Below, piece by piece: positions 1 to 64,000 of a stretch of DNA of 64,000 bases. This DNA comes from Candidatus Hodarchaeota archaeon (GTDB lineage Archaea > Asgardarchaeota > Heimdallarchaeia > Hodarchaeales > Hodarchaeaceae). Location: contig JAEOTM010000204.1 of the NCBI GenBank assembly GCA_016839815.1, positions 49,640 to 113,639 on the forward strand. The letters run 5' to 3'. The notes under the pieces are model-generated. The model did no database searches. It had not been told where the DNA came from and was given only the letters and a program-made list of their open reading frames with translations. Position 1 is the first letter of the stretch, and each line of letters opens with the position of its first letter. A program made the position numbers and the translations under genes.

Positions 1-1
1 A

Positions 2-1108
2 AATGAAATCGGGAATAATCTGGATATTTCAATCACCTTATTCGATCTTATTTCGACTGCATTAGACAAGAATGATGATCAGCTTGCACAGGAATATTTA
101 CTGGCTTTAAAACAGATAAAAGAGCAAGAAAAAAATAGAGTAATCGATCAAAGATATCGAGTGGCAAAAGCTCTACAATTGAAAAATGATGAACGATCTC
201 GAAAGAGAACTAAGGCCGAAGAATTACTGGTTCAGGTTATTAATGAAGAAATTATTGATCATGAAATAACTGAATATGCTATGCTTAATCTGTGCGAATT
301 ATATATCGATAATCTAAAACGTACAAATGATAGAACCATTTTAATGAAGGTACAGAAGTTAGTTTTAAAATTATCAGAGGTAGCAAAAGATCAACATTCA
401 CATTGGTTAATAGCAGAGGCCTATTTTCTAAAAGCGAAACTATTCCTAATTGATTTAAATCTCGATAAAGCCCGCGAATTCTTAGGACAAGCGCAGATTA
501 TAGCTGAAGAACGAGGAATGAAAAATCTTGCAATGAAGATATCATATGAGCATGATTTACTACTCCATGATCTACCCAAGTATGCTGAACTTAGCGAAAA
601 AGACGCCCCCTTAGCCGAACGATTGGAATTCGCAAAATTAGATCATCTTATCAAACGATTAACACATATGCGATTATTAGAACTTCCAGCGCTGAAAGAA
701 GAAGAACCAGTATTAGTTTTGGTAATGGCGGAAAACGGATTAAGCTTATTTTCAAAACCATTTCTTCCAGAAGGAGAAATCAACCCTCAATTATTTGGAG
801 GTTTTCTTTCTGCTATCCACTCCTTTTCAGAAGCGGTTTTTTCGAGAACATTGGACCGTGCCCTCTTAGGTGAATATACCCTTGTCATGAAAACAGAAGA
901 ACCTCTACTAATGTGTTATATCTGTAAAGGACAGGCATTCTCTGCTCTTCAGAAGCTTAATCAGTTTATCCAACATACCACTAAATCTGATAAGTACTGG
1001 AATGCTCTATTGCAAGGGAGTCAAACAGGAAAAACCCTTGATAACTCAGACTATGCGTCTCTTGAACATTTGGCCAGCTCTATCTTTTCACAAACAAGAG
1101 AAGAGTAA
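2..1108 (+). CDS. TPR-repeat protein with C-terminal longin-like domain (5'-truncated by window edge)
   Basis: Frame is open from nt 2 (NEIGNNLDISITLFDL...) into the 161..1108 ORF; helical TPR-like region, then LVLVMAENGLSLFSKPF...PQLFGGFLSAIHSFSE, a longin/roadblock-type pattern. Confidence 0.75.
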   Translation, partial: NEIGNNLDISITLFDLISTALDKNDDQLAQEYLLALKQIKEQEKNRVIDQRYRVAKALQLKNDERSRKRTKAEELLVQVINEEIIDHEITEYAMLNLCELYIDNLKRTNDRTILMKVQKLVLKLSEVAKDQHSHWLIAEAYFLKAKLFLIDLNLDKAREFLGQAQIIAEERGMKNLAMKISYEHDLLLHDLPKYAELSEKDAPLAERLEFAKLDHLIKRLTHMRLLELPALKEEEPVLVLVMAENGLSLFSKPFLPEGEINPQLFGGFLSAIHSFSEAVFSRTLDRALLGEYTLVMKTEEPLLMCYICKGQAFSALQKLNQFIQHTTKSDKYWNALLQGSQTGKTLDNSDYASLEHLASSIFSQTREE

Positions 1109-1137
1109 CAGTAGGTTTACATTTGATTTAAACGTTC

Positions 1138-1926
1138 TCAATCAGAAGAACAGGAGAAAATTGAATAATTTCTTTTGTGAGAAAACCCTACTTTTTGATA
1201 AAGGCGTATAGCAGGAAAATTATCTTCAGCCACAAATAATGAAACTATCTCTTTCTTTTTCAGGATCTCTTTTCCAATAGTAGAGACTAAGTTCTTACCA
1301 ATCGACTGGCCGCGAAATTCTGGCAGGACAAGGATATTCCCTAAATGTGCTAATTCGGGAGTTTCAAAATGAGTGCCACCACATGCAATGATAAATCCCT
1401 TTTTCTTCTTAAAGAAGTAGAATTGGCTTTCTAGCTGAATTGGATTCCAAGGAAAGGTATTATTTTTTTTATAAAATGCATTTATGTGGGTTAAATCTGC
1501 GGTAGAAGCATGAGTAAATGAAATATCTGCCTCATGAAAGAGTGCGCAAGTACGATTGGTTACCATACAAAATTCCGCACTTTGATCATTGAGAGAGAAA
1601 TTCTGGCGTAGTAAAGTTGCATCGATGGTTGAGGAAACCAATACAAACTGTCTAGGAAGGATTGAACGCAACCTGGATAGGATAAACTCCATTATTGCAT
1701 CGGATGTGTTTAATATTACGACAGAGGGAACTTGAAACCCTTTAAACACCGTAAAAAAGGAGAGAAGATTATTTCCCTCAAAAACACCAAAAATATCAGA
1801 TAAATCTAAGCAAGGAGGAAATAAATCACCAATCAACACAAGATTTTCGTATAGGTCTTTTTTGGCATATTGATAACAACGATTGAGTAAATCTTGATTG
1901 TCTTGCGAAATTGGATGGATTTTCAT
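1138..1926 (-). CDS. GNAT family N-acetyltransferase
   Basis: Motif A VLPEFRGQSIGKNL and motif B NFPAIRLYQKVGF in the C-terminal half. Confidence 0.9.
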   Translation of the reverse strand: MKIHPISQDNQDLLNRCYQYAKKDLYENLVLIGDLFPPCLDLSDIFGVFEGNNLLSFFTVFKGFQVPSVVILNTSDAIMEFILSRLRSILPRQFVLVSSTIDATLLRQNFSLNDQSAEFCMVTNRTCALFHEADISFTHASTADLTHINAFYKKNNTFPWNPIQLESQFYFFKKKKGFIIACGGTHFETPELAHLGNILVLPEFRGQSIGKNLVSTIGKEILKKKEIVSLFVAEDNFPAIRLYQKVGFSHKRNYSIFSCSSD

Positions 1927-1943
1927 GAAGAAAATTCAGCACC

Positions 1944-2444
1944 TTATATTTGGTAAACCATCTGATAATGAGTTTCAGTTTCATCTTTTGTGACGAAACC
2001 CAAATTTTTATACAGATTAAAGGCTTTATGATTCACTTTGAGGACCTGCAACATGATATTTTTGTTTTCATTTTTTCCTCGTTCGATAATCTCCTTAATT
2101 AGCTTTGATCCAATTCCTTTATTCTGAAATATTGGAAGAATTTCTATCACACTAAGAACGAGTGTATCTGATCTCTGATCAACCTCGATACATCCAATAT
2201 CCTTCCCAGATATTTGAATAATCTTATACAATTCAGGATTCACAGTCTGTTGATGACGTGTATATTGAAAAGCATCATCCCAACCCCAAATTTGGGCTAC
2301 ATACTCTTTAAGTGTTGCTTTCTTGAGAACAAACAGAAACTCTAAGTCCTCTGGGATCCCCGAACGAAGTGTGATATTTTCCAGCATAAATAGTTGAAAA
2401 GAATTAGGGGTTTTTTCTCTTTCTTTCTCACTCAAATGATTCAT
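1944..2444 (-). CDS. GNAT family N-acetyltransferase
   Basis: ILPIFQNKGIGSKLI and NHKAFNLYKNLGF motifs; true start may be the internal MLENITLR. Confidence 0.9.
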   Translation of the reverse strand: MNHLSEKEREKTPNSFQLFMLENITLRSGIPEDLEFLFVLKKATLKEYVAQIWGWDDAFQYTRHQQTVNPELYKIIQISGKDIGCIEVDQRSDTLVLSVIEILPIFQNKGIGSKLIKEIIERGKNENKNIMLQVLKVNHKAFNLYKNLGFVTKDETETHYQMVYQI

Positions 2445-2465
2445 CTATAAACCAGTATATTCATC

Positions 2466-3248
2466 TCAAAGTAGAATAATAAGCTTACCATGCCAACCGA
2501 TATTTAACTGATTTTCTCCCTGATAAGTATTCACATGGCCAAATTCAACTCTTATTTGGGTACCAACTTGCACTTGGGAAATCTGCTCATTCCATAAAAC
2601 AAGAGTAATATTACCAGTAGTGTCTCTAAGTTCAGCATGAGCTACTGATAATCGCTTACCGGTCGATCGAGAGATTACTTCCTTTGGAGATGAGATAGAA
2701 TGAACAACCCCTTCCACATTAATATCTTTCAATCCCTCTGTTAGGTCATGTATCTTTTGAAGTATAAATGGAGAAGAAGTTGTCAGTGCTTTTTGATACC
2801 AGATTCCTCGCCAATCGAAAGGTCCGACCTCCCAGCCGACCTGGACAAAACCGTGTTTTTTGTAGAAGTTCTGAGTTCTCTTATTCCAGTCTGGGGTCCC
2901 TAAAGTCCAGAACTGGACCTGAGGATATCTTTTCCAGAGCAATGTCATAGCACGAGAGGCTAATCCCTTGTTATGGAAAGGAGGATCAATAAATATTCGT
3001 TCAAGAACACGATGATGTTTTCCCCGAGCTGTTACTAATAAACCTCCCACAATGTTTTCACCCAACATAATTTTATAATAATCAAGAAAGCCCATAAAGC
3101 GTTCTTGAAAGGAGGTAGAGTCGTAACCAGGAGGACCCCCCAATCCAGGGGCTCCTACTTCAGTATCACTATCAAACGCTCGCTTGGAGATTGCAGTTAG
3201 TTCCATAACATCTTTTTTTTCGGCAGCTTCGAGTCTAATGATATCCAT
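2466..3248 (-). CDS. GNAT acetyltransferase fused to C-terminal SSB/RPA-type OB-fold
   Basis: IDPPFHNKGLA...NKRTQNFYKKHGF (GNAT), then KIHDLTEGLKDINVEG...LRDTTGNITLVLWNEQ...YQGENQLNIG (archaeal SSB OB-fold). Confidence 0.85.
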   Translation of the reverse strand: MDIIRLEAAEKKDVMELTAISKRAFDSDTEVGAPGLGGPPGYDSTSFQERFMGFLDYYKIMLGENIVGGLLVTARGKHHRVLERIFIDPPFHNKGLASRAMTLLWKRYPQVQFWTLGTPDWNKRTQNFYKKHGFVQVGWEVGPFDWRGIWYQKALTTSSPFILQKIHDLTEGLKDINVEGVVHSISSPKEVISRSTGKRLSVAHAELRDTTGNITLVLWNEQISQVQVGTQIRVEFGHVNTYQGENQLNIGWHGKLIILL

Positions 3249-3408
3249 ACAACCATTCTCCGTTCTCAGTCATCAAATCGTCAATCGGTGTCTAAAATGT
3301 TCTATTCTTTTTCTCGTATTAACCAGATGATTGTGGTAATAAAAGTTGCTATTGACTTGGGATTGATTATTATTCTGAAATTAAAACTGATAAATTTTGA
3401 GAAAACAG

Positions 3409-4062
3409 TCAGTCATCTGATTTTTTGGATGATTTACATGTAGGAATGATGTTGAATAGGTGTGAAATTAACCGAAGAAAATAAGAAGTAAGATAAGCAC
3501 GATAAAGGGAGAAGAATAGCGCAATTGACTTAAGAATTTCTTTAGCGGGATGAGTAGAGGGATAGATGACGTTTCGTGCTAAGGATGAAAAAACGTGGGC
3601 AATTTCGGGACACGATTTAGACCGACATTCAAAATACTTCCCGTTGAAAGATTTAGCAACCATCAAAGCTTCTTCATGGGATACAACAGGTGAGGATGAA
3701 GTAATTCCAACAAGAGCAAGGGGAACTTCTGGTAGGATATATTTTTGAAATTCAATTATATGGTTGGGAATTTCTAAAAATGATTTTCGATTATTTCGAT
3801 CAAAAAAGATGATACAGGCCGAAGCTCCACGATAATAACTAGGTCTCAGTTTACCAAAGAATTCCTGTCCAGCTGTGTCTACTATGATCAATTTAACCCC
3901 GATACCATTTAGAGTGATCTTTTTTGTAGTAATATCGACGCCCAATGTTGGTAAATAATTTGTGTCAAACTTATTTTCCGCAAAGCGTCGGATAAGGGGG
4001 GTTTTTTCCACGCTCCCAGACCCTATTGCACATATTTTCAAGAGATATTCATTTGAATACAT
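3409..4062 (-). CDS. Rab-like small GTPase (degenerate G1 and G4)
   Basis: YLPTLGVD (G2), DTAGQE (G3), SYYRGA; P-loop reads GSGSVEKT; NKxD absent. Confidence 0.9.
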   Translation of the reverse strand: MYSNEYLLKICAIGSGSVEKTPLIRRFAENKFDTNYLPTLGVDITTKKITLNGIGVKLIIVDTAGQEFFGKLRPSYYRGASACIIFFDRNNRKSFLEIPNHIIEFQKYILPEVPLALVGITSSSPVVSHEEALMVAKSFNGKYFECRSKSCPEIAHVFSSLARNVIYPSTHPAKEILKSIALFFSLYRAYLTSYFLRLISHLFNIIPTCKSSKKSDD

Positions 4063-4119
4063 CAGTAACTAGCTCAGCTAGAATCCAGCTTTTATAGCCG
4101 ACGAAATCCACCATTCGTT

Positions 4120-4176
4120 TTATGGTTAACTAGTATGATCGATAACAGTTAAAGAATTAACTAGAGAATGTATTCG
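4120..4176 (-). promoter_or_regulatory. Conserved upstream element of Rab-like gene: two TTAACTAG boxes 31 bp apart
   Basis: TTAACTAG at 4126 and 4157; same arrangement upstream of the paralog at 61361/61392. Confidence 0.6.
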
Positions 4177-4391
4177 AGAAAAAGGGTATACGAAAAATAG
4201 AAAAAAGAGGAATACTACAAATATTAACCAGTATTGTGTTATTCACCTCACTACTTTAGAATCCCTCAAGATAGTCGAAAATCCTTTTAGAAAATTGTAC
4301 GAACTAGGAGGTACAGGTACTTTTAAAGTGGAAAAAATCGTCAATTTGCAGGGAAAAACACATTCTCCTAGCAATACCTAAGGGTGAGAAG

Positions 4392-7067
4392 TTGCCTATA
4401 TTTAACAGGTATCTATTCAAGAAACTCATTAGAGATTCCGGAAGGACAAAATTATTAGTAACATCTCTCCTTCTCTTGAGCATTATTGGGGTGGCATCAT
4501 ATATTGCTTTAGTAATGGGATATCAATCTCTTGAGTACTCGTATGAGCGATTTTACATAGAAAGTAGCTTCCACGATTATGAAATTCAGGCAACGGAAGG
4601 ACAATGGTTAGATCAAAGCCAGCTGAGTACCCTTACTGAAGGTTTCCTAGTACAAAATACTGCTATCCAGGCGATTAATTACCGTTTGTTAATAGAAAGT
4701 GGTTATAACTATTCTAAGAAAGACATCTTCATCACTGGGGCAGGAAAGATTGTAGGATACAATACAAGCACTCCGTACGAACAGCAAATTAACCGTTTAT
4801 CCATTAAAGATGGAAAGGAGTACATCCCGAATGGAAACTCGAGTATCTCATCGAATGGATCATCGAATCAGGTCATAGTGAACAACCAATTTGCAGACAG
4901 GCTAAATCTAAAAATTGAGGACCAGATTACCCTTCGAATGAATAAAGGAAAACAGGTTACGATACGAGGAATTGCGTATTCCCCAGAATACGCTGTGGTT
5001 ATTCCTTCTAAGTGGGGATCTATCATTCCGATGAACCAATATGGAATATTTTACATGCCACTTTCCACTGTTCAGATGGATCTTAACTTAACAGGGAGAA
5101 TTAATAACATTCTAATTAAATTTATACCAGAAACCACAGATTTGGTACAAAAACAAATCATAAAAGATTATCAGAATTTAATCATACAATCATTAAACGT
5201 CAGTCTCCTTGATCCTGTATCATCAGAATTTCAAGTCTCTAATTGGTTTATAAGACTGAATATTGAAGGATTCAGAGAAATTGCACAATTCTTACCCTTT
5301 CTTGTATTGTGTGTGGCCACTCTTACCATTTTTGTATCGTTTAATCGACTAATCTATCACCAAAAACGTGAAATTGGGGTCATCCTCTCCTTAGGATTTA
5401 CTCCAAATGATATTCTTATCCATTATATCAGCTATATCCTAATAATTGCTGGAATTGGAGCCATTTTAGGAACAATCACAGGGATATTCTTCACTCATGT
5501 GGTTGCGAGTTTTTTCGGGATAATCTCTTCGATTCCACATATATTAGTTAAGATTGATCCCTTGGTTATTCTCTTTGCAGGTTTAATGGGATTTCTAGCT
5601 TCTTTTATTGGCGGATTCTATCCAGCTTTTATTGGAAGTCGCTTAAATCCAAAACAGGCAATAGGGAATTACACTAAAGCACTAAACCTTGGAAAATTGG
5701 CAAAATTAGGGATTATTGACAAATCTCGTCTTAATGTACAGATAAAGATGTTATTTAGGAACATCTTCAGAAATGGATGGAGAAGTCTCACAAACACCAT
5801 GGGGGCTGCAGCTACCATGATAGTTCTATTTATATCACTTACTCTACTCTTTGCCATGACGACAACTATAAATACAGAATTTAACCAGATTAATGATTAC
5901 GATCTAGAACTTACATTTACAAAACCGAAATTAGGAGATTTAAATCTTTATAGTGAATTATCAAAATTAAAAACTATAAAGACGGAATATGGAATAGAGG
6001 CTTACGACTGTGTTTTGGAAATTCCAGTAATTTTTTTTTCCGATGACCTAAAAAAGTCAAATGAAGGAATGTTAATTGGATTTAATTCCAGCACTCCTAT
6101 CACTCACAATTTTAAGTGGGATACTCAGTTTTCTACTCAGTGGGAGAGTCCTAAATCAACCATAGTGTTAACATCCGGACTGGCAAATTTTTTCGGACTT
6201 GAAAATAGTGTAGACAATGAGATAGTTGTAAAACATCCACGAGTACTTAGCGTAGAAGAAGAACTGTGGTTACGATTATTTTATTTCCAGAATGGAAGAA
6301 ATACAACTCTCACTCTATTACAGGATCAATTCGAGGATAGTCCATATGTAATGAACTACAATCAAAGTACTGAGTTCCAGACAAAGAACAGTCGAATCTC
6401 TGTTGGTGGAGTATCAAAAGAACTCTGGGGAACAATGAATTACGTTTCATTAGACAAAATGATAAGTATGTTAGGCCTGAGTTTATTTAATGAATTAGGA
6501 ATCGATCTGACTCCAGTGTCGAAAATTTATATCAAACTCAATTCACACGGAATAAAATTTCAATCACAAATTGAAAGTAAACTATTATCCACTCTGAATG
6601 ATATTGAGTCTATTACAACAATAACACAAATTCAAGAAGGAACGGAAGCGTACTTAGAAATTTTAAATGTCTTAATCCTTCTCCTAATAATTGTAGCTAT
6701 TATAATTTCAATCTTATCACAAATAACAACCGTTTTTCTCAATACTCATGAAAGAAAGAAGGAACTCCTAACTATGCAAGTCCTAGGATCCTCAGATTTT
6801 GAAATTTCGTTTGGTTTCTTAGCTGAAAACTTACTTCTTACAGTACTTGGATTGATATTAGGGGCCCCTATTGGCTTCAGATTGACCCAAATGATCGTTA
6901 CTACCATGTTCCCAATGATGGTGTATCTTCACATCACATTCGAGGTTGAAATTGTCATTCTCATTATTCTAAGTGTCATAATAACAAGTATTGTTACTCA
7001 AATTCCCACATTATTATCTCTTTTCAAATTAGATTTATCATTGATCTCAAAAGAGTTTATTGGATAA
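4392..7067 (+). CDS. ABC transporter permease, FtsX/MacB family (two FtsX domains)
   Basis: QKREIGVILSLGF and ERKKELLTMQVLGSS motifs, two large extracellular domains, multiple TM helices. Confidence 0.9.
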   Translation: MPIFNRYLFKKLIRDSGRTKLLVTSLLLLSIIGVASYIALVMGYQSLEYSYERFYIESSFHDYEIQATEGQWLDQSQLSTLTEGFLVQNTAIQAINYRLLIESGYNYSKKDIFITGAGKIVGYNTSTPYEQQINRLSIKDGKEYIPNGNSSISSNGSSNQVIVNNQFADRLNLKIEDQITLRMNKGKQVTIRGIAYSPEYAVVIPSKWGSIIPMNQYGIFYMPLSTVQMDLNLTGRINNILIKFIPETTDLVQKQIIKDYQNLIIQSLNVSLLDPVSSEFQVSNWFIRLNIEGFREIAQFLPFLVLCVATLTIFVSFNRLIYHQKREIGVILSLGFTPNDILIHYISYILIIAGIGAILGTITGIFFTHVVASFFGIISSIPHILVKIDPLVILFAGLMGFLASFIGGFYPAFIGSRLNPKQAIGNYTKALNLGKLAKLGIIDKSRLNVQIKMLFRNIFRNGWRSLTNTMGAAATMIVLFISLTLLFAMTTTINTEFNQINDYDLELTFTKPKLGDLNLYSELSKLKTIKTEYGIEAYDCVLEIPVIFFSDDLKKSNEGMLIGFNSSTPITHNFKWDTQFSTQWESPKSTIVLTSGLANFFGLENSVDNEIVVKHPRVLSVEEELWLRLFYFQNGRNTTLTLLQDQFEDSPYVMNYNQSTEFQTKNSRISVGGVSKELWGTMNYVSLDKMISMLGLSLFNELGIDLTPVSKIYIKLNSHGIKFQSQIESKLLSTLNDIESITTITQIQEGTEAYLEILNVLILLLIIVAIIISILSQITTVFLNTHERKKELLTMQVLGSSDFEISFGFLAENLLLTVLGLILGAPIGFRLTQMIVTTMFPMMVYLHITFEVEIVILIILSVIITSIVTQIPTLLSLFKLDLSLISKEFIG

Positions 7068-7161
7068 CAATGTGATGTGTAATCTCTGATATACTCCCTC
7101 TCATGAGTTTACTCGGAAGGGAGTTAAGTTTATGAATATATAGTTCTCCTCAGCTACCAAG

Positions 7162-8589
7162 ATGGTTTCTTCAAGATTCTATTTGATTCTCATTTTAACC
7201 TCATTTTTTGCATTTTTCCTTGGACAAATAAGCACAATAACAGTGACATACCAAATACTACAAGATCCTATCCCAGATTATATTTTTTATAATGGAACTG
7301 TTATTACCATGGAAAATAATCAACCTAGTGCGGAGGCAGTTGCGGTTATGGGAAATCTCATTAGTACTGTTGGAACAGAAGCAGAAGTTTTTTCTTACGC
7401 TGATTCTACAACCGTATTGATCAATTTACACAAAAAAACACTGGTTCCAGGATTTATTGATTCGCACTCTCATTGGATTGGAGATCGTGGATTAACCAAT
7501 ACCACAGAATTGAATGATGTCATCAATGCCTTAATCTCTTATGGATGGACCAGTATTTCGGAGCTATTTGTAAATCAGGATCGGCTAACTGAACTCCAAG
7601 CTGTAGATGACTCTAACTTATTAAAAGTTAGAGTTAATTGCTATCTCCCTTTAGGTTATGGATTTGATAGGTTTGGGGATTGGTATCAAGCTTATACTCC
7701 TGGTCACGAATTTAGCTCTCGGTTACGAATCGCTGGAGTGAAATTATTTGCAGATAGGTGGTATTTTGAACCTCTAATTCTGATCAATCAGTCTGAAATG
7801 TATCAACTGGTTCAAGAAGCGCATGCATTAGGATTTCAAATTGCTACACACAGCGTAGTTCCTAATGCAACGGATATTGTCCTTAATGCTTACCAATCGG
7901 TGATAGGTAGCGGAACAAATGAGCTTCGACATCGAATCGAACATCTGGTGTTGCTCAGAAATGATCAAATTACGAGGTTGGCAGAACTGGCGATTCTTGG
8001 ATGTATTCAGCTTCCTTGGTTTAATTCAGATTGGAATGATAGAATTGAACCTGCAATTGGTAGAGATAGGGCACTTCTGGTAGGACGATGGCGAGATCTA
8101 CTTAATGTAGGAGTTCACCTCATGGGGAGTACTGATTATCCGTACGTCCTTGGGGAGGTAAAGACTCCAATGGGTTGTTTAGCCTCTGCGGTCACAAGGA
8201 TAGGTACATTGGGTGAGACTCCTGTCGACTTTATGTTAAACGAAAGGATAACTCCTGAACAAGCTTTACGTACATTGACCATAAATGGTGCTTACGGAAC
8301 TTTCCAAGAAAATGTAAAAGGCAGTATTCGATTTGGCAAGTTAGCTGATTTGGTCGTCTTATCAGACAATCCTCTAATGGTTCCTGAAACCAATATCCAA
8401 GATATTGAAGTACTATTAACAATGATTGATGGAAAAATCGAATATTTGAATCCAGAAGGTCCTGAAATTACTAATTTTCTCTCTAGTCGAACTGCTCCCA
8501 TAAGCTCTGCAACATCAGTTGGGATTCTTCCTTTAATTATTACTTTTGGTGTCCTCTTCCAAATTAGAAATCTACAGAAAAAATCCTAA
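7162..8589 (+). CDS. Exported amidohydrolase (amidohydrolase_3/YtcJ-like) with C-terminal membrane anchor
   Basis: PGFIDSHSH, HRIEH, GSTDYP, KGSIRFGKLADLVVL; N-terminal signal and C-terminal TM plus KK. Confidence 0.9.
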   Translation: MVSSRFYLILILTSFFAFFLGQISTITVTYQILQDPIPDYIFYNGTVITMENNQPSAEAVAVMGNLISTVGTEAEVFSYADSTTVLINLHKKTLVPGFIDSHSHWIGDRGLTNTTELNDVINALISYGWTSISELFVNQDRLTELQAVDDSNLLKVRVNCYLPLGYGFDRFGDWYQAYTPGHEFSSRLRIAGVKLFADRWYFEPLILINQSEMYQLVQEAHALGFQIATHSVVPNATDIVLNAYQSVIGSGTNELRHRIEHLVLLRNDQITRLAELAILGCIQLPWFNSDWNDRIEPAIGRDRALLVGRWRDLLNVGVHLMGSTDYPYVLGEVKTPMGCLASAVTRIGTLGETPVDFMLNERITPEQALRTLTINGAYGTFQENVKGSIRFGKLADLVVLSDNPLMVPETNIQDIEVLLTMIDGKIEYLNPEGPEITNFLSSRTAPISSATSVGILPLIITFGVLFQIRNLQKKS

Positions 8590-8632
8590 TCTCAAAGCTT
8601 GAACACTAAAGCAAGAATTCGGGATTAGGTTC

Positions 8633-9196
8633 TTAATCTTGAGTCAAGATCAATTCCGTAAGTCTAGTGAAAATAAGATCCATTTGTGATAGATCAGAAA
8701 GAGGACATTCAAAATAATGAAGATTAAGTGTCTTTGCTAATTGTTGGCCTTCCTCGGAGGAAATAGATTTATTGTTTCCATTCACCGCAACAAGACCTAT
8801 GGGAACTAATTTACCTTGAATTTCCTGAAATTCGTGACACAATTCTTCAACTTTCTTAAAAGAATCAAGATCGCCTTTATCATAGAAAATAAGACACCCG
8901 TGGGCCCCTTGATAATACATACTACGTAACGCTTTATATTTTGCTCTTGAAACGATGTAAATTTTCAATTTGACCTCAGTAGACCTTATCTTAACAGTCT
9001 TCAAGCCAAAATCGCTCCCTACAGTCGATGAATAATCAATTTTAAATGTAGAATCGGCTGTTAAACGGCCAAGATGTTGAATCAAGTGAAAATTGGTACC
9101 AATCATACAAATCTTGAAATTAAGTTTATCAGAGGTCATTTTACACAAACTCATACACTTCTCTCCACAAACTCCAAAATGAGAAGTGATCTTCAA
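8633..9196 (-). CDS. Degenerate Rab-like small GTPase
   Basis: FKICMIG, YSSTVGSDFG, MYYQGAHGCLIFYD, EEGQQLAKTLNLHYFE; G1, G3 and G4 motifs lost. Confidence 0.8.
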   Translation of the reverse strand: MKITSHFGVCGEKCMSLCKMTSDKLNFKICMIGTNFHLIQHLGRLTADSTFKIDYSSTVGSDFGLKTVKIRSTEVKLKIYIVSRAKYKALRSMYYQGAHGCLIFYDKGDLDSFKKVEELCHEFQEIQGKLVPIGLVAVNGNNKSISSEEGQQLAKTLNLHYFECPLSDLSQMDLIFTRLTELILTQD

Positions 9197-9282
9197 TTCG
9201 AAAATTTCAATTTACCATAAAATAAAGATTCTTATTCCACACGCTTCTAGAAAGAACGAGATACTAACAAGGAGGTTTACGT

Positions 9283-10188
9283 ATACGCGCTTATGATTTT
9301 ATTCAAACGAGTGTTTTTACTGATGATCGATATGGATTCTCGGGAAACCAGTTGGCAACGTTTTGGAATCTAAAAGAGAATGATCTAACACAGGAAGAGA
9401 TGCAAGGTATTACTCGTGAAATGAATTTCTCTGAAACAACATTTGTATTTCCCTCTACAATTAAGAAATGTATTAGAAAAGTACGAATTTTTACTCCAGG
9501 TCTTGAAATCCCATTTGCAGGCCATCCAACATTAGGAACAGCATTTGTATTAAAACATCAAGATATACTTAGTCATGATCAAATGACAGCATTTTTAGAG
9601 TTGGGAATCGGTCCAATTGAGGTGAAATTTAAAACAAACCATCATATACAGATGTATCAATCGAAACCTGAATTTCAGGAAGTATTCGAGGACAAAGAAG
9701 TAATGGCACAAATTTTAGGAGTATCTCCTGGCGTAATTGCAGATTATGGACCCATGCAATTTATTTCAACAGGTTTTCCATTCTTAATCGTCCCTATTAC
9801 CACACTAAAAGCGATTCAAGCAATCAAACTTAATTCAACTCTTTTGATGGACACTTTAAGCAACTATCCATCTCAGGATTTAGTAGTGCTTACCCCTGAA
9901 ACCATTCATCCTGATTCACAGGCACATGTGCGAATGTTTGCGCCATCTGCTGGAGTTTTTGAGGATCCAGCTACAGGAAGTGCAGCTGGACCGATTGGAG
10001 GATATATTGAAGCCCATAGAATTCTAAAAAATCATGTTAAGGGGTCAAAAATATCTTTAGAGCAGGGACATGAGATTAATAGACCAAGTAAACTTATTGT
10101 AGAGTGCCTCTTCGAAAAAGAGGAATTTCAACAAATAATTGTTGGTGGTACAGTGAAGTTAACTGCGGAAGGAAGATTTGTGCTCTAG
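9283..10188 (+). CDS. PhzF family isomerase/epimerase
   Basis: EMNFSETTF, RIFTPGLEIPFAGHPTLG, EDPATGSAAG, EQG. The family N-terminus (DFIQTSVFT...FSGNQLA) lies in frame upstream of 9352, starting at ATA 9283 behind GGAGGT. Confidence 0.9.
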   Translation: MRAYDFIQTSVFTDDRYGFSGNQLATFWNLKENDLTQEEMQGITREMNFSETTFVFPSTIKKCIRKVRIFTPGLEIPFAGHPTLGTAFVLKHQDILSHDQMTAFLELGIGPIEVKFKTNHHIQMYQSKPEFQEVFEDKEVMAQILGVSPGVIADYGPMQFISTGFPFLIVPITTLKAIQAIKLNSTLLMDTLSNYPSQDLVVLTPETIHPDSQAHVRMFAPSAGVFEDPATGSAAGPIGGYIEAHRILKNHVKGSKISLEQGHEINRPSKLIVECLFEKEEFQQIIVGGTVKLTAEGRFVL

Positions 10189-11111
10189 GGTGACTTAAGC
10201 AGAATCCTCTCAATTTGATCTTTCTGTTCATAGATCCAGTAGAAAATCTCCTCTGCACGTTTTGCTTTTGATATATCTACAGGATGGTAATAAAGTAAGA
10301 AAAACAGCTGGATTTGCATTAAAACTGACCAAAATCCTTTTTTTTCATTTTCATTCATGATATTGGTTTGTAAGTATCCATTTACCATAGAATGTAAAAT
10401 TGTGTACCAACTAGCAGAAAAATTTGTATTATGGGAATCAAAGATCGCACTTAAGACTCCTGATACAAGATAACATAAATCAAAAATCTTTATCCCATAT
10501 GTAACTAATTCAAAGTCTAAGATGGCAATAAGTTGTGCATTTTTATGAGTTCCTTGAAAAAGAAGGTTTTCTAGATGAAAATCTCGGTGAATAACTTGCC
10601 TGGAGAACACTTTTTCGAAAGAGGAGAAACTACTTTCAACAAGATCAAGATAGGGAAGGATTCGACTTGCATTATACCTTCCAGAGGCTTTCTGAAAGAA
10701 CTTCAATACTCTTTCTCTCAACCCTTCAAAGAGTGGAGGAATATCACTGAAGTTCAACAGTGGAGCGGGAAAAAGACTAAGACTGCTATGTAATGATCCT
10801 AAAATGATTCCAAACCGTTCACACCAAGAAACATTTTCTGAAATTATTTCTAGATCAATAGTAGTACCTTCAAGGAAGGTATATAAGCAATAAGGAGTAT
10901 TCTCTGTTATGGTAAACTGAGAATGATCTTGTGTTCTTAATGGAGAATTTACTGGGATTCCCTCCTTATGTAAGAATTCAAGGATTAAATTTTCTCTTTG
11001 TAGCTGATTCAAATCTTGTTTAGATTTCAGAATATACCGTTGTTCGGGAGTAATGATCAGCTTACTCCTCTTATCTTGACCAAGCTCTTTAATTTGATGG
11101 GAATGTGCCAA
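10185..11111 (-). CDS. APH/type II homoserine kinase-like phosphotransferase
   Basis: IHRDFHLENLLF (Brenner motif) and ILDFE; LGSLH. Confidence 0.85.
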   Translation of the reverse strand: MAHSHQIKELGQDKRSKLIITPEQRYILKSKQDLNQLQRENLILEFLHKEGIPVNSPLRTQDHSQFTITENTPYCLYTFLEGTTIDLEIISENVSWCERFGIILGSLHSSLSLFPAPLLNFSDIPPLFEGLRERVLKFFQKASGRYNASRILPYLDLVESSFSSFEKVFSRQVIHRDFHLENLLFQGTHKNAQLIAILDFELVTYGIKIFDLCYLVSGVLSAIFDSHNTNFSASWYTILHSMVNGYLQTNIMNENEKKGFWSVLMQIQLFFLLYYHPVDISKAKRAEEIFYWIYEQKDQIERILLKSP

Positions 11112-11312
11112 TTTCCATGCTTGAAGAATCTTTTCCAGATTTTACCCTCAGATACGTTTAGTTGTCTCCGTAGATTTAGTCTTAATCTACATACTTAACT
11201 TTGATTTATTTTTGTGATATACATTTGATTAGAGGGATATTACAGGAAAATTTGTAAGGAATCAAAATTTATACCCCCAGAGGAGTAAAATCAATTTCTG
11301 AGAGTTAAGATA

Positions 11313-11837
11313 ATGAATTCAGCAACACAACACAAGTTCAAGTGGCCTATAGGTGTTACTTTACAATTCTCCGCATCCGCCGAAGAAGTATGGGATCTAA
11401 TATCCACTCCAGAAATTTTGGAGAAAACTCATCCATTCTGTAAAAGAAACCCAGTTCATACCTGGTTTGGTGAGGGATCCAAGGATACTATTGAATATTA
11501 CAATGGTAGAATCATGCATAGAGAGTTTTACTTTTGGAAAGAAGGACTGGGATATGATCTCTTGATTGGTCGAGAAGGAGGACGAAAATCAAAAGTGACA
11601 TGGAGAATTAAACCTCAAGATACAGAAAATAGTGCTCTAACGATTACGATTTTTCCGAATAATCTACAGGAGCGGTCGTGGATAAGATCAGTGCTTTTAT
11701 ACTACAGTGTAGTCAAACCTATGCTTAAAAAATATCTTCTTTCGGTATTAACTGGATTCGATCATTACCTCAACACTGGTGAGCCAGTCTCCAAAAACCA
11801 GTTTGGTACTCATAAATGGTTCTCTACTCAAGATTAG
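11313..11837 (+). CDS. SRPBCC (START/Bet v1-like) family protein
   Basis: ASAEEVWDLISTP N-terminal motif, beta-rich core, C-terminal helix. Confidence 0.7.
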   Translation: MNSATQHKFKWPIGVTLQFSASAEEVWDLISTPEILEKTHPFCKRNPVHTWFGEGSKDTIEYYNGRIMHREFYFWKEGLGYDLLIGREGGRKSKVTWRIKPQDTENSALTITIFPNNLQERSWIRSVLLYYSVVKPMLKKYLLSVLTGFDHYLNTGEPVSKNQFGTHKWFSTQD

Positions 11838-11935
11838 TTGTTCCAAATACATCCTCAATCAATTCCAAGGTGAGGAGCTGGAAGGGAAATTCTACCCAAA
11901 TCTATTTAAAATCATTAAAAGTGTAAAGTTGATTT

Positions 11936-12787
11936 ATGTGCCTCACCTGCTACCAACATACACGGAAAATCTGGTACCAACAAAAAGATGCGTATGATAT
12001 CAGTTCTGGACGATTTTTGAAAATCTTTCCTGGAAAATTTCGGGAACATTGGTATAATTTTTATGGTGCACGTCTGCAAAAGATGGTAGATAATGCCACC
12101 TATGATATTGCTGCTGATGCGAATCGGAAACCGTACACAGGCCTGAAAAAAGCATTTTACAATTATTTTGCAAGGAATTTTTTAGGGGGACAAGTAGCTT
12201 CGTCTCTTGATGAATTACTCCAAGTACTTGAGAACGCAGAGGACCTCTATTTACATTATTGCAGTTGTAAAAAGGGAGCAACAGGTGAAGCTGATCTTCG
12301 ATGTATTTTTATCAATCATTTAGCTCGGTACAATCGGAAACGTCATATTGAGGGCGAAGGACGCTTTCTCGACAAGGATGAAGCTAAAGAGATTATTATT
12401 GATCGTCGAAATCAAGGACATTATGGGACCATTTTGTGGGGGATGCGGCCCAATATTGATAGTATCTGTAATTGTGATCAGAATTGTGCTGGTTTGTATA
12501 CTCCTGAAATCCGTTGGGGACTCCTCCCATCATTCATGATTAGTCAAGTTGTGAATGCTGATAAATGTGATCCACACTGCAATAGCTGCTTAACTACCTG
12601 CTATTCAAAAGCGATTCTTAAACAAGAAGACTCTCCAGTAGATAGCGTGGATCAGGAAAAATGTATAGGCTGTAATTTATGTGTCGAACGTTGTCCATAT
12701 GGTGTGTTTGTGAGTACCCCACGAAAAATTTACTACGATGCTGCTATTGGCAAGAAAGTGGAGCTAGAAGCCTTAGAGCTTGAGTAG
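11936..12787 (+). CDS. 4Fe-4S binding protein
   Basis: CSCK...C and CNCDQNC clusters plus ferredoxin motifs CDPHCNSCLTTC and CIGCNLCVERCP. Confidence 0.85.
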   Translation: MCLTCYQHTRKIWYQQKDAYDISSGRFLKIFPGKFREHWYNFYGARLQKMVDNATYDIAADANRKPYTGLKKAFYNYFARNFLGGQVASSLDELLQVLENAEDLYLHYCSCKKGATGEADLRCIFINHLARYNRKRHIEGEGRFLDKDEAKEIIIDRRNQGHYGTILWGMRPNIDSICNCDQNCAGLYTPEIRWGLLPSFMISQVVNADKCDPHCNSCLTTCYSKAILKQEDSPVDSVDQEKCIGCNLCVERCPYGVFVSTPRKIYYDAAIGKKVELEALELE

Positions 12788-12799
12788 ATCGCTTAGAAC

Positions 12800-13141
12800 C
12801 TACTTGTGTGGTAAGGTTGAAGTAAATGCAAGTCCTTTTTCAATCCAAAAATGAAGAATAGAATCCTCTGAAACACCTTCCTCATCTACAAAGATCATTC
12901 CTCTTAATGGTTTCCCAGTAAAGTCCATTTCGCGAGTAAACTCTGTTTTTAATGCTTGTTCGTAGTGTTCCTTGCCAACTCTCACCATAAGATCGTCCTT
13001 TATTACTCCAACAGTCATATTTCCATTCAGCATGAATGCAAGTCCTCCAAACATCTTTTTTTCGGTTACTCCAGGAGCTGCATCTAAAAATTCTCGAATT
13101 CGTTGAGCTAAACCTTCATCATAGACCATTCGGGAGAACAC
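12800..13141 (-). CDS. TfoX/Sxy N-terminal domain protein
   Basis: EKKMFGGLAFMLNGNM...LMVRVG...MDFTGKPLRG; likely start MVYDEGLAQRIR. Confidence 0.9.
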   Translation of the reverse strand: MFSRMVYDEGLAQRIREFLDAAPGVTEKKMFGGLAFMLNGNMTVGVIKDDLMVRVGKEHYEQALKTEFTREMDFTGKPLRGMIFVDEEGVSEDSILHFWIEKGLAFTSTLPHK

Positions 13142-13297
13142 CTGTTGAAGATGGATAATTAAGTAGAAGATTGTGTAAGAAAATATAGATACTTGTGTGA
13201 AAATCTCGTTTTGAGATTTATAAATTCACCCTGCCAGAATGACAACGTAATGAGCGAGATTTTAATAGAAAAGTCAGAAAAAAGAAGAGAATGGGTA

Positions 13298-13492
13298 TTA
13301 ATACCCAATAGGGGGATAAGGTCCTTCTAGCGGGTCAGCTATCCCTTGACTGAGAGCAAAGAATGTTACAACCAGCCAAAGGGTGATCCAGAAGATTTTC
13401 ATCCAATTTTTTCGCTTCGGGATTCGATTAAACACTTTTGGTCTCCTTCTGTATAATTTGTCAAAAAGGACTCTGAGCAATCTACTGCTCAA
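13298..13492 (-). CDS. Small membrane or secreted peptide (basic N-region, hydrophobic helix, Pro-rich tail)
   Basis: Ends MKIFWITLWLVVTFFALSQGIADPLEGPYPPIGY; TATA-like box near 13513-13520 upstream; T-rich tract downstream on the minus strand. Confidence 0.55.
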   Translation of the reverse strand: MSSRLLRVLFDKLYRRRPKVFNRIPKRKNWMKIFWITLWLVVTFFALSQGIADPLEGPYPPIGY

Positions 13493-13579
13493 TGAGTATT
13501 GTGATTCAGGCTTATATATTCGAAAGCAGTTCTTGGGAGACTTTAATCAAAAAGAGGGGTAAACTAATGGGGAAAGTTA

Positions 13580-15037
13580 ATGCACCAAAGTCAGGAAGTA
13601 GAGCCTCTTTTTGAATCTACTGCCATTGTAGATCCTTTTGTACGAGATTTCTGTGCATTTTGGGAACACATTCACACCGAAGTGATAAAACGTAGGGTAC
13701 GGAAAATATCGAAAACCGCAGAAATCACTCAAGCTCTCAAAGATGTCCAAACTATTCGTTTTTATGAAAAGTACAAATCTCATCCCTTACTTGAATACTC
13801 GGAAGCGTGGATGAAAACATTGGGGTCATTCTCAATCCTCTGGTATGGAGGTCGTGTGTTAATTCCCCTTCGATTAGTAACTTATGAGCTAGCATATGCA
13901 CAGGATCAATTATTACATACGTTCTTGAAGAATATCTCAACCAATCAGATCCAAGGAAATGAGGAGACCTTATTTCGGGTTCTTTTTCCCAAGTTACTTG
14001 AAATGGCACTTCCTTTATCTAAATCAGATCTTATTTTATTGAAAGGATTCCAAACGGCATATATAAAAAGTCAGAACCGTCGAACTGGACCCTCCACTCA
14101 AACCTTTGCATACCATATTCCGGAATTAAACGCTGAGACGATCCGCAATAAACTAGAATATTTCCGTTATTTTCAGCTAGCCATCCCTATGCATTTTCTC
14201 GATATGGGAAAATTAGGTTATGAAACATATCTAACAGTCCATTCGAGCATGGTACCTGACCAGCTTTCACGATATTGCCTAATAGATATCAACATGGGAA
14301 GTGCACGATTAGGCCTTTTCCAACTGCCTTATAGTAGACCGGAACTACTTACACTTCTAAAAAGCACTCAAAGTGAGGAATACCCTACTCCTTCAAAATT
14401 GATTCCTATGACCCGAAGAGTGCATTCGTGGAACCTTTCTACTCTCCAAGAAGGAAAAAACAAATGGATAAAACCCTATTCATTTTTTTATGGGGATCCT
14501 TCTTCCCCTCCACAATTCGCTCCTGCCACCATGGACATGTCCCTAGATCCATTGTTCCAACCTTTCCGTCCATTAACTCATGCAGATGTAATTTTGCTTT
14601 CTTTTCTTGTATCTGTAGGAAAAATTCTCAGACTCAAAGATTTAGCCTCTCAAGTTCAGCTGCATCCCAATACAGTATCAAGGCTTTTAGCTGAATATCA
14701 AAAGGCTGGTTTACTCAATCAAATAGTCCAATATTACAATCTAGGCTTAAATCTCCCAGTTTATCTTTTCATTTCGATACCAAATACTACTAATCGTATT
14801 CACTTCCTAGATTTCTGTCTTACTCTCCCCCATATTGATCTTTTTACAACAACCACTACTGAAGAATCAGTGTACTTCGGCCGAACTGATCTTCCTCATT
14901 TTTGGTGTCGAGATTTTGTAACACGATTGCAGTTTTTACGTAACAAGTATTCCGAGATGTCTTTTCATTATACCTTTGAACCTCCTTTAGTGATACGACG
15001 AAATCTCTCCCTAATGGACACTTATCAACAATCTTAG
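13580..15037 (+). CDS. Large regulator with two winged-HTH (Lrp/AsnC-like) modules
   Basis: LSKSDLILLKGF...AETIRNKL...DMGKLG and LTHADVILLSFL...LKDLASQVQLHPNTVSRLL...YNLGL. Confidence 0.7.
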   Translation: MHQSQEVEPLFESTAIVDPFVRDFCAFWEHIHTEVIKRRVRKISKTAEITQALKDVQTIRFYEKYKSHPLLEYSEAWMKTLGSFSILWYGGRVLIPLRLVTYELAYAQDQLLHTFLKNISTNQIQGNEETLFRVLFPKLLEMALPLSKSDLILLKGFQTAYIKSQNRRTGPSTQTFAYHIPELNAETIRNKLEYFRYFQLAIPMHFLDMGKLGYETYLTVHSSMVPDQLSRYCLIDINMGSARLGLFQLPYSRPELLTLLKSTQSEEYPTPSKLIPMTRRVHSWNLSTLQEGKNKWIKPYSFFYGDPSSPPQFAPATMDMSLDPLFQPFRPLTHADVILLSFLVSVGKILRLKDLASQVQLHPNTVSRLLAEYQKAGLLNQIVQYYNLGLNLPVYLFISIPNTTNRIHFLDFCLTLPHIDLFTTTTTEESVYFGRTDLPHFWCRDFVTRLQFLRNKYSEMSFHYTFEPPLVIRRNLSLMDTYQQS

Positions 15038-15202
15038 TGGGAAATTTGAAGTGATACTTTCCCAAAAAGTCACTCTTTGGAGGTTATATGAATTGAGGAA
15101 AATTGTGGAATGGGTGTAACAACTATCTCATCTCAACTAAGGGGTTCATATATGAGCACTGGGATAGTTTTTTGGCCCTCAGTGAATAAACAAAGCCAAA
15201 GT

Positions 15203-15265
15203 ATGTCAAAACCTCTCAGTATCCGTGAGTCGCGTTGTCAGGGGTGTCCAATGCGCCTCGGATGA
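15203..15265 (+). CDS. Putative 20-aa CxxC micro-peptide MSKPLSIRESRCQGCPMRLG (or small ncRNA)
   Basis: ATG 15203 to TGA 15265; TATA-like TTCATATAT about 55 nt upstream; terminator hairpin overlaps the stop. Confidence 0.4.
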   Translation: MSKPLSIRESRCQGCPMRLG

Positions 15266-15291
15266 GGACTTCTTCCTCATCCCCTTTTTTT
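15260..15291 (+). terminator. Hairpin plus T-tract terminator
   Basis: GGATGAGGA-cttct-TCCTCATCC perfect 9-bp stem followed by CCTTTTTTT. Confidence 0.7.
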
Positions 15292-15366
15292 CTTATGGAG
15301 ATTTTTCTTAAAGTATTCTATAAAATAGTGGATGAGCTAACAAAAATATTTACATATCTAAAGTTA

Positions 15367-15549
15367 TTAGACTCTTTTCTGCCTCTCGAAATATCCACGA
15401 AGTATTGAATTGGCTTTCAACCGAGGTCTAGCTCTCTCAAATTTGAGGTGAACAGTCTGAGATCGATCTTCATACCGATCTAACGACATTTTGATTTTTT
15501 TCTTATTTTTAAAATACTCTTCACTTGTAAGATTGGCTTTTCTTTTCAC
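15367..15549 (-). CDS. Small basic hypothetical protein
   Basis: 60-aa Lys/Arg-rich ORF with GGAG SD-like sequence upstream of GTG. Confidence 0.5.
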   Translation of the reverse strand: MKRKANLTSEEYFKNKKKIKMSLDRYEDRSQTVHLKFERARPRLKANSILRGYFERQKRV

Positions 15550-15890
15550 TCAACCAGCTCCTTTTTTTAGGTACTGATCATCTTCCTTCCACTTACAGGA
15601 AGAAGGTATGTGGAAATGTTATTTTTTCTTCAAGAAGTCTTGGAACTCTTTTATCAAATTAATATCAATTTAACAATTGCACTCCTTGGTTAATCAGCCC
15701 CATTCTTACTGTAGACTTAAGGAAGTGCTAGGAGATGGTGCTTGTGAGGAGTTCTCTCCTAGATTCCACTTTAGTTATGAGTATAGAAAAGGAGCACTTC
15801 AAGCATCTTATCAATACTAAAACCTGCCATGAAAGTAAGGTATTAAAAGCTGAAAAGACTTTGTAGAGTAATTTCTACAAATACTTAAAC

Positions 15891-17066
15891 GTGAGAACCT
15901 TGAGAAAATCCGTTAGCAAAGGAAATATGTTAATTTTCTTCCTTTTTGTAAGTAATTTTGTTTGTTACGTGGCAGATTCCCGAGTAGATCAAGGAGAAGA
16001 ATGGTTGTTTGTTGAAGTAGCCAGAATAAGTACAGGAGGCGATGCTTACACGATTAAAATTGAAGAAAACTATTGCTACATCAGTTGTGGATATGGTGGA
16101 TTTAGAATTTTTGATATAAGCAATACAAGTTCCCCCATTGAGGTTGCTCACGTTCCTCAACCCGCTAGCGGGTATGCCCATCAGTTTATCATGCATAACA
16201 AAATCGCATTTATCGGGAATGGGTATGGAGGAATCTGGATCCTCAACTGTACTAATCCTGAAGCTCCAAATACAATAATCGAATATAATCATGATTATTC
16301 CTGGGATATTCAACTAAATGGAGATATTCTTTATGCAGGTAACGGACATATTGTCCCCCAAGAAAGTATAACCGTTACCAACATAAGTGATATTACTCAA
16401 CCTGTTCATGTAAGGACGATTCTAACTGATGATGATATCACCGATCTACAAAGGGTAAACCAACTATTATACGCTGCTAGTTCCACCAAAGGTTTTCTTA
16501 TATTTGATATTTCCAGTCAAACAAACCCATTCTATTTAGGAAATTATACTGATCCTTTAAATCCTGATATTTACCTTGTTAGCTTTGATATTATTGATGA
16601 ATATGCATTCGTGGTATATTATCAATATGGTCTGAAAGTATTGAATATTAGTGATCCTACAAACATTACACTGGTTACCGAGATAATCGACGAAACAGTC
16701 GATTATTACTCCATTCATGTTTTGAAGAACGTGGCGTACATTTCAAATATCAACCACGGTATTCAATTAATTAACGTGAGTGATCCTACTGATTTGGAAA
16801 TTATCGTAGACTATTCCTATCCCAATTGTGGGACTAATGATATCCTTCCACAAGAAGATCTATTATTTGTCGCCGATAGAAATATCGGATTTCTGATTTT
16901 TAATGTAACTAAACAGGTAAAATTAGTAACCTCCACATCAGAGGTAACAACGACTGATGTATCAAGCATTTCTTCACCCACAAATGGAACAACTTCTTTT
17001 CCTCCTCTTTGGTTCTTTATAATCTGTGGTTTATTTTTTTCACATTGGAAAAAAAGAGATTTATAA
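15891..17066 (+). CDS. LVIVD-repeat beta-propeller surface protein with C-terminal sorting signal
   Basis: Repeated G(F/L)xIxDISxPxxP units; Ser/Thr linker, SFPPLW, TM helix, KKR. Confidence 0.85.
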   Translation: MRTLRKSVSKGNMLIFFLFVSNFVCYVADSRVDQGEEWLFVEVARISTGGDAYTIKIEENYCYISCGYGGFRIFDISNTSSPIEVAHVPQPASGYAHQFIMHNKIAFIGNGYGGIWILNCTNPEAPNTIIEYNHDYSWDIQLNGDILYAGNGHIVPQESITVTNISDITQPVHVRTILTDDDITDLQRVNQLLYAASSTKGFLIFDISSQTNPFYLGNYTDPLNPDIYLVSFDIIDEYAFVVYYQYGLKVLNISDPTNITLVTEIIDETVDYYSIHVLKNVAYISNINHGIQLINVSDPTDLEIIVDYSYPNCGTNDILPQEDLLFVADRNIGFLIFNVTKQVKLVTSTSEVTTTDVSSISSPTNGTTSFPPLWFFIICGLFFSHWKKRDL

Positions 17067-17158
17067 CAAACAAAAGAATTCAAGTGTTTCCACTTTGTCA
17101 AAAATCTTTGATCCGAAATTATATAAAATTAAACTGTGCAAAAACAATGTGAATTCTA

Positions 17159-17509
17159 ATGGCATATCAACAGCAAGAAAGGATCTTAATTAGTACCACT
17201 GATGAGATCCCAGGATATAAAATTGAGCAATATTTTGGATTAGCGTTTGGTGCGACGGTGAGAAGTCGTGGAATGGGAGGAGATTGTTTAGCTGGTTGCC
17301 AATCATCTTGCGGAGGAGAAGTCACTGCATTTACTGAAATGGCTCTCGAGGCAAGAAACCAGGCTATCAATCGCATGTTTGATGACGCGAGTCGGATGGG
17401 CGCTAATGCAATCATTGGATTAAAGTTCGACAGTGATCAAATTGGTCAAGGTGGCAATACAGCAACCATCGCTTATGGAACCGCGGTTAGAGTAGCACCT
17501 TTTCGATAA
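17159..17509 (+). CDS. YbjQ/UPF0145 putative heavy-metal-binding protein
   Basis: STTDEIPGYKI...GGEV...ARNQAINRM...GANAIIGLKFD...AYGTAV. Confidence 0.9.
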   Translation: MAYQQQERILISTTDEIPGYKIEQYFGLAFGATVRSRGMGGDCLAGCQSSCGGEVTAFTEMALEARNQAINRMFDDASRMGANAIIGLKFDSDQIGQGGNTATIAYGTAVRVAPFR

Positions 17510-17511
17510 CG

Positions 17512-18123
17512 GTGAATATGATAAACTTTCCCATTGCAATCAAATTACTTATTAAACGTTGGGAATTATCCTGGCGTTTTAAGTTTGCACACCATCCAAT
17601 ATGCACAAATTACCGGACACACTTTTGGAAAGTGGGAGGTCTCTACCTTTGCCAAGGGTGTAGTTTGGTTTACTCGTCGTTCCTCATAACACTTCTGTTC
17701 TTAATCATTTTTCACGTGATTCTTCTTCCAGCCCAATATTTAATTGTAGGAATGAGTCTCTTAGTATCTATTCTCTTGATTGAAAAATATAATGCTAACC
17801 TGCGATTTATAAAGCGGTTAGCTCGAGTAGGAACAGGTCTTGGGTTGGGAATCTCATTTTCTGCCTTTTTACTCTACCCAGATCTTTTCATTAAACTAGG
17901 TGGCCTTTTTGTCTCTCTTGCTGGTTTTTATTTATTCAATTATATTCGACGTACGAAAGAGAAAGAGGATAAATGTCAGACATGCGCTGACTACCAAGGG
18001 CATAAAATCTGCTATGGATTACGATTAGAAGCTGAAGCAATGAGGAAATATTCAGAATATGCTTCTGATTTACTACAACCGAGCTTGAAGTCAGCTTATA
18101 GTAAAAAACTCAAATATGACTAG
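17512..18123 (+). CDS. Cys/His-rich membrane protein (DUF2085-like)
   Basis: HHPIC...H...GLYLCQGC before 4 TM helices; C-terminal CQTC...ICYG; 2 nt downstream of the YbjQ gene. Confidence 0.65.
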   Translation: MNMINFPIAIKLLIKRWELSWRFKFAHHPICTNYRTHFWKVGGLYLCQGCSLVYSSFLITLLFLIIFHVILLPAQYLIVGMSLLVSILLIEKYNANLRFIKRLARVGTGLGLGISFSAFLLYPDLFIKLGGLFVSLAGFYLFNYIRRTKEKEDKCQTCADYQGHKICYGLRLEAEAMRKYSEYASDLLQPSLKSAYSKKLKYD

Positions 18124-18190
18124 TAAGATTGATTAAAAAAAAAGGAGGAAATGTTGTTGTTTCCTCCAGATAGGTTCTTCATTTCGATAT

Positions 18191-18877
18191 TTATTCCCGT
18201 TCTTTGTACTTTAATCCAATAAGAATTAGTACACCAATATTTATCGGAAGTAAGAATCCTGGAAATCCCTTAGCTTTTGTTGTAGTTGTAGTGGTGGTAG
18301 TTGTAGTAGTTACAATGGGAAGCATTTCAATTGACTCTAAGTATGGAAGAAATTCGTATACGATGGAAAAAAGATCACTATTATTCAAATCGGTGTTTCC
18401 GATCTCTAACAGCTGTGCAAATACAACAATCTCTAGGTCTGGATTTTCCATCTCTGGATATTCAATGAATATCAGACATAGCTGATTCTGATCAGTTTGA
18501 AAGTGTTCATTGATACTTCCTGATAGCCACATATCGTTTTCTGTAAAAGGATCACCAAGCATCCAGAAAAAATAGTAATCCCCTAAAGGAGCGCGAACAA
18601 AAAGAAGACTCCCTGTAACTTCATTATCTGCAGAATCTGAAGGGAGAGACAATAGGGTAAGAACCACTAACGACTTTGTTTCTCCACGAGCTGGTGCAAT
18701 AGAAAAATCATAATCAATAGTTACCCAAATATTGACTCCATGTTGCGATACCTCAAGGATGGATATCTCTGAATCAGATGTGGATGCATAGATCGGAGGA
18801 ACACCAGAGAAAATTATTGGTGCTATACAAAGTAGCAAAACACCTAATGTATACTTTAGCTTCATATTCTGTCCCAT
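18191..18877 (-). CDS. Exported protein with poly-Thr linker and PGF-type C-terminal sorting signal
   Basis: Signal peptide; ends TTTTTTTTTTTKAKGFPGFLLPINIGVLILIGLKYKERE; ATG overlaps the upstream stop (TAATG). Confidence 0.8.
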   Translation of the reverse strand: MGQNMKLKYTLGVLLLCIAPIIFSGVPPIYASTSDSEISILEVSQHGVNIWVTIDYDFSIAPARGETKSLVVLTLLSLPSDSADNEVTGSLLFVRAPLGDYYFFWMLGDPFTENDMWLSGSINEHFQTDQNQLCLIFIEYPEMENPDLEIVVFAQLLEIGNTDLNNSDLFSIVYEFLPYLESIEMLPIVTTTTTTTTTTTKAKGFPGFLLPINIGVLILIGLKYKERE

Positions 18878-19491
18878 TAGCCAGGTGGATTTATCCAGTC
18901 ATCTTCTGCTTCAATATTGCCCTTTGCTTTTCCTTCCTCATCATATTCAGTGTAAGTCCATTTAATCGTTTCGTAAGTAAAAGAGACAGTTTCTTTCGGA
19001 ATTTCATCAACACTGATTGTACCAAAGCTCTGTACTGAAGTGATTTTTGCATTGGTAAGTTCAATAGTATAAAAATTCAAACCATCAGGTTCGTAATAGA
19101 TTCTTAAGACTACTGAAGGAATAATAGTTGATTTTACGCACCTTTCAAAGATTTTAGGAGACGATTTATCCACAGATTTCATTACTCGAAGAGGAGAGTG
19201 TTGCTTTATAGTAAGATCTCCAGTCATTAGATCATACGGATTGCTGATAGTATGAGAGTAACCAAGGGCGGTTATTGAGTTTTCACGTCCTGCAATGATC
19301 GATTCACCATCAACTCCCTCAATAAATAGGTTCATTGATATCGAAGTAAAACCAGAATATTGGGTTTCGGTGATTGAGGCATTTACATCTTGGCCATAGC
19401 TAGCAATTAGCACGGTGAGAGTAAATATTCCAATAAAAATACCTAGAAGAACAACCAAACGTGTATTATATTTTATCTTCATTCTTTTCAC
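18877..19491 (-). CDS. hcp: Hcp (type VI secretion tube) family protein with N-terminal signal peptide
   Basis: LFIEGVDGES, HSPLRVMKSVDKSSPKIFERC, YTIELTNAKITSV, ETVSFTYETIKWTY follow the Hcp1 consensus in order; about 50-aa N-terminal extension with basic n-region and hydrophobic h-region. Confidence 0.88.
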   Translation of the reverse strand: MKRMKIKYNTRLVVLLGIFIGIFTLTVLIASYGQDVNASITETQYSGFTSISMNLFIEGVDGESIIAGRENSITALGYSHTISNPYDLMTGDLTIKQHSPLRVMKSVDKSSPKIFERCVKSTIIPSVVLRIYYEPDGLNFYTIELTNAKITSVQSFGTISVDEIPKETVSFTYETIKWTYTEYDEEGKAKGNIEAEDDWINPPG

Positions 19492-19652
19492 ATCATTTTT
19501 TCATAGATTTGAATAAGAAATACGATCCAGCTCAATGAATTCTAGGATTCTTATGCTTATCCAAAAAAAAGGGCCCTGATGAGAGAATCCTTCAGCTTTA
19601 ATGCCTTTTTCTGTATCGAAACTTGTTACTCGTAACGTTTATCGGGCGTGGG

Positions 19653-21620
19653 TTATTCTGAAGACTGATACGAAAGGTGTACTAATCTTTTTGCTTTTAC
19701 AAGGTATTCTTCGACTTGTGCTTGGACAAGACGCTCTTTGAGGGGGGCGTTATCTTTTATCAAGCGCTCCCACATACTTAATTGAGTCGTTAAAGTAGAT
19801 TCTTCTGCAATGACTCTGTTAAGAAGAAGTCGAAGGTTATTCTCTTCAGCAGTAATCTTCGCCTGAGCTAGAAACTGCATAGCTTTCGTTGGAAACCCCT
19901 CAATTAATGCTAATTTCGCTTGAAGGATTACAACATCAACCAACAAGGGAAAGGAATGTTGTTCCTGCGCAGCCGTAGCAAGATCAGTGATCAGCTTTTT
20001 AACGTCTAGAAAAACTTCATTTACATCTGTTATATCAATAGAGGCGGATCTGAGCTCAAACAAGAGCAGCTCACAGAGATTCAATACAGCAATTTTCTTA
20101 GAATCAGCAAGATAATTCAGGAGGTTGACTTGTATGTTTGGGTTATCGATTATTTCCTGAAGTAATTCTTGAGCTCGGGCTTTATCTTTGATTCGAATAC
20201 TTGTTTTCAAAATTAAGGCTTCAGCAAGTTTATACCACTGATCAAGAAATTCTTGACTCTGGGGATTCGATTGATAGTATTGAGTAAACATTGCAAAATA
20301 ATTCTTAGCCTCTGTGACGTCTCCATTATCGAGCATCACTAAAATCACCTCAAAAAAAGCTAATCCTTCTGTTTCCTTCCCAAAACGGAGTACTCTATGT
20401 TCTAATTCTTTTAAACATCTCTTATAATAAGTCAATGCAATGGAGTTATCACCTTTCGATCGATAAACACGGCCAATATGAAGAAAAGTTTGACAAAAAT
20501 AAAAATCATCATGAATGCTTTCCAATAAGGGAAGAGCTTTTTGGAAATTATGAAGAGCAGAATCTAAGTTACCTTTGAGGTGATAAAGATTACCCATATC
20601 AAGCAATGTCCAACAATGCACAATTGGTCGTCCATTGCATTTATAAATTACTTCACTACATTTATAATACTCCAAAGCTTTGTTAAAGTCCCCTTTGGCA
20701 TATTGGTGTAAATCTCCAAGAAGGTGCCAACATAGTTGTGTCCCATCAGTGTCCTCCAACTCCTCACAAACACGAAGACTCTTTTGAATCGATACAATAG
20801 AGTTCTCAGTTTCTCTGATATTATGAAAAAACATCCCTATTCCAAAATATACTCGAGCACTGCGAAAAGATTGTTGTATTCCATCAATTAGCTTTTGACT
20901 TCTCTTAATATAATCAACAGCCGCATTTAGATCCTCCAAATCCTGATAGGTATAAGCAAAATTAAGAAAGGTTTCAGCTAATCCTTCTTGATCATGAAGC
21001 GACTTATTAAGGGTCACACACTCTTGTAGAACAGATAATCTTTGCTTATTTTTGGAGCTCAATCCCAAAGCAGTTGAATAATCAAGAAGGACTTGGATTA
21101 ACTCCAATTTCTTATCTAGTGCCTTATAGTGTGATATACTAATTTGAAACGCCTTTTCTGCACGATTACGTTCTCCTAAAGCTCGGTATATAAGCCCCTT
21201 ATTCCTCTGTAAAATTGCAGTCCGATTTGATCTCTCTTGGGAGGTAAGATTTGAAATACGATCAAGAAGCTGCTCTCCCTCTTCCACAAGCTGTAAGTCC
21301 TGTATTAGCTTCTTTCTAGCATAGGTAGAGAAAAAGTGCTTAGCTAATCTTAGCGATTCAATTTTTGTAATAAGAGCATCTAGCAAAAATAACAGGTCCC
21401 CCGAGTGTTGTTCCCGTACTAAGAATAACGTATTATCTGCTAAATCAAGCCCATCTTCACTTTTGCCAATATTGCCCAGGATCTCACTCTTCAGAAGTTG
21501 ACAAATCAAATCCTCTTGAAATTCAAGGTTAGCAGTTTTTAACGTATCATTAACTGCTACTAAGGCCTCTTGGAAGAGATTCTGATCAATCAGCTTTTTG
21601 ATGTTCTGGTGACTCTCCAT
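19653..21620 (-). CDS. Tetratricopeptide repeat protein
   Basis: Repeated TPR units (LGDLH..KGDFNKALEYY, MGNLYHLKGNLDSAL, IGRVYRSKGDNSIALTYY); C-terminus paralogous to 2..1108. Confidence 0.9.
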   Translation of the reverse strand: MESHQNIKKLIDQNLFQEALVAVNDTLKTANLEFQEDLICQLLKSEILGNIGKSEDGLDLADNTLFLVREQHSGDLLFLLDALITKIESLRLAKHFFSTYARKKLIQDLQLVEEGEQLLDRISNLTSQERSNRTAILQRNKGLIYRALGERNRAEKAFQISISHYKALDKKLELIQVLLDYSTALGLSSKNKQRLSVLQECVTLNKSLHDQEGLAETFLNFAYTYQDLEDLNAAVDYIKRSQKLIDGIQQSFRSARVYFGIGMFFHNIRETENSIVSIQKSLRVCEELEDTDGTQLCWHLLGDLHQYAKGDFNKALEYYKCSEVIYKCNGRPIVHCWTLLDMGNLYHLKGNLDSALHNFQKALPLLESIHDDFYFCQTFLHIGRVYRSKGDNSIALTYYKRCLKELEHRVLRFGKETEGLAFFEVILVMLDNGDVTEAKNYFAMFTQYYQSNPQSQEFLDQWYKLAEALILKTSIRIKDKARAQELLQEIIDNPNIQVNLLNYLADSKKIAVLNLCELLLFELRSASIDITDVNEVFLDVKKLITDLATAAQEQHSFPLLVDVVILQAKLALIEGFPTKAMQFLAQAKITAEENNLRLLLNRVIAEESTLTTQLSMWERLIKDNAPLKERLVQAQVEEYLVKAKRLVHLSYQSSE

Positions 21621-21774
21621 TTAATCCAAACTAGATCTGATACCAGTATTTTAACTTATCAATCACAACTCTCTAGAAGAATTAAAATCTGACTCTAATT
21701 GTTAAAAGGAAATATCCTAAATGTGAGGAGAGATTCTATGATCTTAAAAAACCATCGTGGACAAAAAATTAGAT

Positions 21775-22350
21775 TTAGATCTGCTTTCTAATTTCATTAA
21801 AGGCCTTAGACACCGAATCATCCATTAAAGTGGTTTTATATGTTATAAAAGACTCTAGTATTCCTTCTCTAAAGAAAGATTCCAGTTTTTCCAATTTGTC
21901 ATTCCTATTTTCATACTCAAGCTTATCAGTACAGTGTAGAAACAAAAAAATCTTAGCGTGAGGGGAAACACGATTTCTACACGCAATAACATTCTGAAAA
22001 AACTTCTGGGTTTTTTCTATCTCGAGTTGATCAGAACAACTCGAATCAACGACGTAAATAAGAGCAATACTGGTTTGGAACCATGATTCACAGGGAACCA
22101 TCCAATCCTGCATAAGGGAAATACTTCCCCCTAAATCAATTAGATCAATTTCCCGATTGTTGAAGCGTATGCGATTGATATTTAGACCATGAGTTATCGG
22201 AATTTCCAGCTGTAAAACCCTTTGAGGACCTCTACCCTGAAAAACTAGCATAATCGACGTTTTTCCGGGATGGCCTAGTCCCAATACAATTATTCTTTCA
22301 TCACTGAAAGGTATTCCTTTCCCGATTAGCTTCACCTTTCCTTTAGTCAA
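21775..22350 (-). CDS. Arf/Rag-like small GTPase
   Basis: GLGHPGKTS (G1), ITHG (G2), DLGG (G3), IYVVDS, HCTD (G4 variant). Confidence 0.8.
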   Translation of the reverse strand: MTKGKVKLIGKGIPFSDERIIVLGLGHPGKTSIMLVFQGRGPQRVLQLEIPITHGLNINRIRFNNREIDLIDLGGSISLMQDWMVPCESWFQTSIALIYVVDSSCSDQLEIEKTQKFFQNVIACRNRVSPHAKIFLFLHCTDKLEYENRNDKLEKLESFFREGILESFITYKTTLMDDSVSKAFNEIRKQI

Positions 22351-22567
22351 AACAAGCTATCTATCTTTATTTCTGATACTCAATCTTATTTATCACTTCA
22401 ATTACTTCAGTTTTAATCGGCTTTCCAATGCGAACAGTGCATTGGGCTTTTGTGTCTCAGATAAAAATTTCATTGTAGATTCCGAGAGGATACAAGTTTT
22501 AAAAAGGTGGTCTTCTCACTCTTCAGAATATTGAGGATTCCTATCCTCAATAATAGAAGGTGATCGT

Positions 22568-23719
22568 ATGAAAAATTGTCCCAGTTGCAATTCTCAAGTG
22601 AGTACAAAAGATATTTTCTGTTCTAATTGTGGATATAACGTATTAACAACCGATGTTGTCACTCAAGCACACGAAATGCTCAAAAAAACAATAGATTTGA
22701 ATTTGACAACAATAGAAAAATTTAAAAACCTTCAAAATCAATTAAATGGTTTATCAACTATTCCAGATGAACTAAAAAATACAAAAGCCTATTTAAATTC
22801 ATTAAACGACTCCTTTATGAGTTCTCAAATACAACTTGACGAATTATCACAGATAAGAAAAGCAGAGGAGGAAGATGTCAAAAAACTAGAAAACCTCTCC
22901 GTGACCTCGCTAGTCGCAAGAATTAAAGGGAATAAAGACAAGCGACTAGAAAAAGAGCGATTAGAGTTATTAAATGCCCTGAACAAGGAAGAAACCGTTA
23001 AAAAGGAACATGAAAGATTAATAACTGTTATAAATAGCACCAAGTCCCAAGTTCAAGAATTAGAAAAATTAAGTTCAATAAAAGTGACTTTAGAAAAGGA
23101 CTTACGTAACCTTCTAGATGAAGTGTGTGAAGGGGTGGCTGATCCAGTCGAAGATGCGATTGAAAAGAAATTAAGGGAAGCAAAAAATAGTCTACAGCCA
23201 ATTGAACATCAACGGGGACGGATCATGAGAGCAAAAAATCATCTTGAGCATGCTATTGACAATCTTCACCTAGCAGAAAAAGAACTCGGGGGGGCAAGTG
23301 GGATGGCTACCTGGGACACATTTTTTGGTGGAGGGATGATTGCTGATTCCATCAAACATTCACGGATGTCTACTGCACGAGATAGAGTATATAGTGCCCA
23401 AACGAGCTTAAAACATGCCCAACGAGAATATCCAGATATTCCAGACATGAAAGGAGGTTACATTGAAGATATCTCATTCTTTTGGGACGGATTCATGGAT
23501 AACATCTTTAGTGATCTTTCAGCACGTGATAAGATAATGAGATCACGTCAGAGTGTGCAAGAGGCCTTAGACCACACCCAATCATCTTTGAACTATCTTA
23601 ATAAAGAAATTGACATGCTAAAGATAAATTTTGACAAAAAAAACAAGCAAATCACCGAACTTGAAGATCAATTATATCAAGAAAGGATTAGAATGATTCA
23701 AAAAGCCATCAATACGTAA
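22568..23719 (+). CDS. Zinc-ribbon plus long coiled-coil protein
   Basis: CPSC...FCSNCG at the N-terminus; heptad-rich body; WDTFFGGG motif. Confidence 0.7.
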   Translation: MKNCPSCNSQVSTKDIFCSNCGYNVLTTDVVTQAHEMLKKTIDLNLTTIEKFKNLQNQLNGLSTIPDELKNTKAYLNSLNDSFMSSQIQLDELSQIRKAEEEDVKKLENLSVTSLVARIKGNKDKRLEKERLELLNALNKEETVKKEHERLITVINSTKSQVQELEKLSSIKVTLEKDLRNLLDEVCEGVADPVEDAIEKKLREAKNSLQPIEHQRGRIMRAKNHLEHAIDNLHLAEKELGGASGMATWDTFFGGGMIADSIKHSRMSTARDRVYSAQTSLKHAQREYPDIPDMKGGYIEDISFFWDGFMDNIFSDLSARDKIMRSRQSVQEALDHTQSSLNYLNKEIDMLKINFDKKNKQITELEDQLYQERIRMIQKAINT

Positions 23720-23808
23720 GTCAGCTCTATAATAGTACCACTAACGATAAAATTTATGATTCTTCAGTAGATTATTATCCAAGGAAGTAGAACGTTAAGA
23801 GGTAAATT

Positions 23809-24780
23809 TTGGTGCACATTCCAGAAACTGTACTAGAATGGTTACTAGAGGATGAAAATCCCTCTGTCCGATATAGATGTATGCTAGAATTGCAGGATCG
23901 GCCAAAAACAGATGGAGTGGTTAAAAAAGTTAAAAATGAAGTAGATACGTCTCCAATAGTTCAGAATATATTACAGAAGATGCATCCAGAAGGATATTGG
24001 GAAGTGAAAAAACGAGATGGACGGATGATTGGAGCAGGAGTGGAATATGCAGACTGGAGTACCACACATTATGTCTTGAGTTATCTAGTAGAGCTAGGTA
24101 TGACAAAAGAGAATCCACAAGTGAAAAAAGCAGCAGACCGGTATCTTTCGCTCCAACAACCAGACGGAGACTTCTGGGATCATTTTTCGTGCTTGTACGG
24201 ACTAAATATCCGAACTTTCATCAAGCTAGGATATTTTGAGGATTCACGACTCCAAAAGACTATAAATTTGTTGAAAACAATGATTCGTGAGGATCAAGGC
24301 TATTTGTGCGATATGCATGAAGGAAAAAGGAAAACACGTCTAACCAAGAGCTGCTATCGAGGAACGGTTAAAGCGCTATTTGCCATCAGTGAACTGCCAG
24401 AGCTATGGACGGAAGTATATGCTCAGCGTTTAATCAACTACTTTCTTGATCGGAATATCCTTTTTAAAACAAAAAAACCTGCAGACTTTGTCACGAGAGA
24501 AACAGGGAAAACAATCTTTCCCTTTTCGTATCGAGCAGGACTTCTTGAAACTCTCTATGCCCTAGGAAGAATGGGGTATGGTGAAGATCCCCGTGTTTCC
24601 GCTGCTTGGAATCTTCTCCAAGAACATCGAACTTCGACTGGCAAATACGTGCTTGACTGGACTCCTGGCAAGACCACCAATCGTTATTTCTATCCAGGTC
24701 CAAAACAAACAGAAAACAAATGGGTAACATTTTATGCATATTTATGCTTAAGATACAAAGAAGAAGGCATTCAATCATAA
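23809..24780 (+). CDS. Alpha/alpha-barrel (prenyltransferase/squalene cyclase repeat-like) hypothetical protein
   Basis: WLLEDENPSVRY, HPEGYW, LQQPDGDF (QW-like repeats), NKWVTFYA. Confidence 0.7.
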   Translation: MVHIPETVLEWLLEDENPSVRYRCMLELQDRPKTDGVVKKVKNEVDTSPIVQNILQKMHPEGYWEVKKRDGRMIGAGVEYADWSTTHYVLSYLVELGMTKENPQVKKAADRYLSLQQPDGDFWDHFSCLYGLNIRTFIKLGYFEDSRLQKTINLLKTMIREDQGYLCDMHEGKRKTRLTKSCYRGTVKALFAISELPELWTEVYAQRLINYFLDRNILFKTKKPADFVTRETGKTIFPFSYRAGLLETLYALGRMGYGEDPRVSAAWNLLQEHRTSTGKYVLDWTPGKTTNRYFYPGPKQTENKWVTFYAYLCLRYKEEGIQS

Positions 24781-24868
24781 AATTCTAGGTTTCAGAAGGT
24801 TAATAATGAGGTTAACAAAACTCAGTGAAATTACTTTTGAAGTTACATAGAGCTTCAATTACAAAGGA

Positions 24869-25708
24869 ATGAGTTTAATGAGTTTAACAAAACAATTTGA
24901 TCTTAACAAGAAACTAATTGGCAGGAGTAGATGGGATTGGGCTGAAAAAAACCACAAAGAATTAGGGAAAATGCTTGAATACCAAGCATGTTTAGTACCT
25001 ACGCTTCCAGAAGATAAAGAAGAAAGGAAAAAATTCATCGCCGATCGTGATGACGAAATTATCCCCTTTGAGGAGGAGAAAAAGCGTGCATCGTTTTTCT
25101 TTAGTGCAAAACCGATACCTTCAAAAGAGACCTCCCATTTAACCAATTTATTCGGATATGCATGCCCCATAAAAATAGGATCAGGAAGGGGGATGAGAAA
25201 GTGGTATGTTAGCGAATATACCTACACAACCATTATTCCGTCCAAAATCGAGGAAATCATTCTTTTCGCGGTAAAAAGGGGATTCCGTACTCCATCAAGA
25301 GAGTTCTATCCTTATCCTTTTCCAGAAGAAATAGGCCAAGTTTCTATCACAGAGGATGATTTGTTCAGAGACGCAGAAGTAGGGTTTAGTTTTACAGATG
25401 CCTTGCACGCGCTTCGACTAACCTTAAGCATGAGGAAATCTACTTGGGGCAAAATTAAAGGTCAAAAATCACCTATTTCAACAGCATTAAATAAACATAA
25501 AAAACTCAAGGGAGAAGTGAGTCGTTTTCAGGCTCTTTCAAATGCTCCCAGCATAGGAGGAGTAGGGTTAGTAACCGAAGATCTGGGAATTAGTACCATT
25601 GTCATTCCTAGTGGAGAGCAGACAATAGTCCAAGTCGGATCGTTTAAGAAAGATCCTAAACGAGCGATCAAGGCCCTGAATTATCTAGCCGAATATGTAC
25701 AAATTTAG
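24869..25708 (+). CDS. Hypothetical protein
   Basis: 279-aa ORF followed by T-tract; no recognised motif. Confidence 0.6.
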   Translation: MSLMSLTKQFDLNKKLIGRSRWDWAEKNHKELGKMLEYQACLVPTLPEDKEERKKFIADRDDEIIPFEEEKKRASFFFSAKPIPSKETSHLTNLFGYACPIKIGSGRGMRKWYVSEYTYTTIIPSKIEEIILFAVKRGFRTPSREFYPYPFPEEIGQVSITEDDLFRDAEVGFSFTDALHALRLTLSMRKSTWGKIKGQKSPISTALNKHKKLKGEVSRFQALSNAPSIGGVGLVTEDLGISTIVIPSGEQTIVQVGSFKKDPKRAIKALNYLAEYVQI

Positions 25709-25837
25709 GGGAAATTTTTTTCCCAAGACCTCTTTTTTTTTCCATTACTTGTCTCTTGTACATTCTTCTCTAAGCACATATTTTTAAACTCCTTACAGTC
25801 ATTACCCAAAAACCATCAAATCACCGAAGGAATCCAA

Positions 25838-26488
25838 ATGGTTCTCTTGACAATCTTACATTATGACCCAACTGCATTTGATTATGCGTTTATTGATGTG
25901 ATGCACCTTCAAGGGGTAATTTATCCCCTTTTATTTCATCTATTCTTGGTTCAGTATGTATATCAGGATGTAGAGGAACCAAATTCATTTCAAGGGAAAT
26001 TTTGGACCGGATTAGTATTCTGTACCAATATTCTAGGACTTATCCTTTACTTTTTCATTACCAAAGAACAAACACTAAGTACACGGATAACAGCCGCATT
26101 TAGCATGATGAATGCATTCATTCTCTTACTTGTTGGTGACTTGTACTTTTTTGCAATTACTCCTTCCGTTGCGCAAGTATTTTTTGGACCGATTCCTTTA
26201 TTCTTCCAGTTTGTTATAATACTCATCATTCTTGGATCAGGTATATGTGCTTTGTGGATTGGGTTTCAGGTAATTGGAGGGAATTGTTCAGAAGCAGAAA
26301 TTCTTCATACACTTATTCTCGCAAGTATTGGTCTATTTCTAATCTGTATTACACTACCCACGGTGATTCAAACTCCATCAAGGGGTGGAGGATTTATTGG
26401 TGTAATTGGAGGTATGTGTCTCATCACTCCTATTTACACTCTTCTAGTTCGAGACGCTATTCGAACAAGGGAATATCAAGATGACTAG
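25838..26488 (+). CDS. Multi-pass membrane protein
   Basis: About 6 hydrophobic segments. Confidence 0.65.
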   Translation: MVLLTILHYDPTAFDYAFIDVMHLQGVIYPLLFHLFLVQYVYQDVEEPNSFQGKFWTGLVFCTNILGLILYFFITKEQTLSTRITAAFSMMNAFILLLVGDLYFFAITPSVAQVFFGPIPLFFQFVIILIILGSGICALWIGFQVIGGNCSEAEILHTLILASIGLFLICITLPTVIQTPSRGGGFIGVIGGMCLITPIYTLLVRDAIRTREYQDD

Positions 26489-26500
26489 ATTGGAATTGGA

Positions 26501-27190
26501 ATGAAAAATCTGAAAATACAGCTCCGAAAGAACTGGCAACAACGAGTCTTCCTCTTCGGGATGATTGGAAGCATTCAATTTCTTGTTCTTTCAGGAGTAG
26601 CTATAATTTTCTATCCAGGGAATTATTTATTCTTCAACGAACCTTTAAGCTACTTAGGATTCACACACATTGAAGGAGAATCAAATTTAATAGCAGGTTT
26701 TCTCTTTAATTCAAGTATGTTTCTATTAGGTATCTCAATAATCGCTTTATTTCCTAGTATGATTCCTTTTTTTAATTCAACAGTCCCTGAAAAATGGTTT
26801 AGTCTGGCAGGATCAATCTTCGCAATTTTTTCTGGAATCGCGATGGTAGGGGCCGCACTAACCCCAGGGGATATTAACTACGAGGCTCATATCCTTATTG
26901 CTCCTTATACCTTTTTATTCGGAATCCTCATGGTAGCATTCTTTACTGTGCCAATGATTCTAAATAAGGATTATCCAAGACAATATACACTCGTAGCAAT
27001 TAGCTATGTGTTTATTATGATGATCTGTTTAAGCCTGCTGTCCCTTGGCCCCGCATATGACACTCCAGAAGGGCAAACATTTCAAGTCACTACTCAAAAA
27101 CTCGCAATCTATTGGGAAGTCCTAACATTATTTGTATTATCCTTGGGAGGTCTAAGATACACAGCTCCCTCACATTCCGACATAATTTGA
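26501..27190 (+). CDS. DUF998-like membrane protein
   Basis: YPGNY.FFNEPLSYLG...FNSSM...H...QKLAIY; 5-6 TM helices. Confidence 0.7.
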   Translation: MKNLKIQLRKNWQQRVFLFGMIGSIQFLVLSGVAIIFYPGNYLFFNEPLSYLGFTHIEGESNLIAGFLFNSSMFLLGISIIALFPSMIPFFNSTVPEKWFSLAGSIFAIFSGIAMVGAALTPGDINYEAHILIAPYTFLFGILMVAFFTVPMILNKDYPRQYTLVAISYVFIMMICLSLLSLGPAYDTPEGQTFQVTTQKLAIYWEVLTLFVLSLGGLRYTAPSHSDII

Positions 27191-27388
27191 AGTTTTTAGG
27201 GGAAATTACTAGGAATATCGGCATAAACAGTATGGAAAATCCCAAGGATGCTTCCACTGTCTGGCCAGTAGTCATCTACAGGATAGTGGAGGTGTAACTC
27301 CTCCTGTCCAGAAATCTTTTCAATGAGTTGTCTGATAATATTTGTCATAGTTATATTCTCAAAGTGCTAGATGAATGAGGATTGATGG

Positions 27389-27856
27389 ATGAAATTAACA
27401 GACCATATATTCATTAAAGTAAATGAGACGAAAGACTTGGTTCTGGTTGAAACAACTTCAGGGATGACAAAACTGGATGCGTCAAGTTTAAATAAACTAA
27501 TGATGGCTTTAAAGCCGCTTTATTTTGAAATCAATCCATTATCCCGGCTTCTGTGGCAATTAATCAAACAACCTCAACCTGAACTAGTAGAGAGAATTTT
27601 GGGTCATTTTGAATCCGATCCAATGGTTTCTGAACGCCTTCAGGGGTATTTAACCTACTTAGAAAACCAAATCAGCAAGCAATTATCATTAATTGAACCC
27701 CAAGATAGCAATGCAGCTGTTCTTGATGAGGAGGATGAGAGGTCTATGAGATATTGGGAATCAAGACGGCAGAGAGTAGTGCAAGCAAAAAGCCAGTGGC
27801 TTAGAAAACAAGACTCAGAGGAGTTACTGACAATTTTAGCGCCAAATCTACCTTAA
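27389..27856 (+). CDS. Hypothetical protein
   Basis: 155-aa ORF with GAGGA upstream. Confidence 0.6.
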   Translation: MKLTDHIFIKVNETKDLVLVETTSGMTKLDASSLNKLMMALKPLYFEINPLSRLLWQLIKQPQPELVERILGHFESDPMVSERLQGYLTYLENQISKQLSLIEPQDSNAAVLDEEDERSMRYWESRRQRVVQAKSQWLRKQDSEELLTILAPNLP

Positions 27857-28118
27857 CTCTGACTTATATTAGGATTCTAAAAATAGGGGGAGGGAAAAAC
27901 TCAACCTATAAAAGAGATGGGAGGATTGGGTGAGGGAAAATGAATAATTAATACACAACTTCTATGCAAGCTACGTACTATTCTTAAAGTTATTAAAAAA
28001 ATCGAAAATTACGTTTCAGAGAATAATTGAAAGGAGAATCAAAGAGCATTTAAGATTAGGAGACAATTCAAACCCTCCTATTCTAGAGAAAAAAAAGAGA
28101 GAAGGAGCAGAAACCTAA

Positions 28119-29147
28119 GTGGAAAATCTTCAATACAATAATTCAACCTCAAGATGCATACGGTGTGGAAAAAGTATAGGAATCTCAAGGAGTTTCGAAA
28201 AACAACGTCTATATTATTGTTCCCTTCAGTGTAATTTAAGGAGTTTATGGATTGGATATCTTTTTTTTGGATATTTTGGCTTCATTTGGAGTGAGGCCTC
28301 GTTTGAACGAATTAGCTCGAAATCCACTCTTGATATGTTCGGTATTTGGGAAGGTACTTTTCATTTTGGTTTAAACTTAATTTCCCTCTTACTGTTTGGA
28401 TGGGGAATTGTAGGTACGATCGTATTTTTTTTCTATCAGATCTACAATCGAATGGACTATCAATCAGATCCAAGAAATCAACACCAATTAGGACTCACCA
28501 CAGACCACAGACCAATATATCCGTTCATCCTTCATTCTGGGGGAAAACAAATATTCATATTGATTTTTATCTTGGTTTTCTATTTCATTCTCGATTGGAA
28601 CCTACTTTCAGTAATCACACGAAATAACCTCGTCAATCTTATGCCGAAATCGTGGGAAGTGTCTTCATTGGATGGTTCGATACCCACTTTCCTTTTAAAT
28701 GCTCCTTTTCCATTTATTGAAGCATCGAGAAATACTCCAGGAATTCATTTTCCTGTAGCGAACGGTGATTACTTTTTTATTAAGTCCACCTCCTTACTGA
28801 TGGTTCCAGCAATAGTAATTCCTCTTATTGCAATTAGTAACGCGCGTACGGCTTGGAAAATGCCAACTATGTTTCTTATTTTCCTTCTTACCGTTTTTAT
28901 GAACATAATTCGGTTGCTAGTACTATTTACTCTTCTCCATCAGGCATTAACTACTGGTACTAATCCAGAAACTGCCTTTTACCAGATATTCGATGCTCCT
29001 CACACTCTAATTCTTGCGATCTTTCTTTTCCTGACGACCGGTGTTGTTGAGATTTTAGGTATTCCTCTTCTGGACAGTCTTGCGGAGTTGTTCCTGATTC
29101 CACGTGATTTGAGTAGCAGATTTTTCCGGTCAATTCGAGGGGACTAG
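28119..29147 (+). CDS. Exosortase/archaeosortase-like membrane protein with N-terminal Zn finger
   Basis: CIRCGK...YYCSLQC; C-terminal TM region with NIIR and downstream H (DAPH) as in exosortases; no Cys at the expected catalytic position. Confidence 0.55.
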   Translation: MENLQYNNSTSRCIRCGKSIGISRSFEKQRLYYCSLQCNLRSLWIGYLFFGYFGFIWSEASFERISSKSTLDMFGIWEGTFHFGLNLISLLLFGWGIVGTIVFFFYQIYNRMDYQSDPRNQHQLGLTTDHRPIYPFILHSGGKQIFILIFILVFYFILDWNLLSVITRNNLVNLMPKSWEVSSLDGSIPTFLLNAPFPFIEASRNTPGIHFPVANGDYFFIKSTSLLMVPAIVIPLIAISNARTAWKMPTMFLIFLLTVFMNIIRLLVLFTLLHQALTTGTNPETAFYQIFDAPHTLILAIFLFLTTGVVEILGIPLLDSLAELFLIPRDLSSRFFRSIRGD

Positions 29148-29216
29148 AACCTACAGTGTTTAAATGTAGCCCCGCATCTCTCATAACCAAATAATTAATA
29201 TAACACAAGGAAAAAA

Positions 29217-29244
29217 GAAGTGACCACTAGACACAAGACCAGAA
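29217..29244 (+). repeat. Structured intergenic repeat, copy 1 (left segment only)
   Basis: GAAGTGACCACTAGACACAAGACCAGAA matches the left segment of copies at 29834, 44657, 46921. Confidence 0.8.
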
Positions 29245-29291
29245 CTACTCATAAATATATTAGTATAGCATCAATCAAGAAGCGATGAATT

Positions 29292-29816
29292 TTGAATAGG
29301 AGTCAAAAGGATAAGTATATAATTAGAGTTTCTCTATTAAGCCATCCTGAGGATCTATTACTCCCTTTAATCCGTGCATTGATTCAAAAATATAAAGGAC
29401 AAACAACAAATCATACATTTGAAGACTTAACTCTCACTGCTTCAACAATAAAGATCCGGGTGGCTAATAGAATTGTAAAAGTGATTCTAGTACAGCCTAT
29501 TGGTCGTGGATTCTTCAAAAAAATGTACGGTCATCACTTTCGATCTAGTGGAGCCATTATTGCATTTTCAAAAGATAAAAATGATTCATTTGAAGCATCA
29601 AGGGCCTTATACCAGCGTTTCAAGGATATCAATACTGCTGAGGTTCCAATTGCATTTGTGGGGATCCAAGAGTCACCTGATGACCTTGTTACTGATGAAG
29701 CCATTCAGCTGGAGGTAGGTACCTCTGAATTCTATTATTTTATTCAGCAGAATGATTTTGAAGTATTAGGGAAAATCCTCCTCTCCTTAGTAACAAAAAT
29801 CTTCACACCTGCTTAG
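29292..29816 (+). CDS. Highly degenerate Rab-like GTPase-fold protein
   Basis: KYIIRVSLL, IKIRVANRIVKVILV, GFFKKMYGHHFRSSGAIIAF, VPIAFVGI align to the Rab paralogs at 3409/60606; nucleotide-binding motifs lost. Confidence 0.6.
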   Translation: MNRSQKDKYIIRVSLLSHPEDLLLPLIRALIQKYKGQTTNHTFEDLTLTASTIKIRVANRIVKVILVQPIGRGFFKKMYGHHFRSSGAIIAFSKDKNDSFEASRALYQRFKDINTAEVPIAFVGIQESPDDLVTDEAIQLEVGTSEFYYFIQQNDFEVLGKILLSLVTKIFTPA

Positions 29817-29833
29817 CAGCAGTTATTCACAGA

Positions 29834-29977
29834 GAAGTGACCACCAGACATAAGACCAGAAGACTTATCTACACACTCTAATTGACTCCTTAAGGTTATT
29901 TTTCTGAGTTTGAAAAAAACGAGAAGACTGACCCTTTCCACGTTAATCTTGTATTATTAGTCCTTGTGTGATAGGAA
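29834..29977 (+). repeat. Structured intergenic repeat, copy 2
   Basis: GAAGTGACCACCAGACATAAGACCAGAA...GACTCCTTAAGG...AAACGAGAAGACTGACCCTTTCCAC...CCTTGTGTGATAGGA. Confidence 0.92.
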
Positions 29978-30381
29978 TGAGTTAGAAAATTAAATGGAAA
30001 TCCCATAAGCATTCAAAATTCCTTTTTTAAGGCGATATAGTATATACTAATTAATCGATATTTAGAGAGTACTAAGAACCACAAAAAGGACGTTATCCCC
30101 AATATTTTTACTTGTAAATGAGAGGACTGAAGAATTTCACATTCTAAAGTCCTTAAAATCATGTCTAGCATTGTAATCGGTCTCTATTGTAGAAAAAATA
30201 AGTTTCTATCGAGAAATGAAATGAGAATTCCGATTTAACACGCCTGACGTCCACATTCCACCTCTAGATGATTCCTTTTATTTTATCAAGTTCTTCAATA
30301 ATAATTTAAAGCTCTGTTGTGAAAAGTAAGGAATAAGTAGGTCAACCTCGCTGAAGCTGGCAGGCAAAGAGAGGGAAATAT

Positions 30382-31014
30382 ATGAGAAGCCAAAAGTTAA
30401 TTGGAACGAAAATTCGAATAAAAATCGTACTGATTGGAGATGGAGGGGTTGGAAAAACCACTCTTCGACGCACATGGTTAGGAGAAGAGTTTAAAACCGA
30501 GTATCATATGACTATTGGCGCTGATTTTGCATCCAAAGAAGTAAGTTACTATCATTCCCCAACAAAAACTACCTATAAAATCAAATTTCAAGTGTGGGAT
30601 TTAGCTGGACAACCGATGTTTAAGGCAGTACAAGAGCTGTATTACCGGGGTGCAGTCGGAGCATTATGCTTTTTTGATATAACAAATCAGGAATCGTACA
30701 TGCATTTGGTCGAGTGGATTCAAAGTTTCTGGAACTTAAATGGCAAGGGGAAAAGTCCCCTGCTTATTGTCGCTTCAAAATGTGATCTTCGCGACAATCC
30801 CGCATTTCCAAATCAGGTATCTGCCCACTATGGCAAAGAATATGCGGAAAAACTATCCAAATCACTAAAAGATGAATTAGGGTTTTCTGTACATTATGTA
30901 GAAACCTCCGCAAAAGACGATATCAATGTGGATAACGTATTCAAGATGTTAGCAGGGGAAATTATATCTAGCTACACCTTTCAGGAAAAAAAGGAAGAAA
31001 CACCTACAAGGTAA
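30382..31014 (+). CDS. Rab-like small GTPase
   Basis: GDGGVGKT, TIGADF, WDLAGQ, YYRGA, SKCD, ETSAK. Confidence 0.95.
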   Translation: MRSQKLIGTKIRIKIVLIGDGGVGKTTLRRTWLGEEFKTEYHMTIGADFASKEVSYYHSPTKTTYKIKFQVWDLAGQPMFKAVQELYYRGAVGALCFFDITNQESYMHLVEWIQSFWNLNGKGKSPLLIVASKCDLRDNPAFPNQVSAHYGKEYAEKLSKSLKDELGFSVHYVETSAKDDINVDNVFKMLAGEIISSYTFQEKKEETPTR

Positions 31015-31185
31015 TTTATTTACCTTAACTAATTTTCCACATCAGTAATCCGTGGAAAAGGAGTGGGAGTTCCGTGAGAACAGAAACAGAAGTGCAACCT
31101 CCATCCAAAGACAATGATAATCCTATATATTACAAAACTCTCAGAGAAGAAAAGTCCATAGGACACTACTATTGAATAATTAGAA

Positions 31186-31800
31186 TTATCTACCTTTCTT
31201 CTTACGGTATAAAATTAAAACAAATAGATTGGGAAAGAAGGAAAGATACAGAAGACCAGGAGTGAAGACAGAACGAGAAGCAGGGAGAGTGGATAAAGGC
31301 CAGGTAGTGATTCTAGAAGGTGCTCCAACAAAGGTGGAAACACAAAAGGTGTCACTAGAAGTGGTAATAGCCAACCAGATAACTCCATAAACAAAACAAC
31401 CCTCCACGAGAAAATCAAAAGAAGAACTAGTAGACAAAGAATAGGAAGGAGGAGAAATACTAACTGGATCAGAATAATTCCAAGTAACTCCTCCAAAGGT
31501 GACCTCATGCCAGAGACGAAGGGAAATGACCTCACAAGGAGAAGAACCATGATAGGTTAAACGGATAACGAGTTGAGAATAACCCATACAATCCCAGGTA
31601 ACCACCTCGGTATAATTAGGAGGATGAGGACCAGGGACAAATTGTGTCTCTCCATAATAACCGAGAACAGACAAAGAAAATCCATCGGATGAGGTCGAAG
31701 GAATTGAAACGAAAAAAATGCTATTTGACAAAAATAGAAGACTAATCCCTATCAAAAACAGACCAGAAAGGAACTTCATTGCAAGAGACCTTCTTATCAT
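31186..31800 (-). CDS. Exported Ser-rich protein with C-terminal sorting signal
   Basis: Signal peptide; ends TPGLLYLSFFPNLFVLILYRKKKGR. Confidence 0.7.
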   Translation of the reverse strand: MIRRSLAMKFLSGLFLIGISLLFLSNSIFFVSIPSTSSDGFSLSVLGYYGETQFVPGPHPPNYTEVVTWDCMGYSQLVIRLTYHGSSPCEVISLRLWHEVTFGGVTWNYSDPVSISPPSYSLSTSSSFDFLVEGCFVYGVIWLAITTSSDTFCVSTFVGAPSRITTWPLSTLPASRSVFTPGLLYLSFFPNLFVLILYRKKKGR

Positions 31801-31925
31801 CTTACGTGTCTAACTAGACTTAAGAAATCTTGGATGACAACACACCTATCACGCAAGAATTAGGGTGAGAATATTTTTTCAAAAAGGAGATAATCCCCAG
31901 ATATAAAACTCCAAAACTCATCAAC

Positions 31926-32030
31926 CACACTTTTACAACTCCTGGAGGTGATTTCTTCTCTTATTTAGAAATAAACGCGAGGCCTGACCCTTTTTACATT
32001 TCTAATAAGAAAGAATCCTTGTACGATTAG
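31926..32030 (+). repeat. Structured intergenic repeat, copy 3 (diverged)
   Basis: CACAC...ACTCCTGGAGG...AAACGCGAGGCCTGACCCTTTTTAC...CCTTGTACGATTAG. Confidence 0.8.
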
Positions 32031-32083
32031 TATTGAACGGGACGTGGAATAATAGAAGGTCAGTCAAAGAGAAACTTTCAGTT

Positions 32084-34894
32084 TCAGTCACGCTTAGTGT
32101 ATATGAAAAGACTGAGTAGGGATATAAACACTAAAAAGAAAGACCAAGAGGGACTCCTTCGACCAGAAGTAGTTGTGGTTGTCGAAGTGGTTGAGGAGTC
32201 TGGTGGAACGGTGCTAGATTCCGTTGTAGTCTTGAGAACATTCTGAATTGAAAAAACATCATCAGAAATATCTTCACCTATCAATCCCTCAGAACAGGTA
32301 GCTATAATTTTGATCAAATAAGTTCCACCATCAGCAACACTCGTAGAATTCCACATGTAACTAGCTGACATTAGACTGCTCCCCAATTTAAACCAAGTAA
32401 CACCATTATCATAAGAAAGGTAGAGATCATAAGTAATTGTATGATTGAGTGAATCAACACCCTCAGTCCATTGGAATTGAACATTACCTGAAAGGATTTC
32501 TCCCCCATTAGGATAGATAATTTGTGGAGGTGAAAAACCATGAGATTTTGCTGTTATGCTAAAAATATTATCAGAAATATCAGCAGCAGTTAAACCATCT
32601 GAACAATTGGCTACAACCTTAATTAGATAATTTCCTTCATCCAAAAATAAAATATTCCAACTATAAACATTTGAAACCAAATCAGACACAAGTAAACTCC
32701 AAGTAGCTCCATTATTAGAAGAATAATATATAGTATATAGCACTAAATGGTTCCATGAATCAGTGGCAGTATTCCAATGAACGGAAATCTCCCCAGACAG
32801 GATTTCACCACCATTAGGATAGAGGACATGAGGTATGGACAATACATGCTTCAGATTCTCAATTAAGAAAGGACCATCAGAAAAATCAGTCGTGATTAAT
32901 CCTTCAGAGCAATTGGCAATAACTTGAATAAGATATTCAGAACCATCAGCGACTGTATTTGTATCCCAATCATAAGTGGTCACTGATAGACCAGTCTGAA
33001 GTAAATTCCATGAAAAACCATTGTCAGAAGAATAGAAAAGGGTATAGCTAATGTTGTGATCCCAGGAATCAATAGACATCGCCCATTGAATCGTAATCAT
33101 TCCTGATAAGATTTCTCCTCCATTGGGATTAATCAAAACGGGCGTTGAAACCTTATGTACAAATAGAAGATAAGGAAGCGTCAATGGGTAGAGATCCTGA
33201 TTGTTGGCAGATCCACCAATATCATATGGTTGATCCACTATCCGATCTGAATCATTATCAGGAGAAGTCCAAGCGTTCCAGTAGTTATACGAGAAAATAT
33301 TCTTCAAGGTAGGATTCGTTTGATCATCAAAAGCTTGAGAATTACCGAGATTATTGAAAAGAAAATCATTTCGTTCAATGTGGTTATGATTTGAATCATA
33401 ACAGTAAATAGATTCAAAAGAAGAGTTCTGGTACAGGTTCAACATCACTGTATTGTTATTTGCTTGACCAATAAGCATACCCCACCCAAGAGAACGAGTA
33501 ATTGAATTTTGGGAGAAATTATTTTGATGCGAGCCCCAAACATACACACTGGTATCTTCACACTCAATGATTGTATTCTCGAAAATAGAGTTGTTATGGG
33601 AATAAACTATGTAAAGGCCTATAGAAATAGGTCGATAGAAAATATTCCCTTGGATAATGCTCATATGTGTATTATAAAGATAGATACCGTTATAATCAGC
33701 ATTAGAAACAGTATTATTAGTAATAGTCATGTTAGTACAATATATGAATTGTAAAGCACTTGTAAGATTAAAAAAATTCTGATCAGAGACTTCCATAAGC
33801 GTACAATTAACTAAGATTACCTGTCCAGCATCAGATGGAACAACCCCTCCATTTATATGTTGCCAAAAAATGAGGGGACGGCTATTAATCCAATTATTTT
33901 CTACCTGGGTTTGTAGATAATCCGTTAGAGTATCTCCAGAGATATGAATCCCTAAAACAGCTAGATGATTATCAATCAGAGTATTATTAGGAGCAGTTTG
34001 AAGAAAAATATTCCGTGCTGTTTCATTCAGAGTATTATTGATTAAACGGTTGGAATATGAGGAGGTAATCCGAATACCATTATCACCAATATTCCCGAAC
34101 ATATTATGAGTAATATTATTGGTATTGGCATTAGACGATAAATAGATACCTTTTCCTTGATCTACAATCACATTATTAGAAACTAAATTATCTTGAGAAT
34201 CCCAAAGAGAAATTCCTTCACGAGAGGAATTGAGGAGAGAATTGTAAGTAAGAGTATTATTATGGGAACTACTAAGATAAATTCCTCCATACCGATTATG
34301 AGAAATATTATTGTAGGAAATATCAAGAGAACCTGAATTACCAATGCTAAAGGCGATGTGATCATGGCCTATGATCCGATTGTGGGTAAAATTACTAGTA
34401 AAACAGGAAGACAGAACAATCGCATCCCCTTGTCCCACAAGGCCTTTGCTTCTTTGGATGGTATTATTAAAAACAACCGCATTCGTGACATTAGAAAAGA
34501 GAATGCCAAATTTGCCACGATCCAGAAAGCAGTCACCTATAGTGAAATAAAGATTAGTATTACGAATTTCAATTAGAGTATCCGCCGAAGATCCCGTAAT
34601 GTTATAATTAGTAATTTGATAGGGGGAAGCTACTGAGCCATTTCCAGGCCAAGATTCAGAGGTAGCAGTCGAAATGAATGCAGAATTGCTGTCGATGAAA
34701 ATTGAGCTATGGGTCAGATAGGAAAACATAGGAACAGCAAAATTCCTAATAGGTGATAATGGTTCGGATGCTAGAAGATGTGTTTGAGGGGGTACAAAAA
34801 CATACCACGTAAAAAGGCCTGAAGACACTAAGATATATATTAAGATTATAACATTCAATTTTATATTTATTTCTGGTTTTTTACTTAATTTCAT
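32084..34894 (-). CDS. Surface protein: right-handed parallel beta-helix (NosD-like) plus three Ig/Fn3-like repeats and C-terminal sorting signal
   Basis: GIYLxxSxNNxI repeats; three PNGGE(I)LSG...W...DS..H...Y.L.YS.DNG..W modules; Thr/Ser linker, SPSW, TM, KR. Start moved to ATG 34894 because the track start lies inside a repeat. Confidence 0.88.
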   Translation of the reverse strand: MKLSKKPEINIKLNVIILIYILVSSGLFTWYVFVPPQTHLLASEPLSPIRNFAVPMFSYLTHSSIFIDSNSAFISTATSESWPGNGSVASPYQITNYNITGSSADTLIEIRNTNLYFTIGDCFLDRGKFGILFSNVTNAVVFNNTIQRSKGLVGQGDAIVLSSCFTSNFTHNRIIGHDHIAFSIGNSGSLDISYNNISHNRYGGIYLSSSHNNTLTYNSLLNSSREGISLWDSQDNLVSNNVIVDQGKGIYLSSNANTNNITHNMFGNIGDNGIRITSSYSNRLINNTLNETARNIFLQTAPNNTLIDNHLAVLGIHISGDTLTDYLQTQVENNWINSRPLIFWQHINGGVVPSDAGQVILVNCTLMEVSDQNFFNLTSALQFIYCTNMTITNNTVSNADYNGIYLYNTHMSIIQGNIFYRPISIGLYIVYSHNNSIFENTIIECEDTSVYVWGSHQNNFSQNSITRSLGWGMLIGQANNNTVMLNLYQNSSFESIYCYDSNHNHIERNDFLFNNLGNSQAFDDQTNPTLKNIFSYNYWNAWTSPDNDSDRIVDQPYDIGGSANNQDLYPLTLPYLLFVHKVSTPVLINPNGGEILSGMITIQWAMSIDSWDHNISYTLFYSSDNGFSWNLLQTGLSVTTYDWDTNTVADGSEYLIQVIANCSEGLITTDFSDGPFLIENLKHVLSIPHVLYPNGGEILSGEISVHWNTATDSWNHLVLYTIYYSSNNGATWSLLVSDLVSNVYSWNILFLDEGNYLIKVVANCSDGLTAADISDNIFSITAKSHGFSPPQIIYPNGGEILSGNVQFQWTEGVDSLNHTITYDLYLSYDNGVTWFKLGSSLMSASYMWNSTSVADGGTYLIKIIATCSEGLIGEDISDDVFSIQNVLKTTTESSTVPPDSSTTSTTTTTSGRRSPSWSFFLVFISLLSLFIYTKRD

Positions 34895-35028
34895 TGATGT
34901 CAAACCGATTAGAGTGAATTTCCGAGGATTTGTACGACTCACAAATCTGATCACCTTAATGATAGGGTTCACTCCTTTATAAAGCTTTGAAGAGTGCAAA
35001 GAAATAAAAACAATCACAGCCACCAAAA

Positions 35029-35165
35029 GAAGAAACCCACCAGACATACGACCAAAAAACGATTCTAGACACATCTTACGACTCTTTAAGACTTTTTTTT
35101 AGAAAAAACGAGAGAACTGACCCTTTCCACATAATTCTAAAATTTATAGCCCTTGTGCGAGGAGT
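35029..35165 (+). repeat. Structured intergenic repeat, copy 4
   Basis: CCACCAGACATACGACCA...GACTCTTTAAG...AAACGAGAGAACTGACCCTTTCCAC...TAGCCCTTGTGCGAGGAGT. Confidence 0.9.
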
Positions 35166-35391
35166 AGGAAGATTGGGGAGAACAAAAGTTAGGATACTGC
35201 GTTTATAACTGCAAGGACCTCACGGAAGTATTCAAGAAGATCAATCTTTTCCTCAAGCGCTTCGTTGAGTAACCTCTCCACCATTTTAATCGATCCACTC
35301 ATTTTAATTGGTTTAAATATCCACCTCACTGGATAACAAACGTCATATACTTGAAGTTCCAAATTATACTAGTCAGATTGAGGTAAATAAA

Positions 35392-36474
35392 ATGACTGGA
35401 CAAGACGTTTACCAACGCCTTCGTGAACATCTACACAATCTTCCTGTAGGTTTTCCCAAAACCGATTCAGGAGTTGAAATACGGATTCTCGAAAGACTTT
35501 TCACCAAGGAAGAAGCTGAAATGGCATGTCACCTTTCACCATTTGTAGCAACAGCTGAGGATATCGCAGAGGAAATTGGACAAAACCCAGAAAACGTAGA
35601 ATCCCTTCTAGAGCAGATGAGTAGGAAAGGATTAATATATAATTCTCGTAAAGGAGGAAGGACTACATATCGAGCAAGTTGGTTCTTTGTAGGTATTTTT
35701 GAACATCAGATCAATCGAATGACTAAGGAATTTGTGGATGATTTCGATCAGTATCTGGAGGATGGATTCCGTGATGAACTACTTTCTTATGAAACGCAAC
35801 AACTGCGAGTGGTGCCAGTTAATAAGGCGATAGATGCAACAAAGCAAGTAGCCACATATGAAGATGCCCGTGAGTTGATTAAACAACAAAGTAAAATCGC
35901 GGTTCTAAATTGCATCTGTAGGCAAAAGAAGGATCTGCAAGGGGGGTCGTGTTCCCGTCACGAGGAGCGAGAAATCTGTCTTGCGTTTTCAAGTGGGGCA
36001 TATTACTTCATGGAACATGGTTTGGGTCGAGAAATTAAACAAGAAGAAGCATTAGAACTTTTAACCTTCGCAGAGGAAAAAGGGCTTGTTATAAATCCGG
36101 GAAATGCCCAAAAAACATTTTCGTTGTGTTTGTGCTGTGGGGATTGTTGTGAATTTCTTGGACTCCTAAAAACGTACCCAACTCCCAGTTCATTAATAGG
36201 GAGTAATTATTTTGCGCAAGTAGATAGTGATTTGTGTTCAGGCTGTGAGACTTGTGTAGATCGTTGTCAAATGGACGCTATCGCTATAATAGAAGATATC
36301 TCTACTGTTAATCTTGATCGGTGTATAGGCTGTGGGCTATGTGTTACAACATGTCCAGAAGAAGCTTTGACTCTCCAACGTAAAGCAGAAAAAGAACAGG
36401 TAGTTCCACCAGCAACTATTAATGAACTTTATATGAAAATTGGAACAGAAAGGTTACAGCGTAATTCTATGTAA
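35392..36474 (+). CDS. 4Fe-4S binding protein with N-terminal HTH-like domain
   Basis: GFPKTDSGVEIRILERLFTKEEA; CICR, CLCCGDCC, CSGCETCVDRC, CIGCGLCVTTCP; GAGGT SD. Confidence 0.9.
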   Translation: MTGQDVYQRLREHLHNLPVGFPKTDSGVEIRILERLFTKEEAEMACHLSPFVATAEDIAEEIGQNPENVESLLEQMSRKGLIYNSRKGGRTTYRASWFFVGIFEHQINRMTKEFVDDFDQYLEDGFRDELLSYETQQLRVVPVNKAIDATKQVATYEDARELIKQQSKIAVLNCICRQKKDLQGGSCSRHEEREICLAFSSGAYYFMEHGLGREIKQEEALELLTFAEEKGLVINPGNAQKTFSLCLCCGDCCEFLGLLKTYPTPSSLIGSNYFAQVDSDLCSGCETCVDRCQMDAIAIIEDISTVNLDRCIGCGLCVTTCPEEALTLQRKAEKEQVVPPATINELYMKIGTERLQRNSM

Positions 36475-36498
36475 TGAAATTTACAAATGATCAATATT

Positions 36499-36556
36499 GA
36501 AAACGAGAGGACGGATCCTTTCCACAATTCTCCTGAGAAATAGCCCATCTGCGATT
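36499..36556 (+). repeat. Structured intergenic repeat, copy 5 (core)
   Basis: GAAAACGAGAGGACGGATCCTTTCCAC...TAGCCC...TGCGATT. Confidence 0.85.
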
Positions 36557-36635
36557 AATTCTAAGGAGTATACTAGATCTGGAATCAAGAACTTTATATA
36601 AAGAAAATCCTGTATTAATGTGAGGAGTTCTACTC

Positions 36636-37181
36636 TTGACTTCAGAAGCTTTTCTTTCCCCCCGAGATTTACAGAAAGAACAATTGATAGGTTGGGCATT
36701 GTTTCTTATAGGAAGTATATCGGCTATTTTGCTGATACTTCTATTTTGGGAGTTAGTAAAAACTGACAATGCTTTTATTGGAACATTGTTGCTAGGGGGT
36801 ATTGTTTTTGGATGGAGTGTGAGTTCTTATATTTTCAAAGAAGCAAAATTTCTCTTCGATGTGAGACTTTCACCTGAATCCCTTTTAATAGAAAAGATTT
36901 ACACTAATTCAGAAAAGAAGAGTCTGCAATACGATTGGGTGGCCATTAAAAACATAGTTTTAGTAGAAGAGTTTAATTTTAGGACCTTCTCAGGATATAA
37001 ATTGAAATTGTCCTTTATTTTAGATTCTGGAAAAGTTTCAGAAGAGGAAGAGTTTTCTTTGCGTATGTACGATAGAAGCTATGAAAAACAGAGAGAATTG
37101 TACAATCGAATTAGTTCTTTCTGGATGCTTGCAAGCAACGAGATGACTGATAATTTCCACACAGTTAGTCCAAATTATTAA
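36636..37181 (+). CDS. Membrane protein, 2 TM plus soluble beta domain
   Basis: Two hydrophobic helices then a PH-like beta region; TTTATATA box at about 36593. Confidence 0.6.
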   Translation: MTSEAFLSPRDLQKEQLIGWALFLIGSISAILLILLFWELVKTDNAFIGTLLLGGIVFGWSVSSYIFKEAKFLFDVRLSPESLLIEKIYTNSEKKSLQYDWVAIKNIVLVEEFNFRTFSGYKLKLSFILDSGKVSEEEEFSLRMYDRSYEKQRELYNRISSFWMLASNEMTDNFHTVSPNY

Positions 37182-37725
37182 AAAACTGACCATACATACT
37201 CGGGTTGGCCCAGTGCCACAAAAGAGCAAAGGCTTTCCTTACTTCAAAATATGCTTCTCTATATTTCTCTGAATCAATTTCTTTAGGGATATGTTGACGA
37301 AAGATTGTTAGCAGTTCAAAAACATCCGTTTTTAGAGGTATAAGGTCTACTTCTTTTCTTATTGGACTCATATTTGTCTCAAGAATTATGTGATCCTTAT
37401 CTTTCACTTTCAGATCATACTCTTCGTAAGCCCCGATTTGCCATAAATAGCGCTTTACAAAGAATTGAATACCTTCTAACCGCTCGGAAACTGCGGTTAA
37501 TAAATCCATGTCATATGTATGAAGTGCATTCTTAAATAGTCCATCCCTCATCATGGAAAAAAAATAAACAAAACCTAGTTTTCCAACAATCAGCGCAAAA
37601 TCAGGAAATCTGGAGAGGGTGTTGATCAATGCGATTGTTACCTCTTCTTGATCATATATTCTTCGAATCGTGGACTTACACCCCTTACAAATGAGCAGAA
37701 TCTCTCTCATTCCTCCATCACGCAT
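37165..37725 (-). CDS. Hypothetical protein
   Basis: 186-aa ORF; CKGC near the N-terminus; SD-like GAGGGGG/GGAGG upstream. Confidence 0.6.
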   Translation of the reverse strand: MRDGGMREILLICKGCKSTIRRIYDQEEVTIALINTLSRFPDFALIVGKLGFVYFFSMMRDGLFKNALHTYDMDLLTAVSERLEGIQFFVKRYLWQIGAYEEYDLKVKDKDHIILETNMSPIRKEVDLIPLKTDVFELLTIFRQHIPKEIDSEKYREAYFEVRKAFALLWHWANPSMYGQFFNNLD

Positions 37726-38130
37726 TTACCCCCTCTTAATCTGTAGATCTTCGGTATTACAACTTGAACAGCTAAAGTGAATTGAATAATAAATATCGAT
37801 TACCTGCTCAGGTTCAAAAGAGGAAAGACTTATTTCAGCAAATCTATTCTTATACCCATAAATGCTTTTAAATTTGATTTTAATGTCAGACAATGTATCC
37901 ACTCAATTTTTTATCGATAGATCATTAGCTTTCATATTCAGAACCGTTTTTCTTATGTATAAATCTCTGTATGTTTTCAAATTTAAACGAGTACGATAGT
38001 TCTTCAGCTCGAAAGTCAACTTGAAAAATGAGGAGAGAAAGAGTGAACAAAATATACGATCCGTCTTGAATCTCTAGAATTCAAGAATTATTCATTCGCT
38101 ATCGCTTATGAAAGGCTGTAGACTCCAAAA

Positions 38131-39645
38131 ATGTCCAGAATAAAAAAGAGACTTGCATTATCACAAGAAAAACGGCGAAAATTCATCCAACAGCGGTTTA
38201 GCCGTCAAAAGATCAAAGAAAAAACCAAACAACACCTGGTACTAAAGATCTTTCTTGGGATTGCCCTGCTGCTGTTTAGTGGGCTGTTTATAATTCTACA
38301 TACCTACGATGCGTATCTCGGTAATATAATCCTATTTTCCCTAATATTTGTCATGACGTTTATCCTAGTCGCTAGATATCACCATGTTCAAATCACAATT
38401 ATTCTAATTTCATGTTTAATTGCCCTTTTTATGGCAGCACTATTATTGGAAGGATTTGAATGGCATAATGTGGTTGACCATTATATGGAATGGGAAGTAC
38501 TCGCAGTAGTATTTGGTATGTCTCTATTGGTCGAATCTACAGCTGAAACTGGGCTTTTTGATTGGGTTATCATCCGTATGCTCAAAATATCAAAGGGAGA
38601 AGTCTATCCTCTCTTCATTATGACATTCCTATTAACTTTAGCCTTATCTACCGTATTAGCAAATGTAACAGCCATGATCCTAATCAGCTCAATGATATTT
38701 ACTCTCGCAAATGCATTGGATTATGATCCGACTCCATTCATACTTTCAGCTGTTCTCGCTACTGATGTAGCTGGAATGGCCACATTAGTCTCTTCCTTAC
38801 CCGCAATTCTGGTAGGAACAACGGCAGGAATAGGATTCATTGATTTCTTATTAATTTCTTTACCTTTTGTGTTAGTTTCTATCCCCATTTGCATTTTTTA
38901 CTTGAACCGATTCTTTCCCCCAGAGAAAATCCCCTTACGAAGTTTAGAGGATACTCCTGACGTCATTGATAGAGAAATGATTCTATCACTAGATCCTTGG
39001 GGAGTTATTGAAGAGAAGAGACGATTTTATTTAGCCGCATTTTCTTTAGGAGTCACTATTGTAGGATTTGCTCTTGCACAATTCCTATCAATTCCCCTTG
39101 GAGTAGTTGCAATATCTGGGGGAGTTATAGCGATGATTTTAACCCAATCAGAAGAAAATAGGCTTCTATCCCAATTAAATTGGAGTACCCTGCTCTTTTT
39201 TGGAGGATTGTTCATCCTAGTGGGAGTCCTAGAGGAAACCAATGTGTTAAATGACCTTGCGAAGTGGCTTGAGAATATTTCGGGAGGGGATTTACTTCTT
39301 TCAGGAATTTTGATCCTTCTGATTACAGCAATTTTCAGTGGGGTTCTTGATAATATTCCAGTTACTGCTGCACTTTTGCCGATAATCACAGACATGAATA
39401 TCATTCATGAAACAACTAATCCGCGCTATCTATGGTTTATTTTGGTCTTTTCTGGTGCATTAGGAGGCGGGTGGACTCCTTTCGGATCTGCCGCAGGAAT
39501 TGTAGCCGTTTCATTATTAGCTAGGGAAGGAAAACCATTAAATTTCGGACAATTTCTACGCTGCTTTATTCCAATCTCAGCTCTGTTAGTAGTAATTGCT
39601 GGGGTTTATCTTTCAGTCCTTGCATTATTTTTTGGTATTATTTAA
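38131..39645 (+). CDS. ArsB/NhaD (SLC13-like) ion transporter permease
   Basis: STVLANVTAM, LNWSTLLFFGGLFILVG, SGVLDNIP, LGGGWTPFGSAAG; more than 12 TM helices. Confidence 0.9.
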   Translation: MSRIKKRLALSQEKRRKFIQQRFSRQKIKEKTKQHLVLKIFLGIALLLFSGLFIILHTYDAYLGNIILFSLIFVMTFILVARYHHVQITIILISCLIALFMAALLLEGFEWHNVVDHYMEWEVLAVVFGMSLLVESTAETGLFDWVIIRMLKISKGEVYPLFIMTFLLTLALSTVLANVTAMILISSMIFTLANALDYDPTPFILSAVLATDVAGMATLVSSLPAILVGTTAGIGFIDFLLISLPFVLVSIPICIFYLNRFFPPEKIPLRSLEDTPDVIDREMILSLDPWGVIEEKRRFYLAAFSLGVTIVGFALAQFLSIPLGVVAISGGVIAMILTQSEENRLLSQLNWSTLLFFGGLFILVGVLEETNVLNDLAKWLENISGGDLLLSGILILLITAIFSGVLDNIPVTAALLPIITDMNIIHETTNPRYLWFILVFSGALGGGWTPFGSAAGIVAVSLLAREGKPLNFGQFLRCFIPISALLVVIAGVYLSVLALFFGII

Positions 39646-39672
39646 ACCAAGGGCTATTTTCGAGTTATTTTC

Positions 39673-39856
39673 AAGTGAACACCAGATAGAAGACCAGAAA
39701 GCTCCAGAACACGCTCACTTTGAATCCTGAAAGCTTTTTCTCCTAAAAGACAAGAGGACTGCCCCTTTCCACTTTATCTAGGAAAATAGCCTGTATGTGA
39801 GGAGTGGCCGCTGGCTAAGCCTGTTGAAAAAACACCACGTGAATTTCTTTGAAGAA
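39673..39856 (+). repeat. Structured intergenic repeat, copy 6 (long)
   Basis: AAGTGAACACCAGATAGAAGACCAGAA...GAATCCTGAAAGCT...ACAAGAGGACTGCCCCTTTCCAC...TAGCCTGTATGTGAGGAGTGG...CCACGTGAATTTCTTTGAAGAA. Confidence 0.88.
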
Positions 39857-40093
39857 CAATGTCTCTCAACCTTCCCCTGAGCGAGATCCAATGAATTTTC
39901 TCACTGAAAATTATGAAAATAATCACGATTGGACCAATTATATGAAAGAACCTCTTGAGTCAAACTGAAAAAGGTGGCTGAGAAGTTTTAAAGGAAATTG
40001 TATTCTTCAAAAACAATATATAGCTCTCGAGTGAAAATATAGAAATAAGTAGTACAATATCGCTGAAGCGAGTAGATAAAAAGAGGGAAAAAT

Positions 40094-40726
40094 ATGAGGA
40101 GGAATATGTTAAGCGGAACGAAAATCCGAATAAAAATCGTACTGATTGGAGATGGAGGGGTTGGAAAAACCACTCTTCGACGCGCATGGTTAGGAGAAGA
40201 GTTTAAAACAAAATATCTCATGACAATTGGCGCAGATTTTGCATCCCAAGAGGTAACTTACTATCATTCTCCAACAAAATCGACTTATAATATCAAATTT
40301 CAAGTGTGGGATTTAGCTGGACAACCGATGTTTAAGACAGTACGAGAGCTGTATTACCGGGGTGCAGTGGGAGCATTGTGCTTTTTTGATATAACTAATC
40401 AGGACTCTTATATGAACTTGGTCAAGTGGATTCAAAATTACTGGGACTTAAATGGCATGGGGAAAAGACCCCTACTCATTGTCGGGGCAAAATGTGATCT
40501 TCGGGGCAATCCTGCATTTCCAAATCAGGTGTCTGCCCACTATGGTAAAGAATATGCTGCAGAACTATCCAAAACACTAAAAGATAAATTAGGGTTTTCT
40601 GTTCATTATGTAGAAACCTCCGCAAAAGAAAACATCAATGTGGACGACGTATTCAGGATGTTGGCCGGAGAAATTATTTCTAGCTACTCCTTTCAGGAAA
40701 AAAAGGAAGAAACGCTTACTCAGTAA
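40094..40726 (+). CDS. Rab-like small GTPase, paralog of 30382..31014
   Basis: Same motifs and length; 35 differences in 210 aa by manual count. Confidence 0.95.
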   Translation: MRRNMLSGTKIRIKIVLIGDGGVGKTTLRRAWLGEEFKTKYLMTIGADFASQEVTYYHSPTKSTYNIKFQVWDLAGQPMFKTVRELYYRGAVGALCFFDITNQDSYMNLVKWIQNYWDLNGMGKRPLLIVGAKCDLRGNPAFPNQVSAHYGKEYAAELSKTLKDKLGFSVHYVETSAKENINVDDVFRMLAGEIISSYSFQEKKEETLTQ

Positions 40727-40760
40727 TTTTTTTACCTTTACTCATTGACTGTTCAAAAAA

Positions 40761-41174
40761 TCATTGGATAATTTGGAAACCAGCCTGTTTAAAATGGGAA
40801 TCATAGGTAAAGGCAATATCTATGTTTAAAGCCTCCATAACGATAAAACTCATACAATCAGTAAAACTAAAGGTTTTATCTTGATGTAGCTTGAAAAAAT
40901 CCCACCCTTTTTCTTCTAGTGCCCCTTGTATCCAGATAATTCGGATGTTAGGTGATTTTCTAATAGATTCTCCAATTTGAATGACTTCCTTATGAGCCAC
41001 ACGACCCCGTAACAGCGTGAAAAGCTCATCAAGGATGTAATTCGTGGTTACCATCTTCCCATATGTTCCCTCCTGGATTTGACTTTCAATAATGAGAGCA
41101 GAAGAATAATTGATATCATTAGCCACTTTGGAAGCAAAAAATGCACCCGTATCAACAAAAATCATTTTATACAC
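40761..41174 (-). CDS. vapC: PIN-domain (VapC-like) toxin
   Basis: IFVDTGAF, ILDE, SFTDCMSF, AFTYDSHFKQAGF. Confidence 0.92.
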   Translation of the reverse strand: MYKMIFVDTGAFFASKVANDINYSSALIIESQIQEGTYGKMVTTNYILDELFTLLRGRVAHKEVIQIGESIRKSPNIRIIWIQGALEEKGWDFFKLHQDKTFSFTDCMSFIVMEALNIDIAFTYDSHFKQAGFQIIQ

Positions 41175-41198
41175 CTTAAACTCGAAAATAATAGAAAC

Positions 41199-41441
41199 TT
41201 AGTCAACTTTGTAGATAATTTGATCTACTTCTTGAGAGGCCTTCTCAACGGTAACAAATGATTTAGTTTTCAAAGAAAAATAGGGATCATTTGCCTCAAT
41301 CTGGTCACTCTTGAGAAGAGCAAGAATCGCTATTTTTACTGCTTCTTTGATGGACAGATCATGTTGAGTCGCATAATCACGAAGGATCGCATGTTCCTCT
41401 GGAGACAGGGTGGTTTGAACCACCTTTTCACGAGATGTCAT
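41199..41441 (-). CDS. Putative antitoxin (RHH/CopG-like) of the VapC gene
   Basis: 80 aa directly upstream of the PIN gene; KVVQTTL..EEH..L...A....LSIKEAV; C-terminal ASQEVDQIIY. Confidence 0.8.
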   Translation of the reverse strand: MTSREKVVQTTLSPEEHAILRDYATQHDLSIKEAVKIAILALLKSDQIEANDPYFSLKTKSFVTVEKASQEVDQIIYKVD

Positions 41442-41445
41442 CAGT

Positions 41446-41478
41446 CATATCTCATATCACATGAAACATATCTCATAT
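41446..41478 (-). promoter_or_regulatory. Probable TA operator: CATATCTCATAT direct repeat
   Basis: Exact 12-mer at 41446 and 41467 (21-bp period) between the TATA region and the antitoxin start. Confidence 0.65.
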
Positions 41479-41502
41479 ATATATCTTATCCTTTCAATTC
41501 AG

Positions 41503-41620
41503 TTATGACTCCTTAAGGCTTTATCTTTTAGAAAACGAGAGGACTGACACTTTCCACACTAAACAAAGATTAGTAGCCTGTGGGCGATTCGTGGGAGTGC
41601 GTAGAACTACACCGAACACT
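41503..41620 (+). repeat. Structured intergenic repeat, copy 7
   Basis: GACTCCTTAAGGCT...GAAAACGAGAGGACTGACACTTTCCACAC...TAGCCTGTGGGCGATTCGTGGGAGTG. Confidence 0.9.
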
Positions 41621-41737
41621 CGTTTGTATTCCCTTGATTCTTGGTTATGTTTCCCAAGAGTCCAGATATGAGATATTGAAGCGCTAAGCAGAAAACTTAA
41701 ATACTTGCAAAACCATGAAATAGCTAAGTGATGTGAA

Positions 41738-41980
41738 TTGACACTTGATGGATTAGTAAAAGTGACAAATCGGGGGATGATAACTATTCCAGCTAACCTT
41801 CGAAAAAAATATGGGCTTAAGGATGGTGATCAGGTAATAGTTATGGAGGATGAAGGAATGTTGAGAATTATTCCAATAGAATCTATTGTAAGTCTTCAGA
41901 ATAGATCATTAACCACAAGAGAGATGATGGAAATTCTGATAAAATCCAGAGAAGACGAACTGGAGCTAGAAGATAGATGA
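41738..41980 (+). CDS. AbrB/MazE/SpoVT family antitoxin
   Basis: VKVTNRGMITIPANLRKKYGLKDGD; overlaps the PIN gene by ATGA. Confidence 0.9.
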   Translation: MTLDGLVKVTNRGMITIPANLRKKYGLKDGDQVIVMEDEGMLRIIPIESIVSLQNRSLTTREMMEILIKSREDELELEDR

Positions 41981-42387
41981 AACAGAAAATCTGCCTTGAT
42001 ACAGGACCCCTGACATTACATTTTACCAGAGATGAACCAAAAGAAATAACCGATTTGATGCGAGAAATTAAACATCAAAAAACTGAAGCTCATGTCATGT
42101 CACCTATCTTAGTAGAAGTCTTTAACCACTTATGCATAGCAAAAGGAAAATCGTTCGCAGAAGCCAGTATAAGTGCTTTACAATTAAATTATCCCCTCAT
42201 ATTTGTACCCATCACGAATGATACCCTCCTGAAAGCTGGAGGATTAAAATGCCAATATCGTCGCATTCTATCGTACTTTGATAGTCTAGTCATCGCCTAT
42301 GCATTAAATGAGAAACTGGTACTGCATACCACCGAAAAAAACTTACCCACAATTCAGAATCTCAAAATAAGAACCTATAATTACTAA
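41977..42387 (+). CDS. PIN-domain toxin
   Basis: ICLDTG, LVEV, LSYFDSLVIAYA. Confidence 0.85.
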   Translation: MKQKICLDTGPLTLHFTRDEPKEITDLMREIKHQKTEAHVMSPILVEVFNHLCIAKGKSFAEASISALQLNYPLIFVPITNDTLLKAGGLKCQYRRILSYFDSLVIAYALNEKLVLHTTEKNLPTIQNLKIRTYNY

Positions 42388-42767
42388 TTTTCACGGATAC
42401 TTTGAGAAAAATGACCAATCTCTGGTGGAGGCCCTCTGCTAAAAGAAAGATAAGATCCAATAATTGTCCCCCAATATGGAGTAAAGCCTAATCGCTTCCG
42501 TTTTTTACGATCAGAGTAAATAGAATAAAGTCCAACCAAAACAAGGATAGGTCCAGCAGCCCAGACAAGCATTATTCCACCAAACATCTGATCTCTGACC
42601 TCAGAGTCAGTCCTAGAGATAAAGGAAGTAATGACCAAAGCCCACGCAGTTCCAGCGATGATACTTAGAGCTCCCTGAACAGTATCATACCCTAATCCAT
42701 TTCTTACAGAAACCATAGCATCAGAGCAAGAATTTCCAAATAAAAACCTTTCGATATGTCGCTCCAC
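42384..42767 (-). CDS. Small 2-TM membrane protein (paralog of 57992..58318; possibly truncated)
   Basis: GLGYDTVQGALSII...DQMFGGIMLVWA.GP...YSDRKKR shared with the 57992 ORF. Confidence 0.6.
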   Translation of the reverse strand: MERHIERFLFGNSCSDAMVSVRNGLGYDTVQGALSIIAGTAWALVITSFISRTDSEVRDQMFGGIMLVWAAGPILVLVGLYSIYSDRKKRKRLGFTPYWGTIIGSYLSFSRGPPPEIGHFSQSIREN

Positions 42768-42840
42768 GCGTCTTTCTGTGAAGAAAACTGCTTTATCAAT
42801 GGAGTTACTTTCAAGAAAGATCCCATCACATCATCATTGT

Positions 42841-43881
42841 CTATTTAATTAAATTTACTGTATTTTTAATAGTTTCTTCTGCATCTTGGGTTATCTTATC
42901 GATTATTGAGGCGACTCCTTTGATACTATCGATAAGCCCGATACTTTGTCCAAGGAGGACAGCTCCATCATGGATCTTACCTTTATAAGCTAAATCATAA
43001 GCTTGGGCTGCTTTAACTAACTCTTCCGTACTCGTTACTGCTTCCTGAGCTAATTTTTCTTCTTTTTTAGTTACACGACCATGTCCTAGACTATACTTAT
43101 TCTTCCAAAGACGAATCGGCCCTAATATCCCTGTCACAAGTGTCGTATCATGGGCTTTAGCTGGTGGAATCACGTTTTTGTAAGTTTCATGGAATTCACA
43201 TTCACTAGAAGCGATAAATCTGGATCCCATGGCGATTGCCCCAGCCCCGAGAGATAAAGCAGCAGCTAAACCTTCGCCTGTAGCAAATCCTCCACAGGCA
43301 ATTCGAGGTATGAGAGGGAATCGTTGCTGGACTTGTTGGAGAAGAACGAGGGTGCTTACATTTTCATAAGATTGGTGTCCCCCTCCTTCACTACCTGTGA
43401 CTACTAATCCGTCAACCCCGGTATCTACACATTTCGCTGCTAACCAGAGGGCAGGTGCAACGTGAAAATGGACAATCTGTGAGGTTTCTTTTAATTTTTT
43501 GAACGTTTTTGACTGGGGAAGCACTTTAGCGGACCCTGCACTAGTTAAAACGTATCGACACTGTTCTCGAATTTTGGGACTATTCAGAATGAATTCTGGG
43601 ATTTCAGTACACAAAGCCTCGGCATATGGCTCTAATCGAGAAGTTCTAATATTGAATCCAAACGGTTTGTCGGTATGGTCAACCACATATTGCATATTTT
43701 GTTTCATTTCTTCAATAGGATCTTTATCCCTGCTTAAAAGGCCAATTTGAGATAAGACACCTAAACCTCCAGCTTCAGAGACAGCGACAGTTAAATGTGT
43801 TGTATGGAAGGGAGCCATAGGCGCCGCAATTATAGGATGCTTAATTCCTAACATTTTGGTGATTTGTGTTTCGAGTGGCAT
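42841..43881 (-). CDS. Nitronate monooxygenase / FabK-like FMN oxidoreductase
   Basis: LGIKHPIIAAPM, AVSEAGGLGVL, GSEGGGH, IACGGF, MGSRFIAS. Confidence 0.9.
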   Translation of the reverse strand: MPLETQITKMLGIKHPIIAAPMAPFHTTHLTVAVSEAGGLGVLSQIGLLSRDKDPIEEMKQNMQYVVDHTDKPFGFNIRTSRLEPYAEALCTEIPEFILNSPKIREQCRYVLTSAGSAKVLPQSKTFKKLKETSQIVHFHVAPALWLAAKCVDTGVDGLVVTGSEGGGHQSYENVSTLVLLQQVQQRFPLIPRIACGGFATGEGLAAALSLGAGAIAMGSRFIASSECEFHETYKNVIPPAKAHDTTLVTGILGPIRLWKNKYSLGHGRVTKKEEKLAQEAVTSTEELVKAAQAYDLAYKGKIHDGAVLLGQSIGLIDSIKGVASIIDKITQDAEETIKNTVNLIK

Positions 43882-43937
43882 TACTCTTCAATGAAATTAG
43901 GAAGTTTTCAAAAGGTTTCTGAAAATTGGGATTGTAA

Positions 43938-44004
43938 CTATTTTTAGTAAAAAACGAGAGGACTGACCCTTTCACACTTTTCGTCCGAAGCTCGTGTGTG
44001 AGGA
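43938..44004 (+). repeat. Structured intergenic repeat, copy 8 (core)
   Basis: AAAACGAGAGGACTGACCCTTTCACAC...CTCGTGTGTGAGGA. Confidence 0.9.
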
Positions 44005-44131
44005 ATTCAATATCTGTAAGATATGAAAACCAGTTATCTCATGAAGCATTGATAAAAAAGAGAAATGTATATATAGATTGTAAACAGAAGTGTATACAAA
44101 TCACTTGGTGACTTCACTTGGATATGAGAAA

Positions 44132-44347
44132 ATGAGTCAAGTACAACTAAGATTACCCCCCTCTCTGGTAAAAATGATTGATAACTTGGTAGCAGAAGGA
44201 AAATACAAAAATAGAAGTGATGCGATAAGAACTATGATCTCTAATCAGATAGAGTTTGAAAAAACACGTGATTTCTTATCTATGCTTCAAACTAGGAGTA
44301 AAGAAGCAGAAGACCATCCAGAAGATTTGATTCCTTTTGAAGATTGA
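44132..44347 (+). CDS. Ribbon-helix-helix antitoxin
   Basis: MSQVQLRLP..L...ID.LV.EG.YKNRSDAIR; overlaps the RelE gene. Confidence 0.85.
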   Translation: MSQVQLRLPPSLVKMIDNLVAEGKYKNRSDAIRTMISNQIEFEKTRDFLSMLQTRSKEAEDHPEDLIPFED

Positions 44348-44622
44348 TCGTAATGCCATATCAGATTCTATTCCATTCAAAAGCGGATAAGACCTTAAAA
44401 AGTTTTGAACTACAACTACAAAAACGGATTAAGCAGAAAATACAAATATTAATAAACCAACCAAGAAGTGGAAAGCTACTAAAAGGGTCAAAATTCTTTT
44501 CTCTAAGAGCTGGGGATTATCGAATAATTTACGAAATTAAGACAGACCCCTCACGCATTATTATTCTTTTCATTGGTCATAGAAGCGTGGTTTACGATAA
44601 CTTTCTGAAATGGCTTTCGTAA
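44344..44622 (+). CDS. relE: RelE/ParE family toxin
   Basis: YQILFHSKADKTL...GKLLKG...LRAGDYRIIY...IGHRSVVY. Confidence 0.92.
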   Translation: MIVMPYQILFHSKADKTLKSFELQLQKRIKQKIQILINQPRSGKLLKGSKFFSLRAGDYRIIYEIKTDPSRIIILFIGHRSVVYDNFLKWLS

Positions 44623-44656
44623 ACACAGAATTACACCTAGATGATGTAAATGAGAA

Positions 44657-44908
44657 GAAGTGACCACCAGACTTAAGATCAGATTTTCTCAAAGAAAACA
44701 TGAACACATGCTATTAGACTCCTTACGGCTATTTCTTTTTCTTAAAAGAAAAAACGAGAGGACTGACCATTTCCACACTTTTTTCTGGAAAGTAGACCTT
44801 GTACGAGGAGCTGGTAGTTGTTAATACACACTGAGCATGTTGACCGAAGCCTCCACACGTATTTCCTGAAAGAAACCTACTCTATCACCGGGATTTTCCT
44901 CATGAAAG
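44657..44908 (+). repeat. Structured intergenic repeat, copy 9 (longest, about 250 bp)
   Basis: Left segment, GACTCCTTACGGCTA, core AAACGAGAGGACTGACCATTTCCACAC, and right segment ACACACTGAGCATGT...CCTCCACACGTATTTC...ACCGGG shared with 63850-64000. Confidence 0.93.
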
Positions 44909-45148
44909 ATCCCAGCACGTGTTTACCACTCCATAATTATTTTTACCAGTCCCCACAACTTAAAGTCGATAAAAAAAAGAGGCACAGTTTTGAGGTCTAT
45001 TACGAGCCTCTTCTAAAGAAAACATTCAGCCTTATCGGCTAGCGTGAAGAAAGATAATCCGAAAATTCGATAGAGTGGAGAAAGCTGGTAGATGGGGGGA
45101 TAACGAAACAATTATTAATGACAAAATCCATGTATCTGAGTCAAGGTT

Positions 45149-46852
45149 ATGACGATGAGATATAGATTAATTGTTTTTAGTTGTTTATTTTTACTAGTGT
45201 TTTTATCTGGAAATATCGGATACACAACTGACTTAGCTGTAGAAAATACTAGGGAATGGACTTGGTCATCAATGGAATTAATCTCAGATATAAGCAATTT
45301 TTCTTCCTATAATCCCTATATTTTTGTTGATGAAAATTTCTACATTCACGTGATATGGGGAGAACAAGATACTTACACGATTGCAGGGGATAACGATTCT
45401 TATCAGGATATAATATATCAGCGGTGGAATCTCTTTAGTGAAGAATACTATGCACCTGAACTAGTATCATCTACAACCCTTTCAACTGCTAGAGACCCCT
45501 ATTGTACAATGGATCACGATGGCAATATTCATGTATTGTGGGAGGATAACACTGTTTTCTTCAAGGATACTGGGGATTGGGACATAATTTACAGTATGTG
45601 GAATGCCTCAACCCAAGAATGGACATTTCCGCGAATGCTATCAATGGGAACCAATGATTCCTATAATCCAGTTATTTGCGTCACACCTTCTGGGGAACGG
45701 CACGTATTTTGGGATGAACGAAATATCACGAGAGAAGTATATCATAGACCTAATATTAATGGGGAATGGTTGGGAATTGAGGAAATAACTATAGAGGACG
45801 AAACCTATGATGCTGTATCGCCAAGCGCAGCAACAGATGAAGCAAACAATATACATTTGACTTGGATAGACTATTCTGACTATAGTGGAGCTGGGGAAGG
45901 GACTGGATCCATTTTTTACAAAAAATATGATAATATACTAGATTCGTGGCTAGGAACAGCTTTTATCTCAACAGAGAGTGTGGAAACTATCTATAGCCAA
46001 TCAATTGCAGTTGATTCCACAGGAAAACCCCATGTTGTTTGGCAAGATATGTCTGTCCTACCTTTAGCCGACGATGGGAATCCTGATATTTTCTATAAGA
46101 CAATGAATTCAGAGACAGCCATTTGGACATCAACTCAGGTCATTTCTACGGACAGTACAGCAAGTTGTCAACGTCCCACGTTCACAATCGATCCTTCGAA
46201 TAATATTCACGTAGTATGGGAAGATTGCACAAATTTTGGAGGAGCGGGGTTTGATTGGGACTTAGTTCATAAAATGTGGAATTCAACAGCCGAAACTTGG
46301 GGCCCTATGACCCTTTTAACACCTGAAAGTTCCGAAAATAGTATGCAGCCGCACATATCCTGTGACAGATTCGGTTTTCTTTATCTAATCTGGGATGATC
46401 AGATGGATGTGAGTGGGGCAGGAACCGATGCTGATATCTTTTACAAATATTTAGCTGGAGAGCCTTCAAAACCAATACTTAGTTCTATCAACCAAAATCC
46501 CAATAAACCCTTGGAGATAGCCCTTCAGTGGACGGATTCCTTAGCAGCAGTAAATTACAAAGTGTATCGGGAAAATTCTTTAATCACTTCCCCAACAGGG
46601 TTAACACCGCACGTGACTGTCACTGAAAGCGAGTATACCGATACTCTCACAACAAGTGGAACGTTCTATTATGCGATAAGCGCGACAAATGACTTTGGGA
46701 TGAGTGAATTATCTAATGTTGAATTTATCACGGTAACTATTACTACTACAGATCAAACTAGTACCACCTCACCTGGAGGTACCTTTGGTTTTACTTTTCT
46801 AATTCTGATTACTGGGTTGCTGTTTTTATCCCGAAAGAAGAAGAAAAAGTAA
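45149..46852 (+). CDS. Exported beta-propeller-like repeat protein with Fn3 domain and C-terminal sorting signal
   Basis: Repeats of P.I..D..GNIHV.W.D...DI.YK.WN; Fn3-like LQW...NYKVYR...YYAISA.N; ends TTSPGGTFGF-TM-RKKKKK. Confidence 0.85.
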   Translation: MTMRYRLIVFSCLFLLVFLSGNIGYTTDLAVENTREWTWSSMELISDISNFSSYNPYIFVDENFYIHVIWGEQDTYTIAGDNDSYQDIIYQRWNLFSEEYYAPELVSSTTLSTARDPYCTMDHDGNIHVLWEDNTVFFKDTGDWDIIYSMWNASTQEWTFPRMLSMGTNDSYNPVICVTPSGERHVFWDERNITREVYHRPNINGEWLGIEEITIEDETYDAVSPSAATDEANNIHLTWIDYSDYSGAGEGTGSIFYKKYDNILDSWLGTAFISTESVETIYSQSIAVDSTGKPHVVWQDMSVLPLADDGNPDIFYKTMNSETAIWTSTQVISTDSTASCQRPTFTIDPSNNIHVVWEDCTNFGGAGFDWDLVHKMWNSTAETWGPMTLLTPESSENSMQPHISCDRFGFLYLIWDDQMDVSGAGTDADIFYKYLAGEPSKPILSSINQNPNKPLEIALQWTDSLAAVNYKVYRENSLITSPTGLTPHVTVTESEYTDTLTTSGTFYYAISATNDFGMSELSNVEFITVTITTTDQTSTTSPGGTFGFTFLILITGLLFLSRKKKKK

Positions 46853-46920
46853 AAGCAAAATATGAAGATCAAAATCTTGAGACTGAAGGTGAGTGAATAT
46901 GAAAATAGATCGCTTTGAAA

Positions 46921-47051
46921 GAAAAGTCCACCAGACATAAGACCAGAATTTCTCAAAAAAACACGAACACATGCTATGAGACTCCTGAAGGCTATTTCTT
47001 CTTCTTAGAAGAAGCAAACGAGAGGACTGACCCTTTCCACACTAATAGCCT
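46921..47051 (+). repeat. Structured intergenic repeat, copy 10
   Basis: CCACCAGACATAAGACCAGAA...GACTCCTGAAGGCTA...AAACGAGAGGACTGACCCTTTCCACACTAATAGCCT. Confidence 0.93.
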
Positions 47052-47163
47052 AAGATATCTTTCTTTCTCTCTTCCTCTAACATCTTATTGAGCGTTGATT
47101 TCCAATAAACGTTTTTTGCACCATTTTTAGCAGTATTTAGTGCATGAGAAGAAAGAGTGAGGG

Positions 47164-50100
47164 TTAATCACGATTTCTTATCTTTTGTATAAGATCTCGG
47201 ATAGCATCTCTCTTCTTTATTCCAACAAATGCCACTGGTATTGAAAATAATACCAATAAACCGATTAAAATCGCATTCGAACCAGAAGCAGGATCATTCG
47301 GATCATTTGGGTCAGAGTCAAGTTCATATTCCCGTAGATTGGAGTAACCATCATCGTCTGCATCCAGCTCTGCATCATTAATAAGAGGGTTCAATCTGTT
47401 TCTAACTTCCCAGCCATCAGGCATTCCATCATTATCGGTGTCCCAAATCTGGGGGTTGGTTCCATGTGTGAATTCTTCATAGTTAGATAACTCATCTACA
47501 TCTGGATCTAAAGCGGAATCATTGTTCAATGGATTAAGAGAGTTGAAGACTTCCCAACCATCAGGGATCAGATCGGCATCAGAATCGGCATTTTGAGGAT
47601 TAGTTCCTTCATAGAATTCATCTAAATTGAATAGCTCATCATTGTCCGCATCTGAGTAACTGTCGTTAAGAATGGGATTGAGAGAGTTTAGAACTTCCCA
47701 CTCATCAGGCATACCATCATCGTCAGTATCGGCCTTTTGTGGATTAGTTGAAGCATTATATTCCTCAATATTCAGTAATCCATCCATATCAGGATCAAGA
47801 TTGGCATCATTGGCCCGTGGATTAAGACTGTGGCGAACTTCCCAACCATCAGGCATTCCATCGTTATCTGTGTCACTATCAGTGGCATTGGTAGAATAAT
47901 CATATATTTCATTGAAATCAAAGAGTCCATCTCCATCAGTGTCATTATTATTTGGATTAGAATTATAGACATTGATTTCGGTCCAATCTGCAACACCATC
48001 TTCGTCAGCATCGGGAAAAACCTCGATATCATAATGCATTATTGATGTAGAATTCATAAGACCTACATTGTCATAACTGATAACATAGTAATAGATGATA
48101 TTTGTTGGTGTTTCAGGAATTATCTTAATAAAGGTAGCACTGAACGCAGTCCCACCGGAGAGTTGCATTGGCATTTCAATCCAGGAATTTCTATCATAGG
48201 ATATATACAATGTTGTTCCAGACATATTTAATTGAACATTGTCTTCTACATGCACCTCTATTGGCACTTCAGCTGGCTGAGGGATACTATTTCCAACTGG
48301 AACCTGAACAAACGTTATGGTGGGGGCTAAACCATCTATCATATACGTAGTACTTGTTGAATTCCTAGACTGTCCAATTGTATCAATTGCATTAATTAAG
48401 TATTCTACATTAGCATTTATGCTAATTGGATCGATAGATGCTTGGAATGCTCCATTCTCTAAACTCATTGTTTTACTATGGAAAAAACCATTTATCCAGT
48501 AATATAGTTTAACAGCCCCAATACCATAGTCATCCGTAATAAAGGCTGTTACAGTGACTCGCGTGTTGAGAGGAATCTCTGCAGGAAAGTGGGTAACAAA
48601 TAGAATCTCGGGCTGAGTATCAATTACATAATAACGAACTATAGAGCTCGACGTTAATCTATTTAAATCGCTTGCTTCGATGTAATAAGCAACTACTCCA
48701 CTAGAGATAGCAGGAATATCAGCATAAAACCTACCTGTAATCATATCACCACTTTCTAGTATCATAGCTTGACTAAACCAAGTAATTTCATCTGTAGAAT
48801 AGAATAATCTGGGAGTATGGAGTCCATTATTATCTGAAATTTCAGTATAAACCCTTGGGGATACAAATTGTGAAACAGGATCGAAATCTGTTACTCCACT
48901 AATAGTAGGATACACTCCATCAGTATAATATGAAAGGACACCACTACTAGAGGTACGATTCGCCATATCTGAAACAAAAATGTAATAATCAACATTACCA
49001 TCCATGGAGGAGGCTGGAATTTCTGCGAAGTAATCGGGTTCAATATCAAATTCGAAAGAATAAAAGAAAATATCATCATTTTCTGTATCACGAATCTCAA
49101 TCCGCCATTGCTCATATACGATATTCGCCCAGTTAAATTCAGGAATATACCCTGTCCCTAGGATCGTAGAGGAATAAAACTGTTCCCAAATACCAGTATC
49201 AATTCGGAATCCCCAGAGTGTCACAGCGATTGTATCCGCATCACTGGAATAGGTATACACTGAAAGGCGAGAGAGGGGTCCACTGGCATATTCTGCGGAA
49301 ATTACTTCATTATAAAATGTCCCTGATATGGGATTACGACCAGTGATAGTATGCATCCCAGCAGAAATGAAATCAACAGTGTTCCAAGTAGATCCATCAA
49401 AGGTATAGAAGAGTGTCACATTTCGGAAGGGATTTTTGTCTTCAATAGTGCTGTATATACTTATAATATCGAGTAGGTTAGAATTTGAAGGAGATTGAAC
49501 GATATAACTGATATTGGGATCAACTCCGTCAGAATAATACTGATAAGTGCCACTTACTGTAGATTGAAGGAAAGTATCTAACACACTTACAGAATATGTT
49601 ACGTTGGTATCGATTAACGTACTCGGAATAATTCCTTGATATGCACCATCTTGGAATGTCATCACAGATGAATGGTTGGTATCATCATAATAATAGTACA
49701 ATGATACATTGAAGATCCCATAGTCGTCACTTGCAAAGACATAGACAGTTACCGGGATATCTGACCGAACATAATCATAAGAAAGATTAGTACTAGAAAT
49801 TACGGGTTTATAATCAATCAGAGAATTAATTGGAGAAGATTGGTTAGTCCAACCGAGTTCGTCTATAATAGTAACATAATAAGATAACGCAAGATCCCCA
49901 GATGATGCAGGTAATAATCCAGAGTAAGTACCAAGGTTCGTTGACTGATTCTGGAGTATCATTTGAGTTTGATACCATGTGGAATTATCATAGGTGTAAA
50001 AGAGGGTTACAGACATATTAGCATTGATAACCGCATCAGAAATCGTAGTATAAACAATATCTCCTGATCCACTAATTCTTGTAGAGTTGGTAAGACTGAC

Positions 50101-53100
50101 AATTTGGGGGACAGATCGGTCAATGTAATACGTATACGTTCTAATAAGACTCACACTTGGAATTACAGTTACATTTAACCATACATCCAATAATCCTTCA
50201 GATTTAGCAGAGGTATTTAGCGTGTGTACAAACAAATCACCACTAGTATTGGTCATGTTAATCCAACTACCCCCTTGATCAAAACTAATTTCTATAAGAC
50301 TGGTGTTTGGAGTAATCAAAAATTCAAAGTCAACTAATATTGTTCCATTAAGGACTGAATGTTCAGCTGGAGATTGTAAATTAATGGTGACATCGAGAGT
50401 AAGATATGTCGATGTTGAGGATGTGACAATTAGTCCACTTAGATCTTCTACGTATATATAATAATACACGGTCGTTTCTAATACAGAAGCTGGAATTATG
50501 CCCAAAAAACTCCCATTTTGGATGGTTCCTGATTGCTTTACCATTTGTGTATTGAACCAAGAAGAATTATCAAATGAGTAGTAAAGAAAAGTCAGTGATT
50601 CATTAATTCCTCCTCTATCTGAAATTACTGCCTCAATAACAATTGGATCAATAGCAGGAGCAATATTTACTTCAGTAATATTGTGAAAGGTAGGACTAGT
50701 ACCATCAATAACATAGGAATAATAATTACTTTCCGCAAAGTTACCTGCTACATCAAATGATTGAATGTAATATGTAATATTCGTATCTTGGCCAAATCCA
50801 GGAATCTGGGCTCCAAAATCTAATAATGCGTCATATTCATACGAGTAATAGAAGTAATCATTACCCTCAGAATCATACATTTGGATTCTCCATTGATCAT
50901 AGATGGGAGTTGCCCAATTAAATTCCGGAATATATCCATTGGAGAGGGAACTGCCAGTATAGAACTGTTCCCAAGTACCAGAATCGATTCTCATACCCCA
51001 AAGAGTGACTGATATTGTATCACTGTCAGCTGAATATACATAGATTAATAATCGTTCGATAGGTCCACCAACATCATGATCGATTATTTGAGTTGTTCCT
51101 GATGCGAAATTACCTGTAGGAGGGTTTCTGCCATTAATGGTTACGGGTACGGATTGATTCATATCAAGGGAAATCCAGCTGGAACCATTAACAGAATAGA
51201 TGAGGGTTCTATTTACGAGGGTGTTATTATCCTTAATAATACACGAAACCATAACAGAAGTATTGTTTATGGGATAGGCTGGAGACCTATCAATATCAGT
51301 AATGGCTGGAATTAATCCATCAATATACCGTTGATCTTGTGAGGATGTAATTTGATGACCAAAGCTGTCAAAAACGACAATGTAATATGTTAAAATCGCA
51401 TCAACATTCAATGGTGGAATGATTGCTTCAAAGTCACTTCCTTGTTGAGTAAGGGAAATACTGTTCCAAGTGGAATTGTAGGTATAATATAGTGTTGCGT
51501 TGGCAAATCCAACATCATCAGTTACTTCCAGCAATACGTACATATTCATAGAGCTACTAGGATAGGTGGGAGTCAAGGAAATATTCTGAATTACAGGAAT
51601 GAAATCAACTCGATATGAAAAATTTCCAGAATAAGCACGAAGCTCACTAATATCTGTAGCGGAAATATAATAATAGACTCTTGATTGACTGGTAGCAGGA
51701 GACACACCTTGATATATTCCAAAGGTATCATTTCCTGAGATAAAAGACATTGGAGATTGATAATAAGTTAAATTATTATATGTATAAATCAGAAGAACGC
51801 TACTATTATCAACACCTAGTCCATCTATTACCGTTGCATTAATCACAGCAGAATCAAGTTGGGAAGTGTCCATAACTTGAGTAATATCATTTATTTGAGG
51901 CGCACCCCCATCAACAAGATAGGTATAAAGGCCTGACAATGCTGAATTATTTGCTAGATCAGTTGCTTCAATATAATATTCGACTGTGGTATCTGCGGGA
52001 GCAACTGGAATTGTGACTGAGTAGCCAGTAATCAATATTGATGAGAGAAAATCGAGATAGTTAATGTAGTTGTCAGCAACAGGGTCATTTCCAGTACCCC
52101 AACCCCCATCAATAGAGGTTAGAGTATCTACCAAAATAGGTGAATTTTTGTATCTATACTCTAACATTGATATGCCGTTGGCATTTTGAAGGATTTCAGT
52201 GTATCTTTGTTGTGAAATAGGAAGATTATATAACCAACCATGATCGGTATAACCCCAAGAATTAAAATCAGAAGCTGACAATGTATTTCCTCCCCAGGGA
52301 GAACCACTTATGAAAGGATGACTCGATTCTAAGATCGTTTCGACATTGGAGAATGCTGTTTGAGAATAATCCGTTCCCAGAAAGTCAATATCAGCTTGAG
52401 AACCACTATTACCTCCAACTCGAATTGAAACTACCAATGGTGAATTATCAAGAGCTTGAGCAACCACGGTAAGTCCACTTCTTAAGTAAGCGTAGTTTGA
52501 CCAGTTGGGTTCAAGAATAAGAATTCTATACTGTGATAGAGTAAAAGTGGTAATAGTCGAGAATTGAAGTTCTGTTATTGAGTCAAAAGTATATCCGTTT
52601 CGGGTTAAATATGAGGTGTCCTGTCCATGAGAGATAAGTAAGACATCGGTTGTAGGATTCCCCGCATCAATTCCAATGCTACCATTCATGATAAGAGAAT
52701 TCCAAATGCCAGAATTCATCCGATAGTATAATGTAACGTTCCTCATTTCGTTAACATCATCAATTTCAGTAACTACTGTTACATTTCGCAGATAGTTGGG
52801 ATAGGCTGGAATAGTTTGGACAGTCTGAAATATGGGGGAAAGCCCATCAGAGAAATACGAAAAATCGCTAATATTGAGATTATGACCGAAACTGTCTATG
52901 ATAATAAATGTGAGATTCACCATGCTATCAATTCCCGTAGCAGGGATTGTAGCCTCATACAAACCACTATTTTCAGTCATATTAATTGTTCCTGATGAAC
53001 CAGTATATTCATAGTATAACTGCACAGAACTGAGATTGGAATCATCGGTAATGTTTACCTTTATTGTTGGAGATGAAGAAGGATTAGGATAGAGAGGGAT

Positions 53101-56100
53101 GATCATAACTTCATTGAGAATGGGTACATGATCTATGGTGTAGTTAAATGTTAATGTTTGGTTTGTTAAACCGCTTATATCTGAAGCGTTAATATAATAG
53201 TAAACACCAAGATTACTAGTTGCATGAAAATTACCAGTGTAAGTGCCAGTGATGTTTGATCCTGAAGTAAGCATCATCAGAGTATTAAACCAGGTTAGTT
53301 GATCGTAAGAGTAATACATTATCACTTGGCTTGTATTCACAGCTAGGTTATCAGTGACGGTGATATTTATTGGAGCATTGGTTAGTTCAGATACAGTGGA
53401 TATGATGGTAATATTTGACCAGCTTGGGGCATCAGCATCTGTAAAGTAACTGAAAAGAGAGGAATTGCCTTTGTTTCCCACATAATCAAATGCTTCTATA
53501 TAGAACTGGACAGTTGAACTAGAATACGTAGCAGGAATTGTGGTCGAATACTGTGGTTGAGAATCGTATTCATATGAATAGTAGAAATAATCATTACTTT
53601 CGGAATCATAAATTTGGATACGCCATTGGTCATATATTGGAGTTACCCAGTTAAATTCAGGTAAATTTCCAGTACCACGAGATCCAGAATAATGAAACTG
53701 TTCCCAAACCTCAGTATCCATTCGGAATCCCCAAAGAGTCACGTACAAAGTGTCAGAATCAGAAGAATATACATAAAGGGAAAGACGTTTGAGATCTCCA
53801 GAAGCGTAATCTGCTGTCTGAGTAATGCCGTAATATTCCCCTGAGGTAGGATCTCTTCCTGTTACAGTACTGGCTTGTGGGAGAGAGACGTTTAATCCAA
53901 TCCAAGTCCCATTAGTTGTATAATATAAAGTACTGTTGGAAATATTTTGATTATCAAATAGATCTACATTTACGGTAACATTATCGGTATAGGCCGGAAA
54001 TAAGGGGAAGTAGCTGATATTTTCAACTCTGGGTAGCAATCCATCTACATAAAATAATTGAGTTGAAGAATTTACCATATGACCAAATGAATCAACAACA
54101 GAGACATAATAGGAGACTTGAGTATCCATATTTGTGAATCCAATAGTTCCTGTAAATTGATTGCTGACATTAACCATTGGAGTTTGTTGCCAAGTAGTAT
54201 TGTAATAGTAATAGAGAACTACTTGATTAAGTCCAACTTCCTCGGTAATATTTGCATAAATATTAACATCTGTAAGGGTAGAGGGATAAAGAGGTTCAAT
54301 ATGATCAAGAATTACAACGGGTACGTGATCAATTGTATAATTGAGAATAGAGGAGATATTTGATCGGCCACTTAGATCAAAGGCTTGTACATAATAATAT
54401 ACTATACTCTGACTAGTAGAGGGAGAATTACCATTAAAGGTACCGTTAAGTGTATCACCCATAATTAGGCTCATACCTGTTGAAAACCAACTGCTGTTAT
54501 CATAAGAGTAAAACAAAAGGACGTTACTTGAATCAACACCGAAATTATCAGTTAATGTTACATTAATGGGTGTACTGAATAATTCTGAAACTATCTCGAT
54601 CTCTGTAAGATTATATATTTGGGGAGAAACAGCATCAGTATCAAAAATTGTTTGATTTGATTCACCTATAATATCTGCTTGATCATAAGCAGTAACAAAG
54701 TAATTTACTTGAATGGCTTGGTTAAGTGCGGGGATAGCTGCTTCCCAAGACCCTAGATTGAAGATCATGGAGAGATTCGTCCATGAAGAACCAGCATTCG
54801 TAGAATAGGATAAACTAGCATTTTGAATACCACTTGAATCAGTGATAGTAGCTTGGACAAGAACAGGTGCATCAGCATTTGGTTGTGTTGGTGAGTGAGT
54901 TATACTGATAAAGCTTGGAGCTAGTCCATCAGAGTTATAAGTAAAATTTGACGAATTTATTTGATGACCAAACGTATCAGTTATGGAAATGAAATAGTTG
55001 ACATTTGTATCGTTAATGGTGGCAGGGATGGTTGCCTGATATACCCCCTGATTCAAATTCATACTCATCTGATCCCAAGTAGCATTACTATTGTAATACA
55101 GGATTACAGATGAGATGCCATTATCATCACTTACTGTTGCGTTAATAGTAACTGATTGATTAGCGTGAGGGTAAGTAGGAATTGTTAACTGAGAATTCAA
55201 GGAGGGAATATGATCTACTAGATAGGAGAAGTTACCAGAAGTTCCTTGTAGACCAGAGAGATCTATGATCTGAATATAATAATTTACATTTGACTGTGTT
55301 GTAGCGGGTGAGACTGCTTGATATACAGCATAGGTCTCATTTCCAGATATCAATGTCATCGAAGTTTGATAGAATGTAGTATTATCATACGTGTAGATGA
55401 GAAGAGCAGTAGTATTGTCTAAAGCCCAATTATCGCTAATTGTGGCGTTAATAGTAAGAGAATCATATTCTGACACAACTGTCGTTTCAGTTACATTGCT
55501 TATTTGGGGAATAGAACCATCAGAAAAGTAAGAATAGGTTTCAGAGACAGCAGAAATATTAATCATATCCGTAGCATTGATATAATATTGGACGAGAGTA
55601 TCTGCAGGAGCTGGAGGGATGATCCCCTGAAAACTTGGTGTTAATTGATAATAGGTATAATTAAGATAGTTAATAAAATTATCAGCCACAAAGTCGTTTC
55701 CACTTCCCCAACCACCATCAATAGATGTTAAAGTATCAAGCAAAACCCAAGAGTCTTTATACATGTATTCGTACATGGATATTCCATCGGTATTTTGAAG
55801 GATTTCTGTATATCCTTCTTGAGAGGAGGGAAGGTTGTAGAACCATCCATGATCTGTACTACTCCATGAATTAAAATAAGTGGTTAATAAATTATGTCCT
55901 CCCCATGGTAAGCCTGTGATTAAAGGATGGTTTCCATCAACGAACGATTCAGCGTTATGGGTGACACTTCTATCATAATCAGTTCCTAAAAAGTCTATAT
56001 CAGCTTGCGAGTTCTGATTCCCAGCAACACGAATGGATACTATTAGAGAATGATTATCAAGTGCTTGATTAACAACAGTGAGCCCACTACGAAGGTATGA

Positions 56101-57738
56101 ATAACTACTCCAATTAGGTTCCAAAATTAAAATACGGTATTGGTTGAGAGTTGAAACGGTGATAGAAGAAAATGCTACTTCGGTCATTGAGTCAAAAGTA
56201 AACAGATTTCGTGATAAATAATCTGTATCTTGGCTATGTGAGACCACTAACACGTCTTTTACATAAGTACTAGTCCCAAGGCTACCTGTCATATTAACTG
56301 GGATAAAAGTAGTGCCATTATCAAAAGAATAGTAGAGGGTTACATTCCTTAAGGGGCTTAGATCAGTAATCTGTGTAGAAATGGTTACATTTTGCTGATA
56401 ATTCGGTGTATTATCATCAATGAGTATATTACTTATTATTGGAGGAGAATTATCAAATAGAAAAAAATATTGAGAGGAGGAAGCAGAATTGGTGAAATTA
56501 TCGAATGTCTGAATGTAGTATGTTACATTGACCTCATAACCTGGACTGCTGACTTTTCCAGACCAGCTGTTGAGTGCACCTGGTACCATTGAGGAATTTA
56601 ACCAAGTTGAACCCTCATTAAAGGAATAGAATAATGTAGCATTAATTAGAGTACTCTCGTCAATTATATCAGCTCTGATGGTAACATTTTGAGAGATACT
56701 TGGATAAGTAGGAAGATGGGTTATATTTTCAAGTATAGGAGGATTCACTTCAGAAATCGACAATATAGAAAAATGTATACTCGCATTCATAGGAGAAGAG
56801 GGAGAATTATCATCCGAGGGGGAGCTCTGATTTTCAACACTGCTTTCATAATTTTGTGTATACTCAGATACAATCAAGAAATTAAAAGATTTCTGCACAA
56901 TATCAGAAGGACGTGAAGATCGATATAAAAGTAATTCTATCATATGAGTGCTTCCAACATCAAGGGTCTGACTTGCAGATATCTCTATTTGAAGGGGTAC
57001 ATCTTCCTCCTTAGATAAGGGTAAGATCCACCGATCAGGGTCAATTCTAATTTCGTTAGTGATCCCCCCGACAATTACTCGGAATTCATCCGTAATGTCA
57101 TGAGAAATAATGGTTAAATCTAATACTTTTGAATCCCCCGGTTTAATTTCGTTGATAGAATGATAATTATTTTCTTCTAATATTGAGATATCTACTGTAT
57201 CTTCATTCAACTCCTGAATAGGTTGATCATTCGAATCACTATTATCTGTTGAAGACATACTGGTAGTATGTTCTGAGGCAATATTTACCACAGTTGATAT
57301 TATATTATTCTCAGGAAAACTATCTATATAATTTATCACTTTAGCCTGAATACTTATTTCATATGTTCCATCTACTCCCATCCATGACGTTTTAACATAT
57401 TTTTCTTCATTTGGGGCAAGAGTTATTTTTTGACTGGCAACAATTTGCTTCCAACTTGAATTTTTCACAGTAAAGAGAACATAAGAAGTAACTTGAAAAC
57501 CACCATTATTACGGATCTTACCGTAAATATCAATCATTTCTCCGTTCACGATACCAGGTTTAGAAAGATATACGTTTTCTACTAAAGACACATCTACCAT
57601 CCGTATACTGTTTAGTTTAACAAGAGGATGAGTAATATCTGGAGTACTTTCGTTTAAAGGAATATGAATTATCGTTAGACCAGGAATAAATAATAAAACA
57701 AGAAACGAGGATAGAATTAGGGCTTTCATTTTCATCAA
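47164..57738 (-). CDS. Giant (3524 aa) modular cell-surface protein: CARDB-like domain, many Ig-like repeats, inserted domains, thrombospondin type-3-like Ca-binding repeats, C-terminal TM anchor
   Basis: Signal peptide; about 100-aa repeats P.I...A.ITD...LYY...W...M; DxDxDG.PDGWE...LNP repeats at about 47290-48010; TM plus KKR; abundant N-x-S/T sequons. Confidence 0.9.
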   Translation of the reverse strand: MMKMKALILSSFLVLLFIPGLTIIHIPLNESTPDITHPLVKLNSIRMVDVSLVENVYLSKPGIVNGEMIDIYGKIRNNGGFQVTSYVLFTVKNSSWKQIVASQKITLAPNEEKYVKTSWMGVDGTYEISIQAKVINYIDSFPENNIISTVVNIASEHTTSMSSTDNSDSNDQPIQELNEDTVDISILEENNYHSINEIKPGDSKVLDLTIISHDITDEFRVIVGGITNEIRIDPDRWILPLSKEEDVPLQIEISASQTLDVGSTHMIELLLYRSSRPSDIVQKSFNFLIVSEYTQNYESSVENQSSPSDDNSPSSPMNASIHFSILSISEVNPPILENITHLPTYPSISQNVTIRADIIDESTLINATLFYSFNEGSTWLNSSMVPGALNSWSGKVSSPGYEVNVTYYIQTFDNFTNSASSSQYFFLFDNSPPIISNILIDDNTPNYQQNVTISTQITDLSPLRNVTLYYSFDNGTTFIPVNMTGSLGTSTYVKDVLVVSHSQDTDYLSRNLFTFDSMTEVAFSSITVSTLNQYRILILEPNWSSYSYLRSGLTVVNQALDNHSLIVSIRVAGNQNSQADIDFLGTDYDRSVTHNAESFVDGNHPLITGLPWGGHNLLTTYFNSWSSTDHGWFYNLPSSQEGYTEILQNTDGISMYEYMYKDSWVLLDTLTSIDGGWGSGNDFVADNFINYLNYTYYQLTPSFQGIIPPAPADTLVQYYINATDMINISAVSETYSYFSDGSIPQISNVTETTVVSEYDSLTINATISDNWALDNTTALLIYTYDNTTFYQTSMTLISGNETYAVYQAVSPATTQSNVNYYIQIIDLSGLQGTSGNFSYLVDHIPSLNSQLTIPTYPHANQSVTINATVSDDNGISSVILYYNSNATWDQMSMNLNQGVYQATIPATINDTNVNYFISITDTFGHQINSSNFTYNSDGLAPSFISITHSPTQPNADAPVLVQATITDSSGIQNASLSYSTNAGSSWTNLSMIFNLGSWEAAIPALNQAIQVNYFVTAYDQADIIGESNQTIFDTDAVSPQIYNLTEIEIVSELFSTPINVTLTDNFGVDSSNVLLFYSYDNSSWFSTGMSLIMGDTLNGTFNGNSPSTSQSIVYYYVQAFDLSGRSNISSILNYTIDHVPVVILDHIEPLYPSTLTDVNIYANITEEVGLNQVVLYYYYNTTWQQTPMVNVSNQFTGTIGFTNMDTQVSYYVSVVDSFGHMVNSSTQLFYVDGLLPRVENISYFPLFPAYTDNVTVNVDLFDNQNISNSTLYYTTNGTWIGLNVSLPQASTVTGRDPTSGEYYGITQTADYASGDLKRLSLYVYSSDSDTLYVTLWGFRMDTEVWEQFHYSGSRGTGNLPEFNWVTPIYDQWRIQIYDSESNDYFYYSYEYDSQPQYSTTIPATYSSSTVQFYIEAFDYVGNKGNSSLFSYFTDADAPSWSNITIISTVSELTNAPINITVTDNLAVNTSQVIMYYSYDQLTWFNTLMMLTSGSNITGTYTGNFHATSNLGVYYYINASDISGLTNQTLTFNYTIDHVPILNEVMIIPLYPNPSSSPTIKVNITDDSNLSSVQLYYEYTGSSGTINMTENSGLYEATIPATGIDSMVNLTFIIIDSFGHNLNISDFSYFSDGLSPIFQTVQTIPAYPNYLRNVTVVTEIDDVNEMRNVTLYYRMNSGIWNSLIMNGSIGIDAGNPTTDVLLISHGQDTSYLTRNGYTFDSITELQFSTITTFTLSQYRILILEPNWSNYAYLRSGLTVVAQALDNSPLVVSIRVGGNSGSQADIDFLGTDYSQTAFSNVETILESSHPFISGSPWGGNTLSASDFNSWGYTDHGWLYNLPISQQRYTEILQNANGISMLEYRYKNSPILVDTLTSIDGGWGTGNDPVADNYINYLDFLSSILITGYSVTIPVAPADTTVEYYIEATDLANNSALSGLYTYLVDGGAPQINDITQVMDTSQLDSAVINATVIDGLGVDNSSVLLIYTYNNLTYYQSPMSFISGNDTFGIYQGVSPATSQSRVYYYISATDISELRAYSGNFSYRVDFIPVIQNISLTPTYPSSSMNMYVLLEVTDDVGFANATLYYTYNSTWNSISLTQQGSDFEAIIPPLNVDAILTYYIVVFDSFGHQITSSQDQRYIDGLIPAITDIDRSPAYPINNTSVMVSCIIKDNNTLVNRTLIYSVNGSSWISLDMNQSVPVTINGRNPPTGNFASGTTQIIDHDVGGPIERLLIYVYSADSDTISVTLWGMRIDSGTWEQFYTGSSLSNGYIPEFNWATPIYDQWRIQMYDSEGNDYFYYSYEYDALLDFGAQIPGFGQDTNITYYIQSFDVAGNFAESNYYSYVIDGTSPTFHNITEVNIAPAIDPIVIEAVISDRGGINESLTFLYYSFDNSSWFNTQMVKQSGTIQNGSFLGIIPASVLETTVYYYIYVEDLSGLIVTSSTSTYLTLDVTINLQSPAEHSVLNGTILVDFEFLITPNTSLIEISFDQGGSWINMTNTSGDLFVHTLNTSAKSEGLLDVWLNVTVIPSVSLIRTYTYYIDRSVPQIVSLTNSTRISGSGDIVYTTISDAVINANMSVTLFYTYDNSTWYQTQMILQNQSTNLGTYSGLLPASSGDLALSYYVTIIDELGWTNQSSPINSLIDYKPVISSTNLSYDYVRSDIPVTVYVFASDDYGIFNVSLYYYYDDTNHSSVMTFQDGAYQGIIPSTLIDTNVTYSVSVLDTFLQSTVSGTYQYYSDGVDPNISYIVQSPSNSNLLDIISIYSTIEDKNPFRNVTLFYTFDGSTWNTVDFISAGMHTITGRNPISGTFYNEVISAEYASGPLSRLSVYTYSSDADTIAVTLWGFRIDTGIWEQFYSSTILGTGYIPEFNWANIVYEQWRIEIRDTENDDIFFYSFEFDIEPDYFAEIPASSMDGNVDYYIFVSDMANRTSSSGVLSYYTDGVYPTISGVTDFDPVSQFVSPRVYTEISDNNGLHTPRLFYSTDEITWFSQAMILESGDMITGRFYADIPAISSGVVAYYIEASDLNRLTSSSIVRYYVIDTQPEILFVTHFPAEIPLNTRVTVTAFITDDYGIGAVKLYYWINGFFHSKTMSLENGAFQASIDPISINANVEYLINAIDTIGQSRNSTSTTYMIDGLAPTITFVQVPVGNSIPQPAEVPIEVHVEDNVQLNMSGTTLYISYDRNSWIEMPMQLSGGTAFSATFIKIIPETPTNIIYYYVISYDNVGLMNSTSIMHYDIEVFPDADEDGVADWTEINVYNSNPNNNDTDGDGLFDFNEIYDYSTNATDSDTDNDGMPDGWEVRHSLNPRANDANLDPDMDGLLNIEEYNASTNPQKADTDDDGMPDEWEVLNSLNPILNDSYSDADNDELFNLDEFYEGTNPQNADSDADLIPDGWEVFNSLNPLNNDSALDPDVDELSNYEEFTHGTNPQIWDTDNDGMPDGWEVRNRLNPLINDAELDADDDGYSNLREYELDSDPNDPNDPASGSNAILIGLLVLFSIPVAFVGIKKRDAIRDLIQKIRNRD

Positions 57739-57991
57739 CCAGTTCTTAAAGACCGATGGATGCTGTATTCAATGAATAGGATCCGTATGTAGAATTGATC
57801 GACTTTGTCGGAATTGTTGATCTCTCACCTACTGTTGAAGGACAGCAATTCCCTGCAAATACATAAAATCTTTCTAAGATTCTAGAAATTGCACTATCGG
57901 TACTTAGAATATTGATAACTTGCTTATATCGCTATCTAGAGAAAAACTTCGGATTTGGATGTTGGTTCATCATTCAATCATATAATTTCGA

Positions 57992-58318
57992 CTATCTATC
58001 CTTTGAGCGATAACGACAAATCTTAGGAGGAGAACTTCCTCCAAGAGAAAAAAAAGATCTGTTAAATGTTCCCCAATATGGAACAAAGCCTAAATGCATA
58101 CGTTTTTTACGATCAGAGTAAGTAGAATAAATTCCAACCAAAACGAAGATAGGCCCTATAGCCCAGACAAGCATTATTCCACCAAACATCTGATCTATGA
58201 CCTCAGAATCAGTACTAGAGATAAATAAGGCAATAACCAAAGTCCACGTCGTTCCAGTGATGATACTTAGAGCTCCCTGAATAGTATCATACCCTAACCC
58301 ACCTCTTACATAAACCAT
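57992..58318 (-). CDS. Small 2-TM membrane protein (paralog of 42384..42767)
   Basis: Closely similar central region to the 42384 ORF at both protein and DNA level. Confidence 0.6.
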   Translation of the reverse strand: MVYVRGGLGYDTIQGALSIITGTTWTLVIALFISSTDSEVIDQMFGGIMLVWAIGPIFVLVGIYSTYSDRKKRMHLGFVPYWGTFNRSFFSLGGSSPPKICRYRSKDR

Positions 58319-58384
58319 ATCATCAGAGAAGGAGTCTGGGAAATAAAAACTTTCGAAAATATCAACAATAGAATCTTGTTTATG

Positions 58385-58420
58385 TTCTCAGAAAACGAGA
58401 GGATTGACCCTTTCCACACT
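58385..58420 (+). repeat. Structured intergenic repeat, copy 11 (core only)
   Basis: GAAAACGAGAGGATTGACCCTTTCCACACT. Confidence 0.88.
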
Positions 58421-58447
58421 TGATGATAGAATAATCGACTTGAAATT

Positions 58448-59380
58448 CTAGAGACTTTCACTGGGGTCTCCCTCGACTACCTCCAAGTTAACTGTTCGTA
58501 AGTACTCAACAACTTTCTCCATTCGTATCTCAGAAATCCGATTAAACTGCCTTTGATCCATTTTTTGAATTTCCTTATACAAACTAATAGCTCGATGCAA
58601 CTGGACTTGAGTAATTAACATGGATTCAGGATACTTGATTGCTACTGTCGCTATTAAGACAAGTTCAATTAAAACGAAGATAATGACCCATTCATAGGTA
58701 TTTGAAACGGGCCAAAAGAATAGAAAACCTGTAGCAGAGAGATTAGCTAGACCAATTAATATCCATAAACGTTTTGCAATAATTATTCGAGAAGTAGGAC
58801 TTGCTGGCTTGATTGTTAAATAAGTATAGAGAAAAATACAGGCTACTGCAAAATAGAAACCATAGGCAAGGAGGGGATGACTTGTGGACAGAATAATTAT
58901 TCCGTTAATGGCAAGACCAGCTCCAATTTCTGGTATATTTTGCCCGCCTTCAAGGCTGAAAAATGCGTCCATGGATCGGGGATTCATCTCCCAAAATAAA
59001 AAGATACCTCGTTCATTAGGCATCGATTTCCAAAGCAGAGTAAGGACAATAAGAGAAAAAAACCATGTGATCATCCCTATAGTTAATAATTTTCGCTGAC
59101 TAAGCCATTTCAATCGATTAGCATGGAGAAGAACCAGGATGTAACAACAATACATAGAAATGTGTCGGAGTTGCCAGAACAACACATTTCCAGGTTGGAG
59201 GGCAAGCACAGAAAAAAATACACTGGAGGAAAAAAAGAAAAACACCGCAGCAAAAATAAGGTAATCAATAACTCCTGTTCGACGATAGAGAAGGTAGAGG
59301 ACGGGAATTGGTATAAGACCCATTGTACTCATAAGGAATTTCGTAAGATCAGGAAGAAGAACAATAAATGGATCAACCAT
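58448..59380 (-). CDS. Multi-pass (about 7 TM) membrane protein
   Basis: Seven hydrophobic segments, soluble C-terminal helix after KYPESMLIT. Confidence 0.7.
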   Translation of the reverse strand: MVDPFIVLLPDLTKFLMSTMGLIPIPVLYLLYRRTGVIDYLIFAAVFFFFSSSVFFSVLALQPGNVLFWQLRHISMYCCYILVLLHANRLKWLSQRKLLTIGMITWFFSLIVLTLLWKSMPNERGIFLFWEMNPRSMDAFFSLEGGQNIPEIGAGLAINGIIILSTSHPLLAYGFYFAVACIFLYTYLTIKPASPTSRIIIAKRLWILIGLANLSATGFLFFWPVSNTYEWVIIFVLIELVLIATVAIKYPESMLITQVQLHRAISLYKEIQKMDQRQFNRISEIRMEKVVEYLRTVNLEVVEGDPSESL

Positions 59381-59504
59381 ACGAGTTCAGCTACACATTA
59401 CGATAATACGCTATAAGTATTTCAGGTATAAGTCTAAGTCCAATTTTGTCAGTTAGAGTTACTTGGAACCTTAATTATTTAAGCCTTAAGACTAATCTCA
59501 TTGG

Positions 59505-60347
59505 CTATTTATCGGCAGTGATAACTCCATATCTCAGAATATCTCGATCAATAAGCAGTTTTTGGGTATATGCTCCTTCACAGTGTTCAAATAAAGCGGT
59601 ATTGATGAGATGAAGAGTCTTCAATAAATAAAGGAGAGGATAGGCTCGTTTTGCAGATCTATGTATTCGCCAAGAGGATTTACGAATATGCGCAGTAATA
59701 TCGTGACAGGTAATATTACGAAAATGAGATGAGAGTAATTTCTGATGTATACTCTCAAATGTTTCAAGATCAGGAACCGCCCACCCCTTTAAAAATCGGT
59801 GAAGTAATTTTTTTTCCGTTTCTTTCAGATTTTTTCGTTTTCTATACCCATCCGCAATCACAAGTCTTCCTTCTTTTTTTAATAACCGATAGGCTTCGTT
59901 AAGAAATTTCCCTTTCTCATGTGTATGACAAATACTTTCAATACCAAATATTTTTGTAAAAGAAGAAGAGGGAAAATCTGTCTGGGTATAGTCTTGAAGA
60001 TAGAATTTAAGTAGAGAACTATTGTTCAGCTGGGGGGGAAATTCTAGGGCTTTTTGAAGTTGAAGGCGAGAAATGTTAATCCCGATAGTGGGTACACCAT
60101 GAGTGGAGGCGATGTAGTAAGCAGAACCCCCAACCCCACAACCAGAGTCTAGAACACGATCACCTGGTTTTATATCCAACAATTTACAGACGAGCTTTGT
60201 CAGATTGAGTAATGATTCTTCTTTACTCAGGGTATTACGAGTCCAAATACCAAAGTGTAGGTGATTCTTTGAATAGAGTTGATAGATGGGCATAGTATGA
60301 TCAAAGTAGTTAAGAACCGTCTCCTGAGTTATTTTATGAGCTGACAT
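59505..60347 (-). CDS. SAM-dependent methyltransferase (tocopherol/sterol MT-like)
   Basis: HLHFGIW, RVLDSGCGVGG, IESICH, EAYRLLKKEGRLVIAD. Confidence 0.9.
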   Translation of the reverse strand: MSAHKITQETVLNYFDHTMPIYQLYSKNHLHFGIWTRNTLSKEESLLNLTKLVCKLLDIKPGDRVLDSGCGVGGSAYYIASTHGVPTIGINISRLQLQKALEFPPQLNNSSLLKFYLQDYTQTDFPSSSFTKIFGIESICHTHEKGKFLNEAYRLLKKEGRLVIADGYRKRKNLKETEKKLLHRFLKGWAVPDLETFESIHQKLLSSHFRNITCHDITAHIRKSSWRIHRSAKRAYPLLYLLKTLHLINTALFEHCEGAYTQKLLIDRDILRYGVITADK

Positions 60348-60540
60348 CTGCTTAAAGCCCAGTTTTCTTCAAAGAATCAGTTGAAAATTGTAATAGATAG
60401 GCCTAACTTTCACTGAACCATATAAGGATTTTCCTTTTGACTAAGACTGGTTGAAAATGCTTACTCTATTTGTGATAAGATGAAATAACCATCAAACAGA
60501 AGAGTCGAAAGTTCATTTAGATGAATTTCAAGCTCATTAA

Positions 60541-60596
60541 CACACGCTATTAGACTCCTGAAGGATTTTTATTCAAGAAAACGAGAGGATGACCAT
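60541..60596 (+). repeat. Structured intergenic repeat, copy 12 (right-truncated)
   Basis: CACACGCTATTAGACTCCTGAAGGA...GAAAACGAGAGGATGACC. Confidence 0.88.
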
Positions 60597-60605
60597 TAGT
60601 TTACT

Positions 60606-61301
60606 TCAAACCAAGAAGTGTCTGATCCATAATCGTTCCACTTCCTCTCTCGAGCGTGTGTCTTGATTAATCCAGATATGCTCGATACGGAGTTGGTAAT
60701 GTTCAAAACGGATGTCTAAAATATCCCCATTCCTAAAAATCGAACTAGAAATCCTTGACTCCTTAATAGGGGGCTCTATTGGTTCCAAATCAGGCAAACC
60801 AATAACCTGTCGACTCAAAGACTCAAAAACCTCATGGATATACGGACCATTAGTGGAGGGGCATTCAAAATACCTACCATTTAATGTCTTAGCAAGCTCT
60901 TTTCCCTCCTCTGAAGAAACCAAATCAGAACCAAAGGTAATTCCGACAAGAGCAAGAGGAACTGCTGGTTGTACATACTTCCGAAATTCATTTAACCAAT
61001 TGGTAACTGCATGAAAAGATAAACGATCACCACGATTGAAAAAAATCGAAACAGCCGAAGCTCCGCGGTAATAACTAGGTCTTAATTTGCCAAAAAACTC
61101 TTGGCCCGCAGTATCCACTAATATCAATTTTACTTGGGTATCATCAACTTGAATTTTCTTGGTTGTGATGTCAACTCCAAGAGTTGGAAGATAGTTCGTA
61201 TCAAATTTATTTTCCGCAAACTTACGAATGAGAGCCGTTTTTCCAACCTTTCCTGATCCAACGGCACAAATTTTGAGTAAATATTCGTTGCTAGCGGACA
61301 T
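60606..61301 (-). CDS. Rab-like small GTPase, paralog of 3409..4062
   Basis: GSGKVGKT, YLPTLGVD, DTAGQE, SYYRGA; G4 replaced by GITF; unrelated C-terminal extension. Confidence 0.92.
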   Translation of the reverse strand: MSASNEYLLKICAVGSGKVGKTALIRKFAENKFDTNYLPTLGVDITTKKIQVDDTQVKLILVDTAGQEFFGKLRPSYYRGASAVSIFFNRGDRLSFHAVTNWLNEFRKYVQPAVPLALVGITFGSDLVSSEEGKELAKTLNGRYFECPSTNGPYIHEVFESLSRQVIGLPDLEPIEPPIKESRISSSIFRNGDILDIRFEHYQLRIEHIWINQDTRSREEVERLWIRHFLV

Positions 61302-61354
61302 ACTGAATTATCTCATATAAAATCTAATGCTTCCGACAAAATTCGATGTAAAAT

Positions 61355-61411
61355 CAATGGTTAACTAGAGGGATCGTTCATGATTAAGGAGTTAACTAGA
61401 GAAATTATTCG
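61355..61411 (-). promoter_or_regulatory. Conserved upstream element of Rab-like gene: two TTAACTAG boxes 31 bp apart
   Basis: TTAACTAG at 61361 and 61392; matches 4120-4176. Confidence 0.6.
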
Positions 61412-61615
61412 CTTAAACGAACCTCCTTACGTTTTTCTAAATAGAAAACTCATCTCTTAACGGGATAGCTTTCATGATAGATTCCAGTACTCGTTTGTCA
61501 ACTCATGATTATCGTCGTTAATATCATGACTAGAAGTCAATGAGAAAGCGGATTTGTCTTTTCAAGATCCTCCCTTGGAATATTTGGACAAAAATATTCC
61601 TTCTCTAAACTCGTT

Positions 61616-63541
61616 TCAAATAGCAGAACCGAGATGTTTTCGATATTGTCTCAGCTGCAAAAAAGAATAGTGAATGAAGTAATACAAAGTGAAAAATAAA
61701 AGATTTAGATAGAGGAACATACGAGGTTTGATCACAAGAAAGGTTCCATTAAGTAGATTATGGATTATAATAAAAATAAGAGTAATGAAAACCGCATATC
61801 TGTGAATAGTACGCAGGATTTTTCGATAAGATCCACCATCTAAGACCATAAGAAGACCAGAAAGTGTAAAAATCGTCCCAGAAATGAAACTAAGTGATGC
61901 AAGTAATTGTCCCACTTCATAACGGGTGGTAGGAAAAGCAAAAAATACGCTTGGAAAATCAATAACAGCGGATAAAAAAGTAGTCACATCTGAGAACTCC
62001 GAAAGAGATTTTACATGGCCATGCAAAACCATGTAATGAAATACACTCGATATTGCAAGGAGGGAGCCAAAAAAGTAATGAAACCAAAAAACTTGTTGTC
62101 TTAACCTTCGTTTCAATACAGGGAGGGTCAGATAAAAGCTAACATAAAATAAAACGAAAGAAAACAATCCAAGATAATGGGCAATTTCAGACATAGGGAT
62201 GAAGAGGAGAGTTTCTTGGTCAAAAAACTCGGGGATTAATCCAATCGGAAGTATATAAAAAGGAGTATGTGAGTCAGGAATCTCTAATAACTGAGTAACA
62301 TCCCCTTCACTAAACGCACCGATAACAACGGTTCCCAGAGAATGAGCAGCACATTTAAGATAGATGTTTTGGGCGATCATCCCGATTATCGACATCAATC
62401 TCCGATATGAAAGATCAGGATCAGATTGTTGATCCATCCATGTCATATTAGCAGATATAACTAGACTGAGTTGAGCAGATTCAACCCATGATTGATCTAA
62501 CGCTGTTTTTCTCAAGGAATTACGTGCATCTCCCTCGTGAAAGTGCTTAAGAGAATGATTAGTTAAGAAGTAAGAATACATGCCCATAGATAATCCGTTT
62601 ACTTCACCAACAACTAAACGAAGATCGATAATGGATGCATTTTCTGTAAGAAAAGCAATATCTATACTGTCGTTCAAGATATCAATAATAATCGAAAGGG
62701 GGATTAATCCACTAACATAGTCACGAGTGGATTTACGTTTTGCAATAGCTTGCTCTACAGTCATTTCTTCCGTAGTTATCACGGATTGAATGGCTGACTT
62801 CGAAAACCTCTCTAGATTACCCTGATCTTGACCAACAGGTAATATCATAAGAGGTTGTAATGATGTGTGAAGCAATGCTTTAACTTGTGATGTATTAAAA
62901 TCTGAAATTACCCAGGTGTTTAAATTCAAGGAGGAAAGTTGGAGAAGGAAATTCTGAAGAGCATGACCTACCTCTAAATGGACATACTGAATTCCTCTTG
63001 TACCATAGCGATCTGAAGTTCGATTAAAATCTGCAAAAATATAGAAAATATTTGTCATATTCGCAACAGCCTGATCCTCGGATAAAAGAGCAGGAAATAA
63101 TTGAGATTCGTTAATACTAGAAGAATGTAACTTTAACTCGTGTGCATCGGAATTATAACTGTAATATCCACGATTGAGAGGAGAATTTCCATTATGTTGT
63201 ATAAAAATCTTTAACGGATAAGTTGCACCTGCAGAAGGAACGGTTCGAAACCCTGGACCATGAGTGGTACCTTGTAACGCCCACAGGAGCTGAGATAGTT
63301 CTTCAACACTTAGATCATGAGGATATAAATCTGTAGTTATCTTTGATTGATGAATAGCAGTACTTAGGGGGAGATGACCAAGTAAATCAGGTTCAGGTAA
63401 AATGAAATTATCAGATTCGAAGGGAATGAATTCTATGGTGATCGCTAAGAGGGAGAAAACAAGAACAACTGCTGCAACTACTAATTTAAGCTGTGTAACA
63501 GTGGGAAAAATGGTTCTCATAATTGATAGCACCTTAATCAA
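61616..63541 (-). CDS. Tandem SagB/ThcOx-type nitroreductase domains fused to a His-rich membrane domain
   Basis: LSQLLWALQG...RTVPSAGATYPL...HLEVGHALQN; second copy RKSTRDY...IAQNIYL...GTVVIGAF; N-terminal TM; about 5 C-terminal TM helices with His. Confidence 0.85.
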   Translation of the reverse strand: MIKVLSIMRTIFPTVTQLKLVVAAVVLVFSLLAITIEFIPFESDNFILPEPDLLGHLPLSTAIHQSKITTDLYPHDLSVEELSQLLWALQGTTHGPGFRTVPSAGATYPLKIFIQHNGNSPLNRGYYSYNSDAHELKLHSSSINESQLFPALLSEDQAVANMTNIFYIFADFNRTSDRYGTRGIQYVHLEVGHALQNFLLQLSSLNLNTWVISDFNTSQVKALLHTSLQPLMILPVGQDQGNLERFSKSAIQSVITTEEMTVEQAIAKRKSTRDYVSGLIPLSIIIDILNDSIDIAFLTENASIIDLRLVVGEVNGLSMGMYSYFLTNHSLKHFHEGDARNSLRKTALDQSWVESAQLSLVISANMTWMDQQSDPDLSYRRLMSIIGMIAQNIYLKCAAHSLGTVVIGAFSEGDVTQLLEIPDSHTPFYILPIGLIPEFFDQETLLFIPMSEIAHYLGLFSFVLFYVSFYLTLPVLKRRLRQQVFWFHYFFGSLLAISSVFHYMVLHGHVKSLSEFSDVTTFLSAVIDFPSVFFAFPTTRYEVGQLLASLSFISGTIFTLSGLLMVLDGGSYRKILRTIHRYAVFITLIFIIIHNLLNGTFLVIKPRMFLYLNLLFFTLYYFIHYSFLQLRQYRKHLGSAI

Positions 63542-63589
63542 CGATGAGCAAACAAGAAAATAGTAGGAGACGAATTCTCTCCAATTTCC

Positions 63590-63739
63590 TCATTCAGATT
63601 CTTCTTGTTCCTTTTCCTTGGAAGTACGAGGGATTTTTTCTTTCATCTTGCGTTTGGTATCTTCAATCTGCTCTATAACTTCTTTATTAATATCTCCTTT
63701 TTTTGGTTTACGAATAAAAGGAGACCTTTTCCTAAACAT
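63590..63739 (-). CDS. Putative 49-aa charged protein (not in the ORF track)
   Basis: ATG 63739: MFRKRSPFIRKPKKGDINKEVIEQIEDTKRKMKEKIPRTSKEKEQEESE, TGA at 63590; co-oriented with the downstream gene. Confidence 0.4.
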   Translation of the reverse strand: MFRKRSPFIRKPKKGDINKEVIEQIEDTKRKMKEKIPRTSKEKEQEESE

Positions 63740-63849
63740 TCTCTATCTCAAATAAATCATTGTGAATTAATCCTTTTAAAGGTAACTTCGGATTTATATT
63801 CCTTATCGAGGTATTCTTCGGGCTAAATAATTCTCTCGAAAATCCTCTT

Positions 63850-64000
63850 AACGAAAGGACTGACCATTTCGACACGAATCTTCAAAAAAGCCCGTGTGCG
63901 ATTAGTGGCAGTGTTTAAAACACACTGAGCATGTCGGAAAACCTCCACGCGTATTTCTTCTAAGAAAACTCCTCTGCCAACCGGGTTTCTTTCAAGAAAC
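63850..64000 (+). repeat. Structured intergenic repeat, copy 13 (core plus right segment, runs off the window)
   Basis: AACGAAAGGACTGACCATTTCGACAC...GCCCGTGTGCGATTAGTGG...ACACACTGAGCATGT...CCTCCACGCGTATTTC...ACCGGG. Confidence 0.9.

What the first reader, a model, noticed from the sequence alone, without database searches (positions are those of the whole stretch)
18191..19491. T6SS Hcp tube protein with a signal peptide, coupled to a PGF-type surface protein, in an archaeon
Seen: residues from about 51 onward follow the Hcp1 consensus over its full length, preceded by a basic-hydrophobic leader ending in VNA-S. Its stop overlaps (TAATG at 18879-18875) the start of an exported protein with a poly-Thr linker, PGF motif, TM helix and basic tail. 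No sheath, VgrG, PAAR or baseplate gene is in the window. Established: bacterial Hcp is cytoplasmic, has no signal peptide, and forms hexameric rings that stack into the T6SS tube. Inference: a contractile-tail tube protein repurposed for Sec export, possibly forming extracellular rings, tubes or filaments tethered by the partner protein.
Basis: partly seen in the sequence, partly recalled or inferred. Interest (0 to 1): 0.85.

Follow-up and report, generated by a model that had tools for sequence, protein, structure and literature searches.

The report
Exported Hcp with anchored partner, Asgard
A Hodarchaeales (Asgard) archaeon with no injection machinery encodes a true Hcp tube-protein fold behind a conserved export signal, next to a stalked membrane-anchored protein, so a bacterial weapon part seems to be reused as a cell-surface module.

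Summary
The minus-strand gene at 18877-19482 is a genuine Hcp/TssD family member by sequence (Pfam E 2e-26) and by fold (Foldseek probability 1.0 to Hcp1 structures). It carries a conserved n-h-c leader with a [V/A]-x-[A/S] cleavage-type site in 19 of 19 relatives.

It is co-transcribed with a 224-aa exported beta-sandwich protein that has a Thr stalk and a PGF-like, TM and basic tail. The two starts are better placed at ATG 19482 and ATG 18865, so the TAATG overlap is probably incidental.

No TssB, TssC, VgrG, PAAR, gp25 or phage sheath gene was found in this genome. TssC was found in 0 of 83 genomes of the class, including two closed Hcp-positive genomes.

The Hcp-partner pair is adjacent in all 11 other archaeal loci read. 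In a second family, the leader-bearing Hcp sits before large Kelch/PKD anchored surface proteins.

New here:
- Leader-bearing Hcp proteins dominate the nearest 150 cluster representatives. They occur in Verrucomicrobiota and Dehalococcoidia outside T6SS loci.
- Some relatives are single chains with six Hcp domains.
- The genome has a heimdallarchaeosortase and Heimdall-CTERM proteins, but the partner's tail does not reach that model.

Binding of Hcp to the partner has only weak co-fold support. This scan reported the same theme before, on the paralogue in this genome and in another genome. Function is inferred, not shown.

The parts
18877..19482 (-). Hcp-family gene (201 aa + stop). The ORF finder's GTG at 19491 gives a 204-aa alternative.
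   Evidence: Pfam T6SS_HCP E 2.2e-26; TIGR03344 E 9.5e-21. The AF2 model matches Hcp1 structures 4w64, 7fcf and 1y12 at Foldseek probability 1.0. The start is set by homologues and the conserved GTGA motif.
19378..19482 (-). N-terminal export leader: basic n-region, hydrophobic region of about 22 residues, c-region ending in V-N-A before Ser.
   Evidence: Read directly. It is conserved in 19 of 19 aligned relatives, with V/A at -3 and A/S at -1. AF2 models it as helix 2-32 followed by a disordered linker 33-50.
18880..19341 (-). Hcp beta-barrel domain (residues 51-204 of the 204-aa numbering).
   Evidence: Profile matches. Strands at 52-198 in the model. 36 invariant columns in alignment A1.
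18191..18865 (-). Partner gene (224 aa + stop). The ATG at 18877 in the TAATG overlap gives a 228-aa alternative.
   Evidence: No Pfam or NCBIfam family. It is found directly downstream of the Hcp gene in 11 of 11 other archaeal loci. The start is inferred from junctions in homologues.
18785..18865 (-). Partner signal peptide (basic n-region, hydrophobic core, I-Y-A before Ser).
   Evidence: Read directly. The same n-h-c pattern is present in all 14 partner sequences.
18323..18784 (-). Partner ectodomain: beta-sandwich followed by one helix.
   Evidence: AF2 core pLDDT is about 90. No significant structural relative: Foldseek found nothing at E <= 0.001, the best VIA Z was 6.9, and atlas TM was <= 0.46.
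18278..18310 (-). Run of eleven Thr codons (stalk, probable O-glycosylation site).
   Evidence: Read directly. Ser/Thr-rich stalks of variable length occupy the same place in all partners.
18194..18268 (-). C-terminal GFPGF motif, hydrophobic span and basic tail.
   Evidence: Read directly. The A3 profile finds similar tails on seven other large proteins of the genome. There was no hit to Heimdall-CTERM or PGF-CTERM models at E <= 10.
18135..18167 (-). Terminator-like hairpin (8 pairs) followed by a T9 run, 24 nt after the partner's stop.
   Evidence: sequence.
19545..19562 (-). Conserved upstream element GGATAAGCATAAGAATCC, a candidate TATA/BRE promoter about 65-80 nt before the ATG.
   Evidence: Nearly identical in L006, L007 and L008, and similar in L009, L003 and L010. 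Its promoter function is inferred.
19488..19494 (-). Shine-Dalgarno-like GATGTGA upstream of the Hcp ATG.
   Evidence: A GTGA(T) or GGTGAT motif sits 4-7 nt before the ATG in 9 of 11 loci.

Best explanation
This is a two-gene operon for a T6SS-independent, extracytoplasmic Hcp module.

Shown by sequence and fold:
- The first gene encodes a true Hcp/TssD-fold domain behind a conserved Sec-type leader.
- The second gene encodes an exported beta-sandwich protein on a Thr-rich stalk with a C-terminal PGF-like, TM and basic anchor.
- The pair is conserved as a unit in Hodarchaeales. It occurs twice in this genome.
- No contractile sheath, spike or baseplate gene was found in the genome. TssC was found nowhere in its class, and one phage-type sheath only, in an Hcp-negative genome.

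Inferred:
- The pre-Hcp crosses the membrane unfolded through Sec.
- It is cut by signal peptidase I after V-N-A and folds outside the cell, most likely into the hexameric rings typical of the family.
- It is then held at the cell surface by the co-expressed anchored partner.
- The partner's tail may be processed by the genome's heimdallarchaeosortase.

On this reading the module is a structural or binding element of the cell envelope rather than a projectile.
For: Hcp family and fold.

Leader:
- It is conserved in every relative, with V/A at -3 and A/S at -1 in 19 of 19.
- Its positively charged n-region puts the Hcp domain outside the cell.
- The start codon is supported by a conserved GTGA motif and a conserved upstream element.

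Operon: the gap is 11-13 nt with a ribosome-binding-like motif in homologues, and a terminator-like hairpin with T9 follows the partner.

Pair conservation:
- The partner lies directly downstream in 11 of 11 other archaeal loci, while the flanks differ.
- A second pair lies on contig C17 of the same genome.
- The pair is also adjacent in the closed genome G057.
- In a second family of the class, leader-Hcp genes precede large exported anchored Kelch/PKD proteins.

No machine:
- VipA, VipB, Phage_GPD, PAAR, gp25 and Phage_sheath_1 were all absent from G000.
- Across the class, VipB was found in 0 of 83 genomes. Phage sheath was found in 1 of 83, in an Hcp-negative genome. Hcp was found in 21 of 83.

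Ring as the unit outside T6SS: relatives with several Hcp domains in one chain most often have six (9 of 23).

Sortase system: heimdallarchaeosortase at E 2.8e-82 and Heimdall-CTERM proteins in the genome.

Direct contact: the co-fold of mature Hcp with the partner ectodomain gave weak support only.
- The median score was 0.39 and the best of 3 controls was 0.00.
- In the tool's calibration, 58 of 80 solved complexes and 2 of 110 mismatched pairs reached the mark.
- Only 7 of those 80 solved complexes passed at 0.60 or under, as did both mismatched pairs that passed.
- The runs agreed in at least 91% of contacts and the partner's pLDDT was at least 82.
Against: No signal-peptide predictor, proteome or transcript data were available, so neither export nor cleavage is demonstrated.

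The hydrophobic region of about 22 residues is longer than in other secreted proteins of this genome, where it is about 14-17 residues. It could therefore act as an uncleaved signal anchor. Asn at -2 and Ser/Thr at +1 are conserved in 18 and 19 of 19 relatives, which also reads as an N-glycosylation sequon. That sequon would only matter if the site stays in the mature protein.

Ring formation was not modelled. The co-fold pass is weak, and by the tool's own calibration such a pass is more often wrong than right unless the guess was likely beforehand.

The partner's tail fails the Heimdall-CTERM and PGF-CTERM models, and only Gly of 'PGF' is invariant.

In the second family the downstream protein is unrelated to the small partner (hhalign probability 0.2). 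A specific Hcp-partner interface is therefore not universal.

The genome is 89.5% complete.
Confidence: 0.6

Rival explanations
1. Signal-anchored Hcp. The N-terminal hydrophobic helix is not cleaved, so Hcp is a type II membrane protein. Its Hcp domain sits on a short linker outside the cell, next to the C-terminally anchored partner. The conserved N-A-S may be glycosylated.
For: The hydrophobic region of about 22 residues is long enough to span a membrane, and is longer than the signal peptides of Heimdall-CTERM proteins in the same genome. AF2 draws one continuous helix at 2-32. The N-x-S/T sequon at the putative site is kept in 18 of 19 relatives.
Against: The -3/-1 small-residue rule holds in 19 of 19 type A relatives. 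It also holds in most of the type B and more distant relatives read, which lack the Asn, for example A-T-A before S and A-Q-A before S. In those relatives the hydrophobic region is 16-17 residues.
Confidence: 0.2
2. Secreted Hcp acting on its own, as a soluble carrier or chaperone ring, an adhesin or a fibre subunit. The neighbouring anchored protein would be merely co-expressed envelope cargo, not a tether.
For: The downstream protein differs completely between the two archaeal families. Bacterial leader-Hcp genes have no such partner and lie among large extracellular proteins or as tandem Hcp genes. In T6SS loci, cargo effectors are classically encoded right after their hcp gene (established knowledge).
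Against: The small partner is strictly adjacent in 11 of 11 other archaeal loci and in both paralogous pairs of this genome. The co-fold scored above all controls, though only weakly.
Confidence: 0.15
3. An ordinary cytoplasmic Hcp of an unrecognised or unassembled contractile system, or a bacterial contaminant contig. The leader would be an annotation artefact.
For: The assembly is 89.5% complete with 7.8% contamination. The gp19 tube-family search had no working control.
Against: The leader is conserved at protein level and the upstream ATG has the conserved ribosome-binding-like motif. Two single-contig genomes of the same genus carry the Hcp but gave no match to TssC or phage sheath. All 10 close loci are named Hodarchaeota or Heimdallarchaeota MAGs from independent assemblies. 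The neighbours include a Gtr1/RagA-type GTPase, typical of Asgard archaea.
Confidence: 0.04

Closest known systems
T6SS tube protein Hcp/TssD (PF05638, TIGR03344); solved examples A. baumannii Hcp1 4W64, PDB 7FCF, P. aeruginosa Hcp1 1Y12
   Same: The Hcp domain is matched over its full length by profile. The best PDB sequence match is 7FCF at E 1.9e-25. The beta-barrel fold is the same, with TM by target 0.68-0.83. Family motifs are conserved, such as the SP(L/I)R, DK-SPK and IKW-YT blocks.
   Different: It has a conserved N-terminal export leader and a 14-residue linker. No sheath, spike, baseplate or PAAR genes were found in the genome, and no TssC in the class. It is always paired with an anchored surface protein.
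Leader-bearing Hcp-family proteins of bacteria: an uncharacterised set, e.g. Pedosphaera parvula WP_007418924 and the Verrucomicrobiota and Dehalococcoidia MAG loci L013-L015
   Same: An Hcp domain sits directly behind a signal peptide or lipoprotein-type leader. No T6SS genes lie within 7 kb in the loci read. The window's clade nests inside a 72-row clade (SH-aLRT 97) in which 64 rows carry a leader.
   Different: The bacterial ones lack the stalked partner. They occur as tandem genes, with C-terminal extensions, or as chains of up to six or seven Hcp domains. I found no paper on them.
PGF-CTERM / archaeosortase A and Heimdall-CTERM / heimdallarchaeosortase sorting systems (TIGR04126, TIGR04125, NF045529, NF045528)
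   Same: The partner ends in a Thr-rich stalk, GFPGF, a hydrophobic span and a basic tail. The genome encodes a heimdallarchaeosortase (E 2.8e-82) and proteins that reach or sit at the Heimdall-CTERM cut-off.
   Different: The partner's own tail gives no hit to either C-terminal model at E <= 10. Across the partner family only Gly is invariant in the motif. Processing by the sortase is unproven.
hcp-effector gene pairs of T6SS loci, where cargo is bound in the Hcp ring lumen
   Same: The gene order is hcp first, then a small (about 17 kDa ectodomain) protein of no known family directly downstream. The ectodomain's size is within the range reported for lumen cargo (established knowledge; the comparison is inference).
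   Different: The downstream protein has its own signal peptide and membrane anchor. No toxin or immunity features and no firing machine are present.

Membership tests
Hcp/TssD family (PF05638 / TIGR03344) | Profile match above the curated cut-off over the whole domain | tested here: met
   PF05638 at 93.1 bits against a cut-off of 23.5, profile positions 3-129 of 129. TIGR03344 at 74.4 bits against 58.9.
Hcp/TssD family (PF05638 / TIGR03344) | Hcp beta-barrel fold | tested here: met
   AF2 model with pLDDT 71.7. The top 50 Foldseek PDB matches are all Hcp proteins or Hcp1 fusion constructs, at probability 1.0 and E down to 1.7e-10.
Hcp/TssD family (PF05638 / TIGR03344) | Assembly into hexameric rings | not tested
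There is only indirect support from relatives with six Hcp domains in one chain.
T6SS or eCIS tube component (functional membership) | Sheath (TssB/C or phage sheath), spike (VgrG, PAAR) and baseplate (gp25) genes in the same genome | tested here: not met
   No match in G000, which is 89.5% complete. VipB was found in 0 of 83 genomes of the class. Phage sheath was found in 1 of 83, in an Hcp-negative genome. Closed genomes G055 and G057 carry Hcp but gave no sheath match.
T6SS or eCIS tube component (functional membership) | Cytoplasmic protein without a signal peptide | tested here: not met
   A conserved n-h-c leader is present in all relatives.
Sec (class I) signal peptide | Basic n-region, hydrophobic h-region, and c-region with small residues at -3 and -1 | tested here: met
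   By inspection and alignment: V/A at -3 and A/S at -1 in 19 of 19 relatives. There is no class III (K/R then G/A/S) pre-pilin site before the h-region.
Sec (class I) signal peptide | Cleavage by signal peptidase I, as opposed to an uncleaved anchor | not testable with these tools
   No SignalP-type predictor or proteomic data were available. The h-region of about 22 residues leaves the signal-anchor reading open.
PGF-CTERM / Heimdall-CTERM sorting domain | Match to the C-terminal domain model (TIGR04126 or NF045529) | tested here: not met
   The partner tail (residues 170-228) gave no family at E <= 10. Two other proteins of the genome score 23.7 and 24.0 bits against the cut-off of 24.
PGF-CTERM / Heimdall-CTERM sorting domain | Ser/Thr-rich linker, PGF-like motif, hydrophobic span and basic tail at the extreme C-terminus | tested here: inconclusive
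   All four are present in the window's copy. The A3 profile recovers genuine PGF tails in the genome at E 1e-6 to 8e-4. Across the family, however, only Gly is invariant.
PGF-CTERM / Heimdall-CTERM sorting domain | Cognate sortase encoded in the genome | tested here: met
   NF045528 heimdallarchaeosortase at 275.6 bits against a cut-off of 130, on contig C6 (L016:1132-1875).

The most novel reading that the evidence does not exclude
Sec-exported Hcp proteins may be a widespread, unrecognised class of extracellular ring- or tube-forming scaffolds that work without any contractile machine. They are found in Hodarchaeales, Verrucomicrobiota, Dehalococcoidia and other metagenomic lineages. They include lipoprotein-tethered forms and single chains of six Hcp domains (covalent hexamers), some of which carry an N-terminal motif I recall from Planctomycetes. 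In Hodarchaeales, the closest archaeal relatives of eukaryotes, the rings would be docked on stalked partners and form a defined envelope structure such as a surface lattice, a pore-like conduit or a binding platform.
Probability: 0.3. Interest if true: 0.8.

Novelty: new variant of a known kind. Interest (0 to 1): 0.66.

Why it matters
Hcp is textbook-defined as a cytoplasmic tube subunit that leaves the cell only when a contractile sheath fires it. Here the same fold is routed through the general export pathway. This happens in a lineage where none of the 21 Hcp-carrying genomes searched gave a match to a T6SS or phage-type sheath. The protein is also locked to a surface-anchored partner.

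If the exported protein forms rings outside the cell, this would add a new building block to the almost unknown cell envelope of Hodarchaeales, the Asgard group placed closest to eukaryotes. It would also point to a much larger uncharacterised class of exported Hcp proteins in bacteria.

It matters for annotation too. Databases currently name these genes 'type VI secretion system effector/tube protein', which wrongly implies that these archaea have a T6SS.

Tried and rejected
- **gp19 tube family.** The PF06841 search found nothing, but its control rang nowhere, so it says nothing either way.
- **Generic exosortase model.** PF09721 found nothing in the genome. The specific NCBIfam model then showed that a heimdallarchaeosortase is present, so the PF09721 blank was a sensitivity failure.
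- **Partner protein, all blank or below noise:**
  - Pfam and NCBIfam: no family.
  - Foldseek against PDB: no match at E <= 0.001.
  - VIA wide search: best Z 6.9. The longer alignments were to CBM9, EB_dh and DOMON-like sandwiches plus many Ig domains, all below the tool's noise level of 7-8.
  - ESM Atlas by shape: TM <= 0.46.
  - ESM Atlas by features: no usable hit.
  - A DOMON/CBM9-like fold is only a lead.
- **Small partner against the large f6-type downstream protein.** hhalign gave probability 0.2, so they are not related.
- **Class III (pilin-type) signal.** Rejected, because there is no K/R then G/A/S site before the hydrophobic stretch in any relative.
- **Prophage or tail-tube remnant.** Rejected: the flanks differ between loci, the genes read within about 6 kb on either side are not phage genes, and the pair is conserved across a genus.
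- **Taxon names for sister clades.** The second cluster look-up gave almost no names. The donor lineage and the direction of transfer therefore remain open, and the tree is unrooted with many weak forks.
- **Literature.** Searches found no paper on Asgard Hcp or on signal-peptide Hcp proteins. The library lacks most subscription journals.
Full report
**1. What is in the sequence**

Two co-directional ORFs lie on the minus strand: 18877-19491 (204 aa from a GTG) and 18191-18877 (228 aa).

The first ORF matches Pfam T6SS_HCP over the complete profile. The match covers profile positions 3-129 of 129 at E 2.2e-26, with 93 bits against a cut-off of 23.5. It also matches NCBIfam TIGR03344 TssD at E 9.5e-21. 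A profile built from 19 relatives finds solved Hcp proteins as its best PDB matches: 7FCF at E 1.9e-25, then 4W64, EvpC 3EAA and Hcp1 1Y12. An AlphaFold2 model (pLDDT 71.7) shows a helix at 2-32, a disordered linker at 33-50 and a beta domain at 52-198. Its 50 best Foldseek matches in the PDB are all Hcp proteins or Hcp1 fusion constructs, at probability 1.0. The Hcp assignment is therefore solid.

The second ORF has no Pfam or NCBIfam family. It has a signal peptide, a globular part of about 150 residues, eleven consecutive Thr, GFPGF, a hydrophobic span and a basic tail.

**2. Gene starts and operon structure**

Homologues of the Hcp begin at MK(I/M)K. Nine of eleven loci carry a GTGA(T) or GGTGAT motif 4-7 nt before that ATG. 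Several also share an upstream element, GGATAAGCATAAGAATCC, about 65-80 nt before it, which is a candidate TATA/BRE promoter. The Hcp therefore most likely starts at ATG 19482 (201 aa). The GTG chosen by the ORF finder is part of the ribosome-binding-like motif.

In homologues the partner's ATG lies 11-13 nt after the Hcp stop, again behind a GTGA-like motif. A hairpin of 8 pairs followed by T9 sits 24 nt after the partner's stop. Together these features describe a bicistronic unit.

**3. The leader**

The leader has three parts:
- a basic n-region;
- a hydrophobic stretch of about 22 residues;
- a c-region ending in V-N-A before Ser.

In alignment A1, position -3 is V or A and position -1 is A or S in 19 of 19 relatives. 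The more distant type B relatives keep the small residues, for example A-T-A or A-Q-A before S, but not the Asn, and their hydrophobic stretches are only 16-17 residues. There is no pilin-type class III site. This fits a cleaved Sec signal peptide.

Two points keep a signal-anchor reading alive. First, the hydrophobic stretch is longer than in the signal peptides of other surface proteins of this genome, which are 14-17 residues. Second, the Asn at -2 and Ser/Thr at +1 are conserved in 18 and 19 of 19 relatives, which also spells an N-glycosylation sequon. In either case the positive-inside rule puts the Hcp domain outside the cytoplasm. No signal-peptide predictor was available, so cleavage remains an inference.

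**4. Organism, and absence of a contractile machine**

The 27 close relatives found by word search and the 10 related genome loci are named Hodarchaeota, Hodarchaeales, Heimdallarchaeota or Promethearchaeota MAGs. A Gtr1/RagA-type GTPase lies 2.3 kb away.

The window's assembly is 4.24 Mb and 89.5% complete. It has no match to VipA, VipB, Phage_GPD (VgrG), PAAR, gp25 or Phage_sheath_1.

Across the 83 genomes of the class:
- Hcp is present in 21 genomes. That is 17 of 21 other genomes of the window's genus-level group and 3 of 12 of a second family.
- VipB is present in none.
- A phage-type sheath is present in one genome, which is Hcp-negative.
- Two single-contig genomes (G055, G057) carry the Hcp and gave no sheath match.

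**5. The pair is the conserved unit**

A homologue of the partner lies directly downstream of the Hcp in all 11 other archaeal loci examined, while the flanking genes differ. The same genome holds a second, divergent pair on contig C17. There the Hcp is 33% identical and the partner 23% identical to the window's copies. In the closed genome G057 the two genes are about 100 nt apart.

The partner evolves much faster than the Hcp, at 23-53% identity against 44-80%. Its family is tiny: 13 clusters among 5.8 billion proteins, none with a Pfam domain.

In the second family of the class, the leader-bearing Hcp is followed by large exported proteins of 639 to 888 aa. These have Kelch propeller and PKD/Ig-like domains, and where the end is visible they have a C-terminal TM and basic tail. 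They are not homologous to the small partner. The general rule is thus 'exported Hcp followed by an exported, anchored surface protein'.

**6. The partner and its anchor**

AlphaFold2 gives a confident beta-sandwich plus one helix (core pLDDT about 90). No search found a significant structural relative:
- Foldseek against the PDB found no match at E <= 0.001.
- The exhaustive VIA search peaks at Z 6.9, below its noise level. The longer alignments fall on CBM9, EB_dh and DOMON-like sandwiches.
- ESM Atlas by shape and by features gave nothing usable.

The profile of the partner family picks up the C-terminal 50 residues of seven other large proteins of the genome. The tails read end in a Thr/Asp-rich stretch, then (T/A)PGF(E/G) or, in one, SGFE, then a hydrophobic span and an Arg/Lys tail. 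Two of them score at the Heimdall-CTERM cut-off.

The genome also encodes a heimdallarchaeosortase (NF045528, E 2.8e-82). The generic exosortase Pfam model had missed it. The organism therefore has a PGF-type sorting system.

The partner's own tail, however, does not hit Heimdall-CTERM or PGF-CTERM, and only the Gly of the motif is invariant in the family. Calling it 'PGF-type' is a resemblance, not a demonstrated membership.

**7. Do the two proteins touch?**

One co-fold of mature Hcp (39-204) with the partner ectodomain (28-180), both given as alignments, returned 'weak support':
- The median score was 0.39 and the best of three controls was 0.00.
- In the tool's calibration, 58 of 80 solved complexes and 2 of 110 mismatched pairs reached the mark.
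- Only 7 of those 80 solved complexes passed at 0.60 or under, as did both mismatched pairs that passed.
- The runs agree in at least 91% of contacts, and the partner's pLDDT is at least 82.

This raises the odds of a direct contact a little but does not establish it.

**8. Exported Hcp proteins are not confined to Asgard archaea**

An exhaustive HMMER search of 1.84 billion cluster representatives gave 2856 hits.

*Leaders among the nearest relatives.* The best 150 hits include 127 single-domain proteins. Of these, 100 have a hydrophobic leader before the Hcp domain and 20 have none. Many have a classic A-x-A site immediately before the first Hcp strand.

*Named or locatable examples:*
- Pedosphaera parvula (Verrucomicrobiota).
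- Verrucomicrobiota MAGs.
- A Dehalococcoidia MAG whose Hcp has a lipoprotein-type leader and a Pro/Thr linker.

*Gene context.* The three non-archaeal contexts read show no T6SS gene within 7 kb:
- tandem Hcp genes between housekeeping genes;
- an Hcp among giant extracellular proteins, with a C25 peptidase and a dockerin;
- a 2164-aa protein with six Hcp domains.

*Multi-domain relatives.* Among the 23 multi-domain relatives, the commonest domain count is six (9 of 23). This is what a covalent version of the hexameric ring would look like.

*Tree.* In a quick maximum-likelihood tree, the window's clade (12 rows, SH-aLRT 95, all with leaders) nests in a 72-row clade (SH-aLRT 97) in which 64 rows carry a leader. 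The type B paralogue lineage lies in the sister part of that clade. The tree is unrooted, many forks are weak and most rows have no taxon name, so neither donor nor direction can be stated.

**9. Interpretation**

Shown:
- an Hcp-fold domain behind a conserved export-type leader;
- an operon with an anchored, stalked partner;
- conservation of the pair;
- no contractile-machine genes found in the genome, and none in any Hcp-carrying genome of the class.

Inferred:
- Sec export and cleavage;
- folding into rings outside the cell;
- docking on the partner;
- possible sortase processing of the partner.

I put about 0.6 on the tethered surface-module reading. I put 0.2 on an uncleaved signal-anchored Hcp and 0.15 on a secreted Hcp that acts independently of its neighbour. 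A few per cent remain for a cytoplasmic Hcp or an artefact.

**10. Novelty**

Databases already label these genes as Hcp, so the family assignment is not new. Six searches of the paper library found no description of Asgard Hcp proteins or of signal-peptide Hcp proteins.

This scan has reported the same theme before: on the paralogous pair of this genome (e1-4828826) and on another genome (e1-5443945). My independent tests agree with those notes and add:
- the class-wide co-occurrence counts;
- the heimdallarchaeosortase context;
- the second partner type;
- the bacterial exported Hcp proteins;
- the six-domain chains;
- the corrected gene starts.

I rate the finding a new variant of a known kind.

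Noticed in passing
P0034/P0186 (L031:7001-13495), P0035, P0036, P0041, P0052, P0057, P0062, P0100: These are giant proteins (1099-2164 aa) with six tandem Hcp domains in one chain. The commonest domain count among 23 multi-Hcp relatives is six, which looks like covalent hexameric rings. Several begin with an LE-R-LL type motif that I recall from secreted Planctomycetes proteins. No T6SS genes lie within 7 kb of the one locus read.
   Followed up: partly
L014:3758-4504 (Dehalococcoidia MAG DUEY01000006.1): An Hcp-family protein with a lipoprotein-like leader (a Cys after L-I-V-A) and a Pro/Thr-rich linker. As I recall, Dehalococcoidia lack an outer membrane and so would not be expected to have a T6SS.
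   Followed up: no
G000 contig C6 (L016:1132-1875): A heimdallarchaeosortase (NF045528, E 2.8e-82). It has the Cys (A-C-T-G), Arg (L-R-I) and His motifs, which as I recall are typical of exosortases and archaeosortases. The generic Pfam model PF09721 missed it completely.
   Followed up: partly
G000 contigs C101, C82, C60, C201, C45 (L019, L020, L022, L024): At least seven large proteins end in a tail like the partner's. The four read in full are Heimdall-CTERM-type: a Thr/Asp-rich stalk, PGF or SGF followed by E or G, a TM span and an Arg/Lys tail. Two tested copies score at the model's cut-off of 24 bits.
   Followed up: partly
window 15891-17066 (+): A 391-aa exported LVIVD-repeat / choice-of-anchor-B-like beta-propeller protein. 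It has a Ser/Thr stalk and a C-terminal TM and basic tail, so it is another surface protein 1.1 kb from the pair.
   Followed up: partly
window 21775-22350 (-): A 191-aa small GTPase of the Gtr1/RagA family (E 6e-20, with a weaker Arf match), a eukaryote-like signature protein. It lies next to a 655-aa TPR protein (19653-21620).
   Followed up: no
window 17159-18123 (+): A YbjQ_1 gene is followed, with a 2-nt gap, by a 203-aa membrane protein with several Cys/His motifs and no family. A YbjQ_1 gene next to a 202-aa protein of no family (presumably the same pair) flanks the Hcp locus in another MAG (L004).
   Followed up: no
G055:C1:2370811-2371125 and 1008590-1009051: In one closed genome, the partner next to the first Hcp matches only its N-terminal half (146-aa frame). 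A separate match to the C-terminal two-thirds lies 1.36 Mb away. This could be a split, rearranged or mis-assembled partner gene.
   Followed up: no
window 19378-19386 (-) and alignment A1: The N-A-S at the predicted cleavage site is conserved far more strongly than signal peptidase needs (Asn in 18 of 19, Ser/Thr in 19 of 19). It doubles as an N-glycosylation sequon. This is unexplained.
   Followed up: partly

Follow-up and report, generated by a model that had tools for sequence, protein, structure and literature searches.

Genomic islands and integrated elements accrete in tandem at the 3' ends of tRNA and tmRNA genes, where each new insertion brings a replacement gene end and displaces the old one, leaving a polar row of accessory modules separated by same-direction partial copies of the RNA gene end. 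The ssrA-specific islands of Dehalococcoides are reported as an example (PMC3146451). Sedentary chromosomal integrons and integrase-less attC clusters (CALINs), including those reported in Asgard archaea (Ghaly et al. 2022, PMC9668308), are long arrays of co-oriented ~150-bp sites between heterogeneous, species-variable cargo with interspersed toxin-antitoxin (TA) pairs, and the sites within a lineage resemble one another. In staphylococci, SCC composite islands stack modules at the 3' end of rlmH (orfX); each module is bounded by a direct repeat of the integration site, and many lack their own recombinase and depend on one supplied in trans. Here, we report an array of gene packets in an Asgard archaeon (Candidatus Hodarchaeota, Hodarchaeales) that shares parts of each layout, with repeats derived from the end of the 23S rRNA gene. 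We found no paper describing such an arrangement.

The window analysed is a 64,000-nt stretch at the end of one contig (C196) of a MAG. A preliminary description had proposed that 13 co-oriented copies of one non-coding, non-attC repeat cut its right part into small gene blocks, with no copy in the first 29 kb. The observation holds: all 13 positions carry a copy, as supported by a de novo repeat search, by a pattern search with the core of the repeat (8 matches at up to 3 mismatches, 0 expected) and by an nhmmer profile (12 hits with E from 6e-35 to 2e-11, all on the + strand of the window). Four further relics were found, i.e., two core-only fragments and two trailer-less 23S fragments, and all copies lie on one strand. 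No copy was detected in window 1-29213, even with nhmmer --max at E<1, although the array probably continues to the left of 29217 with eroded repeats. Genome-wide, all 43 hits at E<1e-3 lie in C196 79.4-113.6 kb, on 11 small contigs of 2.8-17 kb, or in the last 200 nt of the 45-kb contig C134, together about 2.5% of 4.24 Mb. The hits are co-oriented within every contig, with 29 informative neighbour pairs, so the chance expectation is about 0.5^29. The cargo is, as described, heterogeneous and of mixed orientation (11 ORFs on + and 13 on -), with three TA pairs and two duplicated cargo genes.

The repeat is a front-truncated copy of the end of the 23S rRNA gene, 10 to about 425 nt, plus its ~130-nt trailer, hereafter called a tail. 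It reads on the minus strand of the window, opposite to the strand assumed in the preliminary description. We name the modules of the trailer A-B-H1-C-H2-D, where A is the far end of the trailer and H1 and H2 are small hairpins. The tails and relics, with scores of the nhmmer profile or positions on a long-form profile, are as follows.

29215..29251 (-), tail relic holding only module A; 2 mismatches in 25 nt to the module A consensus, 0 expected by chance; repeat family D9 of the de novo search.
29817..29985 (-), orphan 23S tail with the full trailer (A-B-H1-C-H2-D) plus about 13 nt of the 23S end; 115.5 bits; long-form positions 1-54.
30103..30142 (-), possible core-only relic (weak); repeat family D3, 77% to the core; nhmmer E 0.27.
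31878..32040 (-), orphan 23S tail, short form; 100.2 bits.
35013..35173 (-), orphan 23S tail, short form; 102.2 bits; long-form positions 1-61.
36408..36569 (-), orphan tail with C-H2-D kept and A/B degenerate; 72.5 bits.
37114..37174 (-), core-only relic between two convergent ORFs; nhmmer E 5e-5; repeat family D3.
39650..39860 (-), orphan tail with about 70 nt of 23S; 104.5 bits; long-form positions 2-113.
41439..41604 (-), orphan tail ending at long-form position 70 (1-70), left half of a split tail; 89.8 bits.
42757..42829 (-), trailer-less 23S fragment (long-form positions 75-153), right half of the split tail.
43890..44012 (-), orphan tail (C-D part); 69.3 bits.
44655..45220 (-), long orphan tail with the full trailer plus about 425 nt of diverged 23S 3' end; long-form positions 1-466, 362.8 bits.
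46917..47064 (-), orphan tail (A-B-C, no D); 100.9 bits.
58304..58454 (-), partial orphan tail (core kept); 67.7 bits.
60473..60597 (-), partial orphan tail (A-B and the start of the core); 39.0 bits.
61419..61570 (-), trailer-less 23S fragment (long-form positions 82-234).
63755..64000 (-), long orphan tail cut by the contig end, with at least 100 nt of 23S; long-form positions 1-142, 147 bits.

The cassettes (K1-K12) between the tails, annotated with Pfam and compared with the related MAGs YT2_065, B3_Heim, YT1_021 and MAG_8, are as follows.

29252..31877, K1 (degenerate Ras-like, 174 aa) and K2 (Ras/Roc GTPase of 210 aa plus a 204-aa unknown); K1 is 89-93% identical to cassettes in YT2_065, B3_Heim and YT1_021, and the K2 GTPase 84-90% to cassettes in YT2_065 and YT1_021.
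32041..35012 (-), K3, a 996-aa NosD/beta-helix surface protein; 87.6% identical over 3240 nt, tails included, to YT1_021 and 83% to MAG_8.
35174..39649, K4-K5, wHTH+4Fe-4S protein, two unknowns and a CitMHS transporter.
39861..43889, K6-K7, second GTPase copy, PIN plus antitoxin, MazE/PIN, 127-aa unknown and nitronate monooxygenase; the parts are separate tail-bounded cassettes in relatives at 85-90% identity.
44013..44654 (+), K8, an RHH/ParE toxin-antitoxin pair.
45221..60472, K9-K11, 567-aa unknown, 3524-aa giant repeat protein, 108-aa and 310-aa unknowns and a methyltransferase.
60598..63754 (-), K12, Ras GTPase (231 aa), then a 641-aa nitroreductase-domain protein; the segment from 61430/61573 rightwards into the next tail (to 63869 and 63911, respectively) is 89.5% identical to cassettes in YT1_021 and YT2_065.

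Rfam gave no hit in the window at gathering score and only noise at E<10 on the long copy; the window's own copies are too diverged for the LSU model, so the link to 23S rests on a sister copy and on direct alignment. A long copy on contig C192 matches Rfam LSU_rRNA_archaea positions 2721-2973 of 2987 on the minus strand (123 bits, E 3.7e-35), and the window's two long copies align to that copy (363 and 147 bits) and directly to a native 23S sequence, with scores of 76 (44655-45220) and 71 (63755-64000) against shuffle maxima of 24 and 22. Native 23S genes are followed by the same core: G004 (a genome with a native 23S) has GTGTGGAAA..GTCCTATCGT, and the metagenome 23S contigs L045 and L046 have GGGCTAACCGTGTGGAAATTTTCAGTCCTCTCGT. 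In L046, the core pairs with the leader GAAAGGACTG, and in the complete genome G022 the trailer has an inverted partner just upstream of the 23S 5' end. The near-invariant 26-nt core is the trailer strand of the pre-23S processing stem. However, the trailer of a complete 23S on contig C57 of a congener, G001, shows no similarity to these tails; this contig may belong to another lineage.

Several other identities of the repeat were considered and dropped. There are no tRNAs in the window, which excludes tRNA-linked att sites. A group II intron 5' end was suggested by GTGCGA after the core, but no intron domains were found and the stretch is the 23S end. C/D-box sRNA, promoter and 5'-UTR readings fail since there is no C box and four copies are followed by convergent genes. 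The RNA fold of the long copy has a z-score of -0.23, which does not support one structured RNA.

Four related MAGs carry the same tail family, with about 70 further copies that are likewise clustered and co-oriented. BLAST of the long tail against five congeners gave no match because those genomes carry other tail families; a congener, G010, has at least 15 co-oriented tails of its own family at the end of a 525-kb contig. Seven cassettes of the window recur in the relatives at 77-93% nucleotide identity in scrambled order; all 16 matches keep their orientation relative to the tails, and homology ends at tails. The syntenic flank genes are only 65-77% identical to the same relative. Please note that this high cassette identity rests on small contigs of MAGs, so mis-binning from a closer strain cannot be excluded. 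Exact-protein look-ups for two cassette proteins found nothing. The tail at 41439-41604 stops at profile position 70 and the 23S-only relic at 42757-42829 starts at position 75, with 1.15 kb of genes between them, whereas in YT2_065 the same NMO cassette is preceded by an unsplit long tail, as expected if genes were inserted into a tail.

No integrase, serine recombinase or reverse transcriptase is linked to the array in the incomplete MAGs searched. The only Phage_integrase hit in this MAG (89.5% complete) is on C183, which is not a tail contig, and none lies on any tail contig in the four relatives; this genome has no resolvase and no RVT_1 hit, and its three TnpB genes lie on unrelated contigs. 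None of the 25 most frequent of the 60 Pfam families hit by 50 array ORFs is a transposase or integrase. A 342-aa ORF at the array edge was considered as a recombinase candidate, but it has no Pfam hit and reads as hydrophobic and membrane-like, with N-terminal CxxC motifs.

We consider, with moderate confidence, that the region from at least 29.2 kb to the contig end, together with 11 small contigs (about 110 kb in all), is an accretion and shuffling island behind the 23S gene, made of small gene packets each separated from the next by one same-direction tail. In this view, DNA carrying a tail copy recombines with a resident tail, either at the live 23S gene end or at any orphan, inserting a packet and leaving a tail on each side; a tail brought in at the gene end would keep the rRNA gene and its processing signal intact. 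Recombination between same-direction tails would then delete, move and exchange packets without ever inverting them, and tails would later erode. The enzyme, not identified here, could act in trans, or general homologous recombination on 150-500 bp of homology could suffice. Our data show what the repeat is, its clustering and polarity, and the reshuffling between species with breakpoints at tails, whereas the location directly behind the 23S gene, the insertion route and the enzyme are inferences. The 23S gene is not assembled in this MAG or in the four MAGs sharing the tail family, contigs end inside the array here and in G010, and the tail at the contig end is itself a diverged orphan. Breakpoints inside tails are spread over profile positions about 55-88 and are not nucleotide-precise, which does not fit a classic site-specific recombinase. 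Tails show no within-genome homogenisation (mean identity 0.66 within genomes, 0.67 between), i.e., no concerted evolution, which speaks against frequent homologous exchange or gene conversion. Co-inheritance of tail segments with the neighbouring cassette, examined to map a single crossover point, is only a weak trend based on 6 pairs on each side, and the best tail-to-tail matches are 0.7-0.86 and scattered over genomes.

The interpretation in the preliminary description is partly supported. A polarised, clustered array of heterogeneous blocks, a repeat that is not an attC site, and the lack of a nearby integrase are all supported, and the comparison with relatives shows block reordering with breakpoints at the repeat; none of the outcomes set beforehand as refuting it (copies scattered in both orientations, synteny breakpoints away from the repeat, a known attC or IS-end family) was obtained. 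Not supported are a new kind of site of unknown origin; the alternative of a hotspot of a non-autonomous mobile element, since the element is a host rRNA fragment confined to one island, without terminal inverted repeats; and integron-like gene content, since the blocks hold several genes on both strands.

Among other explanations, the tails may be kept mainly as working cis elements (transcription terminators, insulators or RNA-processing sites) that shield packets from read-through of the strongly transcribed rRNA operon, having multiplied by ordinary segmental duplication, with the reshuffling being general island plasticity. The first 10 nt of the core are 97% conserved in 67 copies from five species, more than the flanking 23S pieces, H1 and H2 show compensatory changes, and the trailer end is T-rich on the sense strand. 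However, this unlikely reading does not explain why breakpoints between species fall at tails or why cassette orientation is always kept, and, with gene orientation about half and half relative to the tails, a one-directional terminator would serve only half the genes. Such a function could co-exist with the favored explanation.

Slightly less likely, the tails spread as a non-autonomous mobile element, e.g., a SINE-like retrocopy of the 3' part of the rRNA precursor or a MITE, inserting again and again between the genes of a pre-existing variable island without mobilising them. The fairly constant trailer end next to an A/T-rich run, with a variable truncation on the 23S side, recalls 5'-truncated retrocopies, and tail diversity is shared across species. 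Against this, no reverse transcriptase is found in the genome (89.5% complete), no copy lies outside the island, cassettes move together with an adjacent tail and lose homology at tails, and trailer-less 23S fragments and split tails fit insertion of genes into tails, not of tails between genes.

A true integron array or CALIN with unusual attC sites is very unlikely and already refuted for the attC features, in spite of the integron-like layout and the reported enrichment of integrons and CALINs in Asgard MAGs (PMC9668308): the site is an rRNA gene fragment, the consensus of 41 full copies lacks RYYYAAC/GTTRRRY ends, single-strand DNA folds of both strands show only small local hairpins instead of one long imperfect hairpin (z-scores of 0.8 to 1.5 in three of four copies), no IntI is linked to the array in five genomes, which are incomplete MAGs, and the packets hold 1-4 genes on both strands, whereas integron cassettes are mostly single promoterless ORFs pointing the same way. 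An assembly or binning artefact, conceivable as these are MAGs of 84-93% completeness and rRNA regions assemble poorly, is equally improbable because the same architecture and cassettes appear in five MAGs from several independent records and in metagenome contigs, the tails are diverged copies (63-90% identical to a native 23S) rather than mis-joined rRNA reads, and the array is continuous with 29 kb of ordinary flank here and 485 kb in G010.

Compared with the tRNA/tmRNA islands, the repeats here are likewise same-direction copies of the 3' end of a stable-RNA gene, in a polar row of accessory modules, and by the inferred route each insertion at the gene end would bring a replacement end. 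The target, however, is the 23S rRNA gene end plus its long trailer, the units are tiny (1-4 genes), none carries an integrase, the length of the copied gene part varies from about 10 to 425 nt, and packets are reshuffled between species like cassettes. Compared with integrons and CALINs, there is no IntI, attC hairpin or R box, the site is derived from rRNA, and the packets must carry their own promoters. SCC repeats are short (about 15-20 bp) and the Ccr serine recombinases are known and present in some modules, whereas no recombinase of any kind is seen here.

It is possible, though doubtful on present evidence, that the 23S tail is the attachment site of a dedicated, not yet recognised recombination system, encoded in trans or borrowing rRNA-processing or repair enzymes. 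If so, Hodarchaeales, the closest known archaeal relatives of eukaryotes, own an rRNA-anchored functional counterpart of the integron, which would capture gene packets and pass them between species, including Ras-type GTPases regarded as eukaryotic signatures.

There is also a practical consequence: Asgard MAGs break at these arrays and lose their rRNA genes there, and the orphan 23S fragments can be mistaken for rRNA genes. The arrangement would add a third way of building gene-cassette arrays, beside integrons and tRNA-linked islands, using the end of an rRNA operon as a reusable landing and exchange site with no integrase in view. It occurs in the archaeal lineage placed closest to eukaryotes, with small GTPases, surface proteins and toxin-antitoxin pairs among the cargo, and gives a concrete route by which accessory genes, eukaryotic-signature families among them, may move between Asgard species.

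The repeat is real, and the preliminary description, which had reported one co-oriented non-coding element between blocks of unrelated genes, holds as an observation. A repeat search returned a 26-nt core, AACGAGAGGACTGACCCTTTCCACAC, in 13 co-oriented copies between 29.9 and 63.9 kb, and a pattern search with this core gave eight matches at up to three mismatches where none is expected by chance. Alignment of the copies showed a modular element of about 150 nt, consisting of module A (GTGACCACCAGACATAAGACCAGAA), a variable spacer, module B (GACTCCTTAAGGCTATTTC), a small hairpin H1 of variable length, the core C, a second small hairpin H2 with compensatory changes, and module D (TAGCCCGTGTGCGA). 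An nhmmer profile found 12 strong copies in the window, all on the + strand, and none upstream of 29214. The first copy of the preliminary description, at 29217, holds module A only, but it is significant on its own. In the whole MAG (4.24 Mb, 206 contigs, 89.5% complete), all 43 hits fall in the last 34 kb of this contig (whose end is also the end of the window), in 11 small contigs of 2.8-17 kb, and in the last 200 nt of contig C134; the hits are co-oriented within every contig. C134 is a 45-kb contig that ends with a partial tail (G000:C134:45026-45121; L012 19808-19903) in the same flank-then-tail geometry as the window, being either a second array edge or a solitary relic.

The gene content is as had been described, i.e., Ras/Roc GTPases, three toxin-antitoxin (TA) pairs, a CitMHS transporter, redox enzymes, large surface proteins, and two duplicated genes. 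Genes lie on both strands, 11 on + and 13 on -. A giant 3524-aa ORF at 47164-57738, with internal repeats of ~290 nt (52050 against 55659) and one TSP3 repeat hit, sits as a single cassette between two tails. Paralogous Ras GTPase genes at 3409-4176 and 60606-61411, one in the flank and one in the array, share their upstream region (repeat families D14 and D16, 78-79% identity). Directly at the array edge, at 28119-29147, there is a 342-aa ORF with N-terminal CxxC motifs and a hydrophobic, membrane-like sequence; no Pfam family was found for it, and a 28%-identical paralogue lies on contig C6.

Several copies continue for 100-450 nt beyond module D, and we examined whether the repeat derives from 23S rRNA. 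A covariance model search (cmscan) placed the extension of the copy on contig C192 on the minus strand at positions 2721-2973 of 2987 of LSU_rRNA_archaea (123 bits, E 3.7e-35). A profile built from the long copies matched the window's own long copies at 44754-45220 (363 bits) and 63851-63999 (147 bits), and these two align directly to a native 23S sequence with scores of 76 and 71, against shuffle maxima of 24 and 22. In the + orientation of the window the element is therefore the reverse complement of the 23S 3' end followed by its trailer: module D is the last ~14 nt of 23S, and H2, C, H1, B, and A are the trailer. The positions of the copies and relics that are discussed individually are as follows.

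29215/29217: relic holding module A only, a deleted tail
41439-41604: tail that stops at profile position 70
42757-42829: trailer-less internal 23S fragment, starting at profile position 75
44754-45220: long copy, reverse complement of 23S in the + orientation
61419-61570: trailer-less internal 23S fragment
63851-63999: long copy, reverse complement of 23S in the + orientation

Native genes confirm this identity. In genome G004, the 23S end is followed by GTGTGGAAA...GTCCTATCGT. Two metagenome contigs, L046 and L045 (Ga0210353_162552 and Ga0210332_105294), with a full 23S of exactly this tail family, read GGGCTA-ACC-GTGTGGAAATTTTCAGTCCTCTCGT, and the core there pairs with the leader GAAAGGACTG just ahead of the 23S 5' end. 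In these contigs (L046 1-400 and L045), the 23S 3' end is joined head-to-tail to the 23S 5' end through about 50 nt, which form the processing stem closed by a GTAA loop; this is either tandem rDNA or an assembled circular pre-23S RNA. In the complete genome G022, the trailer has an inverted partner immediately upstream of the 23S gene. The near-invariant core, of which the first 10 nt are 97% conserved in 67 copies, is therefore the trailer strand of the pre-23S processing stem. In contrast, the trailer of the complete 23S on contig C57 of the congener G001 (L035 3250-3450) contains a direct repeat of ~40 nt (cagttacacaggttgcgtataata...) and shares nothing with the tails studied here; this contig may come from another lineage in the bin.

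The 23S part of the copies is truncated at variable points: most stop 10-30 nt into the gene, some at 40-210 nt, and a few at 320-425 nt, and there are also trailer-less internal 23S fragments, two of them in the window. The copies are diverged pseudo-fragments, with BLAST identities to a native 23S ranging from 68% to 90%, and 63% for the window's long copy in direct alignment; they are not mis-assembled rRNA. In all five genomes with this tail family, the 15-nt hairpin H2 between the core and module D is present, with compensatory changes, in most orphan tails, but it is absent from native 23S trailers and from a native-like tail subfamily (core GAAAATTTCC), indicating that at least two tail subfamilies are shared across species.

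The exact core occurs in four other species-level MAGs, i.e., B3_Heim, Hodarchaeota YT1_021, Hodarchaeota YT2_065, and MAG_8, where its copies are co-oriented within each contig and spaced 1-3 kb apart. It does not occur in the other 17 genomes of the genus that were searched. Those other genomes have their own tail families: in the congener G010, at least 15 co-oriented copies of its own 23S tail fill the last 40 kb of a 525-kb contig, and orphan LSU fragments covering positions 2721-2973 occur in seven congeners. G022, which is from a different family, has no array.

Seven units of the window recur inside the arrays of the relatives at 77-93% nucleotide identity: the Ras-like gene, the GTPase, the 996-aa surface protein together with both of its tails, the PIN pair, the MazE/PIN pair, the nitronate monooxygenase (NMO), and the nitroreductase-like gene. 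Their order is scrambled. In YT2_065, for example, K12 (the cassette of the nitroreductase-like gene) is followed by K1 (the Ras-like gene) and, further along the same contig, by the NMO cassette, while in YT1_021 the order is K12, K6-TA (the toxin-antitoxin part of cassette K6), K7a (a part of cassette K7), and K3 (the surface protein). All 16 matches keep their orientation relative to the tails, and homology ends at or inside tails. Blocks that hold several genes here are separate tail-bounded cassettes elsewhere, and the two trailer-less 23S relics sit exactly at such internal joints. One joint looks like an insertion into a tail: the tail at 41439-41604 stops at profile position 70, 1.15 kb of genes follows, and the 23S-only relic then starts at position 75, while in YT2_065 the same downstream cassette is preceded by an unsplit long tail.

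Genes to the left of the first tail, within 17100-29150 (around 17.1, 18.2, 19.7, 23.8, and 27.4 kb), are tail-bounded cassettes in YT1_021, YT2_065, B3_Heim, or MAG_8, and the relic at 29215 is a deleted tail; the island therefore probably continues leftwards in a tail-less state, with eroded tails. The syntenic flank of the window is only 65-77% identical to the large contig of YT1_021, which also starts its array about 29.8 kb into the aligned stretch, whereas cassettes on the small contigs of that MAG are 85-90% identical. Please note that mis-binning of small contigs from a closer strain cannot be excluded; with this reservation, the difference suggests recent exchange between species.

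The array works most like tandem accretion at tRNA/tmRNA gene ends, and it looks like a sedentary integron. However, it fails the defining tests of an integron: no IntI was found, the tails lack attC motifs and do not fold as one hairpin, and there is no cassette polarity. It also lacks the integrases of accretion islands. The interpretation offered in the preliminary description, a gene-capture or shuffling array using a new kind of recombination site, is partly supported, in that packets are reshuffled with breakpoints at the repeat, but the repeat itself is a copy of the 23S end and its trailer. Integrons based on attC sites have been reported in Asgard MAGs by Ghaly et al. (PMC9668308), but not this structure; Wu et al. 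(PMC8813620) and Valentin-Alvarado et al. (PMC11529989) do not describe it either, and further literature searches found no description.

No tyrosine recombinase lies on any tail-bearing contig in five genomes, each of which has one conserved Xer-like gene elsewhere. In the genome under study, no serine recombinase and no reverse transcriptase were found, and its three TnpB genes lie on unrelated contigs. None of the 25 most frequent Pfam families among 50 array ORFs is a transposase or integrase. Two findings limit the picture of recombination between same-direction tails: the breakpoints are spread over about 30 nt near the 23S end rather than sitting at one nucleotide, and tails are not homogenised within a genome (identity 0.66 within genomes, 0.67 between). 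Neither a classic site-specific recombinase nor frequent homologous exchange is clearly indicated, and the tail segment next to a shared cassette is only weakly more conserved than background.

The origin of the repeat, its clustering and single orientation, and the reshuffling of packets with breakpoints at tails rest directly on our sequence comparisons, whereas the connection to a live 23S gene end, the route of insertion, and any enzyme acting on the tails are inferred. Within these limits, the best-supported picture is recombination between same-direction tails. In this view, a DNA carrying a tail copy would integrate at a resident tail, either at the live gene end or at an orphan; at the gene end, the incoming tail would keep the rRNA end and its processing signal intact, and exchange between tails would then move, delete, or swap packets without inversion.
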